Part shown: positions 1-64,000 of the stretch, in pieces
Position numbering within the stretch: position 1 is the stretch's first letter
How the letters are laid out: every line of letters starts with the position of its first letter
IMG/VR virus record: IMGVR_UViG_3300042397_001305
Location: 694-64,693 of that record
Source of the DNA: a virus
Lineage: Duplodnaviria > Caudoviricetes
Reading direction: 5' to 3' (one strand)
Length of the DNA: 64,000 nucleotides
Made by a program: the position numbers and the translations under genes
The notes under the pieces: generated by a model
Databases searched by the model: none
What the model was told of the DNA's origin: nothing
The model's input: only the letters and a program-made list of their open reading frames with translations

Positions 1-642
1 TATTGTCGGAGTTATTGTTGGTGTTGGGGTGTTTGTTGGGGTTTCCGTAGGCGTATTTGTTGGAGTTTCCGTAGGTGTATTTGTTGGAGTCTCTGTTGGA
101 GTTATTGTTGGAGTTAACGTAGGAGTATTTGTTGGAGTTTCTGTTGGTGTTAATGTAGGTGTGGGAGTAAGTGTCATTGTAGGTGTCATTGTAGGGGTAA
201 CACTAGGGGATACTGGTGTATACGGAACTATACAGCAAGGATAAACAGATGTATAACAATTCTCATACTCTAAATCATCAGCAATAAATGATTCTTGAAT
301 ATTGATGAATAACCTCTCATTAATTGGTAGGATTAAATTACCATCATCATTCTTAACTAAGAATTGACCTTCGTATCTTGCCGATATGTTTGTGTCTGAT
401 GAGGTAAATTGGTAGTAAATATAATATTCTGTCGGAGTATTTGGGTCGTCAAAAGTTTTTGAGACAATACCCGCCGGCTTAGACATTATTTTTGGAATAC
501 CGGTTTCAATATTAACCATAGAAAAGAAAATAGAAGAAGTCTCTAATAATTGCATAAAATTATTATACTCACTTCTTCCGTCTTTAACTACTTGAAGTTT
601 TAATACCGGTAATGTTGCGTTTTTCTTTATAAAAAAATCCAT
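1..642 (-). CDS. BppU-like baseplate/virion protein with C-terminal Pro/Thr repeats (3' end runs off the window)
   Basis: Not in the ORF track because no stop is reached; translated by hand from ATG at 642: [22 protein letters not shown]...[34 protein letters not shown]...PCCIVP then [11 protein letters not shown] repeats to the window edge. Confidence 0.75.
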
Positions 643-656
643 CTAAAGTTTTTTAT

Positions 657-664
657 TATAAATA
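657..664 (-). promoter_or_regulatory. putative phage late promoter TATTTATA
   Basis: TATTTATA on the sense strand 14 nt upstream of ATG 642; the motif recurs before most structural operons. Confidence 0.6.
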
Positions 665-681
665 CTTCAAATTATCGAATA

Positions 682-2358
682 TTAACTTTCTTTTCTTAAT
701 GCACCGTCATAATGTTCAAATCTATTATGTTCGGTTGGTGTTAATAATAATAGACCAGGATTTATTTTTCCTTTAACAGTCTCTTGATAACAATAACTCA
801 TTAATGTTTGTTCAAAAGGATGAGCCCATTTTGTTTCTAAATAACATTTATAATTACCCTCTCTTGTAAATACAATAGGCCAATTACATAAATAAACCTC
901 TCCGGTCACATATGGTAAACCTTTATGTGATTTAATTTCCTTGAATTGTGTTTTAGGCGAATTAGGGTCTAATCCTTGTACAGGTAATTTAGGATTGTTT
1001 GGCCAATGTTTTTGTCTAAAATCTTGAGGTACGTTATACCAACTCCATTGTACACTATTGTCACCAAAAAACTCACTAAAGTTTAGTTTAAGAAAATCAA
1101 AATTTTCTTTTTGAAGAATGTCTAAAGATTTTTGATATAAATTATCAACGTATCTATTAAACCCATTTCTACAAACTTCATCTTTTTTAGGATAAAAAGC
1201 CATATCATCTTCAAACCACCAATAACAATCTAAATCAGTCTCATTAAAATGTTCGGCAACAAACACTCTACCTCCAACAATACCAATATTATCTTTTTTA
1301 ATATGTTCAAAACCATATTGTTCGCATAGTTCAACATACCTTGGTGTTGTAGATAAATCTGTTGAATTATCTAATAAATATTTTTTAGGTTTATCAATGA
1401 AATCTTTATCATATTCTAACATTGAATTGATTAAAACCTCAAATTGTTTTGGTGAATTAAATGCTATCACATAAAGTCCAACTTTAGAAGTGTCTAAATT
1501 ATTAATAACCACGTTTTTTGAAACTTCGGACTTAACCTCAACAGTTGTATTCTTTAAATCTTCAAAAAACTTACCCATTAACCCATTACCATCTATTTCA
1601 GAATAAGTAATTAATGATGGGTATTTGTATGTCATAATGGTGAATAAAGATTCTTCAGTACCCATTAACCCACTTGATAAGGTACTATCCATTAATCCAT
1701 AATAGATATTATTAATTTCTGAAATCGTATCTTTCTTACCTCCGAAGAATCCGGCTCTCGCAACTCTATTAACCTGACCACCAGCTAATTCACATAGTTC
1801 ATTATATTTAAACCCGTGTATTTCAGAACTTGTTTCGTATGGGAAACAAACAAAGTGAAAATTTTTAACTAATTTAGGTAATTTATCTAAAACTTTATCG
1901 TGAGTAAAATATCCCGGATGTATTGTGTTTGTTAAACCAGCATCAATCCAAAACATATATTCAGAATCAAATTTATCTAAAATTTTAGCGTCGTGTAACA
2001 AAAATACTTTTGACATAACTAAAGGATTGTACATCTCTAATTTAGCCTGAGTTGATTCTGTTAACCAACCAACTTGATTAAACCAATCAGGGTTAGTTCT
2101 TATATTTTGTATTTTATTGTAAAACTCATTATTTCTAAACCAAGATAAATCTCTACGAACAAATTGAGTATTTTCACTACGTCTATTACTTGAGACAAAT
2201 TGTTCTAATTCTTCATCTCCAAAAATTATCATATTAACATCAACTTGTAATAGCTGTGCAAATTTATCTAAATAATGTTGGAATGACCGAGACCACCCTT
2301 CTTGAAGGTCACCTCTACCTATATCCCATAATCCTGTTACTAATGTTAATTTACTCAT
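682..2358 (-). CDS. HtrL/YibB (WlaTC)-family glycosyltransferase fused to a C-terminal GT-A domain
   Basis: N-terminal LTLVTGLWDIGRGD..WSRSFQHYL, FWIDAG and GTEESLF motifs typical of HtrL_YibB; second domain with LLDNS, NIGIVGGR and WFEDDM. Confidence 0.7.
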   Translation of the reverse strand: MSKLTLVTGLWDIGRGDLQEGWSRSFQHYLDKFAQLLQVDVNMIIFGDEELEQFVSSNRRSENTQFVRRDLSWFRNNEFYNKIQNIRTNPDWFNQVGWLTESTQAKLEMYNPLVMSKVFLLHDAKILDKFDSEYMFWIDAGLTNTIHPGYFTHDKVLDKLPKLVKNFHFVCFPYETSSEIHGFKYNELCELAGGQVNRVARAGFFGGKKDTISEINNIYYGLMDSTLSSGLMGTEESLFTIMTYKYPSLITYSEIDGNGLMGKFFEDLKNTTVEVKSEVSKNVVINNLDTSKVGLYVIAFNSPKQFEVLINSMLEYDKDFIDKPKKYLLDNSTDLSTTPRYVELCEQYGFEHIKKDNIGIVGGRVFVAEHFNETDLDCYWWFEDDMAFYPKKDEVCRNGFNRYVDNLYQKSLDILQKENFDFLKLNFSEFFGDNSVQWSWYNVPQDFRQKHWPNNPKLPVQGLDPNSPKTQFKEIKSHKGLPYVTGEVYLCNWPIVFTREGNYKCYLETKWAHPFEQTLMSYCYQETVKGKINPGLLLLTPTEHNRFEHYDGALRKES

Positions 2359-2359
2359 A

Positions 2360-3118
2360 TTATCTTTCTAAGTATTGTAATTTATAGAATTTATCTGCAT
2401 TGTCTGATGCGCTTTCTGAACGGTACCACCAACAACCACCTCTCTCATTTGGTAAATGTCCAATAATTGGGAATGATTCGACTCTTGGAGTATAATCCTC
2501 GTCTTTATCGTAACTAACCACCCATTTCTCAATATTGTGTTTACCCATATATGCCGATAAAATGATATCATCACTCCAAGATTCCCCAACAAATTCACTA
2601 AAGAAATCCGGTTTGAAGAAACTTCTTCTATACGAAACAGTCTTATACCCTTCAATTATCTTAACTCTAACATCATTTTTAACTGTTGTACAAAAATGAC
2701 AAGAACCATTTATTGCGGATATACCCGCAAACCCAATAGCCGCATTAGGGTATTGTTTTCGTTTTTCTATATGATACTCAATAAAACCATCCTCATATGA
2801 TAAATCGTCATCTACTGTGATAATAATAACATCATCACTTTCTTCTGTACGTAATATTGTTGGTAAGATTTTAGTCATAGAACCATAATCATCGGTTCTA
2901 AATATTTTTAATTTTGAATCTGTAATTTCTGTTAACCAAGAAGGTAAAGAGTACTCTTCATTTGTTTTTTTAACAACATAAGGGATGTTAAGATGAATTT
3001 CATAATTGGAATATGAAAGTGTTAGTAATCTATCAATTACCGGACGTAGACCACCTTTTGGGTCGTGATAATTAAGTCTTGAGGGTATAGTCGTTAAACT
3101 AATAATTATTTTTTCCAT
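2360..3118 (-). CDS. GT-A fold glycosyltransferase
   Basis: IIISLTTIPSR, DYGSMTKILP, IIITVDDD (DxD) and SDDIILS motifs. Confidence 0.75.
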   Translation of the reverse strand: MEKIIISLTTIPSRLNYHDPKGGLRPVIDRLLTLSYSNYEIHLNIPYVVKKTNEEYSLPSWLTEITDSKLKIFRTDDYGSMTKILPTILRTEESDDVIIITVDDDLSYEDGFIEYHIEKRKQYPNAAIGFAGISAINGSCHFCTTVKNDVRVKIIEGYKTVSYRRSFFKPDFFSEFVGESWSDDIILSAYMGKHNIEKWVVSYDKDEDYTPRVESFPIIGHLPNERGGCWWYRSESASDNADKFYKLQYLER

Positions 3119-3122
3119 TATT

Positions 3123-3980
3123 TTATTGTAATTTATTTATGTCTATAATTTCTTTTAATATTCTAACATTTGAATCAACCGTCCCATTCTCAAGATACCA
3201 CCGATATCCATTTTCTGAAATATACTTTAAAAACTCAGTATCATTTTTAACCTCGTTATACCTATCTAAAATAATTTTATTTAGAATTATCGGGTCATTG
3301 TCCATTTCAAACGAAATATAATGATAATTTGGAATTAATTTATTATGAAATTGTAAGTCCAATTTAGGTCTTAGTAAAGCCGACCTAGCGGATAATACCT
3401 CAATATCTCGATTACATATTTCACCGGCACCATTTAAAGATAAACAGATTTTATTGTTATTTAATTCTTCATAATATCGGTCAATTGGGAATAATTTTTC
3501 ATTAGTTATTTTTATATCACCAATTTTTGATAACGACAATCTTTCATTATATAAAAACCCTCTAAACCCCAATTCATTATTTTCTTTTTCCTCAATTTTT
3601 TTAGAATTTTTAGATAAATTATCAAAAATAATAGAATATGGTAAGTAGGTATACGGTGTAAAATTCATTTCAGGTTTAGTCCCCGAAGAAGAAATTAGTT
3701 CAACCATATTTTTAGGTTCCCAGCCATTCCATTCCCAAGTTAATTCGATAGCTTTATCCCAATAAGAAACTATTAAATATTTTTTAGTATCTAAATTAGT
3801 TATAGTCATTATTTGGGCCGAATAAATTCCGGATGGGTTTCCATTATAAAACATTCCTGAACTAACATATGAACATTCTATATGTGGATTTTCATTAATA
3901 AATTGTTTATAAAATTTATCAAAAACGTGTAATACTGACCAATCAGTGTGAGGACCTTCAAATCTAAATTCTAATCTCAT
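3123..3980 (-). CDS. GT-B glycosyltransferase (exostosin/Glyco_trans_1_2-like)
   Basis: C-terminal KICLSLNGAGEICNRDIEVL...LIPNYHYI...ISENGYRWY. Confidence 0.65.
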   Translation of the reverse strand: MRLEFRFEGPHTDWSVLHVFDKFYKQFINENPHIECSYVSSGMFYNGNPSGIYSAQIMTITNLDTKKYLIVSYWDKAIELTWEWNGWEPKNMVELISSSGTKPEMNFTPYTYLPYSIIFDNLSKNSKKIEEKENNELGFRGFLYNERLSLSKIGDIKITNEKLFPIDRYYEELNNNKICLSLNGAGEICNRDIEVLSARSALLRPKLDLQFHNKLIPNYHYISFEMDNDPIILNKIILDRYNEVKNDTEFLKYISENGYRWYLENGTVDSNVRILKEIIDINKLQ

Positions 3981-3983
3981 ATT

Positions 3984-4841
3984 TTAAAAATATCTATAAT
4001 ACAATGGGTGTTGAGAGGTAATGTTTTTTTCATTTAAAAACTTTTCTAAAAAAAATCTATTATTATGATGTGTATTAAAATTAAATTTACCAAATCTGAT
4101 AATTTCAGAATATAAGAATAAAAAATAATCACCGTCCACGTTTCTTTCATCAAACGCGTAATTAGAAGTGTAAGGTGTTTTATTCAAACAAAGATGTTTA
4201 AAATCGTAATCCCAAAAATCATTTTTTGTTTCATAAAAATCCCCATCCATATTATGTCTTAACTCACCTTTCATATTTTTAACATATGATGTATCAAAAT
4301 GATGTAACGCAACTTTATTATTACTCTGAAGTAGTTTAATTAAAGATTTTCTATTCCAAACTGATGGTTGTACAGATAACATATAACGATAAGATGTGTT
4401 TAAATTTAAAAAAATATTCTGAGGTAAATTATATTTAGAATAATCCATTTCATAGTTTGACCAATTTGTAAAATTATAACTCATAAGGGAAACGTGGTCT
4501 ATTTTTTCATCACTCATTACTGAAACAATTTTTTCTAAATTTTCTTTTTTAATTTCAGTAAATAGAGTATAATCGTCAAGCATAAATAAAACATAATCCG
4601 TATCAATTATTGATAATGCTTTAATCATAACTTCACCAAAGTGAGTTCCTCCACCACAATAAGGTGTTGATGTATTTATTAATTGAAAATCTGAAAAATC
4701 TAAATTATGTTTAATTTCATTACTTACTAAATATTTTTTAATATCAATATTTTGATTGAATTTATTAAATTCGTCAATTGATAATTTAGCAATCGGTGCG
4801 TGATTTTCAGAAGTGTAATATAATACGGATAAATTATTCAT
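3984..4841 (-). CDS. putative GT-A glycosyltransferase
   Basis: DYVLFMLDDY motif, SVQPSVWNR; context within the cluster. Confidence 0.6.
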   Translation of the reverse strand: MNNLSVLYYTSENHAPIAKLSIDEFNKFNQNIDIKKYLVSNEIKHNLDFSDFQLINTSTPYCGGGTHFGEVMIKALSIIDTDYVLFMLDDYTLFTEIKKENLEKIVSVMSDEKIDHVSLMSYNFTNWSNYEMDYSKYNLPQNIFLNLNTSYRYMLSVQPSVWNRKSLIKLLQSNNKVALHHFDTSYVKNMKGELRHNMDGDFYETKNDFWDYDFKHLCLNKTPYTSNYAFDERNVDGDYFLFLYSEIIRFGKFNFNTHHNNRFFLEKFLNEKNITSQHPLYYRYF

Positions 4842-4851
4842 TTTTTTTAAT

Positions 4852-5514
4852 TTAAATTCTGTAAGGTTTTATTTTTGTAAAATATTGATAATCATCGTTG
4901 TTTATTTTTAAATCATTGTGATTACCCTCAAGGTTATCAACAATTAAATTAGTTTTTTTAAAAATAATATCCCAACATCTTTCCATAGCTTTTTGTTGTT
5001 CTTTATTTTCAGGATATACTAATAAATTTTTTTCTATTTTTTGTGAATCTATATACGTAATAGCAAACATTGGCCCAAAAATACCCGTTTCAAATATTGT
5101 AGTACCAAAATGTTTTAATGAAAAATCTTTTTGAATTTGATTATCCCACCATCCACCTTCAAATGTTAGTATTGTGACAATATTTGAGGTTTTTAATTTT
5201 TCGTCTATTAAATTAAAAAAACCCATATTTTTAATCCTAATAGAATCTTGTAAGAATATAAACCTATCTGATTTTAAATTTTGAATTGCGTAAATATAAG
5301 CTCCGGTATCAAATCCTTTATAAGGTGTTTGATATACATTAATTTTTAATTTAAATTTATTAAAATATTTTAAATTCTCTAAGTAATCTATAAACTCAGA
5401 GTCACTTGATTGTGTATCAATTATTGATATTTCTTCTTTTATGTTAAGTTTTTCTAAGTCGGATAATAAATTTGGTAAAAAATTTATTCCATTGTTTGTT
5501 GCAACAACAATCAT
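4852..5514 (-). CDS. putative glycosyltransferase (GT2/RgpF-like)
   Basis: IIDTQSSD, GFDTGAYIYAI, FIFLQDS and AMERCW motifs. Confidence 0.6.
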   Translation of the reverse strand: MIVVATNNGINFLPNLLSDLEKLNIKEEISIIDTQSSDSEFIDYLENLKYFNKFKLKINVYQTPYKGFDTGAYIYAIQNLKSDRFIFLQDSIRIKNMGFFNLIDEKLKTSNIVTILTFEGGWWDNQIQKDFSLKHFGTTIFETGIFGPMFAITYIDSQKIEKNLLVYPENKEQQKAMERCWDIIFKKTNLIVDNLEGNHNDLKINNDDYQYFTKIKPYRI

Positions 5515-5517
5515 ATA

Positions 5518-6885
5518 TTATTTATTCTCTAAATAGTAATTTAAATCTTCAGGTGTACCTAATCCCCACATTTGTTTAATATCAAATGTTTTAATTTTTT
5601 TATCTCCTAAAATAGCCTCGTTGAATACCGGACAAACATAAAATTCATTATTAACTCTTATATCTTTTTGAATCATTTGTTCCGCAAATTTTACATAGTC
5701 GGAACCTTTTTTCCAATAATAAACACCAACGGTTGCGATATCAGATATTGGATTTTTTTCCGCAACTTCTGTTACAAAACCGGACTCGTCAATTTTAGCA
5801 AAAGACCATTTAGGGTGGGTTGACTTAAACGTTACTATACCACCATCACAATTTGTTTCATTCATTTTATACATAAACTCATTTGAATCCCATTCTACAA
5901 ATTGGTCAGAATTAGCCATAACTAATGGACTATCATTATCAATAAATTCTTTGGCTAATAATGTTGTACAAGCAGCCCCTTCGGTAACTCCCTCAACTTC
6001 AACTATTTTACAATTAGGTGTTATTAGATTCAATAACGTGTCTAAATTATATTTTTCTCTATGAGATTTTTGCACAATAAAAATAAAATTAGCATCCATA
6101 TTTAAATTATCAACAACAACTTGTATCATAGGTTTACCCTTAACGTCAATTAATGGTTTTGGGAATGTATACCCTGCTTTTTCAAAACGACTACCGGCAC
6201 CCGCCATAGGTATTAAAACGTTTAATTTATTATCAGACCATTTTGGTGTACTCATAACATTTGTATTTTTTATTTTATTTATTTTATTGATTATTAGAGA
6301 ATACGTAACATCATTAGGTTCTTTAACTCTTATTATATTTGAATTACTTCTACTCGCAGCTAATAACCCATATGGAGAATCTTCAACAATTAAGGTTTCC
6401 TCAGGTAAACATTCCATCATAGAAATCCCTTTCCAATATATTTCCGGATGTGGTTTACTATTTTTTACATCTTCATTAGAAAGTATTAAATCAAAATATT
6501 GGATAATGTCTAATTTACTTAATACCGTTAAAATTGTTTTTCTAATACTATTACTACAACAAACTATTTTATATCCATCATTTGATAATTTTTTCATACA
6601 TTCAATTAATTGATTTGATGGTAATAAATTTTGTAAGGATTCTAAAGTTAATTTTTGTTTTTTATCCCATACTCTCGAAAAAGATTCTTTAGGTAAACCT
6701 TTGTTGGAATGTAATAAATCTAATTTTTGATTCGTTTTTAATCCATCATAAAGACTTAAATGTTCATTCCATTCTATTATAAATTTAGGGTCTTCTTCTC
6801 TTAAAGCATCATTTAAACAATCATAATGTAGTTTTTTTGCTTCAACTAAAACACCATCTAAATCAAAAATTATTGTTTTAATCAT
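5518..6885 (-). CDS. HAD phosphatase (beta-PGM-like) fused to a BcbE-like sugar-phosphate nucleotidyltransferase
   Basis: IIFDLDGVL, KPHPEIY and IVEDSPYG (HAD); LIPMAGAGSRF..PKPLIDV, TEGAACT, NSDQ, EKNPIS and WGLGTPEDL (NTP transferase). Confidence 0.85.
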   Translation of the reverse strand: MIKTIIFDLDGVLVEAKKLHYDCLNDALREEDPKFIIEWNEHLSLYDGLKTNQKLDLLHSNKGLPKESFSRVWDKKQKLTLESLQNLLPSNQLIECMKKLSNDGYKIVCCSNSIRKTILTVLSKLDIIQYFDLILSNEDVKNSKPHPEIYWKGISMMECLPEETLIVEDSPYGLLAASRSNSNIIRVKEPNDVTYSLIINKINKIKNTNVMSTPKWSDNKLNVLIPMAGAGSRFEKAGYTFPKPLIDVKGKPMIQVVVDNLNMDANFIFIVQKSHREKYNLDTLLNLITPNCKIVEVEGVTEGAACTTLLAKEFIDNDSPLVMANSDQFVEWDSNEFMYKMNETNCDGGIVTFKSTHPKWSFAKIDESGFVTEVAEKNPISDIATVGVYYWKKGSDYVKFAEQMIQKDIRVNNEFYVCPVFNEAILGDKKIKTFDIKQMWGLGTPEDLNYYLENK

Positions 6886-7319
6886 TTATATTTTTCTATT
6901 ATATCTGAACAAATACCAAGACATTCGGTAATATTGTCATTGTTTATTTCTGGCATTACTGCAATACTATTCTTTATTGGTTGATTTCCCGGATATACCC
7001 AAATATGGTTTTGACTTGTTAAGGTTAAAGTATCTTCTTGATGCCAAAAATAATTAACATCATAACCACATTCTTTAAAATAAACAACCGATTCAACATT
7101 TTTACAATGAACCCATAATTTATTAACTCTATCACGTATCCATCTGAAATCTATACCATACTGAGGTTTATCGTGACCTAGATAAATTAAACCATCAATA
7201 TACCAAACATCAACCTCAACATCATAACCTTGGTTAATTGCTGAGTCAATGTAATTTGGTTCATTTTCATATGACTCAAATTTACCATTAATATTTCCTC
7301 TATGTGATATTAAAATCAT
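6882..7319 (-). CDS. small glycerophosphodiester phosphodiesterase-like protein
   Basis: LISHRGN..EN...YDVEVDVW..LGHD..WVHCKN...GICSD motifs. Confidence 0.65.
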   Translation of the reverse strand: MILISHRGNINGKFESYENEPNYIDSAINQGYDVEVDVWYIDGLIYLGHDKPQYGIDFRWIRDRVNKLWVHCKNVESVVYFKECGYDVNYFWHQEDTLTLTSQNHIWVYPGNQPIKNSIAVMPEINNDNITECLGICSDIIEKYK

Positions 7320-8023
7320 ATTGAATCTAAATTACCGTTTTTTCGTTTTATTTTATAAAAATTAAAAGGTTTCATATCAACTTTAATATTATTTTGAGTA
7401 ATCTGTTTATATAGAATATGTTCCGGAGCATTAGTTGTACTAATATGTTCCCACATATCCTCAATCGTGTTGTAAATATTAGAAACTACAGTCATTACAT
7501 TTGTGGTGCCATACATAAATACTTCCGGAATCGCCTCACCCCAACTACCCAATAAATTGGTGTAAAGAGTGTTTTCATTAGGTAATTCTAATACCGCATC
7601 GTTTAAAAAAAATAAGTCACCTCTTAATTTTAAAACAACATCGTATTGTTTATTTTGGGAAACAACCATTTCATTACATTGGTATATTTTATAAAACATA
7701 CCTAACACATTTTTCACATATGGTTGAGAATTAACGTGTTGATATTTTTTATCTTTTTCATTAAAAAACGACTCGATTGATAAATAATTTTCAAAAATAA
7801 AATCAATAGGTTTAAGTTTATCAACAATAGTGTTTTTAATATTCTCAGGAATTAAATCATTAGAATTAAAATCATATTTTTTAGAAACATCACCATAACC
7901 ATATACGTCCCAAAAATTTAAATAAACATCACAATCATATTTTGAAATTAAATGTTTAATATGGTTATCAATATTATCCTCAAAATTACGAAGCATTCCT
8001 GAGTAACAAAGGGCAACTTTCAT
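7316..8023 (-). CDS. putative glycosyltransferase (KVALCxSGxxR family)
   Basis: MKVALCYSGMLRNF, MFYKIY, YDVVLKLRGDL and PEHIL motifs. Confidence 0.55.
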   Translation of the reverse strand: MKVALCYSGMLRNFEDNIDNHIKHLISKYDCDVYLNFWDVYGYGDVSKKYDFNSNDLIPENIKNTIVDKLKPIDFIFENYLSIESFFNEKDKKYQHVNSQPYVKNVLGMFYKIYQCNEMVVSQNKQYDVVLKLRGDLFFLNDAVLELPNENTLYTNLLGSWGEAIPEVFMYGTTNVMTVVSNIYNTIEDMWEHISTTNAPEHILYKQITQNNIKVDMKPFNFYKIKRKNGNLDSI

Positions 8024-8025
8024 AA

Positions 8026-9273
8026 TTACAAATTACCTGTTATTCTATCACACCAACCTTTTGACTTACTATATGGCCAAACAACCCAGTACTTTGGTTT
8101 ATGAGTAGTTTGGAACTCCCTCCATACTTTACAATATCCGTCAGGGTCTCTCATCATATTATTAATCTCATTAATGTCCGCATCTTTTCTGTAAATTGTT
8201 TCGTCTTTTTCATCGTGAAAAGCAACAACCCAATATTCATAATCTTTCTCAGGTACTTGAGTAAACCCAATATCGACACAATGTTTAAAGATACTCGCAA
8301 AACTTGCCATCCATTCTTCTTCAGTTTCGTATACTTGAGGATTAGGTGGATATTTTTTATCTAAAACATATTGTTGTACCGCTCTGTTTGAAAATTTAAG
8401 ACCTGAATATATTTCATAGTCTTTAAGTGTTCTTTCGGTACCAAATCCGTATTTACTAAAATCCATAGTAACTTCTTCACCGTCCATACCAAATAACTGA
8501 CGATTTTTCTTATGAGATAATTCATTTTTCTTACCCCATTCTTTATCGTCATCCCATTGTTTGGTTCTACCCTTACGAGTATATTCGTGCCAAATCACTG
8601 TTTTGTGTGGGTGGAATAAATCATATCCGTGGGTGAATGCTCTAACGGCAATTGATATCTCTTCTCCGTGGAAATAAAACTCAGGGTCGTGTTGAACCTC
8701 AACGCTGAATTCACCAACAGTAAACGCCATATGTGCGGAGTAAAATCTTGAAGTAACCGGTTCTTTAAGGTCTTGCCATCCCGGAATAGTTTCAGGTAAA
8801 AAGAATACCGCACCTTCAGGAATGAATCTATCAAAAGCCATTCTCCAAGGTTCTTTAACTCTACCTGCCGGGTCGTTATCCGGGTCAAATGAAGAAACAT
8901 ATCCGGTTAATAAAGGTTTCTTAAACCCTTTCTTTTGAAGTTGTTTAACCATTTTGATTAAGGTGTCATCCCAATCTTTTTCAAATCTCATATGAGAATC
9001 TATTTGAAGGGTATACTCCTCACCTTTATATAATTGTTGTACTTGATTTCTTGCCCAACACACACCTTTTGATTCTGTATATAGAACATCAACAACTCTA
9101 AATCGTTTATCTTTCGCATATTCAGATAAATCATCAAACCCATCCTCAGGATGATATTGACGACAAATTCCAATCACTAAATTTTTAGGTTTTTTTGCAT
9201 TCTCCAACATATTTTTAATTGTTGGGATAAGTTGGGGGTCACGATAGGCAGCTATCTGTACAAATATTTTCAT
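8026..9273 (-). CDS. GT60 family UDP-GlcNAc:polypeptide N-acetylglucosaminyltransferase (Skp1-HyPro/mucin-type GlcNAc-T-like)
   Basis: IFVQIAAYRDPQL, SKGVCWARN, LQIDSHMRF..WD, FHGEEISIAVRAFTHGYDLFHP and WHEY motifs; start moved to the ATG at 9273. Confidence 0.85.
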   Translation of the reverse strand: MKIFVQIAAYRDPQLIPTIKNMLENAKKPKNLVIGICRQYHPEDGFDDLSEYAKDKRFRVVDVLYTESKGVCWARNQVQQLYKGEEYTLQIDSHMRFEKDWDDTLIKMVKQLQKKGFKKPLLTGYVSSFDPDNDPAGRVKEPWRMAFDRFIPEGAVFFLPETIPGWQDLKEPVTSRFYSAHMAFTVGEFSVEVQHDPEFYFHGEEISIAVRAFTHGYDLFHPHKTVIWHEYTRKGRTKQWDDDKEWGKKNELSHKKNRQLFGMDGEEVTMDFSKYGFGTERTLKDYEIYSGLKFSNRAVQQYVLDKKYPPNPQVYETEEEWMASFASIFKHCVDIGFTQVPEKDYEYWVVAFHDEKDETIYRKDADINEINNMMRDPDGYCKVWREFQTTHKPKYWVVWPYSKSKGWCDRITGNL

Positions 9274-9329
9274 ATATCTCTTATTTTTAAACAAAAGATA
9301 ATAATACGAGATAAATAATAAATGGTAAA

Positions 9330-11489
9330 TTATATAAAACCTGAACCATTGAAGTACAATGGGTACTCTAAATCAGGTGGTGGTAATATTGTTGGTAATA
9401 AACAAGATGGGTCTAACCATAATACTTTATAATATCCTGAAGGTATTGCGGCTCCCGATGTTACAAAAACGTCTTGAGAAAACAAAACACTATCAGGGAC
9501 ACCATTATTAAGAATTGATGAGGTACAAGGAGCGACATATCCAATATTAACTGATATATTAATTACTGAGGGTTGGAATGGTTCATCGTTTGGTACCCAT
9601 ATTGTATAAAAATATTGTATAGATGGGTTAACACTTGTTGAGTCAACCTCTATAGTATTAAAACCATAAGAATTACAATCAAAATCGTCAATAAGTCTTG
9701 AACTTTTAAGATTACCAACATTAGAAATAAAATTACCACTACCACCAGTAAATCCTGAGTAATGTATGTATATATCTAAATTATTAGAATAACCAACTGT
9801 CGAAGGTAATCCACTATTACCCCACCCTAAGAAAGTACTACCACTACTTGTCATATAAGCACTTAAATCACTTAATGAAGTTGAGTCTTGTGGTTCGGGA
9901 ACAATATACGTATACTCTAAGTTATTATAAGGATAGGTAGGTGTTGGTGTAGGTGTTGGTGTAGGATTTGGTGACGTTGGAATATACGTTAACGTATTTC
10001 CTGTTAAATAATTACCCCCACATAATTGAATTATTCTAAAATACCAAGTACCTGAACCATCTCCGGTATCAACAATTCTTGATGTTGAACAAGTACCTGT
10101 ATCCGCTGTCCAAGTAATTGTATCTCTAGAGTATTCAATATCGACTGAGGTACAATTGTAACTTGTTGAAAATATGGTCCCATATGTTGACCCCGATAAT
10201 TGCACCACACTATTCAAAACTGGTGTAATACAACCAATTGTTTGAGTCATTGTTGGTGTTGGTGTGGGTGTTGGTACTATAGCACAGCTAGGGTCAGAAG
10301 ATGCCGCATTAATACCTGCGGTTGTTGTTTGAACTAACGTGAATGTTGGAACAGACATACTGTCCACTCTATAGACACTACCATCATATGCGTAAATATA
10401 AACATACCCATCTTTTGACGATAAACCGTAATTTGACCCAATAGATAATGTAATATCAATATCATATTCAACAGAACCTGTTGTATAATCAAACTGTGTT
10501 AACCAATTAATACCACCTCCAGCGCTTGATACAAATAATTTATCTGTGGTTGGTAAGTAAGCTAAATCACCACCTAAATTTCTATTAGTTCCGGGTAACG
10601 AAAATTTATCAATAACCACTAAATTACTACCATTACCACCCGATACATTAAATTCCACAACAATAGATGATGACCCCGGGTCTAATCTTGTAGATATTAA
10701 AGTAGTATTATCTTTCGCAACTAAACCATTTAACTCAAAAGAATAATTTAAAGTTTTATTATAAGCAGCACTAAATGGTGTTGGAATTATTGAATATTCC
10801 GTTAATTCATATGGAGGTGCAACTGATGTTGTCCAAAATCTACCATAACTATTTGCAACATCACCAATTAATAATGGGTTTGGAAATGTTAGAGGTGTTA
10901 AAGTATTTGTGTTAATATCATATTTTGAAATGGTAGTACCGGTATTAAATACGACATAGGTTGAACAGTCTACAATAACAGGTGTTGCAGATGGTGTAAC
11001 TGTAGGGGTTGGGGTTGGTAATACACAAGTATTATTAACACACGGTAATCCCATAGAATATGTTACATCACCAACAATAATTGATGGTGATTTCCCACAA
11101 ACATAAAGAGTTGTTCCGGAATTAATTTTAAAATTAATTTCTTGATTATCACAATCAATATAACTAAACGCACCAAGTGTTGTTCCTGTATTTGTAAAAG
11201 TTATACAATTACAGGAAATATTTGTTGGGGTTATTGTTGGGGTTGGAGTGAATGTTGGTGTTGGTGTAGGGGTAAAACAATTGTAATTTGAAAAGGTCTC
11301 ACATCCGGAAGAATCGGTAATCACCACAATTACTTCTTGCGTTCCCGATAGTTCCGTAGGAATCTCTACCGTAATTGGTGCCGACGTAACACCAGATGCG
11401 ACAACATAACAATAAGATTTAGTGATATCACAAATTGTGATATCATATGGGGAATGTCCGGTTAAAGTAGTGATTTCAATTATCTGCAT
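9330..11489 (-). CDS. putative virion protein: Cys-rich domains and a beta-propeller-like domain joined by Pro/Thr linkers
   Basis: Four (PT)n tracts; GDVA/GDLAY blade-like repeats; C-terminal domain paralogous to 30832..31710; TATTTATA upstream. Confidence 0.6.
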   Translation of the reverse strand: MQIIEITTLTGHSPYDITICDITKSYCYVVASGVTSAPITVEIPTELSGTQEVIVVITDSSGCETFSNYNCFTPTPTPTFTPTPTITPTNISCNCITFTNTGTTLGAFSYIDCDNQEINFKINSGTTLYVCGKSPSIIVGDVTYSMGLPCVNNTCVLPTPTPTVTPSATPVIVDCSTYVVFNTGTTISKYDINTNTLTPLTFPNPLLIGDVANSYGRFWTTSVAPPYELTEYSIIPTPFSAAYNKTLNYSFELNGLVAKDNTTLISTRLDPGSSSIVVEFNVSGGNGSNLVVIDKFSLPGTNRNLGGDLAYLPTTDKLFVSSAGGGINWLTQFDYTTGSVEYDIDITLSIGSNYGLSSKDGYVYIYAYDGSVYRVDSMSVPTFTLVQTTTAGINAASSDPSCAIVPTPTPTPTMTQTIGCITPVLNSVVQLSGSTYGTIFSTSYNCTSVDIEYSRDTITWTADTGTCSTSRIVDTGDGSGTWYFRIIQLCGGNYLTGNTLTYIPTSPNPTPTPTPTPTYPYNNLEYTYIVPEPQDSTSLSDLSAYMTSSGSTFLGWGNSGLPSTVGYSNNLDIYIHYSGFTGGSGNFISNVGNLKSSRLIDDFDCNSYGFNTIEVDSTSVNPSIQYFYTIWVPNDEPFQPSVINISVNIGYVAPCTSSILNNGVPDSVLFSQDVFVTSGAAIPSGYYKVLWLDPSCLLPTILPPPDLEYPLYFNGSGFI

Positions 11490-11492
11490 ATC

Positions 11493-11500
11493 TATAAATA
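11493..11500 (-). promoter_or_regulatory. putative late promoter TATTTATA
   Basis: Ends 3 nt before ATG 11489. Confidence 0.55.
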
Positions 11501-11503
11501 TGA

Positions 11504-14500
11504 TTACCTCATCTTTTGTAACTCTTCTAAAGTATATTCGTTAGCGTCAACATCCCAATCATAGAATGTACTATCAACGCCTTTATGTAAAACACCTCCC
11601 GGCACACATAACACGAAATTATTGTTTGTCATTCTTGCCGGTGATTTTGGGTTCCAAAATGATACTTCCCAATCTAATCCTGCATACCAAGAAGAATTAT
11701 GTGGTTGTCCGTGTTGACTATCTAAATGAATTGGTAATAAACTTTTTAAATCACTTACTCTCATAAACATATGTCCGGCCCTTAATGAGCGTTTTTCACA
11801 TAGATTACCGAATCTAGTATTTCTCCACCCAAGTTCCTCGTGTTCTTTACTCATATACCCGCTAGCAAAAAATATGTCCGGGTTTTCATTTAAAATGTTA
11901 CAATACGTGCTTAATGGTTCTAATAATAAATTATCTTGGTCAGTAAATTGAATGAAATCATAATCATCAATGTTAACGTCATCTAACATTTGAAGTAATG
12001 CGCCTCGTTGACCTAAATTAAAACTTGAGGAATAAAACGTAAATTTATCATCAATATTTTCATTAATAACTTTTGTAACTTCCCCTTTTGAATTATCATT
12101 AGTATTATCCACAATATAGATATCATTGGTATAACCATTTTCTCTAATATCTTTAAGACAATTAATAATGTTTTTAATATGATGTGGTCGTTTATATGAT
12201 GTTAATAGTGTTGCTATTTTAACTTCTTTAACTAAGTTAGGTAAGATGTTATTCTCAAAATTATTAGTAATTTTTTCCCAACAATAATTTTCATTAACAT
12301 ACTCGGAAATTTCTTTTAATTTTTCAGGAGTTGCAAAATCTTCATAATTTTTATATATAGTATCCATTTGAAGTGACAACATTTGAAGATTCGGTTCCCC
12401 CCAATTTCCGGTCATCCAAGGATGACCAACCACAGGGACTTCATTAGTTGGAATATTTATATATTTTCCTCTAACCAATTCAGTAGACCCTGGTTCTGAT
12501 GTTGAGATTACCGGTAAACCACAACCCATAGCTTCTAATACTGTCATACCAAATGTATCGGCTCTTGAAGGGTAAACATAGACGTGACATTCATTGTATA
12601 ACTCCAATGTTCTTTCGTGCCCAACATCGGACTTATCCCAAAATATATTTGAGTTTTCATCAACGTATTTTTGGACTTCATTACCCCCATAGAATAACAT
12701 AGCGGTATTTGATTTTAAATGTAACTCAACATTTGGATTGTCCTTATATAATTCTGTAAACGCCTTTAATAAATGAAAAATACCTTTTCTATCACTACAC
12801 TCACCAACATATAGAAATTTAAACTTATCACCCATCACTCTTGGTTTATACGTAAATTCGTTTTTTTCTATTCCGTGAGGAAATACAAATATTGGTTTGT
12901 CGACACCCATTTTAATCATTCTTTCTTTAGATAAATTGGAAGGTGTTAGGATATAATCAATTTCTTTAGATTTTTCAACAAATCGACTATAACCACCTGT
13001 AGTGTCCACACCGGTATAAATAACTTTAGTTTTAAATTCTTTTAATTCATTTACCATATCAGGATAAGCAAACATAATACCCAAATCGTGATTAATTGGT
13101 TTTTTAATTAATTCGTGAATTAATTCGTTTTTGGTTTCGGTAACTCCAATAATTTCTTTACAAGAAGCATCGCTAATTTGTAAATTTTCAAGAATCTTTT
13201 GAGATAGGATTCCCATAGATGCGTAATCATCATATTTTGCTAACCAAGTAAACTTTGGTTTATTAATTGTTCTAAACTCAACTTTTTTTCCTTTGGTTGT
13301 TGAAGTAACAATGTCTTCAATAACCATTTCTTTTGTACATTCAAAAATATGAGATAGTCTAACAATATCGTCATCATATCTAATTTTTTCAAAATTATCC
13401 CCTGATTTATTCACAATAATAAAAACATCATCCTCATTTAATAATGATTTAACATCTTCATAACTTAAATTTTTTAACACAACAACTTTTTCTGTATTAA
13501 TAAATTTTTCAAGTTTTAATTTATTTGTATGTTGTTGACCGGTAATTAAATTACTATCAACTAAATTAAATGATTTACCTTGAGAATGATTAATCGGAAA
13601 ATTAACAAATTGGTCTTCCCAATCGTAACCGGATTTAATCTGACTATAACCTAATTCATATCCGTTAGAACTAACTCTATTTGATATATCGTTGTCATCA
13701 TAATAACCTAAACCATATCCTTCATTTAATAATCCTATTTTATTTAAAATAGATTTTTTAACAATAAAACAACAACCTAATATAAACCCATCACATAATA
13801 CAGGTCCTACTAACCCATTATTTTCATTTTGACATAAATCAAGTAATTGTGTCTCCCAATTATCATATAATGACGCATCACTATTTAAACAAAGCATATA
13901 TTCGTTTTTACAAAGTTTAAATGATTCATTAACAGCTTTGATAAAACCAATCGCTTTCTCAACAATAATCAATTTAATTATTGGGTTTGTTTTGGCAAAT
14001 AATCTTAATTTATCGTTTTCAGATTCTATGGTTCCATTTGAATATAAGATAACCTCATCAATATGTTTTGATGTTGATAAGGTTGTCTGAACATTAACTA
14101 TTGTGTCATCAACATTATTATATATTGGAACAACTAATGAGATGTTATTGGATAAATCTTTTTTTTTTGAGTATTCTATATAACCTATACCGGCAAACCC
14201 TCCTTTGTGATTGGCGGCATTATAAAAATATTCTAAAATATTTCCATCTAATAATTGGGGATACATAAATTCAACACTTTCATATTTTTGTTTAAGTTCT
14301 GACCATAGTGTTGAAACAAAACAATTATTCTCAGCGTGGAATTGACTATCAATAATGTCGTGAAATCCAACAATAGAATTTTCATTTAAGAATTGTTCGT
14401 ACAAATCAAAATCTCCCTTAACACCTTCATATGTATGGTCACCATCAATAAAAAGAAAATCTACCTTTTTACCATCTAAAATTTCCCGTAATCTCTCAAC

Positions 14501-15640
14501 TAAATAAGGGTGTTTCGAATCTCCATTAATTGCGAAAAATTGTTTGTTTGTTAAATTAGCCTGTTCTAAAGCATCTGAAATAACATAAGTTCTTTCCTCA
14601 AATCCTTGTCCTCCGTGAATACCAATTGGGTAATCAATACTAATAACAATTTCTGCTGATGGAACTTCAAACCATCTTGCCAATGTTCCTCCATTTGCGG
14701 TTCCAATCTCAACAATAATTTTAGGTTGATGATTATTAACCGTAAGTTGTAGATTTTCAATTTCTAAAGGAATTTGCATCGAACCATTTCTTCTTCTTTT
14801 GGTTTCAGGTTTTAAATAAAGTCGGTCAAAAGTGTTTTTAAAAAATATCTCGTGTCTATAAAATTCAATAGGAAATTCAGATGAAATACTATGATAATGA
14901 ATTGTTGGACACTCAGGTCTTTCAAAAATATCAACACCGGTAAACATTCTATGTTTAATTTTATTTAAGTCTGAAAATTCCGGTAAATTATATTCTGTAT
15001 GTGAGAAACTTAAAATCTTCTTTCTAATATCTTCCGGAGACATAAAAAATGATAAGTGATAACCACCATCTTCAATATGAGTACAATTAAAGGTGTAGTC
15101 TCTTAAATCATTAAACCTTAACATATTTTTTAAAGTAAAATTATTAATAGCGACGGTTGCAAAACAATCAATTAATACTTCAGTTAACGGAGAATAATAG
15201 AATGTTTTCATTTTAAATGAAACCGCATCCATATTAAAATCTTTTGTCATACGACGAGCCTCATCAAACAATTCTTTTTTAGGGAATTCATCCACACACG
15301 AAAGAAGAATCATACAATCATCATCCGAAAATTCTAAAGTTTTTGTTCTTAAACATTCAACTTGTTGTCTTTCTAAATGCCATTTATCTTCTTTTAGTTT
15401 TTCCAAATCATTTTCAGTTGGTTCATAAACAATATAATGAATTCTATCACTATATTCTTCAAATAAATGAGAAATAGTCGGATAAACCAATTCTTTAGGT
15501 ATTCCTGTTAATGTTGTCGTGCTTTCCGAAATAACGAAGTAATCTACACAATCACCATAATAATCCAATCTCATTTTTAACATTTCCAATTCATCGTTGA
15601 ATAGGAAACAATCTACAATTTTATAATTTTTATCTGTCAT
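11504..15640 (-). CDS. multidomain glycan-synthesis protein: GT17 + SAM methyltransferase (Methyltransf_24-like) + GT2 + GT4 + GT2
   Basis: DCFLFNDELEMLKMRL/GYHLSFF (GT17); VEIGTANGGT, FIDGDHTYEGV and GFHDI (MTase); VVPIYN/LNSDA (GT2); DRKGI, PSRADTFGMTVLEAMGCGLPVI (GT4); TSYKRP/FTDQD (GT2). Confidence 0.85.
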   Translation of the reverse strand: MTDKNYKIVDCFLFNDELEMLKMRLDYYGDCVDYFVISESTTTLTGIPKELVYPTISHLFEEYSDRIHYIVYEPTENDLEKLKEDKWHLERQQVECLRTKTLEFSDDDCMILLSCVDEFPKKELFDEARRMTKDFNMDAVSFKMKTFYYSPLTEVLIDCFATVAINNFTLKNMLRFNDLRDYTFNCTHIEDGGYHLSFFMSPEDIRKKILSFSHTEYNLPEFSDLNKIKHRMFTGVDIFERPECPTIHYHSISSEFPIEFYRHEIFFKNTFDRLYLKPETKRRRNGSMQIPLEIENLQLTVNNHQPKIIVEIGTANGGTLARWFEVPSAEIVISIDYPIGIHGGQGFEERTYVISDALEQANLTNKQFFAINGDSKHPYLVERLREILDGKKVDFLFIDGDHTYEGVKGDFDLYEQFLNENSIVGFHDIIDSQFHAENNCFVSTLWSELKQKYESVEFMYPQLLDGNILEYFYNAANHKGGFAGIGYIEYSKKKDLSNNISLVVPIYNNVDDTIVNVQTTLSTSKHIDEVILYSNGTIESENDKLRLFAKTNPIIKLIIVEKAIGFIKAVNESFKLCKNEYMLCLNSDASLYDNWETQLLDLCQNENNGLVGPVLCDGFILGCCFIVKKSILNKIGLLNEGYGLGYYDDNDISNRVSSNGYELGYSQIKSGYDWEDQFVNFPINHSQGKSFNLVDSNLITGQQHTNKLKLEKFINTEKVVVLKNLSYEDVKSLLNEDDVFIIVNKSGDNFEKIRYDDDIVRLSHIFECTKEMVIEDIVTSTTKGKKVEFRTINKPKFTWLAKYDDYASMGILSQKILENLQISDASCKEIIGVTETKNELIHELIKKPINHDLGIMFAYPDMVNELKEFKTKVIYTGVDTTGGYSRFVEKSKEIDYILTPSNLSKERMIKMGVDKPIFVFPHGIEKNEFTYKPRVMGDKFKFLYVGECSDRKGIFHLLKAFTELYKDNPNVELHLKSNTAMLFYGGNEVQKYVDENSNIFWDKSDVGHERTLELYNECHVYVYPSRADTFGMTVLEAMGCGLPVISTSEPGSTELVRGKYINIPTNEVPVVGHPWMTGNWGEPNLQMLSLQMDTIYKNYEDFATPEKLKEISEYVNENYCWEKITNNFENNILPNLVKEVKIATLLTSYKRPHHIKNIINCLKDIRENGYTNDIYIVDNTNDNSKGEVTKVINENIDDKFTFYSSSFNLGQRGALLQMLDDVNIDDYDFIQFTDQDNLLLEPLSTYCNILNENPDIFFASGYMSKEHEELGWRNTRFGNLCEKRSLRAGHMFMRVSDLKSLLPIHLDSQHGQPHNSSWYAGLDWEVSFWNPKSPARMTNNNFVLCVPGGVLHKGVDSTFYDWDVDANEYTLEELQKMR

Positions 15641-15646
15641 TTTTTT

Positions 15647-16930
15647 TTATAATACGTTAATAATATCAGTTAATTGGATTAAGTCCATACATTCTTTTCT
15701 TTCAGGTTGTTGTAAATCCAACCACCATTTTCTAGATGAAAAATCTTTACCACAATCTTTTTCAATATATCTAACACCGGGATGTTTTGCGTGGTCATTA
15801 TAAAATGGTGTTAAACAAATCCCAACCTCAGGTTTGATTGATGATGCAAAATGGTGGAAAAATGTGTCAACACTAATCCATAATGAACATTCATCTACCA
15901 TTGACGCTAATTTAGGTAATGGTTGGTCCAAGAACTTTAAATCAACCATAGGAATCTGATTATCTTTAAATGACCCAACTTGGACAACATAATAACCTCT
16001 TTGTTGTAGTTCATTAACTAATTTTAACCATCTAATTTCTTTCCAATTTTTATTTGAATCAACATCCTGTATTTTTGCGGCACTACTACAAATTATTGCG
16101 ATAGGTTTATCTCCGTTTTGAAGGTCATCACTTTCCCTTTTTCCATTATAAATTAAAACATCTTTATCTGTTCGTTTATAACCATACAACTCAAAAAACG
16201 CATCGACAATAGTTTTAGAATTATTTGCGGAACCTTGTTCATATACAAATCTTCTATACCCACCAAATAACTCATCATTCCAATGGATATAACCTTTAAA
16301 CTCTAAGTGTTCAAATACAACCGGATATTTACAACAAATATGAACATTTTTATGAATTTTCTCTAACAATGGTAACGACATAACGTGGTCCCCCATTCCA
16401 CCATCAAGATAAAATATCTTGTCGTAAAAAATAGGGTTATCGACTTTTTTATTATATCTTATACAATCTTCACTATCATCATTAAAATCTAATCTATATT
16501 TTTTGTATTGGGTTAATAAATCAATAATAAACCATTTAATGGATTGATATTTTGAATCCATATTCAACCCTAAAAATTGTTGTTTAGAACCATATAATGA
16601 TTCGGTTATTTTAGGGTCAAAAGTGTTTAACCTAATTGATGAACAATCCTCATCTAAGATTAATATGAATTCGGTATTACTTTTAGTTATTAATTCAACA
16701 ATAGAATCTGTTTTTGATTTTTCAGTTGGGTTAGCATTATATCTAGAAAAACCAATAATACTTTGTTTAATTTCGTTGTCATTCCAAGGAATATATCCTT
16801 TAGAATTTAAGTTAAGTGAAAAATACCCAACACCTCTAAAGTCTTCAATTACCTTTAATAGTTTTTTTAATTTATCTTGATTCTCAGTATGAATTATTAC
16901 TGTTATTTTATTTCTGCTTTGTTGTCTCAT
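15647..16930 (-). CDS. GT9 (ADP-heptose heptosyltransferase-like) glycosyltransferase with N-terminal extension
   Basis: GGMGDHVMSLPLL, NKNWKEIRWLKLVNEL and ISVDTFFHHFAS motifs. Confidence 0.75.
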   Translation of the reverse strand: MRQQSRNKITVIIHTENQDKLKKLLKVIEDFRGVGYFSLNLNSKGYIPWNDNEIKQSIIGFSRYNANPTEKSKTDSIVELITKSNTEFILILDEDCSSIRLNTFDPKITESLYGSKQQFLGLNMDSKYQSIKWFIIDLLTQYKKYRLDFNDDSEDCIRYNKKVDNPIFYDKIFYLDGGMGDHVMSLPLLEKIHKNVHICCKYPVVFEHLEFKGYIHWNDELFGGYRRFVYEQGSANNSKTIVDAFFELYGYKRTDKDVLIYNGKRESDDLQNGDKPIAIICSSAAKIQDVDSNKNWKEIRWLKLVNELQQRGYYVVQVGSFKDNQIPMVDLKFLDQPLPKLASMVDECSLWISVDTFFHHFASSIKPEVGICLTPFYNDHAKHPGVRYIEKDCGKDFSSRKWWLDLQQPERKECMDLIQLTDIINVL

Positions 16931-16935
16931 AAAAC

Positions 16936-17667
16936 TTATGGAGTTGCAACCCCCCTTTTTGATACCACAATTGAAGACATTTCATTTGCGTAGATTATTG
17001 ATGTCTTAACATCTCTTGTTTGATAATATTTTAATATGAATGATGAAGTAAATGTATCACCGGCACCACTTACATCTATAGTTTCTTGGGGATTTGGACT
17101 TGGATAAACAACACCTTGATACATAGTTCCTCTCGAACCCAATGTTATCAAAACATTATCTAAATCCGATAATTCTTTATTGTTTATTGATTCTTGTTCG
17201 TTTAACTTAACAAAGTCAAAACAATTAATAATGTCTTGTGTTAATTTTCGTTTTGAATCTAATATGGTAATTCCTCCCATCGTACAAAGTTCTTTTAAAA
17301 TACTATCATCTAAAAACCCTTTGTTATAATCACTAACAATTATGATATTAAAAAATTGATTCATATTAATATCACTAATCTCTTGAACTAAATCTTCACC
17401 TTCGTCCACTCGAATAAACATATGGTTACTTTTCTTATCCACATATCTTGTCTTTGTAATTGGAGCGAATTGATACCAATGTGTAATATCATTATAATCA
17501 ACACCCAACGCTCTTAAATTCTCCACAACATTTCCCGACATTCCTTTATTCTCGGTGGTTTCCACCGGGATTAGGACAGGAACGGGAGCTTCCGGTGATA
17601 ATCTATCAATCTTACAATAAACAAACCTGTCAATACAGGATTCACCTACGACTAAAACTTTAAACAT
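16936..17667 (-). CDS. hldA: PfkB-family sugar kinase, HldA/RfaE domain I-like (heptose-7-phosphate kinase)
   Basis: VLVVGESCIDRF, RLSPEAPVPV, ITKTRY, VSDYNKG and DVSGAGDTF motifs. Confidence 0.8.
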   Translation of the reverse strand: MFKVLVVGESCIDRFVYCKIDRLSPEAPVPVLIPVETTENKGMSGNVVENLRALGVDYNDITHWYQFAPITKTRYVDKKSNHMFIRVDEGEDLVQEISDINMNQFFNIIIVSDYNKGFLDDSILKELCTMGGITILDSKRKLTQDIINCFDFVKLNEQESINNKELSDLDNVLITLGSRGTMYQGVVYPSPNPQETIDVSGAGDTFTSSFILKYYQTRDVKTSIIYANEMSSIVVSKRGVATP

Positions 17668-18043
17668 TCTTTAATGTGTTTGTTGTTGAATACCCCTCGA
17701 TTCTGTCAAAGAATATTACCTCTTTAACCAATTCAGAACCAATGACATTCTTATCTTTATAATCCGAACCAACAATCATAACATCAGTTTCCCAATCTTT
17801 AATTTGTCGTCTTAATTCATTATCCGTTGAAAACCCAACTACGTCATAAACATAACGGATGGATTCCATTAATTTTATTCTATCTTTCCAAGTATTAACC
17901 GGACGACCATCTCCTTTGAATTGTTTAACCCTTGAATCTGTGTCAATGCCTACTCTAACTTTACCAAACACACTCGCAAATTTTAATAACTCAATATGTC
18001 CAATATGAAGAACATCGAATGTTCCGTTTACCCAAACTCTCAT
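17660..18043 (-). CDS. hldC: HldC/RfaE domain II-like heptose-1-phosphate nucleotidyltransferase
   Basis: NGTFDVLHIGH, FKGDGRPVN, GSDY and GYSTT motifs; ATG at 18043 overlaps the upstream stop. Confidence 0.8.
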   Translation of the reverse strand: MRVWVNGTFDVLHIGHIELLKFASVFGKVRVGIDTDSRVKQFKGDGRPVNTWKDRIKLMESIRYVYDVVGFSTDNELRRQIKDWETDVMIVGSDYKDKNVIGSELVKEVIFFDRIEGYSTTNTLKNV

Positions 18044-18426
18044 TTTTGAGAATCTCCTTTCCATACTCTATAAGAATCACTATCTGCGTGGGTTGTGGAT
18101 ACCTCGAAGATTACACCATCAGATAACGCCTCTAATTGGTGGGGCTGACCAGGTCTTTGTCTAACCGTATCACCAACTTTTAATATTTTCTCAATAACCT
18201 CAGCAGTTTCAGTATCAATCCATCTATAGATAAATTCACCTTTATCAACATACCAAGTTTCATCTTTAATCATATGATAGTGCATTGAAAATTTTGCACC
18301 TTTGTCAAAGCACAATAATTTACCACAATAAAGTTCATTATTCTCAATAATGATTTCTTTACCCCATCCTTTTGGGACACAACATCCCTCACATTCAATT
18401 ACATTAATTACATTAGGTTTTTCCAT
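18040..18426 (-). CDS. cupin (sugar isomerase-like)
   Basis: VPKGWGKE, SMHYHMIKDETW, PGQPH and FEVSTTH..DSYR motifs. Confidence 0.8.
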   Translation of the reverse strand: MEKPNVINVIECEGCCVPKGWGKEIIIENNELYCGKLLCFDKGAKFSMHYHMIKDETWYVDKGEFIYRWIDTETAEVIEKILKVGDTVRQRPGQPHQLEALSDGVIFEVSTTHADSDSYRVWKGDSQK

Positions 18427-18752
18427 TCAAAGTCCTCCCACTCGTTCATTCTGATTGCTTTATCGTCAACATAAAAGTCGGCGCTTGGTTTTCCAAAATA
18501 TACCTCATCATAAGGAACATCATATTTCTTTAACCATTCAAATAATATGGGGGATTGAACTGAGATTACTTTCCCAACATTCCCTGAGTAAGTTTGCATA
18601 TTTCTCGCAGTATGGAGAATTATGTAATGTCCGTCTTTTCTTAATTTTTTTAAGGTTTCGACAGCACCTTTTTTAGGTAGAACGTCTTGGTATTGTTCAC
18701 CTTCTTTTTTTAATTCAGCAATTGTTCCATCAACATCAAAACAAAATCTCAT
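18408..18752 (-). CDS. small HAD phosphatase (EcbF/BcbF capsule-biosynthesis type)
   Basis: FCFDVDGTI, ILHTAR and GKPSADFYVDDKA motifs; start moved to ATG 18752. Confidence 0.8.
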   Translation of the reverse strand: MRFCFDVDGTIAELKKEGEQYQDVLPKKGAVETLKKLRKDGHYIILHTARNMQTYSGNVGKVISVQSPILFEWLKKYDVPYDEVYFGKPSADFYVDDKAIRMNEWEDFEWKNLM

Positions 18753-18800
18753 ATTATTTAACTTTGTCTTAATAATAAACAATTACGAAAAAACATAAAT

Positions 18801-18825
18801 AAAAAACCCCACTAAAAAGTGGGGT
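18801..18825 (-). terminator. rho-independent terminator after the giant fibre gene
   Basis: ACCCCACT-TTTT-AGTGGGGT followed by a T run on the minus strand. Confidence 0.85.
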
Positions 18826-18842
18826 ATGACATAATTATTATT

Positions 18843-21800
18843 CTAACAAGTCCTATCTATATGAAATGTGTAAGAATATTTTATTGTAGATGCAATTTGA
18901 GAAACCGTATTTAAACCAGCAGTAAAAAAATCAGTACAAGCAGATATAAATTCATTTTCTCCCAATGTATATGAAACCCCAAAACAAACATATCCTGCAC
19001 CACCTGGACCATCAATATATTCGTCTTGACCAATACCTAACACATCTATATTATCAAATTCACCATCCGTAACGTTATTACATCTATACAATGAGAATCC
19101 GGAACCAAAATCGTCACCTGAGCTAAAATCTGAAATCCAAGCAACACCACATAAGGTAATAACATCACCTGGGACTAAATCCATAGGTACTGGAATTAAA
19201 CAATTGCTATTTTCAATAGGAATTGGGTCATTTCTTTCTTTACCAAATTGGGTTAGTACGTTAAGGTCACAAGCATCCCAACCACAGTCTTTATTACCTA
19301 TATACCATTCTGTTGAGGACTGATTTGCCCCAACTAAGAATGCTCCTGAGTGCGAAGCAATTAAGTTATACTCGTGAGTACATCCTCCACCACCTCCACC
19401 GGCAAGTCCTGAGATACCCTGTGGTCCTTGACTTCCGACAAGACCTGAAATACCACTTCTACCTGAAATTCCTGAAGTTCCGCTAGCTCCCGCAACACCA
19501 TCTATACCGTTTATCCCTGAAATACCTGAAGTTCCGTTTGAACCTGCAATACCTGAAATACCTGACGTTCCATTTGAACCCGCAGAACCTGCAATACCTG
19601 AAATACCTGACGTTCCATTTGAACCCGCAGAACCTGCAATACCTGAAATACCTGACGTTCCATTTGAACCTGCAGAACCTGCGATACCTGAAATACCTGA
19701 AGTTCCATTCGAACCTGCTGAACCTGCGATACCTGAAATACCTGAAGTTCCATTCGAACCTGCAATACCACTAATACCACTTCTACCTGAAATACCTGAA
19801 ATACCTGAAGTTCCATTCGAACCTGCTGAACCTGCTATACCTGAAATACCTGAAGTTCCATTCGAACCTGCTGAACCTGCTATACCTGAAATACCTGAAG
19901 TTCCATTCGAACCCGCAGAACCTGCGATACCTGAAATACCTGAAGTTCCATTCGAACCTGCTGAACCTGCTATACCTGAAATACCTGAAGTTCCATTCGA
20001 ACCTGCAATACCACTAATACCACTTCTACCTGATAAACCTGAAATACCTGAAGTACCGTTTGAACCTGCTATACCTGAAATACCTGAAGTTCCATTCGAA
20101 CCCGCAGAACCTGCGATACCTGAAATACCTGAAGTTCCATTCGAACCCGCAGAACCTGCGATACCTGAAATACCTGAAGTTCCATTCGAACCCGCAGAAC
20201 CCGCTATACCTGAAATACCTGAAATACCTGTTGGTCCAACAGCTCCATCTACGCCATTAACTCCGGATATCCCACTTCTACCTGAAGTTCCTGATAAACC
20301 ACTTGCCCCTGAAGTTCCTGATAAACCACTAATACCTGATTGACCTGAAGTTCCTGATAAACCACTGATTCCTGATGTACCAACCAATCCTGATAATCCT
20401 GAAGTACCACTAGCACCTGAAGTACCTGATAAACCACTAATACCTGAAGTTCCGCTAGCACCTGATAAACCACTTATACCTGAGATTCCACTTCTACCTG
20501 ATAAACCACTGATTCCTGATGTACCAACCAATCCTGATAATCCTGAAGTTCCGCTAGCACCTGAAATACCGCTAATACCAGAAGTTCCACTTAAACCACT
20601 AATACCCGAAGTTCCTGATAAACCTGAAGTTCCACTTGCACCTGAAATACCACTAATACCTGATTGACCACTAGTTCCGGATAATCCACTTAATCCTGAA
20701 ATACCTGAAGTTCCAATTAATCCGCTGATACCACTTCTACCTGAAGTTCCTGATAAACCTGAAAGACCTGACTGACCTGATAAACCACTAATACCGCTTT
20801 GACCTGAAGTTCCACTTGTTCCTGATAATCCACTGATACCACTTTGACCCGAAGTTCCTGATAATCCTGAGATACCTGACGTTCCAATTAATCCGCTAAT
20901 ACCACTTGAACCTGACGTTCCACTTAATCCTGAAATACCCGATTGTCCGCTAGCTCCTGATAACCCTGAAGTTCCCGAAAGTCCTGATGTACCACTTAAA
21001 CCACTGATACCTGATTGTCCGCTAGTACCTGATAAACCTGAGATACCTGATGTTCCACTTGCTCCTGATAAACCTGAGATACCTGATGTTCCACTTGCTC
21101 CTGATAATCCACTAATACCTGATTGACCTGAAGTTCCAGATAATCCTGAAATTCCGCTTTGTCCTGAGGTACCACTTGTACCTGAAAGACCCGAAGTTCC
21201 TGATAAACCACTGATACCTGATTGACCGCTAGTCCCTGATAAACCTGAAGTTCCGCTCACCCCTGAAATACCACTAATACCTGATGTTCCAATTAATCCT
21301 GAAATACCACTTCTACCTGATGTTCCTGATAAACCGCTGATTCCACTTTGTCCTGATGTACCTGATAAACCTGATAAACCTGAAGTTCCACTTGTACCTG
21401 AAAGACCCGAAGTTCCTGATAATCCTGAAATTCCACTTTGACCGCTAGTACCACTTAAACCACTAACACCACTTTGACCTGATGTTCCTGATAAACCTGA
21501 AGTTCCACTAGTTCCTGAAAGACCACTTAAACCTGACTGACCTGAAGTACCTGATAATCCACTGATTCCACTTGAACCTGATGTTCCTGACAATCCTGAC
21601 AATCCTGAAATACCCGATAAACCTGAAGTTCCTGATTGACCCGAAAGTCCTGATGTTCCACTTATACCTGAAACACCTGATTGGCCGCTAGTTCCTGAAA
21701 GACCTGAAGTCCCTGAGGTTCCACTTAACCCTGAAATACCACTCGTACCCGAAGTTCCCGATAATCCTGAGATTCCTGAAGTACCACTTAATCCTGAAAT

Positions 21801-24800
21801 ACCTGATGTACCTGAAGTTCCTGATAAACCACTAATACCTGATTGACCTGATAATCCTGATGTTCCGCTAGTACCACTTAAACCACTAATACCACTTGAA
21901 CCTGAAGTCCCTGATAATCCTGAGATACCTGATTGACCGCTAGTACCTGATAAACCTGAAGTACCACTTGTTCCTGACAATCCTGAAATTCCACTATTTC
22001 CCGATAAACCTGAGATACCACTTCGACCACTAGTTCCTGATAATCCTGAAATACCTGATTGACCGCTAGTCCCCGATAATCCACTGATACCACTTGAACC
22101 TGATTGACCTGAAGTTCCTGATAAACCTGAAGTTCCACTTATTCCACTGATACCTGACTGACCCGAAAGTCCTGATGTTCCACTTATACCTGAGATACCT
22201 GATTGGCCGCTAGTTCCTGATAATCCACTGATTCCACTTGAACCTGATAAACCTGATGTACCTGATGTCCCACTAGTACCACTTAATCCGCTGATTCCAC
22301 TTTGACCTGAAGTCCCTGATAAACCGCTGATACCACTTTGACCACTAGTCCCTGAAAGACCTGATAACCCGCTAATACCGCTTTGTCCTGATGTTCCACT
22401 TAATCCTGAGATTCCCGATTGTCCGCTAGTTCCTGATAATCCTGATAAACCTGAAGTTCCACTTGCTCCTGAAATACCGCTAATACCTGATGTTCCAATT
22501 AATCCACTAATACCACTTTGACCGCTTGCTCCCGATAAACCACTAATACCACTTTGACCCGAAGTTCCACTTAATCCTGAAATACCTGACTGACCTGAAG
22601 TTCCTGATAAACCTGAAATCCCGCTAATACCTGATTGACCACTAGTCCCTGAAAGACCTGATAACCCGCTAATACCACTTTGTCCACTAGTCCCCGATAA
22701 TCCTGATGTACCACTATTTCCACTTAGACCCGATGTTCCTGATAAACCTGAAGTTCCACTTAAACCGCTGATACCTGATTGACCTGAAGTCCCTGAGGTT
22801 CCACTTAACCCTGAAGTCCCGCTTAATCCTGAAGTCCCGCTTAATCCTGAAATACCTGATGTACCTGAAGTTCCTGATAAACCACTGATTCCACTTGAAC
22901 CTGATAAACCTGATGTCCCACTAGTACCACTCGTTCCTGAAATACCACTAATACCTGATTGACCTGATAAACCTGAAATACCGCTTTGACCTGAAGTTCC
23001 TGATAAACCTGAGGTACCTGAAATACCGCTAATACCTGATTGACCTGAAGTACCACTAGTTCCTGATAATCCACTTATTCCGCTAGTACCACTTGTACCT
23101 GACAATCCACTTAATCCTGAAGTACCGGATGCTCCTGATAATCCACTGATTCCACTAGTCCCTGATAAACCGCTAATACCTGATTGTCCTGACGTTCCTG
23201 ATAAACCACTAATACCTGATTGACCACTAATTCCGCTCGTACCTGAAGTTCCTGATAAACCACTAGTACCACTCAATCCTGAAATACCTGATTGACCGCT
23301 AGTTCCTGATAAACCTGAAATTCCACTTGTGCCTGAAAGACCACTTATTCCACTTGAACCTGATAATCCTGATGTACCTGATGTCCCACTAGTACCACTT
23401 AATCCGCTAATACCGCTTTGACCCGAAGTACCTGATAAACCTGAAGTTCCACTTGAACCTGATAAACCACTAATACCTGATTGACCACTAGTTCCTGATA
23501 AACCTGATGTTCCACTTAAACCGCTAATTCCACTTTGACCGCTAGTTCCTGATAATCCTGAAATACCTGATGTTCCGGATAAACCACTAATACCGCTTGT
23601 TCCTGATGTTCCGCTTAATCCTGAGATACCTGAAGTACCACTAGTACCTGATAATCCACTTATTCCGCTGGTACCACTTGTACCTGAAAGACCACTATTT
23701 CCACTTAGACCGCTTATTCCACTTGAACCTGATAATCCTGATGTACCTGAAATACCACTTAATCCTGAAATACCTGATTGACCGCTATTTCCACTTAAAC
23801 CTGAAATACCTGACTGACCTGAGGTTCCGCTATCTCCCGATAATCCACTAATACCGGAAGTTCCGATTAAACCTGAGATTCCCGAAGTACCCGATGTTCC
23901 ACTTAATCCTGAAATACCTGATTGACCGCTAGTTCCGGATAATCCGCTTATTCCACTTTGACCTGAATCACCTGATAATCCTGAGATACCTGACTGACCA
24001 CTAGTACCGGATGTTCCGGATAAACCTGATGTTCCACTAGCCCCTGACAATCCTGAAATACCTGATTGACCTGAAGTACCACTGTCACCACTTAACCCTG
24101 AAAGTCCTGAGATACCGGATGTTCCGCTATTCCCTGATAATCCACTAACACCACTTTGACCTGACGTTCCTGATAAACCTGAAATACCACTAGTACCGGA
24201 TAACCCACTTGAACCTGATAAACCTGACGTTCCACTATCTCCACTTAATCCACTAATACCGGATGTTCCTAAAGTACCACCTATACCACTAATACCTGAT
24301 TGACCTGAAGTTCCCGATAAACCACTTAATCCGCTAATACCTGAATCTCCTGATAATCCACTTAAACCTGAAATACCACTAATACCTGAAGTCCCTGACA
24401 ATCCTGAAATTCCACTGATACCTGAAAGACCACTATTACCAATTGCTCCTACCGTTGTAACAACAAATGAGTAATATGAATTACCTTCAGTATAATAAAC
24501 AACTGAATGTGACGTTGAATCATTATTACTAAGATATAACCTAGCAATCATTCTATTTGTTGGGTCAATCGTTGTTGTTGGTAAAACAAGGTCAACATTA
24601 ACTTCGACAGGTACTACGGAACTAACCCAACCAATTAATGAAATATTTGTTGATATTGTTGGCCCAATAGGTGTTCCTGCCGAATTCGCTAATTGGATTT
24701 CAACGTAAGCATCAATATCATCATTTGATGCCGGTTTTAAATAATGTAAATGAAATCTTTGTACACCTGCAGGAATTACTGCAAAACCTAATTGTGGTGT

Positions 24801-27800
24801 TATATAATCAGCGACCAAAACATTTTGTTGGCCACTTGTTAAATTTGTTGTTAATGTTTGTGTAGTTGCCGTTGAAGGGATTCTTGATAAAACTTTATAT
24901 CCTGAAACGTCAGAATTTTGACTTTCATTAAAATAGTATGTTTGACCTGCAGTAATACCGTCTTGACCACTAATACCTGAAAGACCGCTTATCCCCGATA
25001 ATCCGCTATCACCACTTAATCCTGAAATACCTGAATCCCCCGAAAGTCCTGAAAGACCACTATCACCACTTAATCCTGAAATACCTGAGTCTCCCGATAA
25101 TCCGCTATCTCCTGATAAACCTGATGTCCCGCTATCTCCCGATAATCCACTAATACCTGAATCACCACTCAATCCGCTAATACCACTATCACCTGAAAGA
25201 CCTGAAATACCTGAATCTCCACTAAGACCGCTATCACCTGATAAACCTGATTCTCCTGACAACCCACTATCACCGGAAAGTCCTGAGTCCCCACTTAAAC
25301 CTGAAATACCCGATGTTCCTTCAATACCGGATAAACCACTATCTCCCGATAATCCTGATATACCGCTGTCTCCTGAAATACCACTAATACCCGAATCACC
25401 ACTTAAACCTGAAATACCACTATCTCCGGAAAGACCTGAATCACCACTTAATCCTGAAAGTCCTGAAAGACCTGAGTCCCCTGATAAACCACTAATACCA
25501 CTCTCACCTGAAAGTCCTGAGTCTCCTGACAATCCACTTAATCCACTATCACCTGATAATCCTGAGTCACCGCTAATACCTGATGTCCCTTCAATACCTG
25601 AAATACCACTATCACCACTTAAACCACTAATACCCGAATCTCCTGACAATCCTGAAAGACCACTATCTCCCGATAATCCGCTATCACCTGAAAGTCCCGA
25701 TGTTCCTTCAAGACCTGAAAGTCCTGATATACCTGAATCTCCTGACAATCCTGATGTACCTTCAATACCGGAAATACCGATGTCTCCTGATAATCCACTG
25801 ATACCACTATCACCACTTAATCCGCTAATACCTGAATCTCCTGATAACCCACTTAAACCGCTATCACCTGAAATTCCACTTAAACCGCTGTCACCTGATA
25901 ATCCGCTAATTCCGGAATCACCTGACAATCCTGAAAGACCACTGTCTCCTGATAAACCACTGATACCAGATGTTCCACTTAGTCCTGAGATACCTGAATC
26001 TCCACTTAATCCGCTAATACCCGAATCACCACTAAGACCGCTATCACCTGAAAGTCCTGAGTCCCCACTTAAACCTGAAATACCCGATGTTCCTTCAATA
26101 CCGGATAAACCACTATCTCCGGAAAGACCACTGATACCCGATGTTCCGGATAAACCTGAAACCCCACTATTTCCACTTATCCCACTAATACCGGAAGTTC
26201 CGTTTAATCCTGAAATTCCTGAAATACCACTTAAGGCTGCGGTTGTTAAAAGTATTGCCGAGAAATAACTAGCACTACCATTAGCACTACCATTTAAGTC
26301 AACACTACTTGAGTGACCATTATATGCGGTGAAATCTACATAATCAGTAGACCCATTAAAGTAAATTAGTTTACTATTACCCTGACTAACACCTGTAGGT
26401 GTTGTTATTTGATTTTGGTAAATAAATACTTGAGTACCATTTTTACGAATTTGTATGTTATATTGGTTGGTAGTAGACGTACTACCATTCCATAATACTT
26501 CTAATGTTACACTATAATAACCTGCAACCGTTGGGGTAAATCTATATGTTGATGTATTCCACCAGTTCTGTGGGTCAAAGTCATCAATAAACTGAATTAC
26601 TGTGTCCGATGTTGAAGGTATTGATTGGGCTGTTGATAAGTAACCTTGAGTAACATAATTACTTTGAGTTAATCCTGTCCCGGCAAGACCTTGTAAACCA
26701 CTATTTCCTGATAAACCACTTAAACCACTAATACCAGAATCACCGCTTAAACCTGAAAGTCCTGAATCTCCTGATAAACCTGAAATACCTGATGTCCCTT
26801 CAATACCACTATCACCTGATAACCCGCTAATACCACTTAAACCTGAAAGACCCGATGTTCCTTCAATACCACTATCTCCGGATAAACCTGAGATACCACT
26901 TGAACCATATATACCACTAATACCTGACGCTCCGTCTACACCTGCAATACCATCCGCACCTACTAAACCTGAAATACCACTATCACCACTTAACCCGCTA
27001 TCACCTGAAAGACCTGAATCTCCACTTAAACCTGATAATCCTGAAATACCTGAATCTCCTGATAATCCACTATCACCTGATAAACCACTAATACCTGAAT
27101 CTCCTGATAATCCACTATCACCTGATAATCCTGAAATACCTGAATCTCCCGAAAGACCTGAGTCTCCACTTAATCCACTAATACCTGAATCACCCGACAA
27201 TCCTGAAAGACCACTATCACCCGAAAGACCTGAGTCTCCCGATAATCCGCTGTCACCACTTAGTCCACTAATACCCGAATCACCACTTAATCCTGAAATA
27301 CCACTGTCTCCTGATAAACCACTAATACCACTATCTCCTGAAAGACCTGAGTCTCCACTTAAACCTGAAACACCACTATCACCTGATAAACCTGAGTCAC
27401 CACTTAATCCACTAATACCTGATATACCTTCAAGTCCTGATAACCCTGAATCTCCCGATAAACCTGAAATACCTGAAATACCTGATTCGCCCGAAAGACC
27501 TGAGTCTCCACTTAAACCACTATCACCTGAAATACCTGAGTCACCTGAAAGTCCCGAAGTCCCTTCAAGACCTGAAATACCACTATCTCCCAATAATCCT
27601 GAGATACCTGAATCACCACTTAAACCACTATCACCACTTAATCCACTAATACCTGAATCACCACTTAAACCTGAAATACCACTATCACCTGAAAGACCTG
27701 AGTCTCCCGATAAACCACTTAAACCGCTATCACCTGAAAGACCTGAGGTTCCTTCAATACCTGAAAGACCTGAATCCCCACTTAAACCGGAAATACCGCT

Positions 27801-30800
27801 ATCACCTGATAATCCACTAATACCCGAATCTCCTGATAAACCACTTAAACCTGAAATACCTGAGTCTCCTGACAATCCACTAATACCACTTAAACCGGAA
27901 TCACCTGATAAACCTGAGTCACCACTTAATCCGCTAATACCAGAATCACCTAAAAGTCCGCTAATACCTGATAACCCTGATTCTCCACTTAATCCGCTAT
28001 CCCCTGATAATCCTGAGATACCTGAGTCACCTGAGATACCTGATTCACCCGAAAGTCCACTAATACCTGAATCTCCGCTTAATCCACTATCCCCGGATAA
28101 ACCTGATGTCCCTTCAAGACCTGAAAGTCCCGAAGTTCCTTCAAGACCTGATATACCTGAATCACCTGATAATCCTGAGATACCTGAGTCACCTGATAAT
28201 CCTGAGTCACCTGATAATCCTGAGATACCACTATCTCCTGAAAGACCTGATATACCGCTATCACCCGATAATCCTGAAAGACCTGAATCCCCTGATAACC
28301 CACTAATACCCGATAGACCTGAATCACCCGATAAACCTGAATCACCTGATAGACCTGAGTCACCGGAAAGTCCACTAATACCTGAATCACCACTTAAACC
28401 ACTATCACCTGATAAACCTGAAATTCCACTTTGTCCTGAAGTTCCTGATAAACCACTTGAACCATATAAACCACTAATACCGGAAGCACCATCTACACCC
28501 GCAATACCATCTGCACCTACTAAACCTGATATACCTGAATCACCACTTAAACCTGAGTCTCCTGAAAGACCGCTAATACCTGAGTCACCTGAAAGTCCGA
28601 TATCTCCACTTAAACCTGACATACCTTCAAGTCCTGAGATACCACTATCACCTGATAATCCTGAATCTCCGATTAATCCGCTAATACCTGAAGTCCCTTC
28701 AAGACCTGAAAGACCTGAATCTCCACTTAATCCTGAGATACCACTATCACCTGAAAGACCTGAGATACCACTATCGCCACTAATACCACTATCACCTGAA
28801 AGTCCACTAATTCCTGATACACCATTGACTCCGGCAACGCCATTCGCACCAATTAACCCACTAATACCTGAATCTCCAATAATACCACTATAACCTGATA
28901 TACCTGAAGTACCTATGTCACCTGAAAGACCCGATAATCCCGAATCTCCGATTAATCCACTCACACCTGAAATACCTTCAAGACCTGAATCACCTGATAA
29001 TCCACTATTACCTGAAAGACCTGAAAGACCTGATTCCCCCGATAAACCTGATTCACCAGAAATACCTGATATTCCTTCAAGACCTGAAATTCCTTCAAGA
29101 CCCGATTCACCACTAATACCACTTAAACCACTAATACCCTCATAACCACTTAAACCTGATTCACCTGAATCACCACTTAAACCGGAAATACCGCTATCAC
29201 CTGAGATACCTGAGATACCTGAGATACCTGATATCCCCGAACCACCAATACCTAAAGTTGTTTGAGCAAATGAATAATGTTGTTCACTTTCAGATATAAA
29301 TGTTATTCTTCTAGCAACAACTAATAAGTTACTTGCTTGAACTTTAACAACTAATCTATCACTAACATTTAATGTATAACCGGTTTGGAAAATATCGCTA
29401 ATCTCCATCTGAATCAAATTACCATATCCAGTTACAAAAACAGGGTCTGATGAAAATATTAAAGTTTCAGTTGCACCTGTTGTTCTAATATAAACATCAC
29501 AAAATACTTCAAATGACGAAGATTGTAATTCTTTCGACATATGTAAGTAAAAAGACCAAAATCCTGAAGGAATTGCCGTCACCCCCGGTACACCCGGTGG
29601 AGTCATATATGTTTGGATTGTCGCAATAGAATTACCTGCAACTAATGTTGTTGCACTAGTTTGAATTAAAGTTGCTGGAGTTGTTGAAAATTCTTTGTAT
29701 GGAGACTGTGTCTCTGCCGTGTTAAAAAAGTAAATCGCCCCACCTGAACTACCATTGTTTCCTTGAATACCACTTTGTCCTGATAACCCTGAATCACCTT
29801 GTAATCCTGAGATACCAACTAAACCTGAATCACCACTTAAACCTGATGGTCCAGTACCACTTAAACCTGATAAACCTGAAGTTCCCGATATACCACTTCT
29901 TCCTGAAATACCGCTTAAACCGGAAATACCGTTAAGTCCCGAAACTCCAACACCATTTAACCCTGAAATACCTGAAACTCCAATACCGTTAAGCCCTGAA
30001 ATACCTGAAACTCCAATACCGTTAAGTCCCGAAATACCTGAGACACCAAAACCATTTAACCCTGAAATACCACGTAACCCGCTAAGACCTGAAGGACCAC
30101 GTAATCCACTAATACCTGAAATACCTCGTAACCCGCTAAGACCTGAAATACCACCACCGGATGTTATACCGGTAACAGATACTGTATTACCGTCGTTTCT
30201 ATATAAATCTAATGTTGAAGTTGCTGAGAAATAAGTACCTCCCGTAACAAATATATCTGTAGACGATGTTGCTAAAATTCTCCATCGAGCATTTGGTCGG
30301 GTTACCCCGTTTACGCCCTCAATAGTTGAACCTGTCCAAGCATTAATTAACGCTTGACCTGCAGGTGAGTTATTTTTAACTGTTGTCCCAAAATCTGAGA
30401 TTACTACAGTGTTTCCACCAATACCTGATGAAGCAAGAGCATTAGACCATAAAGTATTATAATTATCAATAGAATATTGGTAAATTTGGTTAGTTTGATA
30501 AACATAAACCAACATACCTAAACGTCGTCTTCCCGATGAAATATTATCAGAATTTAATGTTAATGTATTAAATGAAAATGGTGAACCATTACCAATAAAG
30601 AATTGGATTGGAATAGTGTTACCACTATTCTCAACATCACCGACGATATTAGGGGGGATTGTATAAACTAAATCATTTAGTGTATAAACCTCCATAAAAC
30701 CCCCTGTATTTAGAACACTAAAAGTTGTACCAAAGGTACTTGTACGTAATAACGATTGACTTCCAATAGAAATTAATGGGGATAATGGATTTTTATAATT

Positions 30801-30812
30801 TAAGTTAGACAT
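18843..30812 (-). CDS. 3989-aa Gly-X-Ser collagen-like fibre protein with a C1q domain and two paralogous globular inserts
   Basis: Long (G-X-S)n tracts; N-terminal [10 protein letters not shown] domain; C1q-like [34 protein letters not shown] at about 26232-26680; paralogous inserts at about 29236-29760 and 24437-24960; Cys-rich C-terminal domain. Confidence 0.8.
19516..20225 (-). repeat. near-perfect 45-bp tandem repeat ([15 protein letters not shown] units) inside the fibre gene
   Basis: cctgaaatacctgaagttccattcgaacctgctgaacctgctata and close variants recur with a 45-nt period, with some shorter units. Confidence 0.85.
20226..30150 (-). repeat. degenerate 9-bp (Gly-X-Ser) coding repeat
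   Basis: cctgaaata/ccacttaat/cctgataaa-type 9-mers throughout, interrupted by three globular domains. Confidence 0.9.
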
Positions 30813-30831
30813 ATTTTTTTTAAATTAATGG

Positions 30832-31710
30832 TTACGGAGAAATTGTATTTCCTCTAAAATAAATACTTTGATTATTGTTTAATGCGAAGATTCTATTCGG
30901 AAATGTTGTATAAACTTTATATGTGACAGGAGGAATTGTTGTTCCTGTATACGTAAATGTATATTGATTAATAACACCTTCCGTTAATACTGTTACTAAT
31001 GAATTAACGTCACCATCAGTACTAATATCTATAGAGGTTTGGGTTTGGTTATTTGTTAATGAAACAGGTATAATCCAAGTATACCAAGAAACATCAGAAA
31101 CAGTTCCTTGTGGTACTATGGTTGTTAAGAAATTATAAGCAACAATTGGTTGTCCAAAACTATCAAAACCTCCACTTTGTTGTGGTACTGATTGTCTAAT
31201 AATTGACGGGAATTGACCACTAGTCCAACCACTAAAATCAATATATCTATTCATATCAATATTAAACTGTGTTTGGTCTTGAGCTGGTTGAGAGTTATTT
31301 GAGAACCCAAAGAAATTAGAACCACCGTCATACATCCATTGTCCAATATCCATTGAACCATTTGTAGGTTCTATAAATAAATTGGCAAAATTTGCTGGTG
31401 TTGGGGTCGGGGTTGGCGTGTTTGTCGGAGTTTCTGTTGGTGTTGGAGTATTTGTTGGGGCGATTGTTAATGTCGGTGTTGGTGTAGGTGTCGGTGTTGC
31501 GGTCGCCGTTGGTTCATAATAATTTAATATACAAGTTTTATTAAACTGTGGTATGTATATTTTGTATTGACCATAATAATCATCAGTTTCATAATCATAC
31601 GGTAAAATATGTGAACCTAAATTTATCACACCACCAGTTGCCGGGTAAAATACAATGCTTCCACTATACCCACTATAATTCTCTGTTAATATTCTAAGGG
31701 TTTTTCCCAT
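30832..31710 (-). CDS. putative virion protein with Pro/Thr linker
   Basis: N-domain resembles 31730..32146 and C-domain resembles the end of 9330..11489; (PT)n tract. Confidence 0.65.
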   Translation of the reverse strand: MGKTLRILTENYSGYSGSIVFYPATGGVINLGSHILPYDYETDDYYGQYKIYIPQFNKTCILNYYEPTATATPTPTPTPTLTIAPTNTPTPTETPTNTPTPTPTPANFANLFIEPTNGSMDIGQWMYDGGSNFFGFSNNSQPAQDQTQFNIDMNRYIDFSGWTSGQFPSIIRQSVPQQSGGFDSFGQPIVAYNFLTTIVPQGTVSDVSWYTWIIPVSLTNNQTQTSIDISTDGDVNSLVTVLTEGVINQYTFTYTGTTIPPVTYKVYTTFPNRIFALNNNQSIYFRGNTISP

Positions 31711-31729
31711 ATTTTTTTATTTATTTTTT

Positions 31730-32146
31730 TTAATAGCAACCACAAGGATTTGTACACGTAGCCGATGGTGTTGGTGTATTTGTATTTGTTGGCGTATTTG
31801 TTGATGTTATTGTTGGTGTAGGTGTCGGTACTTTACAAGGGTCAAATGTTGGTGTTGGTGTCATTGTTGGTGTAACTGTTGGTGTTACCGTTCTTGTTAT
31901 TGTTGGAGTAACAGTTGGTGTTGGTGTAGGTTCAGGTACATTTATTATTATAGGACAATCTGACCCCTCAACTAAAATTGTGTAAGTTCCGTATACGTCA
32001 CGAGGAGGTGATAATAATGCAGGGTTAAATTCATAAGGTAGAATTTGATTACCTAAATTAATTACCACATTAACTTTTGACGGTTTAAATATGATATTTG
32101 CCGTCTCACCAATATGACTTACACTTTGTATTATTATTGAACTCAT
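31730..32146 (-). CDS. small Pro/Thr-rich (mucin-like) putative virion protein
   Basis: C-terminal half is almost entirely PT/PTxT and ends in CTNPCGCY. Confidence 0.65.
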
Positions 32147-32149
32147 CTT

Positions 32150-35071
32150 TTAAAACTTATTTTCAACGGCCAAACATATTTCACCTCGTTCATTTATTAA
32201 TCTTGCCATATCTGTAAATGAGATAAATGCGTGACCTGATTTACCCCAAGATTTACCCCAACTATTCTTAATTCTAAATAGTCTATTAATTGTGTCAACG
32301 CCATTAATTACATAAGCGTGACCACCAGATAACGTCCCACCAATAGATATAACTCCATTAGAATTTGGGTAAAACATATTGCGATACCAATTAGTTCCCA
32401 CAACTACCGGCCCAATTTGTAATACTGTATTTATTAATGTTTGAACATCATATGCCCAATAATAATTACCAATCTTACGTGTACTGTTTAAATATTTTGC
32501 ACCACCTCTAACAGATGTTCCATTATAATTTGTTCCTGGCCACTCATCAACTAATTGTGCTTGTCGATAAATTAACGTTGGGTTTACCGGTGGTTGTACA
32601 CCTGAATGAACTACAGGTCCATCAGCAATCCAATGAGCCCAAGCGTACCCTACACATTGTGGTGTATTCCCTTGATTCCCCCACCACATATTAGCATCCC
32701 AATACTTACTTGTTAATCCAACAATTGTTGGTGTAGGTGTTGGTGTTGACATAATACCTCTTGTATTTGTTGGAGTTATTGTCGGTGTAGGTGTTGGAGT
32801 AATACTTCTTGTTTTTGTTGGTGTAGGTGTTGGAGTCGGAGTAATACTTCTTGTTTTTGTTGGTGTAGGTGTTTTAGTTGGAACTACACGTCGTACAACT
32901 CTTGTAACACTTTTAATTAATTCAAAATGGTCTTTAATTAAATAATTATTATCTCTCTCATCCGGAATATAAATCCTACCTAAATCAAATGGAGGCAGTT
33001 CTTCCGGTGTTGTTATTACATATGTAAAATCATTAACCGGACATACTTCACCACAATCCGGACAATCCGGATTAAACATATTAAAGGTATCTTTTAATAA
33101 ATTAAAATTATGTTTAACCTCATCCGCAGATAATGGTTCAACATACATTCTAAATTGAGATATTCCCCCATCAAAAGAACCTGCAAAATTTTGCTCTAAT
33201 AATATGTCAGTAGTTAGTCCACTAAATGTTGTTCCAACTAAATCATTTGTTGGTAAACATTCCGGGTCTTGGATATAAGTTGTTCCGGTTGTTGATGAGA
33301 ATGTTAAATTCTCTCTTAAACCTTGAGTACCTCCACCCCACGAAATATTATAAGGTACCCCAACTTGTTTTTCCTTATCAGTACTTAACGCTCTTGGAAT
33401 TATTTCCTCAATATCTTCAAATGTGTAGAATATTCTACCATTAATGTAAATTTTTAATCTACCTTTTCTAAAATCTTTATCGATTAACCATTTTTCATTA
33501 AGATTAACCAAATCAATTTGTTCAGGGTCTTTACCACAAGTTTGAGTATATGGTACGGTGATTAATTCAGTAGAATTACCAGCAAGACCATCTAAATATT
33601 TTTTCTCAGTGATATCACCAATACCTCCTCTATACCATAAATCACAAGTGTTTAACCAAGTGTATCTTTCCCAAACGGCTGTAATGTGGAACCAATGTTC
33701 TAAATCTAAATACGATGGATTATGTTGTAAACAATATGGGTAAATTGGTGGTGTACAATAGTTGTCTATCGTGTATCCTGTTGTATAAGTGATTCCTGTT
33801 GTTGAACAAGTTCCACTAGTTTCACATCCTCCGGTAAATCTTAAAATTCTAACACCTATTTGAGGATTATTTGGTGACCCGCATAATTTCATTGCGAACG
33901 CATTTGACATCGAATCAAACAATGGGTCACTTTCACAAGTATTCTCAACGGAACCCGGAGTTAAATTACAAGTATCACAAGTTTGACATTCATTACAAGA
34001 TATACATTGTGTGCAAGTACACCCTGAAGTACAAGCCGTGATTGGTTCACAATTTGAAGGTACCGGTACCGGAGTAGGTGTTGGTGTTGGAGTCGGGGTA
34101 GGACTTGGACAATCGTGTATTTTATATTCCCAACCACAAGTAATACAACCATCACAGTCTGCTTTGGTTGGTCTTGGTGGGTAAACATAAATACATCTAC
34201 TATTAACCACTGAATTTTCACAACAAGCGCAAGTTGTTAAACCTGTAACATTAGAAGTTACTCTAGTATATCCCGTTAAACATCTCGGATGTCCATCCGC
34301 ATAATGATAAAATTTATTTTCAGCTCGAGCCCCAAAATAAAAGAACATATCCTTATTATTAGGGTAAATTTCATTTAAAGTGGTTTCTCCACTGCTTGGG
34401 GAATATTGATTGAATAGTCTTGGTTTTAATAACATTTCAACTGACCATCCTTTATTCATCCTTTCAGGGAATATTTCATAATCATACCCAAATAATCTAT
34501 AAAACCCTTGATAGAACCCACCATATAATTCGTGGTATCTACCAACACTATCGTTCTTACTAACTACCTCATATAATATGGTATCGTCAAAACCTGAGAA
34601 TCTAACGTTAGTACTAGTATAACCTGTAACTTGGAATAATTTTAATCTTCTATCAAATGATAATCTGTTAAATTTAGTGTAGTCATTAATTCCATTGGTG
34701 AATGTAATTGATTGTCCTGTCATTGATTCAACCAACCCATTATCAATACCTGTTAACCCAATATCACAAGAGGTATTGGCGGTTAAACAACTTAAATCTA
34801 TATTTTCAGGATTGTAATAATTTTTTGAAACAAAAACATTATTAAAGTTATATTCCTTATAATTTAAAACAATTGGTTGTACCGAAATTGAATCATTAAT
34901 ATCAAAATTAATAGGTAATCTATTACCATAGGTTTCGGCAATTAAATAAGGTGAGAAAACCACTTCTTCTTTGTAGTTTCTTTCATCAGTAGATAACGTC
35001 ATATCACTAAGGTCTAACGCTAATTTTACCCCCCAATTCGGTTTCGGAAATTGATTTATATTTTGACTCAC
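32150..35071 (-). CDS. LamG/ConA-like, Cys-rich, Pro/Thr virion protein with C-terminal papain-like (C1) peptidase
   Basis: WFHITAVWER, LKIYING and GGISQFRMYVEPLSADEV (LamG); NQGNTPQCVGYAW, GGHAYVING and IKNSWGKSWG (C1 Gln/Cys/His/Asn); GTG start. Confidence 0.75.
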   Translation of the reverse strand: MSQNINQFPKPNWGVKLALDLSDMTLSTDERNYKEEVVFSPYLIAETYGNRLPINFDINDSISVQPIVLNYKEYNFNNVFVSKNYYNPENIDLSCLTANTSCDIGLTGIDNGLVESMTGQSITFTNGINDYTKFNRLSFDRRLKLFQVTGYTSTNVRFSGFDDTILYEVVSKNDSVGRYHELYGGFYQGFYRLFGYDYEIFPERMNKGWSVEMLLKPRLFNQYSPSSGETTLNEIYPNNKDMFFYFGARAENKFYHYADGHPRCLTGYTRVTSNVTGLTTCACCENSVVNSRCIYVYPPRPTKADCDGCITCGWEYKIHDCPSPTPTPTPTPTPVPVPSNCEPITACTSGCTCTQCISCNECQTCDTCNLTPGSVENTCESDPLFDSMSNAFAMKLCGSPNNPQIGVRILRFTGGCETSGTCSTTGITYTTGYTIDNYCTPPIYPYCLQHNPSYLDLEHWFHITAVWERYTWLNTCDLWYRGGIGDITEKKYLDGLAGNSTELITVPYTQTCGKDPEQIDLVNLNEKWLIDKDFRKGRLKIYINGRIFYTFEDIEEIIPRALSTDKEKQVGVPYNISWGGGTQGLRENLTFSSTTGTTYIQDPECLPTNDLVGTTFSGLTTDILLEQNFAGSFDGGISQFRMYVEPLSADEVKHNFNLLKDTFNMFNPDCPDCGEVCPVNDFTYVITTPEELPPFDLGRIYIPDERDNNYLIKDHFELIKSVTRVVRRVVPTKTPTPTKTRSITPTPTPTPTKTRSITPTPTPTITPTNTRGIMSTPTPTPTIVGLTSKYWDANMWWGNQGNTPQCVGYAWAHWIADGPVVHSGVQPPVNPTLIYRQAQLVDEWPGTNYNGTSVRGGAKYLNSTRKIGNYYWAYDVQTLINTVLQIGPVVVGTNWYRNMFYPNSNGVISIGGTLSGGHAYVINGVDTINRLFRIKNSWGKSWGKSGHAFISFTDMARLINERGEICLAVENKF

Positions 35072-35083
35072 AATCTTTTTTAT

Positions 35084-35112
35084 GATAAATAGTCAGAAAC
35101 GAAGTATTTATA
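35084..35112. promoter_or_regulatory. back-to-back divergent TATTTAT late promoters
   Basis: TATTTATC on the minus strand (35084-35091) before GTG 35071, and TATTTATA on the plus strand (35105-35112) before ATG 35127. Confidence 0.65.
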
Positions 35113-35126
35113 TATAAAAAGTTGAT

Positions 35127-35963
35127 ATGATTAATTTTAATACCGAATATTTTGGAAACAATTGTTACTTTTATATTAAAGATAGAGGTAACAAAATATC
35201 CCTTTATTATAATGTGGCCGACACTTTAACGGAATCAAGAAAGTCTGACGATAAAATTGAGTTTGATAAAAAAGACGAAAAAAAAGTTAAAGGTATGATT
35301 TCCGCAGCGTTAAAAACAAAATCAAAAGTAACGAAGAAAGGTTTAGATAAAAAACTTAAGGGAATTAAATCTAAAGAAGAAATTGACGAATTGGTTGATG
35401 AAGACGGTGGTTTATTAGGGTCTAGAATTCCAGACATTAATCACGCTTTATCACCAAGAAAAACTACCGACCAATATGTTGCGATGTCAAGAACAACAAA
35501 TGACCCGGTAACACGAGGTTATAGAGTTTATTATGGTGAGAGTGAGGAAGGTTCTGATAAAATAATTAATGAAGTTGATTATTCTGAAGCTTTCGGATAC
35601 GAAGAAACAAAAGATATGGATTTTAAAAATACAGTTAAAACCCTTAAAGAAATGGGGGTTGAAAATGCTGTTGAAAGAGCCAAAGAGTTTGGTAAATTAC
35701 CAAAAGCAAAAAAACAACACGGTGAATTAAAACAACGATTATCTGAAAAAGAAAGTATTGAAGAACACCAAAAAAATATGATGGCTAAAATGGTTGAGGA
35801 TATTTTAACAAAAAAATCAAAAGATGATTCTGACGTTATTAAAAACACCGGTATTAGTAAAATTTTAAAGAAAAACCTTAAATCAATTAAAAATATTGCA
35901 GACAAAGAAGGTATTAGTGTTAATATGTTAATAAAAGCGTTAAAATCGTCAGACGATGAATAG
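35127..35963 (+). CDS. hypothetical protein, probably head-associated
   Basis: 278-aa ORF after a late motif; contains LTES, IINE and LSE putative prohead-protease sites. Confidence 0.6.
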   Translation: MINFNTEYFGNNCYFYIKDRGNKISLYYNVADTLTESRKSDDKIEFDKKDEKKVKGMISAALKTKSKVTKKGLDKKLKGIKSKEEIDELVDEDGGLLGSRIPDINHALSPRKTTDQYVAMSRTTNDPVTRGYRVYYGESEEGSDKIINEVDYSEAFGYEETKDMDFKNTVKTLKEMGVENAVERAKEFGKLPKAKKQHGELKQRLSEKESIEEHQKNMMAKMVEDILTKKSKDDSDVIKNTGISKILKKNLKSIKNIADKEGISVNMLIKALKSSDDE

Positions 35964-36426
35964 TGACTTATACGGAAAAGTTTTTGATGTACCTCAAGAT
36001 GTTGTAGATTATCTACACCAATGTCATTCGGCTGCCGGAGATGTTGATGAAACTACTGAAGGATATAAAAGAAATAAAGAGTTAAGAGAAAAAAAACAAG
36101 TTACTTATCAACAACTTAAGAGAATAAAGAATTGGTTTGATGAGTTCAATGGTCACGAGGATGAAATACCTCATATCTTAAATGGTGGTCACTATGTTAA
36201 AAATTGGGTGAACAATACATTACAAGGTAAAAGAGATGATATTGAATTGACAAAACAAAACAAATCTGTAGTTCTACCTAATCAACAAATTGATGTTCAC
36301 GATAAAAATGATATAAGAACAATGAATAGACCAAGTAAAAGTCATAGTTCATCTGTTAATCAATATAATACCGACATTACTGAAAACTTAAAAAGAATAA
36401 ACGAACTAATAAAAAAAATATTATAA
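35956..36426 (+). CDS. hypothetical protein
   Basis: 156-aa ORF coupled to the upstream gene; ends DITENLKRINELIKK. Confidence 0.6.
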   Translation: MNSDLYGKVFDVPQDVVDYLHQCHSAAGDVDETTEGYKRNKELREKKQVTYQQLKRIKNWFDEFNGHEDEIPHILNGGHYVKNWVNNTLQGKRDDIELTKQNKSVVLPNQQIDVHDKNDIRTMNRPSKSHSSSVNQYNTDITENLKRINELIKKIL

Positions 36427-36427
36427 T

Positions 36428-36724
36428 ATGGCAAATTTAGAACCTTTAGATTTCGCACAACCGGATAATAAATTATCTCAAATTGCAGCCGCTCAAAGAG
36501 CGTTATTATTCCCAAAAAACGATTATAAAGACACTGCTAACGAATACTCAGCAGTTAACCCTGACGCTCTTGCAACTGGAGATGCTCAAGGTAAAGGTAC
36601 AGGTGGGGACTTAGACACTAATAATGAAAGTGCCGGAGCAATCCAAGATATCCTTGAAAGAAAATCAGAACTTGTATTTAATCAATACAAATCAAATTCT
36701 CCTTATACAACACCAAGTGCATAA
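36428..36724 (+). CDS. hypothetical protein
   Basis: 98-aa ORF in a tightly packed operon. Confidence 0.6.
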   Translation: MANLEPLDFAQPDNKLSQIAAAQRALLFPKNDYKDTANEYSAVNPDALATGDAQGKGTGGDLDTNNESAGAIQDILERKSELVFNQYKSNSPYTTPSA

Positions 36725-37131
36725 TGAAACTTTACAACACATTTAAATCTCTTATTTTAGAAGTAGCGTCTGTTGACTCAATTGTCAACGCTATAAAAAA
36801 TAGAGATAAAATTGTCGTATACTACGATGGTGATGAACCAGGTGGTCGTGGTCTAAGAACTATTGAACCTGTTTGTTTCGGATATTCTAAAGCCGGTAAC
36901 CCTGTGTTACGAGCTTGGGATAATGAAGGAGCGTCTCATACCGCATATAAAGGAGAACAACCTTTACCGGGGTGGAGATTATTCAGAGCCGACAAAATCG
37001 CGTCATTCAAACCCACAGGTGAGAAATTCAACGAACCAAAACCAGGGTATAATCCAAGAGGTGATAAAGGTATGACAAGAGTTATTATAAACGCAGTTTT
37101 TGGTCAACCAACAACTGAACCAATACAATAA
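36724..37131 (+). CDS. stand-alone WYL-domain protein
   Basis: AIKNRDKIVVYY..RTIEPVCFG..LRAWD..WRLFRADKI matches the WYL pattern; no wHTH domain. Confidence 0.75.
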   Translation: MKLYNTFKSLILEVASVDSIVNAIKNRDKIVVYYDGDEPGGRGLRTIEPVCFGYSKAGNPVLRAWDNEGASHTAYKGEQPLPGWRLFRADKIASFKPTGEKFNEPKPGYNPRGDKGMTRVIINAVFGQPTTEPIQ

Positions 37132-37134
37132 AAT

Positions 37135-37752
37135 ATGAACAGCGAATCTGATTTAATTCAAAAATTAATGATATCCAAACAAATAATGGATAAACACAAT
37201 CAAACACCAAGAGGTAATATGCCGTCAATGGACTCTTATAGTTCACCTGATGTAGAATCTTATGAACCAGTTGGGGCAAAATATAATATCCCACAAGAAT
37301 TCTTACAAGAATCACAATCAAACGAACCTTATTTATCTTCATTACCAAAAACACCAACAATGCCACAAGCGGTTACTAAAGATAGAGTTATGTCATCAAA
37401 TCTTCCTGACGAAATCAAAAGATTAATGATTGAGCATCCAATCGAACAACCGTCATCAATGGGGGGTGGGGCAACATTATCAAATGATTTAGTTGAAAAA
37501 GCAGCAAGATTAATGAATACCGACGCAAGAGGTAATCAACCAAAACAAAGAGTTCAAGAACAATCTCAACCACAGTCATCAAACTTTAATATGAAAGAAT
37601 TAAAGTCTATGCTTCGTGAAGTTGTAGAGGAAGTCTTACAAGAAAACGGAATTTTATCAGAATCAGAACAAAAATCAAATGAAGTCTTTTCTTTTAAAGT
37701 AGGAAAACATATATTTGAAGGTAAGGTTACTAAGATAAAAAAAATCTCTTAA
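37135..37752 (+). CDS. hypothetical protein, probably head-associated
   Basis: 205-aa ORF with LKSMLREVVEEVLQE and ILSES motifs. Confidence 0.6.
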   Translation: MNSESDLIQKLMISKQIMDKHNQTPRGNMPSMDSYSSPDVESYEPVGAKYNIPQEFLQESQSNEPYLSSLPKTPTMPQAVTKDRVMSSNLPDEIKRLMIEHPIEQPSSMGGGATLSNDLVEKAARLMNTDARGNQPKQRVQEQSQPQSSNFNMKELKSMLREVVEEVLQENGILSESEQKSNEVFSFKVGKHIFEGKVTKIKKIS

Positions 37753-37772
37753 CTTTATTTACTCTCAAGACT

Positions 37773-37802
37773 AACCCTCATCTACCAAGTTGGGGGTTTT
37801 TT
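37773..37802 (+). terminator. rho-independent terminator
   Basis: AACCCTCA...TGGGGGTT hairpin followed by a T run. Confidence 0.7.
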
Positions 37803-37814
37803 GTTTTTATATGG

Positions 37815-37843
37815 TTGATATTCTTTTTATTTCTTCTTATATT
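37815..37843 (+). promoter_or_regulatory. sigma70-like (early/middle) promoter
   Basis: TTGATA-17 nt-TATATT, 20 nt before ATG 37864. Confidence 0.5.
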
Positions 37844-37863
37844 TTCGGATATAATTTAACACT

Positions 37864-39084
37864 ATGAAAGAAAAAATTAATGTATTAGTATTACCCTCAG
37901 ATAAAACAGGTGTTGGGAAATTTAGGTCTGTTGACCCTCACGTATTTCTACAAAACTTATATCCGGATGATTTTCACGTAGATATCGACTACGAACCACA
38001 GATAAATAACATCAATTATTGGAAGAAATATCAGATAATTCACGCACATAGAACTATCGGTCAAGATTACAATATGGCACCTAATTTAATTGAATGGTTA
38101 AAATCGTTAGGTATTATTGTTATTGTGGATTTGGACGATTATTGGTTACCAACAAAAGAACATCCTATTCATAGTCTTATTGTTCAAAATAAAATTGACG
38201 AAAAAATTAAAGCCAACTTAAAAGTTGCGTCGTATGTTACGACGACTACGGATATTTTTGCAAATGAAATAAGAAAAATTAACAAAAACGTTATCGTATT
38301 CCCAAACGCGATTAATCCTAAAGAACCTCAATTTAATCAACCAACTCCACCATCAGACAAAATTAGAGTTGGGTGGTTAGGTGGGTCATCTCACTTACAC
38401 GATTTGGCACTTATGGATGGTTTTGTACAAAAAAATAGTATGATAAACGATAAATTACAATATGTAATTTGTGGGTTTGATATTAGAGGTACTGTAACTG
38501 AAGTTAATCCTCAAACAGGTGAACAAAAACAAAGAAATATTTTACCACACGAAACTGTATGGGCAAGGTATGAAGAAATTTTCACATCAAATTATAAAAC
38601 AACTGATGAGGAATATAAAAAATTCTTATTAAACTTCAAAGAAGAAGAATATAAATCAAATACTGAATTACCATATGTTAGAGTTTGGACAAAACCGGTT
38701 AACACATACGCTATGAATTATTCAAAATTTGACATATCTTTAGCACCTATTAAAAACCACATCTTTAATAGAATGAAATCTCAATTAAAAGTTATTGAGG
38801 CAGGATTTTATAAGAAAGCATTAATTGCCTCGGAAATTGGTCCATATACAATTGATTTAGTTCATTGTTTGAAAAATGGTGAGTTTAATGATAATGGTAA
38901 TGCTATTTTAATACCTGAAAATAGAAATCATAGTGACTGGTCTAAATCAATTAAAAAATTGGTGGATAACCCTGAAATGATTACCGAGTTAGGTGAGAGA
39001 TTATATAATACCGTAAAAGACAAATATGACCTTAATAAGGTTACAGATGAAAGAGCGTCTTGGTACAAAAGTTTAATTAATTAA
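37864..39084 (+). CDS. GT-B (GT4-like) glycosyltransferase
   Basis: VDLDDYW, VGWLGGSSH and FDISLAPI..FNRMKSQLKVIEAG motifs. Confidence 0.8.
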   Translation: MKEKINVLVLPSDKTGVGKFRSVDPHVFLQNLYPDDFHVDIDYEPQINNINYWKKYQIIHAHRTIGQDYNMAPNLIEWLKSLGIIVIVDLDDYWLPTKEHPIHSLIVQNKIDEKIKANLKVASYVTTTTDIFANEIRKINKNVIVFPNAINPKEPQFNQPTPPSDKIRVGWLGGSSHLHDLALMDGFVQKNSMINDKLQYVICGFDIRGTVTEVNPQTGEQKQRNILPHETVWARYEEIFTSNYKTTDEEYKKFLLNFKEEEYKSNTELPYVRVWTKPVNTYAMNYSKFDISLAPIKNHIFNRMKSQLKVIEAGFYKKALIASEIGPYTIDLVHCLKNGEFNDNGNAILIPENRNHSDWSKSIKKLVDNPEMITELGERLYNTVKDKYDLNKVTDERASWYKSLIN

Positions 39085-39086
39085 TA

Positions 39087-39542
39087 ATGAATACAAAAAA
39101 AACAATCGGATTTACCGCAGGTAACTTTGACTTACTTCATCCGGGTTACATCTATACCTTTGAGGAGGCAAAACGTCATTGTGATTACTTTATGGTCTTT
39201 TTACAACGAGACCCTTCTGAAACAAGAAATACCAAATATAAACCGGTAATTCCTTTGTACGAAAGATATAAAACATTAATGTCAATTAAATACATTGATG
39301 AGGTTGTCACATATCAAACAGAAGAAGACTTGATTCAATTAATGGAATTTTATAAACCGGATATTAGAATATTAGGGGATGATTATATTGGTAAAAGATT
39401 TACCGGTGACCATTTACCAATTAAAGTAATTTACACAACAAGGTCACATAATTGGTCAACAACTAAAATAAAAGATTTAATTACGCAACAAACAATAAAA
39501 CAAAACCCAGATATAATTAAAAATTTAGAATCAAATGATTAA
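39087..39542 (+). CDS. cytidylyltransferase (TagD/glycerol-3-phosphate CT-like)
   Basis: FTAGNFDLLHPGY, ER..LMSIKYIDEV, GDDY and RSHNWSTT motifs. Confidence 0.8.
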   Translation: MNTKKTIGFTAGNFDLLHPGYIYTFEEAKRHCDYFMVFLQRDPSETRNTKYKPVIPLYERYKTLMSIKYIDEVVTYQTEEDLIQLMEFYKPDIRILGDDYIGKRFTGDHLPIKVIYTTRSHNWSTTKIKDLITQQTIKQNPDIIKNLESND

Positions 39543-40236
39543 AATACCTTTAACTAAAATATTATTTTTAGACATAGAAACCGTAGGTGGATGTAAAAAC
39601 TATACTGAATGTAAAGTTAACAATCCAAATGTTGCGAAACAATTTGAGAAATATTTTGATTGGTTCCAAAAACGATTTCCGGAAGATGCTGGATTTTCTG
39701 CCGATAAAGTTTTTGAAAAAAGAGCTGCGTTAGTTCCGGAGTTTGCAAAAATTGTTTGTGTTAGTGTTGCCTTTGTTATGGATAATGGAGACATTAAAAA
39801 ACAATCATTTTCAGGTGATGATGAAAAAGTATTATTGAAAGAATGTCAAACATTACTTAATCGTTGTGGTAAGTTAGATTTTTATTTATGTGGACATAAC
39901 CTTAAGAATTTTGATATCCCGATGTTGGCTAAGAGAATGATTATTAATGGATTAATGCCACCAACACTTTTACCATCATACGATACCAAACCGTGGGAAA
40001 TTAAAGCAATTGATACTAAAGAAATTTGGCAATACGGTGCTTACACCGCAATTGGTTCATTAGATTTAATGTGTTCTTGTATGGAGGTTCCTTCACCAAA
40101 AGAAGGTGACGTAACCGGAGATAAAGTTCACGACGCATATTGGAATCAAAATATGTTACCTGAAATCACGGCTTACTGTGAACGAGATGTGTTAGTATTA
40201 ATTGATGTTATAAAAAAATTAAAAGAATTAGAATAA
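39535..40236 (+). CDS. PolB-like DEDD 3'-5' exonuclease
   Basis: LFLDIETV, GHNLKNFDIP and YCERDV (Exo I-III). Confidence 0.85.
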   Translation: MIKIPLTKILFLDIETVGGCKNYTECKVNNPNVAKQFEKYFDWFQKRFPEDAGFSADKVFEKRAALVPEFAKIVCVSVAFVMDNGDIKKQSFSGDDEKVLLKECQTLLNRCGKLDFYLCGHNLKNFDIPMLAKRMIINGLMPPTLLPSYDTKPWEIKAIDTKEIWQYGAYTAIGSLDLMCSCMEVPSPKEGDVTGDKVHDAYWNQNMLPEITAYCERDVLVLIDVIKKLKELE

Positions 40237-40850
40237 TGAGTGAATTTGAAGATTTAAACGAATTAAGAAATAAAGTTCTTAAATTACAAGAATCATTATC
40301 TCAAGAAATGGGTGAAATGAGTTATGAAGACATTTTAAATGAAATGGATATTGACATACACCAGTTAGAAAAAGATATGATTGACAATAAAAACCTTTTA
40401 ACTTTAGGTTATAAAGTTTTACATCCTGACGCTACTTTACCTAAATATAATTATGGTAGTGATTCAGGATTTGATTTACACTCTGTTGATGAAATTGAAA
40501 TTCCTGGTTTCGGTAGAGCTCTTGTCCCAACCGGTTTATCTTTTGATATCCAAGATGGATATGAGATACAAGTTAGAACTAAAAGTGGTCTAGCAATCAA
40601 TCAAGGACTTATGGTGTTAAACTCACCGGGAACCGTAGATAACGGATATACAGGAGAAGTTAAAGCAATAATCTTTAACACCAATCCAACATCGGTTACA
40701 ATACCAAAAGGTATGAAAGTAGGTCAAGCGGTTTTATGTCCTGTAGTAAATGGAGGTTGGGTAGATTTAAAACCAATAAATAAAATAAACGAAAAGGAAC
40801 GAGGTTCAAATGGATTTGGTTCAACAGGTATCTTTGATACATTAAAATAA
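40236..40850 (+). CDS. dut: trimeric dUTPase with N-terminal acidic extension
   Basis: SGFDL, RTKSGLA, NSPGTVDNGYTGEV, GQAV and RGSNGFGSTG motifs. Confidence 0.95.
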   Translation: MSEFEDLNELRNKVLKLQESLSQEMGEMSYEDILNEMDIDIHQLEKDMIDNKNLLTLGYKVLHPDATLPKYNYGSDSGFDLHSVDEIEIPGFGRALVPTGLSFDIQDGYEIQVRTKSGLAINQGLMVLNSPGTVDNGYTGEVKAIIFNTNPTSVTIPKGMKVGQAVLCPVVNGGWVDLKPINKINEKERGSNGFGSTGIFDTLK

Positions 40851-40863
40851 ACAAATAAAAAAT

Positions 40864-41424
40864 ATGATACATCAAACAGGATTTTGGCATAAAGATTTTG
40901 CCGAACCACATCACATTCATAGCCCAAATGTTAGTAAATGGATAAGTGAATTTTTATCAGATAAAAAAGATAACCAAATTTATGATTTTGGTTGTGGAAT
41001 GGGAAATTATTTAAATGATTTACATTCAAATAATTTTACTAAACTAATTGGTTTGGAAGCCGAGCCACCAAAAACAGATTACGAGTTTAAAATTAATAGT
41101 CAAAATTTGGCACACCCATTTACTTTAGATGAAAAAGGTGTTGTGATTTGTTTAGAAGTTGGAGAACATTTACCAAAAGAATATCAAGATGTGTTTTTAG
41201 ATAATATCGCAAATAATTGTTCGGATTATCTTATTACATCTTGGGCGGTTAAAGGTCAAGGTGGTTATGGTCACTATAATGAATTAAATAATGATGAAAT
41301 AATCCCTGAAATAACTAAAAGAGGTTTTACTTATTTACCTGAAAAATCTAATGAACTTAGATTAGTAGTTGAGGATTTTTGTTCTTATTTTAGAAATACA
41401 TTAATGGTCTTTAAAAAAGATTAA
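40864..41424 (+). CDS. class I SAM-dependent methyltransferase
   Basis: YDFGCGMG, CLEVGEHL and GQGGYGHYNE motifs. Confidence 0.85.
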   Translation: MIHQTGFWHKDFAEPHHIHSPNVSKWISEFLSDKKDNQIYDFGCGMGNYLNDLHSNNFTKLIGLEAEPPKTDYEFKINSQNLAHPFTLDEKGVVICLEVGEHLPKEYQDVFLDNIANNCSDYLITSWAVKGQGGYGHYNELNNDEIIPEITKRGFTYLPEKSNELRLVVEDFCSYFRNTLMVFKKD

Positions 41425-41427
41425 ATT

Positions 41428-42264
41428 ATGAATAATAAAGTAGATGTTTGTATAAATGTATTTGGTAAACCTTGGCAAACATTATGTACATTAAAAACTT
41501 TAATGAAACATAGTGGGGATAAAATTGATAAAATTTATTTAATAAAAGAATCCAATCAACCTTATGAGGAGGATTTAGATTGGATTTTTGAATATTTTGA
41601 TAATTTAATAATTCATATACCTAAAAATTACATTTTCACTAAATTTAATACAAATTATTTAGATGAATCTGATAGACACACCGTTAGATATCAATACGGT
41701 ATAGAAAAAAGTGACAAGAAATTTATTTTTATCACACACAATGATGTTTTATATACCGGAGATATTATTGGAGATATGTTAGATAAAATCGGTGACTCAA
41801 TTGGTATTGGTGAAATGGGTCAATGTTGGAATTGTCCGGCATTTAGTGAAGGTCTATGTAGTGGTAGTAAATTCTATGAATGGAACCCTACAATAGATGA
41901 GGTTTTAAGTTTAAAATTACCTCATATTAGAACTGGTTTACATAATATTGATAGAAACAATCCAAAACCAATGCCCGAATGTCGATTAAATGAATGGGCG
42001 TGTTTAATTAATCGAGAATTAACTAATAAAGAAACATTTCCATATAATGATACACCATTTTTTGGTATGTATGGGTTAGATTTAGGTGACCGTTGGTTCA
42101 AAAGTTTACATTTAAAAGGGTATAAATTCACTGACTATAGAGACAATTTTGAACATTCTTATTGGTCACCATTAGATGGTGGGTATCCAACACAATTAAA
42201 CCATAATGTCTATAAAATAGCAGAAGAAAATGCTAAAAAATATTTTATAGAAAATTTTAAATAA
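41428..42264 (+). CDS. putative GT-A glycosyltransferase
   Basis: FIFITHNDVLY, RLNEWACLIN and DLG motifs; context. Confidence 0.5.
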   Translation: MNNKVDVCINVFGKPWQTLCTLKTLMKHSGDKIDKIYLIKESNQPYEEDLDWIFEYFDNLIIHIPKNYIFTKFNTNYLDESDRHTVRYQYGIEKSDKKFIFITHNDVLYTGDIIGDMLDKIGDSIGIGEMGQCWNCPAFSEGLCSGSKFYEWNPTIDEVLSLKLPHIRTGLHNIDRNNPKPMPECRLNEWACLINRELTNKETFPYNDTPFFGMYGLDLGDRWFKSLHLKGYKFTDYRDNFEHSYWSPLDGGYPTQLNHNVYKIAEENAKKYFIENFK

Positions 42265-42265
42265 T

Positions 42266-43771
42266 ATGATAACTATTATATATTCCACACATAAAGATGA
42301 AAACTATAATAACAAATTTAAACAACATTTGTTACAAAGTTCCGGGTTAAAAGATATTCAAATACTTGAATATATAAACCATAATGAATTTAGTCTATCT
42401 GAACTTTACAATAAAGGTATAACAGAATCTAAATTTAATATTATTATTTGTTGTCACAACGATATTAAACTTGAGAATGGGTGGGGTAAAAAACTATTAA
42501 AAGACTTTTTAGATAATCCAGACTATGGTATTATAGGAAAAGCAGGTTCTTGTTATTTTCCTGAATCAGGTGTTTATTGGGAACGTATGCAACAAACAAT
42601 GGTTGGTCAAGTTTATCATCACCCTGACGGTCAAAAAAAATGGGTTAATAATTATTCCGCGAAATTACCTTTTCTAATTCCTGTTGTCACTATTGATGGG
42701 TTATTTATCTCATTTGATAAAACAAAAATTAAACATCAATTTGATGAGACTATAGGTAAGTTCCATTTTTATGACCATTTATTTTGTATTCCAAATTATT
42801 TAGATGAAGTTAAAATTGGCGTAACATCTTCCTTTGAAATCACACATCAATCAGTTGGACAACCCAATCAAGAGTTTTGGGGAAGTAGAGAAAAATTTGT
42901 AGAAAAATGGGGTAATAATCTTCCATTAGATTTAAAACCATCTAAAGTATACGTCCCTGAAATTAAAGAAAAACCTATTAAAAATATTGGTAAAGTTGCA
43001 ATAATTATACCGACTAAAGGTAATGTTGAAATGTTATTTGATTGTGTTAACTCATTCTACCAACACTGTAATTCAGAATTGTTTGATGTTTTCATAGCCG
43101 ACACTGGGTCGTCAGAAATAGAAAAAGAATGGATAAAAACTAATATATCACCTCTTGGTAATATTAAACTTATCGAATATGATTATTATAATTTTGCCAA
43201 AATAAATAATGATGTTGTAAAACATCATATTGGTGACGAATATGAATACCTTCTATTTTCAAATAATGATATTAAAATTCTTAATAATGTTATTTATGGT
43301 ATGTTGAAGAATTTTAAAACACAAAATAAAATAGGAACTGTTGGGGCGAGACTTTATTTTAAAGACAACACAATTCAACACGATGGGATTGTTGCAATGA
43401 TACATAATAAAAGATTTGACGTTAGTCATTATGGATTAAGAAATTACTACCCTAAATCATCTCTAATTACAGAAGTTATTGGGTCTACCGCAGCATTACT
43501 TATGATAAAAAAATCAGTCTTTATTCAATGCGATTATTTTAACGAAAATTATATTAATTGTTTTGAAGATGTTGAGTTAAATTTTAAAACAACTATCTTA
43601 GGTTATAGAAATATATGTGATGTTAGTTTAGTCTCTTATCATTTTGAAAGTCAAACTAGAAGTGAAGACCCTAAAAATATTGAGAAATTACAATATGACT
43701 ATATAAATAATTTATTACCGTTTACGATGAAAAACATCGATAAATTAAAACATAAAATTATACAACAATAA
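42266..43771 (+). CDS. tandem GT2 glycosyltransferase (Glyco_tranf_2_5-like + GT2)
   Basis: CCHNDI, IDGLF and FHFYD; second domain IIIPTK, ADTGS, FSNND and FEDVEL. Confidence 0.85.
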   Translation: MITIIYSTHKDENYNNKFKQHLLQSSGLKDIQILEYINHNEFSLSELYNKGITESKFNIIICCHNDIKLENGWGKKLLKDFLDNPDYGIIGKAGSCYFPESGVYWERMQQTMVGQVYHHPDGQKKWVNNYSAKLPFLIPVVTIDGLFISFDKTKIKHQFDETIGKFHFYDHLFCIPNYLDEVKIGVTSSFEITHQSVGQPNQEFWGSREKFVEKWGNNLPLDLKPSKVYVPEIKEKPIKNIGKVAIIIPTKGNVEMLFDCVNSFYQHCNSELFDVFIADTGSSEIEKEWIKTNISPLGNIKLIEYDYYNFAKINNDVVKHHIGDEYEYLLFSNNDIKILNNVIYGMLKNFKTQNKIGTVGARLYFKDNTIQHDGIVAMIHNKRFDVSHYGLRNYYPKSSLITEVIGSTAALLMIKKSVFIQCDYFNENYINCFEDVELNFKTTILGYRNICDVSLVSYHFESQTRSEDPKNIEKLQYDYINNLLPFTMKNIDKLKHKIIQQ

Positions 43772-43775
43772 TTAA

Positions 43776-44540
43776 ATGGCTACATACAGCAAATCAAAAA
43801 ACACTAAACCAACTCCTACTCCGGAAACTACAGGTAAACCAATAAGTAAAAAAGACCTGATTGGTCAAATTATTAAGAGAAAAACTAAAGAAAAGTTTTT
43901 AACTATAAATCAAAAAAAGTATTACGATACTTTAATAGAAAGTGAGATAACGGTTTGTTCAGGACCAGCGGGTGTTGGTAAAAGTTACATAACAATGAAA
44001 GCAGCTATTGATTTACTTTCAGACCCAAATACACCTTACGAGAAAATAATTATTGTTAGACCCGCGGTTGAAGCCGAAGAAAAGTTAGGTTCATTACCGG
44101 GTAATGTTGAAGAAAAATTAGACCCATATATTTTTCCATCTTATTATTTATTAAATAAAATTATTGGAAAAGAATCTCGCGAAAAACTTAAAGAGATTGA
44201 GGTTATTGAAGTATTTGCATTAGCATTTATGAGAGGTATGAATATTGATAATTCAATATTAATATTTGAGGAAGGCCAAAACGCATCCCCAAGTCAAATG
44301 AAATTACTTTTAACTAGAATTGGATTTAATAGTAAATTCTTTATCTCAGGTGATGTGGAACAATCTGACAAATATAAAAATAAAACCTTAAGTGGTTTAT
44401 GGGACGCAATAGAAAAATTTAGAGATGATGACTATGTATCAACATTTGAATTTAAAGATAAAAATGATATTGTGAGAAACCCATTAATTAGTAAGATATT
44501 ACGTAAATACGATAACGAACCGGATGAGAATAGCAATTGA
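43776..44540 (+). CDS. phoH: PhoH-family ATPase
   Basis: GPAGVGKS, RPAVEAEEKLGSLPG, FMRG, EEGQN, LLTRIG, GDVEQSD and DIVRNPLI motifs. Confidence 0.95.
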   Translation: MATYSKSKNTKPTPTPETTGKPISKKDLIGQIIKRKTKEKFLTINQKKYYDTLIESEITVCSGPAGVGKSYITMKAAIDLLSDPNTPYEKIIIVRPAVEAEEKLGSLPGNVEEKLDPYIFPSYYLLNKIIGKESREKLKEIEVIEVFALAFMRGMNIDNSILIFEEGQNASPSQMKLLLTRIGFNSKFFISGDVEQSDKYKNKTLSGLWDAIEKFRDDDYVSTFEFKDKNDIVRNPLISKILRKYDNEPDENSN

Positions 44541-45120
44541 AATTAATGGAGTGTTAAGAAACACATTGGATAAAATCCAACAAACCTATCAAAAATATAT
44601 GATAGATAAAACTGAGGGTATAGAGGAAGAAGACTCAATAGTTCGTGAAATTAAATTACCGATTAATAGTTTAGAGTTACGAAATCATTTTACGTTTATT
44701 AATGACGAAGAACTATATTCTTTTTTATATGAAGATTTTCCTATGGAAATCTTTGGTCATTCACAATCAACCGAATATCAAACATTTAATGATTTAAATG
44801 ACATATATGTTAATCTAAGAGATAATCACGATTTACTAATAGTTTCGGATGAGATGGGTAGGTCTAAACCAGCATCATTATTCTTCTTATCAAAATTTGG
44901 TTGTCAATTAGAAAAAGTAAAATTCTATAGTAATTTAACAATAAATTCAATGTGGAACGAGATTGATGTTTTACTTACATCAAACCCTGCACTATTATTA
45001 GAACATCCGGCTGATAAAATATTAATTAAATATCAAACGGAATACAATAAACATATCGAAACAACACATTCTATAACTAATCTTAAAGAATTTGAATTCG
45101 AATTAACAAAAATACTATAA
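44524..45120 (+). CDS. HAD 5'(3')-nucleotidase-like protein with degenerate motif I
   Basis: MRIAIEINGVLRN (canonical IAIDxDGVL), YNKH near the C-terminus. Confidence 0.55.
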   Translation: MRIAIEINGVLRNTLDKIQQTYQKYMIDKTEGIEEEDSIVREIKLPINSLELRNHFTFINDEELYSFLYEDFPMEIFGHSQSTEYQTFNDLNDIYVNLRDNHDLLIVSDEMGRSKPASLFFLSKFGCQLEKVKFYSNLTINSMWNEIDVLLTSNPALLLEHPADKILIKYQTEYNKHIETTHSITNLKEFEFELTKIL

Positions 45121-45395
45121 TGTTAAAAGTATTAGGAGAACACTACTATTTAGATTTAGATAAAATCGATGATTACGTCCAAATAAAAGAAGTTACACCA
45201 TCAACAGGTATTACGGACACAACACATATTAGCATCATAAAATATGAAACCGTTAAATTAATGATGGAAATTATTATGGATGAGCCTGAAGAAATTGATG
45301 AAACATTAGGGGCTAAAGGAACAAATAACTTATCAATACCGTTTAAAATAGCGTTTAACACGTTACTATATAAAAAATTACTAAACAAATTATAA
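45120..45395 (+). CDS. hypothetical protein
   Basis: 91-aa ORF translationally coupled to its neighbours. Confidence 0.65.
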   Translation: MLKVLGEHYYLDLDKIDDYVQIKEVTPSTGITDTTHISIIKYETVKLMMEIIMDEPEEIDETLGAKGTNNLSIPFKIAFNTLLYKKLLNKL

Positions 45396-45396
45396 T

Positions 45397-46458
45397 ATGA
45401 ATCAAGAACAACTATCAAAATTAGAATTGTCTATTGAGAATATGAAAAATAAGAAAGCCAGAATTTATCTTATTGCTCAAGACACAAAAGGTAACGCCAA
45501 AGCATCTATTGCTTACATCTATAGATTAGGTATGGCATTATTAAAAGGAGGGTACAACCCGATAATCCTACACGAAAATTCTGACTATACAGGTGTTTCT
45601 GAATGGTTAGGTGAAGAATATATGACACTTCCTCATAGAGTTATTGAAGGTCAAAATTTAGAAGTGTCTCCTGAAGATTTATTAATTATTCCGGAACTTT
45701 TTGGGTATGTAATGAGTCAAGTATCTAAATTACCTTGTGGTAAAATTGTACTATGTCAAGCTTACGACCATATTTTTGAAACGTTACAACCTGGAGAAAG
45801 TTGGACTCAGTTAGGGTTTTACAAATGTATTACAACGTCTGATTATCAAAAAGAATTTATTGAGGGTATTATGAGAGGTGTCTCTTATGATGTTTTAAAA
45901 CCATATTTCTCAGATAAATTTAAACCAAGTAATTTACCGGCTAAACCTATTATTGCGGTTCACACTAGAGAACATAGGGACACAATTAACTTAATTAAAA
46001 GTTTCTATATTAAATTTCCACAATATCGTTGGGTAACTTTTAGAGATTTAAGAACATTATCTGAAGACGAATTCGCTAAAGGTATTCAAGAGTGTTGTTT
46101 ATCTGTTTGGATTGATGAAACAAGTGCTTATGGAACATTCCCGTTAGAATCGATTAAATCAAATGTTCCTGTATTAGGTTTGGTTCCTAATATGGTACCT
46201 GATTGGATGAACGAAGATAATGGTCTATGGATTAATAACAAAGTTCAAATTGTTGATTTTGTTGCAGATTATTTACAAAATTGGTTAGAAGATAATGTAA
46301 GTGAAACTTTACTTGAGGGTATGAAAAAAACATCAGAAGAACTTTTAACTAAAGAAATGTTTGATGAACAAGTATTATCAATTTTTGATAAAGTTATGAA
46401 TACAAGATTAGAATCGTTCACAGAACAATTAAATAAACTAGAAACAATTGAAGAATAA
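45397..46458 (+). CDS. GT-B glycosyltransferase-like protein
   Basis: LIIPE and VWIDETSAYGTFPLESIKSNVPV (GT4-like E-x7-E region). Confidence 0.6.
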   Translation: MNQEQLSKLELSIENMKNKKARIYLIAQDTKGNAKASIAYIYRLGMALLKGGYNPIILHENSDYTGVSEWLGEEYMTLPHRVIEGQNLEVSPEDLLIIPELFGYVMSQVSKLPCGKIVLCQAYDHIFETLQPGESWTQLGFYKCITTSDYQKEFIEGIMRGVSYDVLKPYFSDKFKPSNLPAKPIIAVHTREHRDTINLIKSFYIKFPQYRWVTFRDLRTLSEDEFAKGIQECCLSVWIDETSAYGTFPLESIKSNVPVLGLVPNMVPDWMNEDNGLWINNKVQIVDFVADYLQNWLEDNVSETLLEGMKKTSEELLTKEMFDEQVLSIFDKVMNTRLESFTEQLNKLETIEE

Positions 46459-46459
46459 T

Positions 46460-47266
46460 ATGGAAAACTATTTTGACGTATCAGTAATATTACCAATTAA
46501 ATCAGGAAGAGCCTTTGACTTCTCTGAGTATTTTACAAAATGTATTGAGTCATTAAAAACTCAAAAATTAAAAATTAATGAACTAATCATTGTTCACACT
46601 GATGAAGATGTTGTTATTGAATTTTTAAATAATTTCGACTTTGGTGACTTAACAGTTATTAAACTTGCTTGGACTGAAGAACCTAATTACACCTTACAAA
46701 TTAATTTTGGTGTTAAAAATTCAAATTCTAAATGGGTTTCATTATTTGAATTTGATGATGAGTATTCTACAATATGGTTTAACAATGTTGAGAAATATAG
46801 CAAAGCTTATCCAGATGTTGACGCATTTTTACCAATTGTTGTCGATACAGACCAAATGGGTAAATTTGTCGGATTTACTAATGAAGCAACATTCGCGGCT
46901 AACTTCTCATCTGAAATGGGAATCTTATCAAATGAAACTTTACAAGATTATCAAAATTTCCAAACATCTGGAATGGTTATTAAAAAATCAACATTAGTTG
47001 ATAATGGATTATTTAAATCATCATTCAAGTTAACATATGGATATGAATTATTTCTAAGATTAACAAATAATTCAGTTAAAATTATGTCAATTCCTAAGAT
47101 TGGTTACAAACATACTAACTTAAGAGATGGCTCAATTTTTTGGAACTATAAAAATGGTGAAGATGCTTTAACTCCGGATGAGGTTAAATTTTGGATAGAT
47201 TCGGCTAAAAAAGAATATTTCTTTACAAATGATAGAGCCATAAAGTACGAACCACAAGAAGTTTAA
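46460..47266 (+). CDS. GT2 glycosyltransferase
   Basis: VSVILPI, FEFDDEY and YELFLRL motifs; ATG 46460 preferred. Confidence 0.7.
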   Translation: MENYFDVSVILPIKSGRAFDFSEYFTKCIESLKTQKLKINELIIVHTDEDVVIEFLNNFDFGDLTVIKLAWTEEPNYTLQINFGVKNSNSKWVSLFEFDDEYSTIWFNNVEKYSKAYPDVDAFLPIVVDTDQMGKFVGFTNEATFAANFSSEMGILSNETLQDYQNFQTSGMVIKKSTLVDNGLFKSSFKLTYGYELFLRLTNNSVKIMSIPKIGYKHTNLRDGSIFWNYKNGEDALTPDEVKFWIDSAKKEYFFTNDRAIKYEPQEV

Positions 47267-48015
47267 TGTCTGAACCAATTAATTTAACAGGAGATACCAG
47301 TGTTGAGTTAAAGAAGAAAGGTAGAAAACCAACCCAATTAAATTATTTTGATGTTCGGGAAGAACTAGCGGTGGTAAGATTTTTAGAATCCACCTCTTAC
47401 GAAGAAAAGAATAAAATATATAATGAGTTTTTAAAAAAACCTTTAGATAAGATGATATCTTCAATCATACGAAGATACAAATTATATAGAAAAGATATGG
47501 ATTTTACAGATATCCACGTAGACACTCACTCGTTCTTAATGACAAAAATAGATAAGTTCAAGCCTTCTAAAGAAAAGAAGGCTTACTCTTATTTTGGAAC
47601 CATATGTAAAAATTACCTTATGGGTCAAATCATTAAAGACCAAAAAGAAATGAATAGAAAAATATCCTATGAGGATATTTCGTCTAGTTTAGAAAATGAT
47701 GAAGGATTCGCATATTATATTGAAAATGACGGATTAGATTCTGAAAGAGTTATTTATCACTTTTTAATACAATTAGAAGAATTTATTAAAAATGAAAACC
47801 TATCAGAAAATGAAATCAAATTAGGTCAAGCATTATATGATTTATTTGATAACTATGAAAATATATTTGTAGGTAATGATAACAACAAATTTAATAAAAA
47901 TATCATATTACTATCATTAAGAGAAATGACTAATCTATCCACAAAAGAGATTAGAGGGTCAATGAAAAAATATAAAAATATGTATTTTACATTGATTCAA
48001 AATATGGTCAAATAA
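47266..48015 (+). CDS. phage sigma factor (T4 gp55-like late sigma)
   Basis: NYFD, KIDKFKPSK..KAYSYFGTICKNYL resembles sigma region 2 / gp55 AFAYFTQI. Confidence 0.65.
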   Translation: MSEPINLTGDTSVELKKKGRKPTQLNYFDVREELAVVRFLESTSYEEKNKIYNEFLKKPLDKMISSIIRRYKLYRKDMDFTDIHVDTHSFLMTKIDKFKPSKEKKAYSYFGTICKNYLMGQIIKDQKEMNRKISYEDISSSLENDEGFAYYIENDGLDSERVIYHFLIQLEEFIKNENLSENEIKLGQALYDLFDNYENIFVGNDNNKFNKNIILLSLREMTNLSTKEIRGSMKKYKNMYFTLIQNMVK

Positions 48016-48030
48016 AAAAGACCATCTAAA

Positions 48031-48038
48031 TATTTATT
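48031..48038 (+). promoter_or_regulatory. putative late promoter TATTTATT
   Basis: Ends 3 nt before ATG 48042. Confidence 0.5.
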
Positions 48039-48041
48039 AAT

Positions 48042-48422
48042 ATGGCAAGACCGACAAAAAAAGAAATTAATCTAAGTAAAGAATCAATGTTATCGTTGAT
48101 GCAGGAAATCTACAATGAACTTGTGGAACAAAGAAACACTGCAATTAGAATTCAAAATAAAATGTTAACAATGATGAAAGAACCCGAAGATATGACAATC
48201 ATCGGACCTGTTATTGAAAAACAACAAAAAATTATAAATGATTGTGTTGAGAAAAAACTTACTCTTTCTAAACTTCAAGCGGGGATGTGGGAAAAATCTA
48301 ACAATTCTAAAGATAGTAATGGTGGAGGTTTCTCAATCTCTGATTTAGGTGGTGATGATGATTTATTAAAAAGTTTGATTGAGAAAGATATCGCTAAAGA
48401 TGGTGGTTCTTATAAAATGTAA
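48042..48422 (+). CDS. hypothetical coiled-coil protein
   Basis: 126-aa ORF. Confidence 0.65.
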   Translation: MARPTKKEINLSKESMLSLMQEIYNELVEQRNTAIRIQNKMLTMMKEPEDMTIIGPVIEKQQKIINDCVEKKLTLSKLQAGMWEKSNNSKDSNGGGFSISDLGGDDDLLKSLIEKDIAKDGGSYKM

Positions 48423-48434
48423 AAATAACAAATT

Positions 48435-50342
48435 ATGCCATCAGTAGATTTAAATTATGATTATAATAAAATTCAAAGTAAATTAAACGCGACTAAAACA
48501 TACAAAAATGCTAAGTCGAAGTATGACGACGCCAATAAAAAAGTTGGTGAATCTTTTGAAAAATCTAAAAAAGATGTTTCACAATCATTAGACAAATTTA
48601 AAGAACAAACTAAAAGATACCAAAAACAAATTAAAAACCAATTTGAACAACTTTTAGATTTGGCTAATACTACCGGAGGAAAAGGTAGTGGTTCCCCAAG
48701 TTATATTAAAAGTCTTTTAATTAGAACTGTTAATAATGTTCAACCTAGACTAAGAACAATTGTTATGGAAGATTGTTTAACGGCTTTAGGTTGTGACCAA
48801 CAACAAACTTATGGGTCCAAAGATGTTTGGGTTAAAGTTGGTTCAGTGGATTTATTTAGTAGATTAAAAATTGACCCGGAAGATGAGGTTGGTAAAATTA
48901 TTTACGAAAAAGACCCCGTTACTTCATCATCAACATACCCTTTTTCAATGAATCGTAAAATGTATGGTCTTATTCAAGATAATACGACATATAGTTATGT
49001 TGGTAAATCAGGTCAACCATTATTTAAAATCCAATATAGTGAATTTGGACAAGCCGGTGAAACAGGTCCTTGGTATAAAGTTAGTTTAGAAAATAGAGCA
49101 AATAGTGTTAATAGAGTTGGTGAATTTATGGTTGACTACTACGATACTGTTAAAATGTCTGAAAACACCGATGTTATGGGTTCTATTATGGAATCTTTAT
49201 GTGGTGCTGTTTCTATGAAAGTAGATGCCGGAACATCTCAGGTTGAAAACGCCAGTAAATACGAATTAATTTTAGCTAGAATATTAGGTTTGTGTTTTGA
49301 TAGTGGTGCCAGCGATGGAGAGATTGATGTTAGTGGTGTTGCAAAAGTACCGGAATTAGATGGTATTGATGATTCATTTTTTGAATTTACTGACATCGAT
49401 TTAAGAAACATTGACCTTCGTGTTGGTAATATTAAAAACGGTGTTGTTCAATTTGAGGATTGTGATAATGTCTTGTTACCGGTAAACTATGAAGAAATCA
49501 TAACCGCGTTAGGACAATTAAATTTTGTTGAAGGGTCTGAGTTTGAAAATGCAGCAAATAACATTTCGGATGTATTAGCGAATAATCCAGCGTGGTTAGG
49601 AATAGGTATTAATGTAAGTCCAAAAGTTGCAGTTGATACTAATTTTATTAAATTAATAACTAACGGAATGATTAGTGCATTAATCACACCAAAAATGATT
49701 TTACCAATAATTGCAATGTCTAAAGCTTTGGGTAATAATATAACAGACGGTATTAAATCATTTATGGATTTTGCCAAAATATTTAAATCATTCTTCATTA
49801 ATTTAGTATCTAAAGTAGGTGCGATATTTGTTGAAGAACTTTACAGATTAATTAAAAGTGATATTTTACAATTAATACAATCAGTGATTACCGATATTGT
49901 TAAAGAAAAACAAATTAAAAAATACGCAATGATTTTAAAATTAATTTCTTTATTATTATTGTTGGCAGGAATATTAAATGATTTTAGAAAATGTAAAAGT
50001 TTAGTTGACGATATATTTAGGATATTAAATTTAATTAATCTTCCCGGATTTGGTGGAAGTCCAGTACCGTTACCAATAATGTTGGCGGCTCGATTTTGTG
50101 ATGGATATTCTGAAACAAGAGCGTTTATTGGTGCCGTAGAAGAAATGCAAAAAGCTGGGATTCCAACCGGAGATATGCCAAGTGGCGCACCTAATTTGGA
50201 ACTGATTTCAAAATTTTCCCAAATGAAAGCTATGGCTTTTGAAGAAGCTGAGAATAATAAAGTTCAAATTGCGGTTGGTCCATTAACAATAACACCAGCA
50301 GGATTTACAGTTCCGTCTAACGCTTTTGGTAAAAAGTTTTAA
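48435..50342 (+). CDS. hypothetical protein, probably virion/baseplate
   Basis: 635-aa ORF upstream of the gp5-like gene; hydrophobic segment LISLLLLLAGIL. Confidence 0.55.
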   Translation: MPSVDLNYDYNKIQSKLNATKTYKNAKSKYDDANKKVGESFEKSKKDVSQSLDKFKEQTKRYQKQIKNQFEQLLDLANTTGGKGSGSPSYIKSLLIRTVNNVQPRLRTIVMEDCLTALGCDQQQTYGSKDVWVKVGSVDLFSRLKIDPEDEVGKIIYEKDPVTSSSTYPFSMNRKMYGLIQDNTTYSYVGKSGQPLFKIQYSEFGQAGETGPWYKVSLENRANSVNRVGEFMVDYYDTVKMSENTDVMGSIMESLCGAVSMKVDAGTSQVENASKYELILARILGLCFDSGASDGEIDVSGVAKVPELDGIDDSFFEFTDIDLRNIDLRVGNIKNGVVQFEDCDNVLLPVNYEEIITALGQLNFVEGSEFENAANNISDVLANNPAWLGIGINVSPKVAVDTNFIKLITNGMISALITPKMILPIIAMSKALGNNITDGIKSFMDFAKIFKSFFINLVSKVGAIFVEELYRLIKSDILQLIQSVITDIVKEKQIKKYAMILKLISLLLLLAGILNDFRKCKSLVDDIFRILNLINLPGFGGSPVPLPIMLAARFCDGYSETRAFIGAVEEMQKAGIPTGDMPSGAPNLELISKFSQMKAMAFEEAENNKVQIAVGPLTITPAGFTVPSNAFGKKF

Positions 50343-50344
50343 TT

Positions 50345-50569
50345 ATGAATAAAAAAGAAAAAAGTGAAAAAGTTTTAACAATAATTGGTGATATAAAAAA
50401 CTCATCCAATAAAGATTTGATGCTAGCGATGGATACAATTCAAGAAGATTTTGAATTTACAAAAAAAATAGTAATTGATTCAACACATCATTTAGATAAG
50501 TTAGAATTAACTTATAATACTATTCTAAAAGAATATCAAAAAAGAACTAAGGTAAATGAAAGTAGATAA
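50345..50569 (+). CDS. hypothetical protein
   Basis: 74-aa ORF within the operon. Confidence 0.55.
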   Translation: MNKKEKSEKVLTIIGDIKNSSNKDLMLAMDTIQEDFEFTKKIVIDSTHHLDKLELTYNTILKEYQKRTKVNESR

Positions 50570-52130
50570 TCAAAATAAACATCAAATATTATTTCCGGGA
50601 TTTGTATTAGACAATCAAGACCCTATGATGTTAGGGAGAATTCGTGTTGTACCTGAAACAAAAAATTATCAAGATGTAATTAAATCTGTTGCCGATTACA
50701 ATGAAGAAACTGATAAATGGTCATCAAAAGACCCTTTAGTGTTTCTACCATTATTACCTTTCTTTATTAATCAAGTACCTAAAATTGATGAATATGTTCA
50801 GTTAATTTATCAAAATAAAAAATACGAATATCAAAACCAATTTTATATACAAGGACCATTTTCATCCCCAATGACAACACCTTTTGAATATTATCAAGGG
50901 GCTAAAAAATTCTTAGCTGCCGGTGATAGAATTAAACAAGGGTTAAGTATTAAAAATTTAGATGGGTCATATGCCAATACCGACAGTAAAGGTGTGTTCC
51001 CTGAACCGGGTGATAACGCATTATTAGGTAGAGGAACAGCTGATGTTATAGTTAAAGAAAATGAAGTATTAATTCGTGCAGGTAAAACAAAAGAACTTTC
51101 CACAAATTCATTCCCAATCGCTGATAGTAATAGAGCCTTTTTACAATTAACTCGCTTTACTCAAACAAAAACGCCATTACCTGAACAAACTAAATCAAGA
51201 TTGGTTGAGAATATCCAATTGGTTAAAAAATTAATTGTGTGGGATATTACAACATTATCAAGTACCTCTAATTTTAGCGGGTCAGTTAAGTTACATAATA
51301 TACTACCAACTAGTTCAAAAATTAATACTAAAAATTTTAACTATTCAACGATTGCTGATTTAAAAATTGGTGAGGATTATAATACTGAAATTATGTCGGT
51401 TGAATTTAAAGGTAAAACATTTGATGAGTCTATAGTTATAATCAATAGTTTTATCTCTCAAGTATTTACGCCTGGTATATTATTTACAGGGTTAACTGTA
51501 GTTAATGAAGGTGTAAGACCGGGAGAAACATACCCTCTTGTTGTAACACCATCAAAACAAACATATGAAATTGGTAAAAAGTTTTTACCAAATAGTCTTT
51601 CTGTGGATGTTTTGGAATATGTTAATTATAGAAGATTTTATCACGCAATTAATTTAAATAATTCAAGTGAAAATGGTTGGTTCTTAGTTTGGGATAATAA
51701 AGGTGGTAAACCTATTTTTGGACCTCAAGCCGATTTAGTTAAAGAAACAATAATCCCTTCTGAATTTCAAAATGAAGATATCACTTATGGAGCGTTAGGT
51801 GCTCAATATCTTTATTTATTATCTCAAAATGCAACAATAGGTGATAAACAACCAATCGATTTGTCAAATACATTATACGGTATACCTCAAGATAAATTTG
51901 TTGGTGTTGGAAACACATTATTTAATCAAACCTGTTCATCCGTTAGAGGGGAACCATTAATGGTGTTGATTAATAAAATAATAGACTTTCTAATAAATCA
52001 CGTCCATCCTTGTGCCAACGAAGTTCCGGATTCTCAATGCCAAGGGTCGAAAACTCAAAAGTCAGATATCACTACTTTAGCGGACAACGCAAATAAAAAC
52101 ATCTTAAATCAAAATATTCGATTAAACTAA
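50556..52130 (+). CDS. gp5/VgrG-like baseplate hub / central spike protein
   Basis: N-terminal OB-fold motif VLDNQDPMMLGRIRV..PLLP..VPKIDE; PEPGDNALLGRG; C-terminal GEPL..NHVHP (HxH spike-tip motif). Confidence 0.7.
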   Translation: MKVDNQNKHQILFPGFVLDNQDPMMLGRIRVVPETKNYQDVIKSVADYNEETDKWSSKDPLVFLPLLPFFINQVPKIDEYVQLIYQNKKYEYQNQFYIQGPFSSPMTTPFEYYQGAKKFLAAGDRIKQGLSIKNLDGSYANTDSKGVFPEPGDNALLGRGTADVIVKENEVLIRAGKTKELSTNSFPIADSNRAFLQLTRFTQTKTPLPEQTKSRLVENIQLVKKLIVWDITTLSSTSNFSGSVKLHNILPTSSKINTKNFNYSTIADLKIGEDYNTEIMSVEFKGKTFDESIVIINSFISQVFTPGILFTGLTVVNEGVRPGETYPLVVTPSKQTYEIGKKFLPNSLSVDVLEYVNYRRFYHAINLNNSSENGWFLVWDNKGGKPIFGPQADLVKETIIPSEFQNEDITYGALGAQYLYLLSQNATIGDKQPIDLSNTLYGIPQDKFVGVGNTLFNQTCSSVRGEPLMVLINKIIDFLINHVHPCANEVPDSQCQGSKTQKSDITTLADNANKNILNQNIRLN

Positions 52131-52131
52131 A

Positions 52132-52139
52132 TATTTATT
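52132..52139 (+). promoter_or_regulatory. putative late promoter TATTTATT
   Basis: 13 nt before ATG 52153. Confidence 0.5.
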
Positions 52140-52152
52140 GTTAAAAGATTTT

Positions 52153-53625
52153 ATGTCAATTAACAATTCCTATTTTAGTAAAAACAACACAATCATATCG
52201 AATAGCTTAACTAACACGGGTAGAAATCCTGTTACCGAGATATTTTATGGTTCGTTGGCAACTACACAATATCCAAATGGGTACAGTAGATTTATCTTCG
52301 ATTTAGACTTAACTCTTTTAAGAGAAAAGATATCTGACGGTACAATTTCAACAGAATGTAGTGACAATATTACCCATACATTAAGAATGGTTAATACTTC
52401 AACATTCAATCTTGAACTTTTAAATACTTCCACATCTCAAGGAAGAATGAGAGCAACTTCATTCGATTTAATCTTATTTAGAATCCCTCCTGTTGTTAAC
52501 ACAAGTAATCCTCAATCTTGGGATGAAGGTGTTGGTTATGACTTTGCAGATTTAATTTACGATTACAGTAGTACAGATAGGAACTTTTCGACAAGACCTT
52601 CAAATTGGATTCAGTCAACAACAATTACTAATTGGTCTCAACCAGGAATTTACAACAACAAAAATACCGGAGTCTTTAATTTTGATGAACTATTTATTGT
52701 CGACACCCAACATTTCCAATTCGGAAATGAGAACATATCGTTTGATATGACACAAGAGATTACCAATTTATTAAACGATAATATTGATGGATTCTCAGGG
52801 TGGGGAATTGCTTATGTTCCTCAAGTAGAAAACTTAACAGGATTAACTTCTAACTACGAAGTTCAATTCTTTACTAGACATACTCAAACTTTTTACGAAC
52901 CATTTTTAGAAACTAACTATGACGACATTATTGAAGATGATAGAAATTCATTCTCATTAGGTAAGGTCAATAAATTGTATCTATATCTATATGAAGATGG
53001 TAACCCAATTAATTTAGACTCAAACCCGAGGGTAACTATTTCAGACGCAAATGGAACAAGTATATTAGGTCTAACCAATTTACCAAGTTGTAGAAAAACA
53101 AGAGGGGTGTATGAAATTACACTTCCACCACTTATTGGATACAAAACCCCTTGTACTTTTTATGATACTTGGAGTAGTGTTAGTGTTAACGGATTTAGTT
53201 TACCAAATGTTGTAAACGAGTTTGTGATGTATCCGTTAAAAAAATCAATTCAGATTGGTACAACAACTCAAGACCCAAAAATCTATGGGTTTGATTATTT
53301 TGGTATTAAACAAGATGAAAAAATATATAACACCGACATTAGAAAAGTGGGGGTTATAATCAAACAAGCTTATACAACAAATAAATTACTTCCAAACGTA
53401 GACGCTTATTATAGAATTTATGTAAGAGAAGGACAAACAGAAGTTCAAGTTCAAGATTGGACAAAAATAAACAGAACACCAAATGAATACTATTTTATGT
53501 TCGATACTAGAGATAAAATACCTAATGAATATTATATTGATATGAAGGTTATTAGTAGTGGGGAGATTAATACCTACAAAAAACAAATCAAATTTCAGAT
53601 TGTTAATGTAAAGTATTCAGAATAA
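52153..53625 (+). CDS. putative virion structural protein (DNRLRE-like N-terminus)
   Basis: NTGRNPVTEI..SRFIFDLDL..WDEGVG..FFTRHT..PFLE; follows the baseplate gene. Confidence 0.55.
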   Translation: MSINNSYFSKNNTIISNSLTNTGRNPVTEIFYGSLATTQYPNGYSRFIFDLDLTLLREKISDGTISTECSDNITHTLRMVNTSTFNLELLNTSTSQGRMRATSFDLILFRIPPVVNTSNPQSWDEGVGYDFADLIYDYSSTDRNFSTRPSNWIQSTTITNWSQPGIYNNKNTGVFNFDELFIVDTQHFQFGNENISFDMTQEITNLLNDNIDGFSGWGIAYVPQVENLTGLTSNYEVQFFTRHTQTFYEPFLETNYDDIIEDDRNSFSLGKVNKLYLYLYEDGNPINLDSNPRVTISDANGTSILGLTNLPSCRKTRGVYEITLPPLIGYKTPCTFYDTWSSVSVNGFSLPNVVNEFVMYPLKKSIQIGTTTQDPKIYGFDYFGIKQDEKIYNTDIRKVGVIIKQAYTTNKLLPNVDAYYRIYVREGQTEVQVQDWTKINRTPNEYYFMFDTRDKIPNEYYIDMKVISSGEINTYKKQIKFQIVNVKYSE

Positions 53626-53630
53626 ATAGA

Positions 53631-53642
53631 TATTTATAAATA
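53631..53642 (+). promoter_or_regulatory. putative late promoter (palindromic TATTTATAAATA)
   Basis: Upstream of ATG 53669. Confidence 0.55.
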
Positions 53643-53668
53643 AAAACTAAAAAAATAATACAAAAAAT

Positions 53669-54274
53669 ATGGCAAATTATATTATAAATGAATGTTTAAC
53701 CAATGATGAATACATTGTTTCTGCAGTAACGTTAACTCTTGGAGATACGATAGGGTTTTTTATTGGGGAAGATAGATTTTGCGGTACTGTTATGGATGAA
53801 ACGAGTAGTCCTATAACTTCCCTTTCATTTTATGACTCTGTATATACAGATTGTTGTGAGTGTTTAAGTGATATTACAGACTCTTTAAATTTTAAATTTA
53901 TACGATGTGGTACATCAGAAGAGATTAATATAGACGCAACTAACTTTTGTAGTGAATATGGTGTTCCTACAACAGGTATTACTTATGAAATACAATATGG
54001 TCGTGAAACACCATTTTGTGGTACTTTTTCAGAATTAAGTCCAACGGGTGAAACAAATTATCATTACTATTCAGGTCCCTTTTTAGATTGTGAAGATTGT
54101 GTATCACCACCACCGATATCCGCAGGAACAGAAACAATTATGTGTGTAATTGATTGTAGTGGTAACACTATAACAATTGTTCCACCTCATCCAACGTATT
54201 TAAATGAATACGGAAAGGCAGTAGTTCAACTGAATATGGTAGAATTAGGTGGTATGAACGGACTAAATTCGTAA
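53669..54274 (+). CDS. Cys-rich acidic putative virion protein with a two-fold internal repeat
   Basis: EC..FCGT..DCCEC repeated as RC..FCGT..DCEDC. Confidence 0.6.
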   Translation: MANYIINECLTNDEYIVSAVTLTLGDTIGFFIGEDRFCGTVMDETSSPITSLSFYDSVYTDCCECLSDITDSLNFKFIRCGTSEEINIDATNFCSEYGVPTTGITYEIQYGRETPFCGTFSELSPTGETNYHYYSGPFLDCEDCVSPPPISAGTETIMCVIDCSGNTITIVPPHPTYLNEYGKAVVQLNMVELGGMNGLNS

Positions 54275-54277
54275 ATT

Positions 54278-54314
54278 AAAAAAAAAAGAGAAATTAAATT
54301 TTCTCTTTTTTTTT
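54278..54314 (+). terminator. terminator hairpin
   Basis: A10-GAGAAA-TTAAAT-TTTCTC-T run inverted repeat. Confidence 0.7.
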
Positions 54315-54345
54315 GTTAATCATTTTTTTATGTCAGTATTTTAAT

Positions 54346-54353
54346 TACCTTTG
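54346..54353 (+). promoter_or_regulatory. Bacteroidota-type -7 promoter element TAnnTTTG
   Basis: TACCTTTG 20 nt before ATG 54374; no clear -33 element. Confidence 0.55.
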
Positions 54354-54373
54354 TCAAACAAATAAAATAAGGT

Positions 54374-54817
54374 ATGATAAAATATATAAAACGTAAATTA
54401 AAACGTAGAGCTGTAAGAAAAAAACTATTAGAGTTCAGAAAAATTTTTGATATTGTTGACCCAGGAAGGTTAGCCGATATTGACGATTGTAAATTTATTT
54501 TCCGTAATGTCCTTAGACATACCAATTCTGTTTATGAAATTGCTCCACTGTCTGAACATAGAATTATAGAAAATAAAAAATTAGGTGTGTTTATCATTTT
54601 AGATGATAAAAAAATTACCATAATAAATCACGTTTGTTATTATTCAAATATTCCTCTCACAGATAGAGATTGGAATAAAATGAGTAAAATGTATGATAAT
54701 AAAGTACAATTAAATAGAATGCAACGTATTGAACAAATGAAATCCCAAGTGGAACATTCATTGTCAAAGTTAAAAAATAAAATACTTATTAAATCAAAAA
54801 CCCCCACTGTAGAGTAG
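54374..54817 (+). CDS. hypothetical basic protein
   Basis: 147-aa ORF with its own promoter and terminator. Confidence 0.6.
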   Translation: MIKYIKRKLKRRAVRKKLLEFRKIFDIVDPGRLADIDDCKFIFRNVLRHTNSVYEIAPLSEHRIIENKKLGVFIILDDKKITIINHVCYYSNIPLTDRDWNKMSKMYDNKVQLNRMQRIEQMKSQVEHSLSKLKNKILIKSKTPTVE

Positions 54818-54830
54818 GGGTTTGTTTTTT
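54796..54830. terminator. bidirectional terminator between convergent genes
   Basis: AAAAACCCCCACT-GTAG-AGTAGGGGTTTGTTTTTT. Confidence 0.75.
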
Positions 54831-56067
54831 AAAACATATCTTCAAGATTATTTAAATGTTTCTTAACTATATCTAAGTCACCAATATCGGTATAGGTAAA
54901 TCCTTTACTCTTTAAGGTCTGAACTTCTCTATGTAAGTGTAACATCATCTGTCTAATCATATTTGACATTGTAGGGTACGATTCAATCATTCTATCCAAA
55001 TGATAAGATTCTGTGGGTAATTGTAATACATCCCCAATTTTCTTAACCCAATCCTTACCATAATTGTCAGCATCCATTTCCATATCCCAATAGATTTTAA
55101 AGAACTCTTCAAAATCCTCAATATCCCCCATATAAGAATCCTTCATATCAAAATCACTCATTTGTTGTTCGTGTTTTAATTCGTGGAATAATATGTAAAC
55201 AAATGACGCAAAATTAGGTAACATATCCGGTGAACATAATATAATCATATTACTTGTTCTCACCCCTTTAAATCCGGTAGTACAAGAGTTTAATACTTTT
55301 ATAACATATCCTCTATCCTGAATAAAATCTTTTATCTTCTCAGAAATTAAATTAAACTGATTAATTTTATCCTCAGGAATATCTTTTCTAAATTTATCAA
55401 TAACTCTTTCGTAATTTGAGGTGGTTTTTAGACCATTTGGGACGATATCCCCCAAAACGGTACCTTCGGTTACCTCAACCCATTCGTTAACCGTATGAAC
55501 GTCTTGTGTGTCTATATTATAGGTACCATCAGTACCTTTTTCCCACATACCAACAATTCGGTTTATATTATTTTTTAAAGTCTTTTTTTTATTGTTTTTA
55601 TTGTTCTTAACCAATAGGTGATTTGTATCATCAATAAAAGGCCCCAATTCTGATTTTTTCCATTTTTTCAAACCTATTTCCATAGGACCGTTATATTCCC
55701 CCGCTGTAATACTTGAGGAACTTTCTTTTATTGGTACTATCTTTTTACCTTTAACATCCGGTGTTTGATTAATGTTATTACCATCATCGTCACTAAAGGT
55801 TGAATTTGGATGATTTTTTATATAGTTAGTCACTTTCTTAGCCTTACCTTCAATATTCTTTATTTCTTTGTTAGTCTCATCCATTGAACCATCATAACTA
55901 TCAAACTCTAATTCAGGACTATCGTACTTAGACACCGCAATTGTAAATGGTCCCATTTGAGACTTTTTAAATTTTCTGATACCAAGTTGCATCGGTGCGA
56001 TGTAAGAACCTCTTCCACCACCGTCACCTGTAGCCTCTTTAATCTGTATTTTGTTATTTTTGTTCAT
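54829..56067 (-). CDS. putative head protein with C-terminal HExxH zincin-like domain
   Basis: LFHELKHEQQ...EMDAD; N-terminal duplicated IKE..G.Y..PM..G..K.KKS..GPF; TATTTATA at 56073-56080; start moved to ATG 56067. Confidence 0.65.
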   Translation of the reverse strand: MNKNNKIQIKEATGDGGGRGSYIAPMQLGIRKFKKSQMGPFTIAVSKYDSPELEFDSYDGSMDETNKEIKNIEGKAKKVTNYIKNHPNSTFSDDDGNNINQTPDVKGKKIVPIKESSSSITAGEYNGPMEIGLKKWKKSELGPFIDDTNHLLVKNNKNNKKKTLKNNINRIVGMWEKGTDGTYNIDTQDVHTVNEWVEVTEGTVLGDIVPNGLKTTSNYERVIDKFRKDIPEDKINQFNLISEKIKDFIQDRGYVIKVLNSCTTGFKGVRTSNMIILCSPDMLPNFASFVYILFHELKHEQQMSDFDMKDSYMGDIEDFEEFFKIYWDMEMDADNYGKDWVKKIGDVLQLPTESYHLDRMIESYPTMSNMIRQMMLHLHREVQTLKSKGFTYTDIGDLDIVKKHLNNLEDMF

Positions 56068-56095
56068 ATACTTATAAATATACAAAAATTTAATT

Positions 56096-56323
56096 ATGGA
56101 ACAACAACAAGAACTATTTGGAAAGTTATTTAATTCTATCCCACTCTATAATGAAGAACACTTAGATACGTTATTAGATACAATGAATAAAGATACCTCA
56201 ATCTATTATCTAATACAAGCAATTAAGTTTGCATACGAATCAGGACTCTATTCTATGGGTGAATGTGAAGTGATATCCAAAGCAATTAGAATATCATCTA
56301 AAAAAGAAAAAGAGACCGAATAA
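56096..56323 (+). CDS. hypothetical protein
   Basis: 75-aa ORF with A-rich start context and a downstream terminator. Confidence 0.6.
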   Translation: MEQQQELFGKLFNSIPLYNEEHLDTLLDTMNKDTSIYYLIQAIKFAYESGLYSMGECEVISKAIRISSKKEKETE

Positions 56324-56336
56324 GGTCTCTTTTTTT
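56307..56336. terminator. bidirectional terminator
   Basis: AAAAAGAGACC-GAATAA-GGTCTCTTTTTT. Confidence 0.8.
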
Positions 56337-56338
56337 AT

Positions 56339-57046
56339 TTACGATAGTTTTGGAGTTGAAGGTTTAAAACCTATTTCCGTTGGTATGTTTGCCGCTTTAA
56401 ATTGTACCGGTGGTGTCTGTGTTCCTGCTGCCGGAGCCGGAGTTCCTGCCGCAGGTGCTGGAGTTCCTGTTGTTGGTGCTGCTGCCGCTGGTGCTGCAGC
56501 CGCTTGACTACCAATCGCTTTCAAAGCATTTTCAAAGGCCGTTTGAGTATTCTTACCCCATACACCATCAACACCATCTTTGTTTGGACCACCTGTTCCT
56601 AACATAGCGTTAAATCTAGTTTTTAAAATTGTTTGAATTTGTTTAATTAAATCCGGAGTACTAACATTTGTTGCCGGAGTCGCCGGTGCTGCCGGTGCCG
56701 GAGTTGCTGACGCCACCCCTTTTGCCAAATCTTGAGGTGTCTGCATTTTAAGGTTAATCCCACTCTCAGGAGTAATATTAGGATTAGGATTAAAATTAAA
56801 TTTTTGTTGTGCTGCCGGTGCACCTGTTGCCGGAGTTGTTGCTCCCGCTACTGTCGCTTGAGCATTTTTTAACACATCCGCAGGGGCCGTTGGGGTATAA
56901 TTTATACCTCCTTGAGTTAATGCCGGGTTAGCATTGAAATTAAATTTTTGATTACCTACTTGTTGTTCAGAAATCACAACACCTCTTTTATACCCCAAAA
57001 GGTATTTCATTGCATTTATTTCTTCTGATAAAATTTCTTTTTTCAT
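56339..57046 (-). CDS. peptidoglycan-binding-domain protein with Ala/Pro/Thr linkers and head-protein-like leader
   Basis: IKQIQTIL...GVDGVWGKNTQTAF (PG_binding_1); leader ILSEEINAMKYL..VISEQ. Confidence 0.7.
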   Translation of the reverse strand: MKKEILSEEINAMKYLLGYKRGVVISEQQVGNQKFNFNANPALTQGGINYTPTAPADVLKNAQATVAGATTPATGAPAAQQKFNFNPNPNITPESGINLKMQTPQDLAKGVASATPAPAAPATPATNVSTPDLIKQIQTILKTRFNAMLGTGGPNKDGVDGVWGKNTQTAFENALKAIGSQAAAAPAAAAPTTGTPAPAAGTPAPAAGTQTPPVQFKAANIPTEIGFKPSTPKLS

Positions 57047-58029
57047 TATACTGGTCTGTTTGCGTTAGCTTGTAATTGTTTTATGGTATTATTAAGTTGG
57101 TCTGATGTCATACCAAGTTGTGATTGAGTATTACTTACCGGGGCAATACCTGCCGGATTTAAAGTTGATACTGACTGCACCGGTGCCGGAGCCGCCGCTT
57201 GTACACCACTATTTAATTTTGCCAACATTGATTGTAATGTCGTAGCATCTAAAGTACCTGTAGCGTTTTGTATTCCTAATTGTTTTTGAACCGCTTGAAT
57301 TTTTGGTGCAATTGATGATGCAGAACTACCTTTGTTAGATTTATTAGATTCGAATTCGGCACAAGTATATGGATATGTTTTACCATCAACAAGTTTTCTA
57401 CCATTAGCATAATAATATATCTTACCTATTTGATATACTATTGAACCGTCTTTCCTTTTAACCGGTGTTGCACCCGGTTGAGATGTAACACATTTATAAG
57501 TCGTTGCCCAAGTAGCATTCAATTCAGCCCCCGTTTTTGCAACAACAGGTTGAGAAGTTATTTTGAATGTATTTTCTTTGAAAAGTTTAGCAACACCTCC
57601 GGAATTAAGTTTTCTCTCCTCTGAACCATATGTTGCCGTAATACCGGCAGTTGATTTTAACGAATCTGTAATTTTTTTAACATCCTCAAGATTGTCTCTA
57701 CCCATTTCATCATTAATCACACCGGCAATATCTAATTTACCACTATTAGATGGAAGGTTCTTAACTAATTCATTTACCTTCCAAAATTGAGCAGCTGATT
57801 TAATACTTTGAAGTGCTGTCAACATATTAGCCTCATTTGTACCCGGACCCGCAGCTGATTGATAAAATGCTCTAGCAATCTTTGCATCAGGAGTATCAGT
57901 TGCAGGGTCAACATATGCCGCACCACCTTTTTCAGTCGCCTCACTCAAGTATTGTTTTTTGGTCGCACTCTCGTGAAGATTCAATATTCTATTTTTTTCT
58001 TCTTCGTCTAAGAAATATAATTTTTTCAT
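57046..58029 (-). CDS. annexin-like repeat + PG-binding protein with shared N-terminal leader
   Basis: IARAFYQSAAGPGTNEANMLTALQSI..Q...V....DIAGVINDEMG (annexin GxGTDE..E pattern); IQAVQKQLG..TGTLDATT. Confidence 0.65.
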   Translation of the reverse strand: MKKLYFLDEEEKNRILNLHESATKKQYLSEATEKGGAAYVDPATDTPDAKIARAFYQSAAGPGTNEANMLTALQSIKSAAQFWKVNELVKNLPSNSGKLDIAGVINDEMGRDNLEDVKKITDSLKSTAGITATYGSEERKLNSGGVAKLFKENTFKITSQPVVAKTGAELNATWATTYKCVTSQPGATPVKRKDGSIVYQIGKIYYYANGRKLVDGKTYPYTCAEFESNKSNKGSSASSIAPKIQAVQKQLGIQNATGTLDATTLQSMLAKLNSGVQAAAPAPVQSVSTLNPAGIAPVSNTQSQLGMTSDQLNNTIKQLQANANRPV

Positions 58030-58038
58030 ATAATATTT

Positions 58039-58050
58039 TATTTATAAATA
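58039..58050 (-). promoter_or_regulatory. putative late promoter (palindromic TATTTATAAATA)
   Basis: Upstream of ATG 58029. Confidence 0.55.
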
Positions 58051-58082
58051 TTAGGCAAATCAAAATAATCTAATTATATTTG
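58051..58082 (+). promoter_or_regulatory. Bacteroidota-type promoter (-33 TTAG / -7 TATATTTG)
   Basis: TTAG-20 nt-TATATTTG, 20 nt before ATG 58103. Confidence 0.6.
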
Positions 58083-58102
58083 TAAAATAAAACACAGACA
58101 CT

Positions 58103-58345
58103 ATGAAAAAGTTATTCTTATTATCAGTATTACTTGTTGGAACATTATCGTTTTCTCAAACTAAACCAAAAGAAAAAGACATTGACAAAGAGGCCAACGT
58201 CTTATTAGATTCATTATCCAAAGTTTATAAAGTAAAAGTCCAATCAGTTATGGAAGAAACATATAATGGTGTTACAACAACATCAATTTCTTACGTTAAG
58301 GACAAAAAATTAGTTTATAAAATTATTGCAGTTAGAAAAGATTAA
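58103..58345 (+). CDS. small secreted/periplasmic protein
   Basis: Sec signal MKKLFLLSVLLVGTLSFS followed by Q. Confidence 0.7.
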   Translation: MKKLFLLSVLLVGTLSFSQTKPKEKDIDKEANVLLDSLSKVYKVKVQSVMEETYNGVTTTSISYVKDKKLVYKIIAVRKD

Positions 58346-59496
58346 CATTTACCCGTTAAATTGTAACCCGTCTTACCAACCGGGGAGTAAACTATAACTT
58401 TATAATCTCCGGTTTTATTGTCAAACGGTGCCGTTACACTTGATGAAGTAATTGTATAAGCAACAAATTCTCTAACACCTTTACTAAATAACGCTCTCAA
58501 TTCTTCAACACCATTGTAAACTTCAGTTTCACCCATTTTTATAAGAGTGTTATCTTCAGGAATTTGTGTCACACCCGGAGCAAGTATTTGTCTCATTAAA
58601 TCATCAATACTCTTAACTTTTAAGGTAATAAGATTTGCACCACTAACAGATACAGTTTTGTTTAATTGTGTTAATCTTGATACATATAATGGAACATATT
58701 TAAAACTTGTATATTTGTGAGGTGCTGTTGCAACATATCCGGTATCCTGTTTAATACCCCCCTTATTAGTTAGAACAACCATTCTATCAGGAATACTTCC
58801 CGTACCAAATGTTAATATACCTGCTCCTTGTAAGTTAATATCAGTTGTTACATAATCCGCAACATTTGTTCCGGTTCCCGCAGTAATGGTCGCCTTCCAA
58901 TTACAAATACTCGTCACATTATCAACCTGACCCGACCCCTGAATATCAAAAGTCACAAATTGTTCTTTACCGTATTGTTTGATTAATTGGGGATTCTGAT
59001 TATCTCCCTTAGTTTTGTCATAAGGAGTTGTTCCTAATATAACCTGACTAACATCCGCAGGTGATTTAATAACCAAAGTTCCATTTTTAATTAAATTCGG
59101 AAATAACTCTTGAAAATATTGTTTAACCGAATTTGCTCTTGCCAATGCCAAACTACCCTTAGTTTCAAAACCTTTTGGGTTTGTAACATTTGATTCCCCA
59201 GCACTGATATTAACAATAAATTGTTTACCACCACTATTCTTAATAAATTCCTCAATTTTAGGTTTTAACGCCGCGATAGAATTTTTAACAACATCTGATT
59301 GATATTCACCAAATTTAAATTGATTCCCAACGTTTTGTTTTGGAAACGATGTACTCGAAGTTGTCGTTGTATTGGTTATACCACCCGATTGTTGACCGGA
59401 CTGTTCTAAAGTTAAGTATTGTCTCTTTGTTGCTCCCTCGTGAAGATTTAATATTCTATTTCTCTCCTCACTCGATATCTCAAATAAATTATTCAT
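58342..59496 (-). CDS. OmpA-C-like domain protein with shared N-terminal leader
   Basis: FKFGEY..IVNISAGESNVTN..LALARANSVKQY; leader EERNRILNLHEGATKRQYLTLEQ; TATTTATA at 59510-59517. Confidence 0.6.
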   Translation of the reverse strand: MNNLFEISSEERNRILNLHEGATKRQYLTLEQSGQQSGGITNTTTTSSTSFPKQNVGNQFKFGEYQSDVVKNSIAALKPKIEEFIKNSGGKQFIVNISAGESNVTNPKGFETKGSLALARANSVKQYFQELFPNLIKNGTLVIKSPADVSQVILGTTPYDKTKGDNQNPQLIKQYGKEQFVTFDIQGSGQVDNVTSICNWKATITAGTGTNVADYVTTDINLQGAGILTFGTGSIPDRMVVLTNKGGIKQDTGYVATAPHKYTSFKYVPLYVSRLTQLNKTVSVSGANLITLKVKSIDDLMRQILAPGVTQIPEDNTLIKMGETEVYNGVEELRALFSKGVREFVAYTITSSSVTAPFDNKTGDYKVIVYSPVGKTGYNLTGKC

Positions 59497-59526
59497 AAAT
59501 TTCTTTTTATATAAATACCTCAGTAT

Positions 59527-60213
59527 CTATAAAACCTTATTAGATTTACGGATATTTTCCTCACCCCACATCGGTTGAAGGTTATCCAAACACCAACATT
59601 TCATAAATTCCTCATCCCCCATCTCTTGTATGTCAAATGATGTAATTGGTAATTTATGGTCCACGTGCCAAATCCCGTAGTTATCCCACGTCATATCATC
59701 CTTAAATTGTTTTTCTAAATGATTAATCAATTCCTCCGGAGTGTATTGTAGAACATCAAAGTAATGTCCATATTTATCTACGTTACTTTCTTTTAATACT
59801 GTGTAAATTGCTGTTCTAAAGTTTGCGACAAGTTTGTATAAAGGGTCAGAATCTTTACGATTTTTTTCGTAATCACGTTTGGTTTTTCTCCACTTATCAA
59901 CATTTTCAGTTCTCCATTGTTTATGGTATTCTGTTAAATGTTCTCTATTTTTTTCAGACCATTTTTTGTGGTTTTCACTTTTTCTTTTTTTTGTTTCAGG
60001 TTTTGACTCATATTTTCTTAATGTGACTTCTCTACCACCTATGAATCGTCTTCCCGATATACCAACCTTAATACCATTTTCTTTTAATATTCTTAAAATT
60101 GTTGGTTTACTAATCCCTGTTTTTTCTGAAATAGTTTGTGAACCTAAAAGGTCTTCATTATACATTTTAAGTATGTTCTTTAATTCTTCTTCTGTTGGTA
60201 TAATTTTTTTCAT
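59527..60213 (-). CDS. free-standing HNH homing-endonuclease-like protein
   Basis: N-terminal HTH (ISKPTILRILKENG), basic helix, then MTWDNYGIWHVDHKLP..CWCLDNLQPMWGEENIRKSNK; start moved to ATG 60213. Confidence 0.8.
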   Translation of the reverse strand: MKKIIPTEEELKNILKMYNEDLLGSQTISEKTGISKPTILRILKENGIKVGISGRRFIGGREVTLRKYESKPETKKRKSENHKKWSEKNREHLTEYHKQWRTENVDKWRKTKRDYEKNRKDSDPLYKLVANFRTAIYTVLKESNVDKYGHYFDVLQYTPEELINHLEKQFKDDMTWDNYGIWHVDHKLPITSFDIQEMGDEEFMKCWCLDNLQPMWGEENIRKSNKVL

Positions 60214-60267
60214 ATAATATAAATATACACCATTTTTACAAAAAATCAATTATTAATCTAAAGACAT

Positions 60268-60295
60268 AAAAAAAAGGGACGTATAGTCCCTTTTT
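60268..60295 (-). terminator. terminator after the major capsid gene
   Basis: AAAAAGGGAC-GTATA-GTCCCTTTTT. Confidence 0.85.
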
Positions 60296-60317
60296 GTTAA
60301 ATATTTTAAGATTTTGA

Positions 60318-62195
60318 TTATCTCAATTCTCTTAAATCGAATGTTCTAACACCATCTACAGTAATTCTGCCATAGAACCTGTTGTTCACCATCTTTTTCG
60401 CGTAACGAGTCATTATACCTTTAATCGGTGTAAAGTTGAATGGGTTGTACATTGTAGGTGTTAATTGTAATGGTACATACGGAGCGTAGATGTATCCTGT
60501 ATCAAGTAACGATGTTCCTTTGTGTCCAATTAACACTTGGTTAGCTGGGAAGTAAGGGTCACGGTATACTTGGTAACGTCCTGCTAATGTTCCAACTCTT
60601 TCAATACCCATATTATATTGGTCTTGTTCAGGTGAAGCATTAGATACGTGGAAGTATTCTAAGTCATCCATAATCGCTGAAACCTCAGAAGATACTACAA
60701 TCCAGTTAGCTCCACCTCTTAAAGTAGATTTGTGGATTTGTGCTGACAATTGGTTAATTGCAGTAATCAAAGTTTGGTTCCAATCTTTTTGTGTATAGTT
60801 TGTTGTTGCAGATATTCTTCTCCAACCATTGTAATCCCAACGTAAGTTCCACGCTGCACCTTTACGTAAATCTCTTAAGATTTCACGGTCGATTTCAGCC
60901 GCAACTTGTTCAGATAATAAAGCTGTTAATTCAGCTTCAGCATCGATGTTGTGGAAAGCCGCAACGTCTTGAGCTAACTCAGGAGACCATTGTGCTCTTA
61001 ATTTTCTTTCTGTAACAGATACAGTAACTGAATCTAATTCGAAAGAAACCTCACCGATTTTATCTTCAAATTCTAAGTTAGCATATCTTCTGTAAACAGC
61101 TTTGAAAGCTCCGGAAGTTAAAATTCCAATAGTTGTTCCTGTATACCCGTCTAAAGTCTCTCCACAAGAAGGACAAGTTGGACAAGATAAGTCAACTTCT
61201 AAGAAGATACGACCATCAGGAGAACATACGTCATTGTAAACACCACCATTACCTGTAGTAGCAAATGATGTAGTACTTTGTTTGTTTAAGTTATTAACGA
61301 TTCCTTGACCGTATTGTTGAGTAACAACTCTAAACAATAATGAATTTGGATAACCGTTAACATCTGTAATAACATTACAAGGAGATGTTTCAGCAGTCCA
61401 CGCAGTTGTAGAATCACTGTAGATTCTTAAATCAGATAAGAAAGTTTCAGTATCAACTTCATTTCCATCAGGTCCGATTAATTTACCTGTACCTGCAGTT
61501 GTGAAACCTGATAATGCGATGATGATTTTTCTAACGTTATTACCGTTGAATTGGTTAGTTAACGCTGTACTATCAGCAACTACTAATTCTCCGTTAGACC
61601 AAACCATAACAACCGCAGTTTTAGTTATAGCTGACCATTGACCTTTAGAATAATCAAACAATCCTGGAGGGTCTAATTGACCTTCTGAACCTTCGTAGAA
61701 TAAATCATAAAGATTTTTCTTGAAAGCATTTGCTCCTGTGTAACCAGCATTTTGTTGTGCGTCAGCAGCAGTTAAACCATCTACAGCACCAACCGGTCCG
61801 TAGTGAGTACCACCACCTACGTAGTCGTTATCAGCAGAAGGAACTTGTCCTGACTCATAACCTTGAATTTTAGGTACGAAGAAGAACAATTTACCGATTG
61901 GTAAGTTCATAGCTTGTACAGATACGATTTCATTCGCTAATAATTTTGAGAATACTCTTCTTACGATAGGGAATACAACAGTTTCGAATGAACCTGATGA
62001 ACCATCTGAAGTAGCTTCGTTAATCAAGAAAGACGCTTGGTTCTCATATAATTGAGCTACGTTTTCTCTTAAGTGACCTTTAAGGCCTTCTAGGAATCCT
62101 AATTTATCCCATTTGTTGATTGTGTCTTCTTTAATAACTTTCAAGTGTTTTAACCCGATGTTACCAACTAGACCTGATTCTAATAATGCTCCCAT
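60318..62195 (-). CDS. gp23: major capsid protein (T4 gp23 family) with a large insertion
   Basis: PIVRRVF..VSVQAMNLPIG, RKLRAQWSPELAQD..AFHNIDAEAEL..EIDREI, GANWIV, GYIYAPYVPL and FTPIKGIMTRY motifs. Confidence 0.95.
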   Translation of the reverse strand: MGALLESGLVGNIGLKHLKVIKEDTINKWDKLGFLEGLKGHLRENVAQLYENQASFLINEATSDGSSGSFETVVFPIVRRVFSKLLANEIVSVQAMNLPIGKLFFFVPKIQGYESGQVPSADNDYVGGGTHYGPVGAVDGLTAADAQQNAGYTGANAFKKNLYDLFYEGSEGQLDPPGLFDYSKGQWSAITKTAVVMVWSNGELVVADSTALTNQFNGNNVRKIIIALSGFTTAGTGKLIGPDGNEVDTETFLSDLRIYSDSTTAWTAETSPCNVITDVNGYPNSLLFRVVTQQYGQGIVNNLNKQSTTSFATTGNGGVYNDVCSPDGRIFLEVDLSCPTCPSCGETLDGYTGTTIGILTSGAFKAVYRRYANLEFEDKIGEVSFELDSVTVSVTERKLRAQWSPELAQDVAAFHNIDAEAELTALLSEQVAAEIDREILRDLRKGAAWNLRWDYNGWRRISATTNYTQKDWNQTLITAINQLSAQIHKSTLRGGANWIVVSSEVSAIMDDLEYFHVSNASPEQDQYNMGIERVGTLAGRYQVYRDPYFPANQVLIGHKGTSLLDTGYIYAPYVPLQLTPTMYNPFNFTPIKGIMTRYAKKMVNNRFYGRITVDGVRTFDLRELR

Positions 62196-62226
62196 TTTTT
62201 TGGTTTTTATTAATTTTAATTTATTT

Positions 62227-63765
62227 TTATTTTATTTTTGACATTAAGTCTTTCATTCTCAAGAACTGTGGATTCTCATATGTTTTAGATTCAATTAAGT
62301 TAACTGCTCCTGTAGAAGGTGATTTAGCAATTGTTCTTTCGATTGACTCGTTCATATTTTGAACTTTAGAGTTACCTGACAATTCGTTTTTAACGACTTG
62401 ATATAAATTTTTAGATTCTTTAATAGTTTCAACACCATCAAATCTTCTTAAAATGTTAATTTTTTCTTGTTTTGATGTTGAATGTTCAGTGAACAAACGT
62501 GTAGCGTAAGCCAAGTTTGAGTTGAAAATTGCAACCTCATTCAATTTATTTCTAAAAATATTAAGTGCTTTTCTGTACTCCTCATTTTTTTCTCTAAGAA
62601 CTTTTAGTTCAGAGTTAGAAGTATTTTCTTTAATCGCGGTATTAAAGCTTGAATGAGCTCTTGGTTTTGGTAAACCACCTTTTCTAAAGTTAGACCCTGC
62701 ACCTAAAGTACGTGAAGCCTCTTTTGTCTCTTCTTTTTTACCTTCAACTTTTTTAGCCATTGGTTTCATAGTTGACGATTCTTTTGTTTCAGTTTTTTTA
62801 ACCATTGAGTTTTTACCCAATTTACTTCCTGAGTTTTCACCTTCTTTGTATTCAAATTTAGGTTTACCTGTTCCCATAGTTTTGTCACCTTGTTTCATTT
62901 TTGTTTTGAATCCGGTACCTTGGTTAGGTTTTGCATCGTATTTGAATTTTGGACTTCCCATTCCAACACCTTTAGGTTTGATAGACATTTTTTTAGATTC
63001 CATAACAGGGTCCATATAATCTTCTTCCATATCGTAAGAATCATCTTCATCCATATCAATGTATTCAGAATCATCTTCATCCATTTCGATTTCATAAACG
63101 ATTTCGTCCATTTCATCTTCTTCTAAGTCTTCAGATTCGTCATCAGTACCGAACATTCTTTCAACGATAGATTCGATAGATTCTTCATCCATTTCTTCTT
63201 CGTCCATTTCGTCCCAAGACTCTTCCATATCAAACATTCCAATGTCTTCACCTTCTTCACCTTCACCAACAATCATATACTCTTTTCCAGTTTCTTCATC
63301 TTTAAGGTGAGTGTTTCCTTTGTCGTCTTTAGTAACAACAATGTTATCATCCGGTCCCATAAGTTGAAATACTCTTAGTACTTCTTCATCGTCAGCATCA
63401 GTTAAGTCGATAGTATCTTCTTCGTCATCCATATCTTCTTCGTCATCGAAGTCCATATCAATTTCTTCGTCGTCACCATCTTCTTCTGTGTCGTCCATAT
63501 CATCAGTATCCATTTCATCCTCTTCTTCGTCTGAATCATCACCCATATCAATATCGGCAATATCATCAGAACCCATAGGTTCATCCATTTCAACGTCATC
63601 GGTTTCAATCTCATCATCTTGTTCAGATAAAGATTCTTTTACTAGGTCTTTGATTTCTTGTTTCATTGTAGAAGCAAGTATTCCTTTTGCGTTCTCAGCT
63701 ACCGCTTCTTCCAAATTTTTCATTTGGATGATAGCCTCTTCAACTAAAGATTTTTCTTTTGCCAT
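62227..63765 (-). CDS. prohead core / scaffolding protein
   Basis: Immediately upstream of the MCP; very acidic middle, C-terminal LNEVAIFNSNLAY..RFD..ESKNLY coiled coil. Confidence 0.75.
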   Translation of the reverse strand: MAKEKSLVEEAIIQMKNLEEAVAENAKGILASTMKQEIKDLVKESLSEQDDEIETDDVEMDEPMGSDDIADIDMGDDSDEEEDEMDTDDMDDTEEDGDDEEIDMDFDDEEDMDDEEDTIDLTDADDEEVLRVFQLMGPDDNIVVTKDDKGNTHLKDEETGKEYMIVGEGEEGEDIGMFDMEESWDEMDEEEMDEESIESIVERMFGTDDESEDLEEDEMDEIVYEIEMDEDDSEYIDMDEDDSYDMEEDYMDPVMESKKMSIKPKGVGMGSPKFKYDAKPNQGTGFKTKMKQGDKTMGTGKPKFEYKEGENSGSKLGKNSMVKKTETKESSTMKPMAKKVEGKKEETKEASRTLGAGSNFRKGGLPKPRAHSSFNTAIKENTSNSELKVLREKNEEYRKALNIFRNKLNEVAIFNSNLAYATRLFTEHSTSKQEKINILRRFDGVETIKESKNLYQVVKNELSGNSKVQNMNESIERTIAKSPSTGAVNLIESKTYENPQFLRMKDLMSKIK

Positions 63766-63787
63766 TGTTTTTATATTGTTTTTAATA

Positions 63788-63862
63788 TATAAATATCTCC
63801 CAATATGAAAAAAGTTTAAATTAAACTCAATTCACATAGGGTTTTTTATACATTCATAAATA
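63788..63862 (-). promoter_or_regulatory. tandem TATTTAT late promoters for the scaffold-capsid operon
   Basis: GATATTTATA (63788-63797) and GATATTTATG (63855-63864) on the minus strand. Confidence 0.6.
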
Positions 63863-63883
63863 TCACCATAAAATAAAAAGCAT

Positions 63884-63911
63884 AAAAAAAGAGGACATAT
63901 AGTCCTCTTTT
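63884..63911 (-). terminator. terminator
   Basis: AAAAGAGGAC-ATATA-GTCCTCTTTT. Confidence 0.85.
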
Positions 63912-63931
63912 GTTTAATAATTAAAATTTAA

Positions 63932-64000
63932 TTACTCAATTACTTCGTCGATTTTACTCTCAACAATTGCTGTGATTCTCCACTCCATTGTGTAATGTTC
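63932..64000 (-). CDS. C-terminal fragment of a DUF4494-like protein
   Basis: Translated by hand: EHYTMEWRITAIVESKIDEVIE*; only 22 residues visible. Confidence 0.45.
   Translation of the reverse strand, partial: EHYTMEWRITAIVESKIDEVIE

Follow-up and report, generated by a model that had tools for sequence, protein, structure and literature searches.

A Putative O-Glycosylation Island for Threonine-Tract Proteins in a T4-Like Jumbo Phage

Results

The 64,000-nucleotide stretch analysed here (the window) represents 22% of a jumbo phage genome of about 300 kb, whose T4-like nature follows from its gp23-type capsid gene; the major capsid protein is less than 45% identical to those of the nearest deposited phages. 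Five Thr-Pro-tract proteins, a collagen-like protein, a PF11397/GT60 protein, further glycosyltransferases and sugar-activation genes are encoded on the minus strand of positions 1–35071 (Table 1). The open reading frames and coordinates given in a first-pass annotation were recovered, as were the sugar-activation enzymes, which gave PfkB, CTP_transf_like and HAD matches. Its count of about nine glycosyltransferases stood in part: four minus-strand genes carry the relevant Pfam domains (682–2358, 8026–9294, 11504–15640 and 15647–16930) and 2360–3118 is weak, while 3123–3980, 3984–4841, 4852–5514 and 7316–8023 match nothing beyond, for the last, a protein family of unknown function. A plus-strand block (37864–47266) outside this region holds further glycan genes among nucleotide-metabolism genes.

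Table 1. Features of the window, with supporting matches (E values unless stated otherwise).
Position	Strand	Feature	Evidence
1–642	minus	Tail-appendage-like protein, truncated by window start	Ig-like N-domain and (T-x)n tract
682–2358	minus	Two-part glycosyltransferase-like protein: HtrL_YibB N-half, C-half without assignment	PF09612 2.8e-17; TIGR02192 1.3e-19 (below its cut-off)
2360–8023	minus	Variable cassette, seven genes	Members present in 0–12 of 80 related loci
2360–3118	minus	Cassette gene	Weak heparosan synthase match, 0.0027
3123–3980, 3984–4841, 4852–5514	minus	Cassette genes	Searches gave no match
5518–6885	minus	HAD phosphatase fused to sugar-1-P nucleotidylyltransferase	HAD_2 2.1e-29; NTP_transferase 8.4e-12
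6882–7319	minus	Cassette gene	No Pfam match
7316–8023	minus	Cassette gene	phrog_13607 (function unknown); no other match
8026–9294	minus	GT60-type glycosyltransferase, candidate initiating enzyme	PF11397 9.8e-71
9330–11489	minus	Modular Thr-tract protein, gene immediately upstream of GT60	Homologues in 62/80 loci; no Pfam or PHROG match
11504–15640	minus	1378-aa multi-enzyme protein: GT17-like, methyltransferase, GT2, GT4 and a further GT2-like stretch	Glyco_transf_17 6.7e-21; Methyltransf_24 7.4e-11; Glycos_transf_2 3.8e-15 (2 stretches); Glycos_transf_1 3.2e-22 (Pfam)
15647–16930	minus	GT9-like (heptosyltransferase-family) protein	PF01075 5.3e-7
16936–17667	minus	PfkB-type kinase	Pfam PfkB; NCBIfam rfaE_dom_I 1.6e-33 (below curated cut-off)
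17660–18064	minus	Nucleotidyltransferase	Pfam CTP_transf_like; NCBIfam rfaE_dom_II 4.4e-25 (below curated cut-off)
18040–18426	minus	Small cupin	Pfam Cupin_2
18408–18782	minus	HAD phosphatase	NCBIfam EcbF-BcbF capsule phosphatase 1.7e-27 (below curated cut-off)
18843–30812	minus	Collagen-like protein, 3989 aa	1026 G-X-Y triplets
30832–31710	minus	Small Thr-tract protein	Homologues in 22/80 loci; no Pfam match
31730–32146	minus	Small Thr-tract protein	Homologues in 21/80 loci; no Pfam match
32150–35071	minus	973-aa modular protein, four (T-x)n tracts and C-terminal papain-type peptidase domain	Peptidase_C1 1.9e-6; phrog_16701 peptidase 1.2e-51; phrog_8510 'virion structural protein' only 0.0023
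37864–39084	plus	Glycosyltransferase	phrog_7162 5.2e-44
39087–39542	plus	Cytidylyltransferase	CTP_transf_like 7.1e-14
42266–43771	plus	Double-GT2 protein	Glyco_tranf_2_5 1.1e-19; GT2 3.2e-9
46448–47266	plus	Weak GT2	GT2 1.1e-4, just under cut-off
60318–62195	minus	gp23-type major capsid protein	PF07068 5.7e-75; phrog_138 1e-66

The GT60 gene product scores 239.5 bits with PF11397 (cut-off 21), which bears out the family first assigned to it. The ATG at 9273 is its likelier start because homologues are 415 aa long. The gene lies 36–57 bases downstream of the Thr-tract gene 9330–11489, the adjacency that the first-pass annotation had pointed out. In a structure model (pLDDT 95.2) the catalytic GT-A domain is accompanied by an additional beta domain at the C-terminus (residues ~337–422), and structure comparison places its fold nearer to polypeptide transferases, specifically polypeptide GalNAc-transferases, than to lipid- or polysaccharide-directed GT-A enzymes; as modelled, the enzyme would have the shape of those that initiate mucin glycosylation in animals. 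Across 45 homologues, D99-x-H101 and H236 do not vary, and they presumably correspond to the D-x-H...H metal site of GalNAc-T2 by a linear and approximate mapping of the aligned ranges. Enzyme and tract share one polypeptide in only 1 of 150 GT60 representatives.

All five proteins first described as PT-repeat proteins bear tracts, with 24–44 PT/TP dipeptides each; most other window ORFs have 0–6, the sole exception being 56339–57046 with 14. The conserved residue of the tracts is Thr rather than Pro, and x is variable: the window holds 12 (T-x)n tracts of n≥5 (236 residues in total) versus 2 (P-x)n tracts, related loci hold 598 versus 48, and only 68 of the 118 x positions in the window are Pro. 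In the protein encoded upstream of GT60, a conserved N-domain of ~72 aa leads into a (T-x)n linker, after which come a small Cys domain and a variable, modular part that includes two more tracts. In an alignment of 25 N-termini of this family (38–93% identical overall), T77, T79, T81 and T83 are invariant and the intervening residues vary. The two small tract proteins likewise have an N-domain and then a (T-x)n tract, and by eye their N-domains look related to each other. No signal peptides were seen on the tract proteins when the translations were read by eye.

In the truncated protein 1–642, a conserved Ig-like N-domain of ~135 aa precedes a (T-x)n tract that runs for 66 aa or more. Its homologues, found in 74/80 loci, vary in their C-terminal parts and in total length (122–784 aa), and this layout of conserved N and variable C terminus is shared with fibre proteins. 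The named BFVD matches of its AF2 model (pLDDT 79.7) include BppU-domain, minor tail, tail fibre and tailspike proteins (E 4e-5 to 4.5e-4, TMq 0.43–0.54); its PDB structure matches are generic Ig domains only. In the collagen-like protein, credited earlier with on the order of a thousand Gly-X-Ser triplets, Ser indeed occupies Y in 904 of the 1026 triplets, which occur in runs (918 G.S matches), and Pro makes up only 1% of residues. The G-X-Y repeats fall into five regions (3080 residues) with four globular domains between them, one of which (1381–1528) has a weak C1q match (E 0.01), and a Cys-rich C-terminal domain comes last; if a triple helix forms, the protein would measure about 0.88 micrometre in length. 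A repeat-free protein of 1340 aa in a relative shares the non-collagen parts, and among relatives the G-X-S triplets are not conserved with GT60. The pointers to a virion location of the Thr-tract proteins are the fold resemblance of 1–642 (TMq 0.43–0.58) and these collagen/C1q-like features; the proteins may be tail or surface appendages.

Across 80 related contigs the gene order is Thr-tract protein, GT60, one to eight variable genes, HtrL-like glycosyltransferase and a tail-protein-like gene. The same-strand ORF upstream of GT60 carries a Thr-Pro tract of 12 aa or more in 71/80 loci, versus 98/902 other ORFs, and lacks one by the pattern used in 9/80; the upstream ORFs encode 98–3322 aa, one with 986 aa of tract. 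The HtrL-like gene, with homologues in 73/80 loci, bounds the variable cassette on the side away from GT60; its product is 42–44% identical to XacN1 and Xoo-sp13 ORFs and 56–62% to proteins of Bacteroidota MAG contigs. In the window, only 5518–6885 among the cassette genes has Pfam matches. In the relatives this slot spans 842–7012 nt, and its 233 ORFs fall into 62 families. Pfam matches among 114 representatives include glycosyltransferases (GT25, 9; GT10, 5; GT34, 5; GT2, 4; also GT11), methyltransferases (Methyltransf_24, 8; FtsJ, 8; FkbM, 7; CmcI, 5; multiple matches per representative being possible), a carbamoyltransferase, an aminotransferase and acetyltransferases, a repertoire that fits the earlier suggestion of enzymes that extend and cap a glycan chain. 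Megaproteins similar to 11504–15640 contain GT4, GT9 and FkbM domains in relatives.

The co-occurrence of GT60 and PT tracts that the first-pass annotation had proposed to check was found in related phages. The (PT)3 codon pattern occurs in 13/13 GT60-bearing phage genomes (five from GT60 loci, three cultured phages and five picked by capsid similarity alone), and five capsid relatives with PF11397 in 0/5 have 0, 0, 0, 0 and 1 matches. Chance is excluded for the tracts because the reversed-pattern control gave 0–1 matches, versus 9–53 for the pattern itself in each of the 13 genomes. Because the co-occurrence comes from at most two phage lineages (the XacN1 group and an uncultured clade), common descent could account for it. 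In the related genomes, Thr-Pro tracts are dispersed over the whole length, and such scattered tracts could be plain linkers.

The GT9-like match to PF01075 (29.7 bits, cut-off 22) covers the C-half only, NCBIfam heptosyltransferase I is matched far under its cut-off (E 0.0047), and a PDB sequence search gave no match. As a lead only, the nearest Atlas clusters are viral and auto-named 'Aah/TibC family' (score 0.90). By sequence, the genes at 16936–18782 appear to resemble an ADP-heptose route.

Discussion

Read from its genes and the modelled fold, the phage probably decorates proteins of its own with sugars: with moderate confidence, we regard the island as a probable set of phage genes for the cytoplasmic O-glycosylation of the phage's own Thr-tract proteins. 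Gene content, the fold (in the model), gene order, Thr periodicity, genome co-occurrence and the absence of export genes were seen directly in the window and its relatives; the conserved locus order, (T-x)n tracts with invariant Thr, the GT60/tract co-occurrence and the lack of membrane export genes in the window are new here. In the cultured relative XacN1, which shares the GT60 and HtrL module, the virions are reported to carry at least two glycoproteins, and ORF328 and ORF334 have been suggested as their makers (PMC5852040); ORF334 is the GT60 homologue, 49% identical.

The island could instead be a set of auxiliary genes for remodelling the host surface during infection; their products would change the LPS core, the capsule or some other glycan of the envelope, perhaps as a barrier to superinfection, and the tracts would be ordinary linkers that lie nearby. 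We consider this unlikely. HtrL_YibB, GT9, GT25 and heptose-type genes belong to families best known from LPS cores, and the HtrL_YibB and GT9 proteins, the GT25 proteins of relatives' cassettes, the rfaE-like kinase and adenylyltransferase, and the EcbF/BcbF-type capsule phosphatase are all of LPS or capsule type. The closest non-phage copies of the GT60 and HtrL pair (56–70% identical) adjoin each other in Bacteroidota MAG contigs that bear no other phage-like genes and come from genomes almost without (PT)3 tracts, and in 52/67 bacterial GT60-like loci a mucin-like ORF is absent from the 10 kb around the gene. Against envelope remodelling, no flippase, polymerase, initiating phosphoglycosyltransferase or ABC exporter was found in the window, and a scan of 50 window ORFs found at most one hydrophobic segment in each and no polytopic membrane or export protein; the window covers 22% of the genome, and the remainder or the host could supply export genes. 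The polypeptide-transferase-like fold, the tract gene directly upstream in 71/80 loci, the conservation of Thr rather than Pro and the reported XacN1 virion glycoproteins also speak against it. The first-pass proposal of virion O-glycosylation is upheld in part: fold, tract linkage, the lack of export genes in the window and XacN1 favour it, while the LPS-type families and the bacterial loci lacking mucin-like neighbours do not.

The enzymes could also act on other proteins. These could be host proteins or a few specific phage proteins, for instance subunits of the capsid or the tail tube, which is the situation in mycobacteriophages and chloroviruses; the (T-x)n stretches would then be unmodified spacers. 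This is slightly less probable again. Phage enzymes glycosylate the C-termini of mycobacteriophage capsid and tail-tube proteins (Freeman et al. 2023, via PMC12619734), the XacN1 GT60 gene does not adjoin a tract protein, and the accessible text of PMC5852040 does not identify the XacN1 glycoproteins. Yet GT60 co-occurs with tract abundance, the four alternate Thr are invariant, and characterised GT60 and GT27 relatives modify Thr/Ser-rich mucin-type tracts (PMC8724618). The adjacency also recurs in bacteria: in about 7 of 67 bacterial/MAG loci the gene adjoining the GT60 homologue encodes a Ser/Thr/Pro-rich mucin-like protein, and these neighbours, read by eye, appear to carry a twin-arginine-type signal.

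That some or all of the glycosyltransferases attach sugars to hypermodified bases of the phage DNA as a protection from restriction is highly improbable: glucosylation of DNA is common among phage glycosyltransferases (Pyle et al. 2024, via PMC12619734) and the plus-strand block holds dUTPase/dCTP-deaminase-like and exonuclease genes, but no hydroxymethylase or base-modifying gene was found in the window (22% of the genome), the many varied glycosyltransferases, sugar O-methyltransferase-type domains and nucleotide-sugar genes fit a complex glycan, and the GT60 fold matches polypeptide transferases.

For O-glycosylation of the phage's own tract proteins, a mechanism is proposed in which a soluble GT60-type enzyme (8026–9273), similar in fold and presumed metal-binding residues to the polypeptide GalNAc/GlcNAc-transferases that initiate mucin-type glycosylation, would add the first sugar to the regularly spaced Thr of (T-x)n tracts that join modules of the phage's large proteins, the prime acceptor being the protein encoded directly upstream. 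The HtrL-like two-domain enzyme and the cassette glycosyltransferases, methyltransferases and other modifiers would, judging by their families, lengthen and cap the glycan, and the 1378-aa multi-enzyme protein and the GT9-like enzyme may also contribute. Donors may come from phage genes for a heptose-like and another nucleotide sugar, as their below-cut-off family matches suggest. The modified proteins would probably be appendages of the tail or the virion surface and be released together with the particle, which is the weakest step. Because cassette content varies, the glycan structure would, if this is true, differ from one phage strain to the next.

Phage lineage and gene content

The major capsid protein belongs to the Gp23 family (PF07068, E 5.7e-75), which places the phage among the T4-like phages; the nearest deposited phages are less than 45% identical and comprise Microcystis phage Mel-JY01, the Flavobacterium 'immuto' phages and two huge uncultured phages. 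IMG/VR abounds in close relatives of the capsid gene (598 confirmed stretches, 74-95% identical), among them contigs of 229-321 kb, one of which bears terminal repeats. The window is therefore a piece of a T4-like jumbo phage of about 300 kb that belongs to an abundant uncultured lineage. The 64,693-base record from which it comes has a CheckV completeness of 22% and is longer by only 693 bases; the window contains no tRNA genes and has a G+C content of 41-44% within the collagen-like gene versus 26-38% in the rest. IMG/VR classes one 229-kb relative (G014, the record behind locus L241) as a provirus; such a status would not be expected of a T4-like jumbo phage and may be a classification artefact.

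The first-pass annotation had described a minus-strand glycan region in which glycosyltransferase and sugar-activation genes alternate with five Pro/Thr-repeat proteins. All of the ORFs that it named are present on that strand at the positions assigned to them, and the five repeat proteins contain 24-44 PT/TP dipeptides each versus 0-6 in the other ORFs, with one exception (56339-57046). Sugar-activation domains were found in five minus-strand genes. Its count of about nine glycosyltransferases is plausible and only partly verified, because Pfam supports such domains in four minus-strand genes and four cassette genes lack a family match. Glycan genes extend past position 35071 on the plus strand, where PhoH, dUTPase-like and exonuclease-like genes interleave with the glycosyltransferases.

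Features of the window discussed in the text, with strand and summary evidence
Position	Strand	Feature	Observation
1-642	-	tail-appendage-like protein	Pro/Thr-repeat protein
682-2358	-	HtrL-like gene	PDB sequence search without match
2360-8023		variable cassette	between HtrL-like gene and GT60
3123-3980		cassette gene	no PDB sequence match
3984-4841		cassette gene	PDB sequence search: chance rows only, E >= 0.17
4852-5514		cassette gene	no PDB sequence match
7316-8023		cassette gene	no PDB sequence match
8026-9273/9294	-	GT60 gene	PF11397
9330-11489	-	Thr-tract gene upstream of GT60	(T-x)n tract
15647-16930	-	GT9-like gene	PF01075, C-terminal half
16936-18782	-	sugar-activation genes	kinase, nucleotidyltransferase, phosphatase, small cupin
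18843-30812	-	collagen-like giant	G-X-Y repeats
25780-26268	+	antisense ORF within collagen-like gene	162 aa, 31% Pro; shadow frame of the repeats, unlikely to be a gene
30832-31710	-	Thr-tract protein	(T-x)n tract
31730-32146	-	Thr-tract protein	(T-x)n tract
32150-35071	-	Thr-tract protein	(T-x)n tract
39535-40236	+	PolB-type exonuclease-like gene	
40236-40850	+	dUTPase-like gene	
43776-44540	+	PhoH gene	E 4.8e-59
56339-57046	-	Ala/Pro/Thr-rich protein	235 aa, 11% Pro, 14 PT/TP dipeptides
59527-60249	-	endonuclease VII-like gene	phrog_1035, E 2.5e-13
60318-62195		major capsid protein	Gp23 family

A GT60-type glycosyltransferase

The identification of a GT60 gene in the first-pass annotation is borne out by a match to PF11397 at 239.5 bits (cut-off 21; E 9.8e-71) over model positions 2-43 and 95-350 of 352. 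PDB sequence searches with the protein, which gave chance T7 RNA polymerase rows, or with its profile found no real match; because no GT60 structure was thus available from the PDB, the fold was compared with GT27. An AlphaFold model built from 45 homologues (pLDDT 95.2) has polypeptide GalNAc-transferases as its best Foldseek matches (E 4.5e-11), and D99, H101, E211, E212 and H236 are invariant across these 45 sequences; the GT-A fold of the protein is thus of the GT27/GT60 type, and both a D-x-H motif and a distal histidine are present. By linear mapping of the aligned ranges, D99, H101 and H236 fall where we take the D-x-H...H metal site of GalNAc-T2 to lie, and they are the predicted metal site of the phage protein.

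A review describes GT60 enzymes as the initiators of mucin-type O-glycosylation in protists, where they act on Ser/Thr-rich domains, and as relatives of the GalNAc-transferases of animals (PMC8724618). The phage gene resembles the GT60 enzymes of Dictyostelium and Trypanosoma cruzi and the animal GT27 enzymes in its PF11397 domain, in a fold closest to solved GT27 structures, in the invariant D-x-H with distal histidine, and in its association with Thr-rich, Pro-containing tracts. It differs in being viral or bacterial rather than eukaryotic, in being soluble, with no hydrophobic segment that could anchor it in a membrane, and in carrying an additional C-terminal beta domain of about 85 aa that lies outside the coverage of the Pfam model. 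From its linkage to Thr-tract proteins, which bears on activity indirectly, the protein is a candidate GlcNAc transferase to Thr, Ser or hydroxyproline. A complex prediction that paired GT60 with residues 1-110 of the upstream protein scored 0.00 against a mark of 0.32, was run without controls, and carries no weight in either direction.

The protein family is very large, with 4719 clusters at 50% identity (E <= 0.001); at 90% identity, the clusters close to the GT60 of the window number over 7000. A fusion ('Rosetta stone') test was negative, a Thr/Ser-Pro tract being found in only 1 of 150 GT60 representatives. Some relatives (P0122-P0134) reach giant lengths of 1100-2500 aa and contain as many as four GT60-like stretches.

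Threonine-periodic tracts as candidate acceptors

The repeats of the upstream and other tract proteins are periodic in threonine rather than in proline: the window contains 12 (T-x)n tracts with n of at least 5 versus 2 (P-x)n tracts of the same minimum length, x being Pro at 68 of 118 positions, and the related loci contain 598 versus 48. Among 25 N-termini of the upstream protein (38-93% identical overall), four consecutive alternate Thr residues are invariant and two more are almost so, with varying residues in between; alignment of repeats favours invariant Thr columns, and the Thr period is nonetheless kept in every sequence. Because the hydroxyl-bearing Thr is the conserved residue of the tract, a role as acceptor would fit these sequences better than that of a mere spacer.

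The gene order around these proteins is conserved in 80 related loci, the best of 393 viral contigs with a GT60 gene (76-99% identical), many of which are near-duplicates, so that they represent fewer than 80 independent cases. Their common layout is a Thr-tract protein, GT60, a variable slot, the gene for the two-part HtrL-like protein (73/80) and a homologue of the 1-642 protein (74/80), followed by a family-B DNA polymerase in the loci examined for it. In 71 of 80 loci the same-strand upstream ORF contains a Thr-Pro tract 12 aa or more in length, versus 98 of 902 other ORFs. This upstream ORF ranges from 98 to 3322 aa; about 72 N-terminal residues are conserved and the tract starts immediately after them, and in one relative the tract makes up 986 of 1776 residues.

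Co-occurrence was also followed at the genome level by counting a degenerate codon pattern for (PT)3, with the reversed pattern as control. Five GT60-bearing relatives have 26-52 hits, and five large contigs chosen by capsid similarity alone all encode PF11397 and have 9-53; the cultured phages XacN1, Xoo-sp13 and RAS14 have 31, 23 and 11. The control gave 0-1 hits in all 13 of these GT60-bearing genomes. The five nearest capsid relatives outside the lineage lack PF11397 (0/5) and have 0, 0, 0, 0 and 1 hits. GT60 and many (PT)3 tracts are therefore found together in 13/13 GT60-bearing genomes versus 0/5 capsid relatives without GT60. The 13 genomes represent at most two phage lineages, and shared descent is a possible explanation of the co-occurrence. 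The first-pass annotation had suggested testing the co-occurrence of GT60 with PT and Gly-X-Ser proteins across related phages; it is seen for the PT tracts, and the G-X-Y repeats are not conserved with GT60, since in one relative the globular parts of the collagen-like protein recur in a 1340-aa protein that is free of repeats.

A variable cassette between conserved borders

The slot between GT60 and the HtrL-like gene holds 1-8 genes in 842-7012 nt, and the 233 ORFs found there form 62 families, or 114 clusters at 60% identity. Pfam searches with the 114 representatives identified glycosyltransferases of families GT25 (9), GT10 (5), GT34 (5), GT2 (4), GT11 and GT7C and a PLOD-type glycosyltransferase domain (2), methyltransferases (Methyltransf_24, 8; FtsJ, 8; FkbM, 7; CmcI-type, 5), and also carbamoyltransferase, DegT aminotransferase and acetyltransferases. 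Such an arrangement, with exchangeable glycan-building genes between conserved borders, is typical of loci that generate diversity in a surface glycan. The HtrL-like protein at the far border matches PF09612 at 63.6 bits (cut-off 24.1) over residues 3-252, which assigns it to the HtrL_YibB family, and is not an equivalog of E. coli YibB because its TIGR02192 score of 70.9 bits lies below the cut-off of 264.9.

Two types of domain in the cassettes of relatives may be mentioned separately. The PLOD-type domain, present in two cassette genes, is known from collagen-modifying enzymes, and fucosyltransferase-type domains occur as GT10 in five and GT11 in one.

GT9-like and sugar-activation genes

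The GT9-like protein matches PF01075 at 29.7 bits (cut-off 22) in its C-terminal half only and scores 16.2 bits against TIGR02193 (cut-off 185.3); a PDB sequence search with phmmer found no match, TibC included. Its nearest Atlas clusters are viral and automatically named 'Aah/TibC family' (score 0.90, 163-166 shared features), so that a putative Aah/TibC-like nature is a lead. Enzymes of the BAHT family (TibC/Aah) are described as cytoplasmic GT9-related enzymes that heptosylate proteins (PMC4358343). The likeness lies in gene order, the GT9-like gene adjoining activation genes of heptose type; the difference lies in the missing TibC sequence match and in an NCBIfam match to LPS heptosyltransferase I instead (E 0.0047).

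The neighbouring kinase, downstream of the collagen-like gene like the other sugar-activation genes, scores 116.1 against rfaE_dom_I (cut-off 345), the nucleotidyltransferase 88.2 against rfaE_dom_II (cut-off 181.5) and the phosphatase 95.9 against EcbF/BcbF (cut-off 162). No SIS-type isomerase (GmhA) was found among the sugar-activation genes, where a small cupin takes its place, and the set does not reach equivalog-level matches for the HldE, GmhB and GmhA activities of ADP-heptose synthesis. Kinase, nucleotidyltransferase and phosphatase resemble the ADP-heptose route, with scores far below the cut-offs, and the set may function in a comparable way.

Tail-appendage-like and collagen-like proteins

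Homologues of the 1-642 protein share an N-terminal domain with a mean column identity of 80%, and the remainder varies from nothing to about 650 residues; as judged from these alignments, a conserved N-terminus with a variable C-terminus is the layout of fibre or receptor-binding proteins. The domain is modelled as an Ig-like sandwich (pLDDT 79.7) and matches BppU-domain, minor tail, tail fibre and tailspike proteins in a viral structure library (E 4e-5 to 4.5e-4, TMq 0.43-0.54). A fold search of the PDB gave generic Ig domains only, the best phage match being the NF5 baseplate at rank 25 (TMq 0.46). Pfam searches, in which BppU_N (PF10651) was sought, gave no hit, and in the Atlas BppU_N is annotated on 13% of one matching cluster (score 0.90). 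With these structural models in view, the Thr-tract proteins are likely to be virion parts, which is the least secure step of the overall reading. No match among deposited phages was found by tblastn for the 1-642 N-domain, for residues 1-724 of the 32150-35071 protein or for the N-domain of the collagen-like protein.

The roughly one thousand Gly-X-Ser triplets attributed to a single protein are indeed there: the collagen-like protein of 3989 aa contains 1026 G-X-Y triplets in five regions, with Ser at Y in 904, mostly Leu, Ile, Asp, Thr or Gln at X, and 1% Pro. A Pro-poor animal cuticle collagen is stabilised by glycosylated Thr at Y. Pfam searches with the five non-collagen pieces gave a sub-threshold hit to a C1q-like domain (E 0.01) and two chance rows only. 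In composition the predicted protein has the make-up of a trimeric fibre, and a triple helix formed by its 3080 repeat residues would be about 0.88 micrometre long.

BclA of Bacillus anthracis and BclA3 of Clostridioides difficile form trimeric collagen-like glycoprotein filaments, the latter with a dedicated glycosyltransferase, as described in two papers (PMC10470788, PMC7157674). The phage giant is like them in having a hydroxy amino acid at Y of nearly every triplet and a weak C1q-like domain. It differs in its size of 3989 aa with about 1000 triplets, in Ser rather than Thr and almost no Pro, in being phage-encoded, and in having relatives in related phages that may lack repeats altogether. 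By analogy, collagen-like spore glycoproteins would offer a precedent for a glycosylated collagen-like protein.

Cultured relatives

Homologues of the GT60 protein (46-49% identical) are encoded by the Xanthomonas phages XacN1 and Xoo-sp13 and the Stenotrophomonas phages CM1 and RAS14. In XacN1 and Xoo-sp13 an HtrL-like gene (42-44% identical) lies downstream of GT60 with a cassette between them, which consists of a carbamoyltransferase and two ORFs; the gene layout of RAS14 is similar by ORF sizes alone. Near GT60 in XacN1 lie a GT9 gene and the giant ORF325 with tracts, two ORF numbers from a baseplate wedge gene (ORF323), as numbered in the genome report (PMC5852040). That paper also reports at least two virion glycoproteins and suggests that they are made by the two glycosyltransferases of the phage, ORF328 and ORF334 (PMC5852040); ORF334 is the GT60 homologue. 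A DNA polymerase gene lies a few genes away in XacN1 and in the relatives of the window alike. The group differs in its hosts, which are Gammaproteobacteria, and in the lack of a collagen-like giant within the stretch examined, and XacN1 and Xoo-sp13 differ further in having no Thr-tract gene immediately upstream of GT60.

GT60 genes in bacterial genomes

A scan of species genomes found 566 GT60 relatives. The closest non-viral copies (56-82% identical) occur in Bacteroidota MAGs assigned to Saprospiraceae, Cytophagaceae and Arcticibacterium (L093-L104), where an HtrL-like gene (56-62% identical) adjoins GT60 and the other neighbours are unlike the genes of the window. Such copies hint, on sequence similarity, at Bacteroidota hosts and recent gene exchange; phage DNA misplaced by MAG binning might also account for them. 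One Bacteroidota MAG, with a single (PT)3 hit in 7.3 Mb, initially seemed to be a counter-example, yet the divergently oriented neighbour of its GT60 encodes a protein of 381 aa in which long Ser/Thr/Pro repeats occur. By eye, this protein has a twin-arginine-type signal and a C-terminal end like a sorting domain, and a Lewinellaceae locus is arranged likewise. Two Saprospirales loci encode C-termini with the look of a type-IX secretion sorting domain (L097:8504-9649 (-) and L100:7997-9751 (-)).

In loci from Gemmatimonadaceae, Vicinamibacterales and alphaproteobacteria, the protein directly upstream has a Ser/Thr/Pro-rich tail and, by eye, a twin-arginine-type signal. Since the (T.)5 pattern misses Ser/Thr/Pro repeats, mucin-like ORFs in bacterial loci were defined by S+T of at least 13 and P of at least 6 in 30 aa, a rule that can catch wrong-frame ORFs in GC-rich DNA (L137 and L156 are doubtful). 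Of 67 loci with lengths of 8 kb or more, 15 have an ORF of this kind within 10 kb of GT60, directly adjacent in about 7, and the other 52 have none. Overall, 18 of 1022 ORFs are mucin-like. Roughly 1.5-2 adjacent cases would be expected, against the 7 or so observed; this enrichment is rough because the background is drawn from the same neighbourhoods. The association of GT60 with mucin-like proteins recurs in several bacterial lineages and is far from universal, and the bacterial enzymes may belong to a route by which proteins are O-glycosylated in the cytoplasm, ahead of export. Besides those at L097 and L100, repeat genes of this type adjacent to GT60, with a twin-arginine-type signal by eye, are L109:9230-9955, L111:9155-9874, L125:8230-8850 and L144:8460-10001.

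Proposed cytoplasmic O-glycosylation and known systems

At most one hydrophobic segment is present in each of the 50 window ORFs scanned. The window, a fifth of the genome, lacks genes for a flippase, a polymerase, an initiating transferase and an exporter, and the tract proteins have no signal peptide by eye. As far as gene content can tell, this would fit direct glycosylation of soluble proteins within the infected cell. The glycosylation of virion proteins proposed in the first-pass annotation is partly supported, by the GT60-type enzyme, its linkage to Thr tracts and the variable cassette. We propose, as a reading whose chances we hold to be even, that the phage encodes a cytoplasmic O-glycosylation of its own (T-x)n-tract proteins, with a GT60-type initiator and a strain-variable extension. 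The main rival, in which these enzymes would remodel the glycans of the host envelope, could draw on the LPS-type match of the GT9-like protein and faces the linkage of GT60 to Thr tracts; we consider it improbable.

Cytoplasmic O-glycosylation by the phage can be extended into a wider picture, which as one joint proposition we put forward tentatively and rate as somewhat doubtful. Phages of this abundant uncultured lineage, about 300 kb in genome size, would make their own 'mucins', GT60 loading alternating Thr residues (in tracts of about 1000 residues in one relative) and the swap-in cassette setting a strain-specific glycan as in O-antigen loci. The coat would cover tail or surface appendages including the near-micrometre collagen-like fibre, whose Ser-at-Y triplets may be loaded with sugar, possibly heptose added by the GT9-like enzyme. 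In bacteria, mucin-like proteins would receive their glycans from the same enzyme pair while still in the cytoplasm, with twin-arginine export to follow.

Viruses of eukaryotes are familiar examples of glycosylated virions, and phage-encoded virion glycosylation has apparently been published for mycobacteriophages only, as cited in PMC12619734. There, phage-encoded glycosyltransferases glycosylate structural proteins (Freeman et al. 2023, cited in PMC12619734); the likeness is that a phage encodes enzymes for its own structural proteins, as is proposed here. In mycobacteriophages the sites would be the C-termini of capsid and tail-tube proteins and glycosyltransferases would be few, to judge from that citation (PMC12619734), whereas the phage described here combines a GT60-type enzyme and nucleotide-sugar genes with a variable cassette and with Thr tracts that are long and repetitive. 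The citing paper further describes 'moraphages', large aquatic phages with four core glycosyltransferase groups and Bacteroidota hosts, with which a link is conceivable (PMC12619734). Giant eukaryotic viruses such as chloroviruses and mimivirus are alike in that they encode both the glycosyltransferases and the sugar-nucleotide synthesis that serve their structural proteins. Their hosts are eukaryotic, and their enzyme families and acceptors differ. The self-made glycans of these viruses are cited as an analogue by the XacN1 authors (PMC5852040).

Phage virion glycosylation is thus already in print, as is the suggestion that XacN1 may achieve it with these genes. A GT60-type enzyme in phages was not found described in the open-access literature; likewise not found in print are the GT60/GalNAc-transferase-like initiator, Thr-periodic tracts as its likely acceptors, the breadth of the lineage, the variable cassette and the bacterial parallel, with its signals recognised by eye. 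If the proposal is true, an environmentally very common phage group (GT60 in 393 viral contigs) builds dense, strain-variable O-glycans on its own proteins with a eukaryote-like initiator. The consequences would concern the ways in which large phages attach to hosts, grazers and particles or evade them, and would touch on the purpose of Thr-Pro 'linkers' in fibre proteins and on the origin of mucin-type glycosylation enzymes. The same module in cultured relatives gives a testable handle, virion glycoproteins being reported for XacN1 (PMC5852040).

Further genes of the window and its relatives

The endonuclease VII-like gene adjoins the major capsid gene, has weak homologues in 5 of 80 related loci and is possibly a mobile, homing-type insertion. 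The protein at 56339-57046 has Ala/Pro/Thr-rich linkers unlike the (T-x)n tracts. Among relatives there are genes for an LCIB-type beta-carbonic anhydrase-like protein (E 4.6e-27) and, beside the glycan module, for a 512-aa protein with Fe/Mn superoxide dismutase domains (L012:15829-16899 (+) / L015:19446-20984 (-)).

Follow-up and report, generated by a model that had tools for sequence, protein, structure and literature searches.

A stretch of phage DNA raises the question of what is made by a gene whose product has glycine at every third residue over most of its length, serine beside it and hardly any proline. The window (the whole analysed stretch of 64,000 nucleotides, IMG/VR record IMGVR_UViG_3300042397_001305) comes from an uncultured phage and contains this gene as a single ATG-to-stop ORF of 3989 aa. 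An earlier note on this DNA had proposed an extremely long collagen-like virion filament. Here, the repeats, the globular domains, the relatives and the neighbouring genes of the ORF were analysed (Table 1).

Table 1. Features of the fibre gene and its surroundings (positions in the window)
Feature	Position	Strand	Basis
Fibre gene, 3989 aa plus stop	18843..30812	-	single ORF
N-terminal conserved domain (aa 1-220), presumed virion anchor	30153..30812	-	236 clusters
Three short Gly-X-Y runs (12, 11, 12 triplets) with brief breaks between, aa 221-359	29736..30152	-	run count
Insert 1, globular node (aa 360-522)	29247..29735	-	paralogue of insert 2
Collagen-like block 1, 286 uninterrupted triplets, mainly (G-L-S)(G-D-S)(G-I-S), acidic	26673..29246	-	run count, Pfam Collagen
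C1q-fold node (gC1q/TNF-like jelly-roll), aa 1381-1528	26229..26672	-	AlphaFold2 model, Foldseek
Collagen-like block 2, 142 uninterrupted triplets, unit as in block 1	24951..26228	-	run count
Insert 2, globular node (aa 1955-2121)	24450..24950	-	paralogue of insert 1
Collagen-like block 3, 563 uninterrupted triplets, mainly (G-T-S)(G-Q-S)(G-I-S)(G-L-S), neutral	19383..24449	-	run count, Pfam Collagen
C-terminal tip (aa 3811-3989), after Gly6 run, Cys-rich, presumed receptor-binding end	18846..19382	-	no relative in IMG/VR
Three co-directional upstream genes: 973 aa (papain-like C-terminal domain), 138 aa, 292 aa	30832..35071	-	syntenic with fibre
Terminator-like hairpin, 8 pairs (5 G-C), then T-run	18806..18825	-	consensus match only
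Nucleotide-heptose-type genes (HAD phosphatase, cupin, heptose-1-P adenylyltransferase-like, heptose-7-P kinase-like) and GT9-like gene (427 aa)	15647..18782	-	NCBIfam below cut-offs
1378-aa fusion protein, GT17 + methyltransferase + GT2 + GT4	11504..15640	-	profile search
PF11397 'Glycosyltransferase (GlcNAc)' protein, 422 aa, candidate polypeptide O-GlcNAc transferase	8026..9294	-	Pfam

The Gly-X-Ser repeats of the fibre protein

Gly-X-Y runs were counted where glycine stood at each third residue over at least five triplets. Six runs of 12, 11, 12, 286, 142 and 563 triplets were found, comprising 1026 triplets or 3078 residues (77% of the protein). When the residues of the protein were shuffled 500 times, the longest run had a mean of 6.0 triplets and never went beyond 10, as against 563 in the real sequence. 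Serine occupies the Y position in 904 of the 1026 triplets (88%) and is encoded there by both codon families (567 TCN, 337 AGY), which argues that selection acts on serine itself. The whole protein contains 38 proline residues (1.0%), and only 3 of the 2052 X and Y positions are proline. Lysine is absent from these positions and the 163 charged residues among them are nearly all acidic. The X position is filled by a bulky set (Leu, Ile, Thr, Asp and Gln), Leu and Ile together accounting for 568 of the 1026 triplets, and the repeats hold 1120 Ser plus Thr. The periodicity is directly visible in the translated ORF, and the observation of an almost proline-free Gly-X-Ser repeat protein made in the earlier note is confirmed. 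Pfam Collagen recognised samples of block 1 (378 aa, E = 2e-59) and block 3 (400 aa, E = 9e-62). The collagen triple helix rises by 0.286 nm per residue, which would give the repeats a length of about 880 nm, close to the micrometre predicted earlier for a triple helix.

The G+C content of the gene (0.38-0.44) is higher than that of its flanks (0.26-0.35), as expected from GGN and Ser codons. The repeat DNA has diverged: glycine and serine are each spelled by several codons, the longest exact DNA repeat in the gene measures 87 nt, no 101-mer occurs twice in the repeat DNA and only 7.5% of its 31-mer positions are non-unique. The sole near-identical array lies at 19540-20223 (243-nt period, 92% matches), and block 3 closes with an array of a short peptide unit.

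The phage and its relatives

Judged by its genes, the contig is a fragment of a T4-like phage. It encodes a T4-type major head protein (phrog_138, E = 1e-66), so the gene is indeed viral, as had been assumed. The virus is probably a jumbo-type tailed phage of lake water and not necessarily a giant virus; in 24 lake-water sequencing runs, 51% or more of the sampled words were present. Each of the nine IMG/VR relatives carries Gly-X-Ser runs, which range from 52 to at least 586 triplets. The same three genes precede the fibre in each of them, with tblastn matches at all nine loci; profile matches among these genes were Pfam Peptidase_C1 and phrog_16701.

Globular domains between and beside the repeats

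The N-terminal domain, which closes with one beta-repeat unit, has relatives in 236 clusters at E <= 1e-3 and was found at nine IMG/VR loci. Only 3 of the 150 matches listed start beyond residue 8 of the protein. Its model (pLDDT 79) had no PDB match (Foldseek best E = 0.19; VIA best Z = 4.0), and the domain was absent from the 50,697 GenBank phage records searched. Behind the common N-terminal domain, the fibrous and tip modules differ greatly across the 236-cluster family; like modular phage fibres, some of its proteins terminate in modules of beta-helix-like, propeller-like or C1q-like type. These searches show both family membership and modularity directly: the fibre protein stands at the extreme of a family of modular fibres that share this domain.

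The two inserts are paralogous, as claimed before: BLASTP of aa 355-525 against aa 1950-2125 gave E = 6e-12 with 24% identity over 174 columns. The domain of insert 1 also occurs in the relatives L001, L002, L004, L005, L006 and P0102 and had no Pfam, PHROG or PDB match. The ESM Atlas clusters nearest to insert 2 are unnamed viral proteins (scores 0.96-0.97).

The node at aa 1381-1528 lies between Gly-X-Y runs and scored below the Pfam C1q cut-off (16.2 against 23.7 bits, E = 0.013). Its AlphaFold2 model (pLDDT 88.5) matched C1QL2/3, Caprin-2, the NC1 domains of collagens X and VIII, adiponectin and C1q with Foldseek E values of 6e-9 to 7e-6, target TM of 0.7-0.87 and 11-21% sequence identity to the solved domains. 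Foldseek also paired it with the central-spike knob of phage phi812 (matches down to E = 6e-9), and 97 homologues of the node were found. According to this model comparison, which addresses the fold directly, the domain described earlier as C1q-like has the gC1q fold. The multimer modelling proposed for it was carried out: three copies gave a trimer with an ipSAE of 0.94 as compared to 0.00 for the best of three controls, three runs agreed in at least 85% of contacts and partner pLDDT was at least 87. In the calibration of the tool, which was based on two copies and other alignments, the pass mark was reached by 20 of 30 proteins whose solved structures pair two copies of one chain and by 1 of 23 solved as single chains. 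Since solved C1q trimers exist, the result may reflect likeness to known structures. The C-terminal tip had no relative in IMG/VR, nor among proteins of 315-2000 aa, and its Atlas scores, all below 0.9, serve as leads only.

Neighbouring genes, possible glycosylation and stability

The late-promoter-like motif TATAAATA is located at 35105-35112 on the minus strand, 34 nt before the first start codon of the four-gene unit; across the window the motif is not enriched (15 seen, 15.25 expected). A terminator-like hairpin, 18 nt past the fibre stop codon, stands between the fibre gene and the heptose/GT9-like genes. The earlier note had suggested serine glycosylation by enzymes of the adjacent cluster. 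The sugar-nucleotide and glycosyltransferase island is there, directly after the fibre gene and on the same strand. The adjoining heptose/GT9-like genes, behind the hairpin, fit the suggestion less well: they are not conserved, GT9-like homologues being found in none of the five relatives' records with Gly-X-Ser fibres. All NCBIfam scores of the heptose-type genes lay under the equivalog cut-offs, and for the 427-aa GT9-like protein no match to a solved chain reached E <= 0.01.

A better candidate, on grounds of conservation, is the PF11397 glycosyltransferase (Pfam E = 9.8e-71, 239.5 bits against a cut-off of 21), encoded 9.5 kb downstream of the fibre gene. It is kept in three of the five relatives' records at 73-94% identity, one being a 100%-complete genome of 322 kb, and matched in none of 14 control genomes. 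Homologues with 46-49% identity occur in four cultured jumbo phages of Xanthomonas and Stenotrophomonas. We take PF11397 to correspond to CAZy family GT60. A passage in PMC8724618 describes GT60 enzymes as polypeptide alpha-GlcNAc transferases, which start mucin-type O-glycans on Ser/Thr-rich protist domains. The substrate of the phage enzyme could also be another protein or a glycan. The glycosyltransferase genes themselves are a direct finding, and O-glycosylation of the fibre serines is plausible.

Serine in Y is among the poorer triple-helix formers on host-guest peptide scales. The repeats have almost no proline and no lysine, hence no Lys-Asp/Glu salt bridges, so that stability would need another source. 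None of the stabilisers described in the relevant part of PMC11923368 is present in them.

Alternative explanations

The gene and its architecture might be real and the repeat number mis-estimated by short-read assembly, the true protein being substantially shorter or longer. No Logan contig ran across the whole fibre gene in four lake-metagenome runs, and more than 150 joints between repeat positions at 20.5-25.7 kb appeared in these runs at k=31; the length of block 3 is thus without independent confirmation, and the 92% self-identical array points in the same direction. However, the scarcity of non-unique 31-mers and the lack of a repeated 101-mer mean that 150-nt reads can thread the repeats. 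In addition, all parts of the gene recurred exactly in the four runs (cover in all 30 bins, no differences in all 32 pieces listed), and the independent orthologue L001, with 65-69% DNA identity, has one unbroken stretch of 339 triplets and another of at least 195. A seriously wrong length is rather unlikely.

The abundance of Ser and Thr, the lineage-conserved PF11397 gene, whose product resembles transferases that initiate mucin-type glycans, and the absence of known triple-helix stabilisers would suit a mucin-like tether, an extended, heavily O-glycosylated and largely unstructured bottle-brush joined only at trimeric nodes. Yet a disordered spacer needs no glycine at each third residue, whereas here 563 triplets stayed unbroken while codons drifted, the periodicity is kept in all nine relatives and the repeats border a parallel trimer node; we grant this explanation a small chance. 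The product could also act outside the virion, released or displayed on the infected cell as a decoy, matrix component or aggregation factor, as the gene does not lie beside recognisable tail or baseplate genes within the window. This is very unlikely, considering that the large family sharing its N-terminal domain carries modules typical of phage fibres, that a late-promoter-like motif precedes the four-gene unit and that C1q-fold knobs are known in phage fibres and spikes. Polyglycine-II bundles, raised earlier as an antifreeze-like alternative, consist of short antiparallel segments joined by turns, with small side chains facing the core. A Gly-rich three-residue repeat lacking proline in a lake-water phage would invite such a fold, or another non-collagen fold, with an antifreeze or ice-binding role if the lake is cold, but the fit is poor: runs of 286, 142 and 563 triplets contain no turn-like interruptions, X is mostly bulky and the nodes are modelled as parallel trimers. 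We consider it extremely improbable.

Comparison with known collagen-like proteins

In phages and prophages, collagen-like tail fibres and minor tail proteins, among them the E. coli O157 prophage collagens (PMC3368898), likewise have Gly-X-Y spacers between globular trimerisation or receptor-binding domains. The present protein differs from these in its scale (1026 triplets in 3989 aa), in having Ser in Y and not Thr, Gln or Pro, and in an N-terminal anchor domain without characterised relative. Repeat samples matched 43 and 36 PHROG families, mostly annotated as tail fibre, although this likeness is for the most part compositional; of 25 fibres with a C1q knob and 20 or more triplets, only 2 have Ser as the dominant Y residue. 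BclA-type glycoproteins of the Bacillus exosporium combine a Pro-poor Gly-X-(hydroxy amino acid) repeat, a C1q/TNF-like trimerising domain and O-glycosylation by enzymes encoded nearby. They offer, as an analogy, the nearest functional parallel, but are bacterial, far shorter and built with Thr, and their C1q-like domain is C-terminal, whereas the phage protein has Ser, an internal node and glycosylation as a candidate trait only. The gC1q-domain collagens (C1q, C1QL, adiponectin, collagens VIII and X) share the fold and the adjoining Gly-X-Y repeats; here the trimer is modelled, the domain sits mid-chain with repeats on both sides and its Pfam C1q score is below cut-off.

As reported in part of PMC11923368, (Gly-Pro-Thr)10 peptides fold only when galactosylated and vent-worm collagen carries glycosylated threonine. 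In a similar way a glycosylated hydroxy amino acid in Y could replace hydroxyproline in the phage repeats, which however have Ser instead of Thr and X residues other than Pro. Giant viruses with glycosylated fibrils likewise keep their own sugar-nucleotide and glycosyltransferase genes beside surface-fibre genes (review PMC9614988), but these are eukaryotic viruses with other fibre proteins and the present one is a tailed phage. The autotransporter heptosyltransferases TibC/AAH, which hyper-heptosylate AIDA-I and TibA according to an excerpt of PMC4358343, resemble the locus in that ADP-heptose-type synthesis genes and a GT9-like enzyme lie beside a Ser-rich repeat protein; the GT9-like protein here differs in lacking a solved-chain match and in being missing from relatives.

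A probable long collagen-like phage fibre

Taken together, we consider it fairly likely that three copies of the encoded protein make up a homotrimeric, collagen-like fibre belonging to an uncultured T4-like phage from fresh water, probably of jumbo type. In this best reading it is probably a virion fibre of about 0.9 µm that does without the usual stabilisers. Its sequence is laid out like a virion fibre: a conserved domain at the N-terminus is followed by fibrous spacers interspersed with globular nodes and by a variable tip. The earlier interpretation is thus supported in part, namely for the viral gene, the fibre architecture, the trimer node and the glycosyltransferase island; the adjoining heptose/GT9-like genes are the weaker enzyme candidates.

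The inferred elements, namely a triple helix, a place in the virion, glycosylation and a role as tether, would combine as follows. The N-terminal domain would dock the fibre on the virion, and three parallel chains would be set in register by globular nodes, namely both inserts, the tip at the C-terminus and the domain with the C1q fold. Between these nodes, the three long Gly-X-Ser segments would wind as triple helices of collagen type, about 245, 122 and 483 nm long, stabilised by the trimeric nodes and plausibly by O-glycosylation of Y-position Ser by phage enzymes, and the unique Cys-rich C-terminal domain would form the distal host-binding end. The fibre is a new form among the already known phage collagen-like fibres, and at this length it may serve as a long-reach tether that widens the capture radius of the phage in dilute lake water.

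Gly-X-Ser repeats of the fibre protein

The fibre gene is an open reading frame of 3989 codons running from ATG to stop. The predicted protein is composed of 28.1% Gly, 26.3% Ser, 9.6% Leu, 8.4% Ile, 7.0% Thr and 1.0% Pro. Gly occupies every third residue in six runs of 12, 11, 12, 286, 142 and 563 triplets, in total 1026 triplets or 77% of the chain; the three long runs are termed blocks 1, 2 and 3. In 500 residue shuffles of the protein, the longest Gly-X-Y run did not exceed 10 triplets, compared with the 563 observed. The Y position is Ser in 904 of the 1026 triplets and the X position is mainly Leu (313), Ile (255), Thr (174), Asp (117) or Gln (52). Among the 2052 X and Y positions, Pro occurs three times and Lys is absent, while 163 are charged, nearly all of them Asp or Glu. 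Units of the (GLS)(GDS)(GIS) type make up the proximal blocks 1 and 2, and (GTS)(GQS)(GIS)(GLS) units the distal block 3. The earlier note had described a Gly-X-Ser fibre with Ser in nearly every Y position and almost no Pro, and the recount of runs, Y-position Ser and Pro agreed with this sequence description in every particular.

Two samples of the repeats (378 and 400 aa of the 3078 repeat residues) matched the Pfam collagen family PF01391 with 197.6 and 205.1 bits (cut-off 27.2). The usual stabilisers of the triple helix, namely imino acids in X or Y and Lys-Asp/Glu salt bridges, are not a feature of these repeats. Judged by its sequence, the protein fits the definition of a collagen-like protein yet departs from the compositional habits of known stable collagens.

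Length of the repeat blocks

Although the fibre repeats at the level of amino acids, its DNA is not repetitive in a way that concerns assembly. Exact direct repeats within the gene reach at most 87 nt, and 7.5% of 31-mer positions but none of the 101-mers are non-unique. Gly is encoded in the repeats by GGT, GGA and GGG and the Y-position Ser by TCN (567) as well as AGY (337) codons. These mixed codons and the scarcity of exact DNA repeats mark the repeats as old and diverged, and as maintained by selection acting on the protein; the sole young array has a period of 243 nt with 92% matches.

At least 24 sequencing runs, all labelled lake water, hold 51-94% of the sampled 31-mers of the gene; they come from 24 coded studies, which are possibly one campaign, and the best holder is possibly the source sample. 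Logan contigs from four of the lake runs covered 30 of 30 bins of the region 18000-31800 in every run, and the 32 pieces listed among these contigs (337-1114 bases aligned) showed no difference from the window. A bin at 19844-20304, at the near-identical 243-nt array, had almost no depth in one run (X1) and had depth in the other three, a gap to which we attach no meaning. The orthologue in L001, the closest IMG/VR locus, has 65-69% DNA identity over the repeats and uninterrupted runs of 339 and, up to the contig end, at least 195 triplets, which independently supports very long Gly-X-Y blocks. The possibility that the length is an assembly artefact, raised from the outset, was thus answered in part by the contigs of the four runs: the content of the gene was confirmed, whereas the exact length of block 3 was not, because no gene-spanning piece was found among these contigs and many k=31 joints link repeat positions inside 20.5-25.7 kb.

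The N-terminal domain and the fibre family

The domain formed by residues 1-220 was found in 236 clusters (50% identity level, E <= 1e-3), at the N-terminus in every complete sequence found. Among the best 150 of these clusters, a Gly-X-Y run of at least 5 triplets was present in 11 and one of at least 20 triplets in 5; the others carried beta-repeat shafts ('TGGTYS.GTATFTNNTGGTF', 'SGLTANTISATTYQNLP') and widely differing distal modules. With a constant anchor joined to differing shafts and tips, collagen is one of several exchangeable shafts, which is the design of modular phage fibres. The family of 236 clusters has the conserved virion-proximal domain and the exchangeable shaft and tip modules by which tail fibres are recognised, and the fibre protein would work in a manner like that of the collagen-like tail fibres of many phages.

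Homology does not appear to suffice for filing the protein as a tail fibre. The model of the N-terminal domain (pLDDT 79) found no solved fold with Foldseek against the PDB (best E = 0.19) or with VIA-align against 48,161 chains (best Z = 4.0, with the noise level of the tool at 7-8), the rows to tailspike N-termini reaching only Z 2.7-3.2. Its one match in BFVD was an uncharacterised protein of an uncultured phage (E = 1e-19), it had no match among 50,697 GenBank phage records, and none of the genes neighbouring the fibre gene had a tail or baseplate annotation.

The nine IMG/VR loci that were recovered for the domain through close patterns all have Gly-X-Ser runs, the shortest of 52 and the longest of at least 586 triplets; where complete, their proteins have 1005-1934 aa. 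In a library of 5.8 billion clusters, just four proteins of at least 2193 aa carried the N-terminal domain, the longest with 2510 aa, and collagen-like repeats were found in none of the four. The 3989-aa fibre is the longest found with this domain. Of 25 fibres with a C1q knob and at least 20 triplets, most had Thr or Gln in Y, and Ser dominated in 2. Metagenomes thus contain many Pro-poor phage collagens, of which those with Ser are the less frequent type; the Ser type characterises this phage lineage.

In all nine relatives the fibre gene is preceded by the same three genes in the same order as in the window; they encode a 973-aa protein with a papain-like C-terminal domain, a 138-aa protein and a 292-aa protein. 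The C-terminal domain of the 973-aa protein is a cathepsin-like Peptidase_C1, the protein is 53-92% identical in the nine, and it shares a phrog_15511 segment with the next gene. Searches of PDB sequences with the 973-aa and 292-aa proteins returned papain-like C-terminal matches only, or nothing. In L001, about 5.8 kb (3579-9424) separate the homologue of the 138-aa gene from that of the 292-aa gene, although the two genes are adjacent in the window; this segment probably represents one or more genes inserted into the fibre module. The late-promoter-like TATAAATA occurs 15 times in the window against 15.25 expected, so that its copy 5' of the 973-aa gene is suggestive by position only, and a terminator-like hairpin lies 3' of the fibre stop codon. 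These consensus matches would fit one late transcription unit comprising the upstream genes and the fibre gene.

Features of the window with their coordinates
Feature	Position	Strand	Length	Evidence
PF11397 glycosyltransferase	8026..9294	-	422 aa	Pfam PF11397, E = 9.8e-71, 239.5 bits (cut-off 21)
Fusion protein: GT17, class-I methyltransferase (Methyltransf_24/CmcI-like), GT2 and GT4	11504-15640	-	1378 aa	
GT9-like protein	15647..16930	-	427 aa	Pfam GT9, 29.7 bits (cut-off 22)
HAD phosphatase, cupin, heptose-1-phosphate adenylyltransferase-like and heptose-7-phosphate kinase-like genes	16936-18782	-		all below NCBIfam equivalog cut-offs
Fibre gene	18843..30812	-	3989 aa	
Young array in the fibre gene	19540-20223			
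Phosphoglucomutase-like/nucleotidyltransferase fusion	3' of the fibre gene	-		
HtrL/YibB-type protein	3' of the fibre gene	-		
Gene next to the 973-aa gene	31730-32146			phrog_15511 segment
973-aa protein	32150-35071	-	973 aa	Peptidase_C1
406-aa protein	37864-39084	+	406 aa	phrog_7162 'glycosyltransferase', E = 5e-44
Second cytidylyltransferase-like, PolB-type 3'-5' exonuclease-like and dUTPase/dCTP-deaminase-like genes	39087-40850	+		
T4-type major head protein	60318..62195	-	625 aa	phrog_138, E = 1e-66

The globular nodes and the tip

The node between blocks 1 and 2 scored 16.2 bits (E = 0.013) against Pfam PF00386, which is below the gathering score of 23.7. A search of proteins of 283-2000 aa found 97 homologues of the node (E <= 1e-3), in some of which it is terminal and in others internal; a precomputed PF00386 match exists for 6 of the 97. 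The model built from an alignment of 25 homologues (pLDDT 88.5) is an all-beta sandwich of 11 strands. Its list of best structural matches contains the central-spike knob of Staphylococcus phage phi812 and a long series of gC1q domains (C1QL1-3, Caprin-2, collagen X and VIII NC1, adiponectin, cerebellins and C1q), with Foldseek E-values from 6e-9 to 7e-6 for C1QL2/3, Caprin-2, collagen X/VIII NC1, adiponectin and C1q. The modelled jelly-roll beta-sandwich can be superposed on solved gC1q domains. The C1q-like domain named in the earlier note has, by this model, a true C1q fold, although it falls below the Pfam cut-off.

Modelling of the trimer at this domain, which the earlier note had asked for, predicted a trimer: three copies gave an ipSAE of 0.94 in each of three runs, compared with 0.00 for the best of three controls, with a contact agreement of at least 85% and a partner pLDDT of at least 87. 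The ipSAE mark was calibrated on a task unlike this trimer job, being reached by 20 of 30 proteins solved as same-chain pairs and by 1 of 23 solved as single chains, and the modelled trimer may reflect memory of solved C1q trimers. The model supports a homotrimeric node that would set the register of the helix. Weak relatives of the node occur in Pelagibacter and Methylophilales phages. L001 is devoid of it, which makes the node together with block 2 an insertion/deletion difference between close relatives.

Inserts 1 and 2 are paralogues of each other. They belong to a virus-only domain that falls into no known family, and their neighbours in the ESM Atlas are unnamed viral clusters. Comparison of the insert domain with the C1q-like alignment by hhalign revealed no profile likeness (probability 0.1%), and PDB sequences gave no match (best E = 1.4). 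The C-terminal 179 residues follow a run of six Gly and are rich in Cys. No relatives of this tip were found in IMG/VR or among proteins of 315-2000 aa, and its Atlas matches, all below 0.9, are leads only (spike protein G, CBM-like and DUF642 clusters). The tip is probably a fast-evolving receptor-binding end.

Putative glycosylation genes near the fibre gene

Several genes on the strand of the fibre gene encode putative sugar-modifying enzymes (see table). The heptose-nucleotide-like set has no SIS-type isomerase, and a 128-aa cupin (phrog_7851) stands in the expected place of that enzyme; this protein is possibly a sugar-phosphate isomerase of the cupin type; alternatively, the pathway may lead to a different sugar. 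The GT9-like protein matched no solved chain, TibC-type chains included, at E <= 0.01. The four-domain fusion resembles an 'assembly line' unusual in phage; its GT17 domain is of the family to which the bisecting-GlcNAc transferases of glycoproteins belong. In the five records of relatives with Gly-X-Ser fibres the GT9-like gene was found in none, and tblastn of the heptose genes against the nine fibre loci gave no match. The heptose genes and the GT9-like gene look like a strain-specific addition.

Of these five records, the three largest (322, 215 and 97 kb) contain the PF11397 gene, and the remaining two are fragments of 44 and 77 kb. In the three relatives the gene lies on the strand of the fibre gene, 10-25 kb downstream, with 73-94% identity, which exceeds that of the fibre's own anchor domain; among cultured phages, four jumbo phages of Xanthomonas and Stenotrophomonas have homologues at 46-49% identity. 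PF11397 presumably corresponds to CAZy family GT60. [quoted passage not shown] A protein-type O-glycosyltransferase thus appears to belong to the core of the lineage with Ser-rich collagen fibres, which makes glycosylation of Ser a reasonable hypothesis. The PF11397 enzyme is a putative GlcNAc transferase acting on Ser/Thr of the fibre, given its co-occurrence with Gly-X-Ser fibres in three of the five records; we give O-glycosylation of the Y-position Ser somewhat less than an even chance.

The 406-aa protein matched no Pfam family or solved chain; its gene, syntenic in seven of the nine loci of relatives (71-83% identity), adds a second candidate modifier conserved in the neighbourhood of the fibre. 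The genes that follow it, on the strand opposite to the fibre, are kept in relatives as well.

A likeness in gene order to Xanthomonas phage XacN1 was considered and dropped, since the 3313-aa reading frame near its PF11397 homologue is not collagen-like. Its 971-aa neighbour did not match the 973-aa protein of the window (best E = 0.62), nor did its GT9 match the GT9-like protein (E = 0.24). In the XacN1 locus (L017 8371-18312, record 203370-213311), this 3313-aa 'hypothetical protein' lies between two baseplate-wedge genes and the GT9 gene; its C-terminus contains Pro/Thr-rich linkers and repeated 'DDR(I/V)(L/T)EDGEGRITEDG' units, and the protein is unrelated to the fibre.

The virus and its relatives

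The virus is represented by a single contig of 64,693 bases, of which the window leaves out just 693. Genes are tightly packed and the G+C content is 0.26-0.35, but 0.38-0.44 in the fibre gene. The nearest relatives of the T4-type major head protein are found in Microcystis phage Mel-JY01, Flavobacterium 'immuto' phages and uncultured phages of 484-595 kb (39-43% identity). The phrog_138 match spans residues 368-602 only, and tblastn matches to other phages fall in two pieces covering 57-65%; the head protein may have a large N-terminal extension or an insertion. Contigs of relatives with the N-terminal domain of the fibre reach 322 kb, one being rated 100% complete. The virus is a tailed phage of the T4 superfamily from lake water, probably of jumbo size.

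Proposed structure and stability of the fibre

A parallel three-chain collagen helix would best account for the repeats, because Gly periodicity is strict over hundreds of triplets, against codon drift, beside a parallel trimer node. With the rise of 0.286 nm per residue of the collagen helix, blocks 1, 2 and 3 would extend over about 245, 122 and 483 nm and all repeats over about 880 nm, as computed from the sequence; the length of nearly a micrometre proposed for a triple helix agrees with this calculation, provided that the repeats are helical. The long tail fibre of T4 measures about 145 nm, and the predicted fibre would be several times longer. Its nodes would start helix formation and restore the register, a role that non-collagenous domains have in animal collagens, and the long reach would aid adsorption to scarce hosts.

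A polyglycine-II bundle, as in antifreeze proteins, had been offered as an alternative. Such bundles consist of short Gly-X-X segments with small side chains joined by turns; the 563 triplets of block 3 run without a break and the X position holds Leu or Ile in 568 of the 1026 triplets, which argues against a bundle. A rival to the triple helix is that the Gly-X-Ser stretches are mucin-like, and it is the strict Gly periodicity beside the trimer node that favours the parallel helix. In its working the fibre would come closest to BclA-type exosporium glycoproteins, in which a Gly-X-Thr repeat is joined to a C1q-like trimer and sugar genes lie nearby.

The stability of collagen is usually ascribed to imino acids, hydroxylation or interchain Lys-Asp/Glu salt bridges. 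According to a recent survey, Lys-Glu/Asp salt bridges are proposed as a collagen folding code shared by all domains of life and viruses, and the Thr-rich triplets of bacteria and viruses are rationalised by glycosylation of Thr, (Gly-Pro-Thr)10 folding only if galactosylated (PMC11923368). The collagens described there have Lys/Pro stabilisers or Thr, whereas this fibre has almost no Pro, no Lys and Ser in the place of Thr. Prokaryotic collagen-like chains of up to 2000 triplets are described in the same survey, so extreme length alone is not new among them (PMC11923368). Among the literature matches listed, no Gly-X-Ser collagen was found in titles or the beginnings of abstracts, the listed matches to Gly-X-Ser concerning lipase/esterase-type motifs, and similar proteins may be in print. 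The novelty lies in a phage combining about 1000 Gly-X-Ser triplets, nearly devoid of Pro and lacking Lys, with an internal gC1q node, an anchor without known fold and a conserved GT60-like enzyme.

The fullest reading of these observations, which we consider rather unlikely as a whole, is a freshwater jumbo-phage clade with its own mucin-type O-glycosylation: a GT60-like enzyme would start the glycan, in this phage the heptose pathway and further transferases would extend it, and the glycosylated Y-position Ser would stabilise a Pro-free, Lys-free triple helix of about 0.9 µm. If true, collagen would here be stabilised by new chemistry, the proposed universal salt-bridge code would have an exception, and the fibre would exceed in length all those predicted for phages to date. 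Few cases of phage virion glycosylation are known, and a protein-type glycosyltransferase conserved within a phage lineage would enlarge their number. The clearest value of the fibre is as a test case for how the collagen helix is held together: its Gly-X-Ser repeats may fold on some other basis, for example glycosyl-serine, hydration or registration driven by the nodes; if not, strict Gly periodicity can be selected for a different structure. A collagen free of Pro and hydroxylation that can be encoded in bacteria would be of practical interest as a material, and a fibre several times the length of the particle would, if true, bear on how phages reach rare hosts in dilute water.
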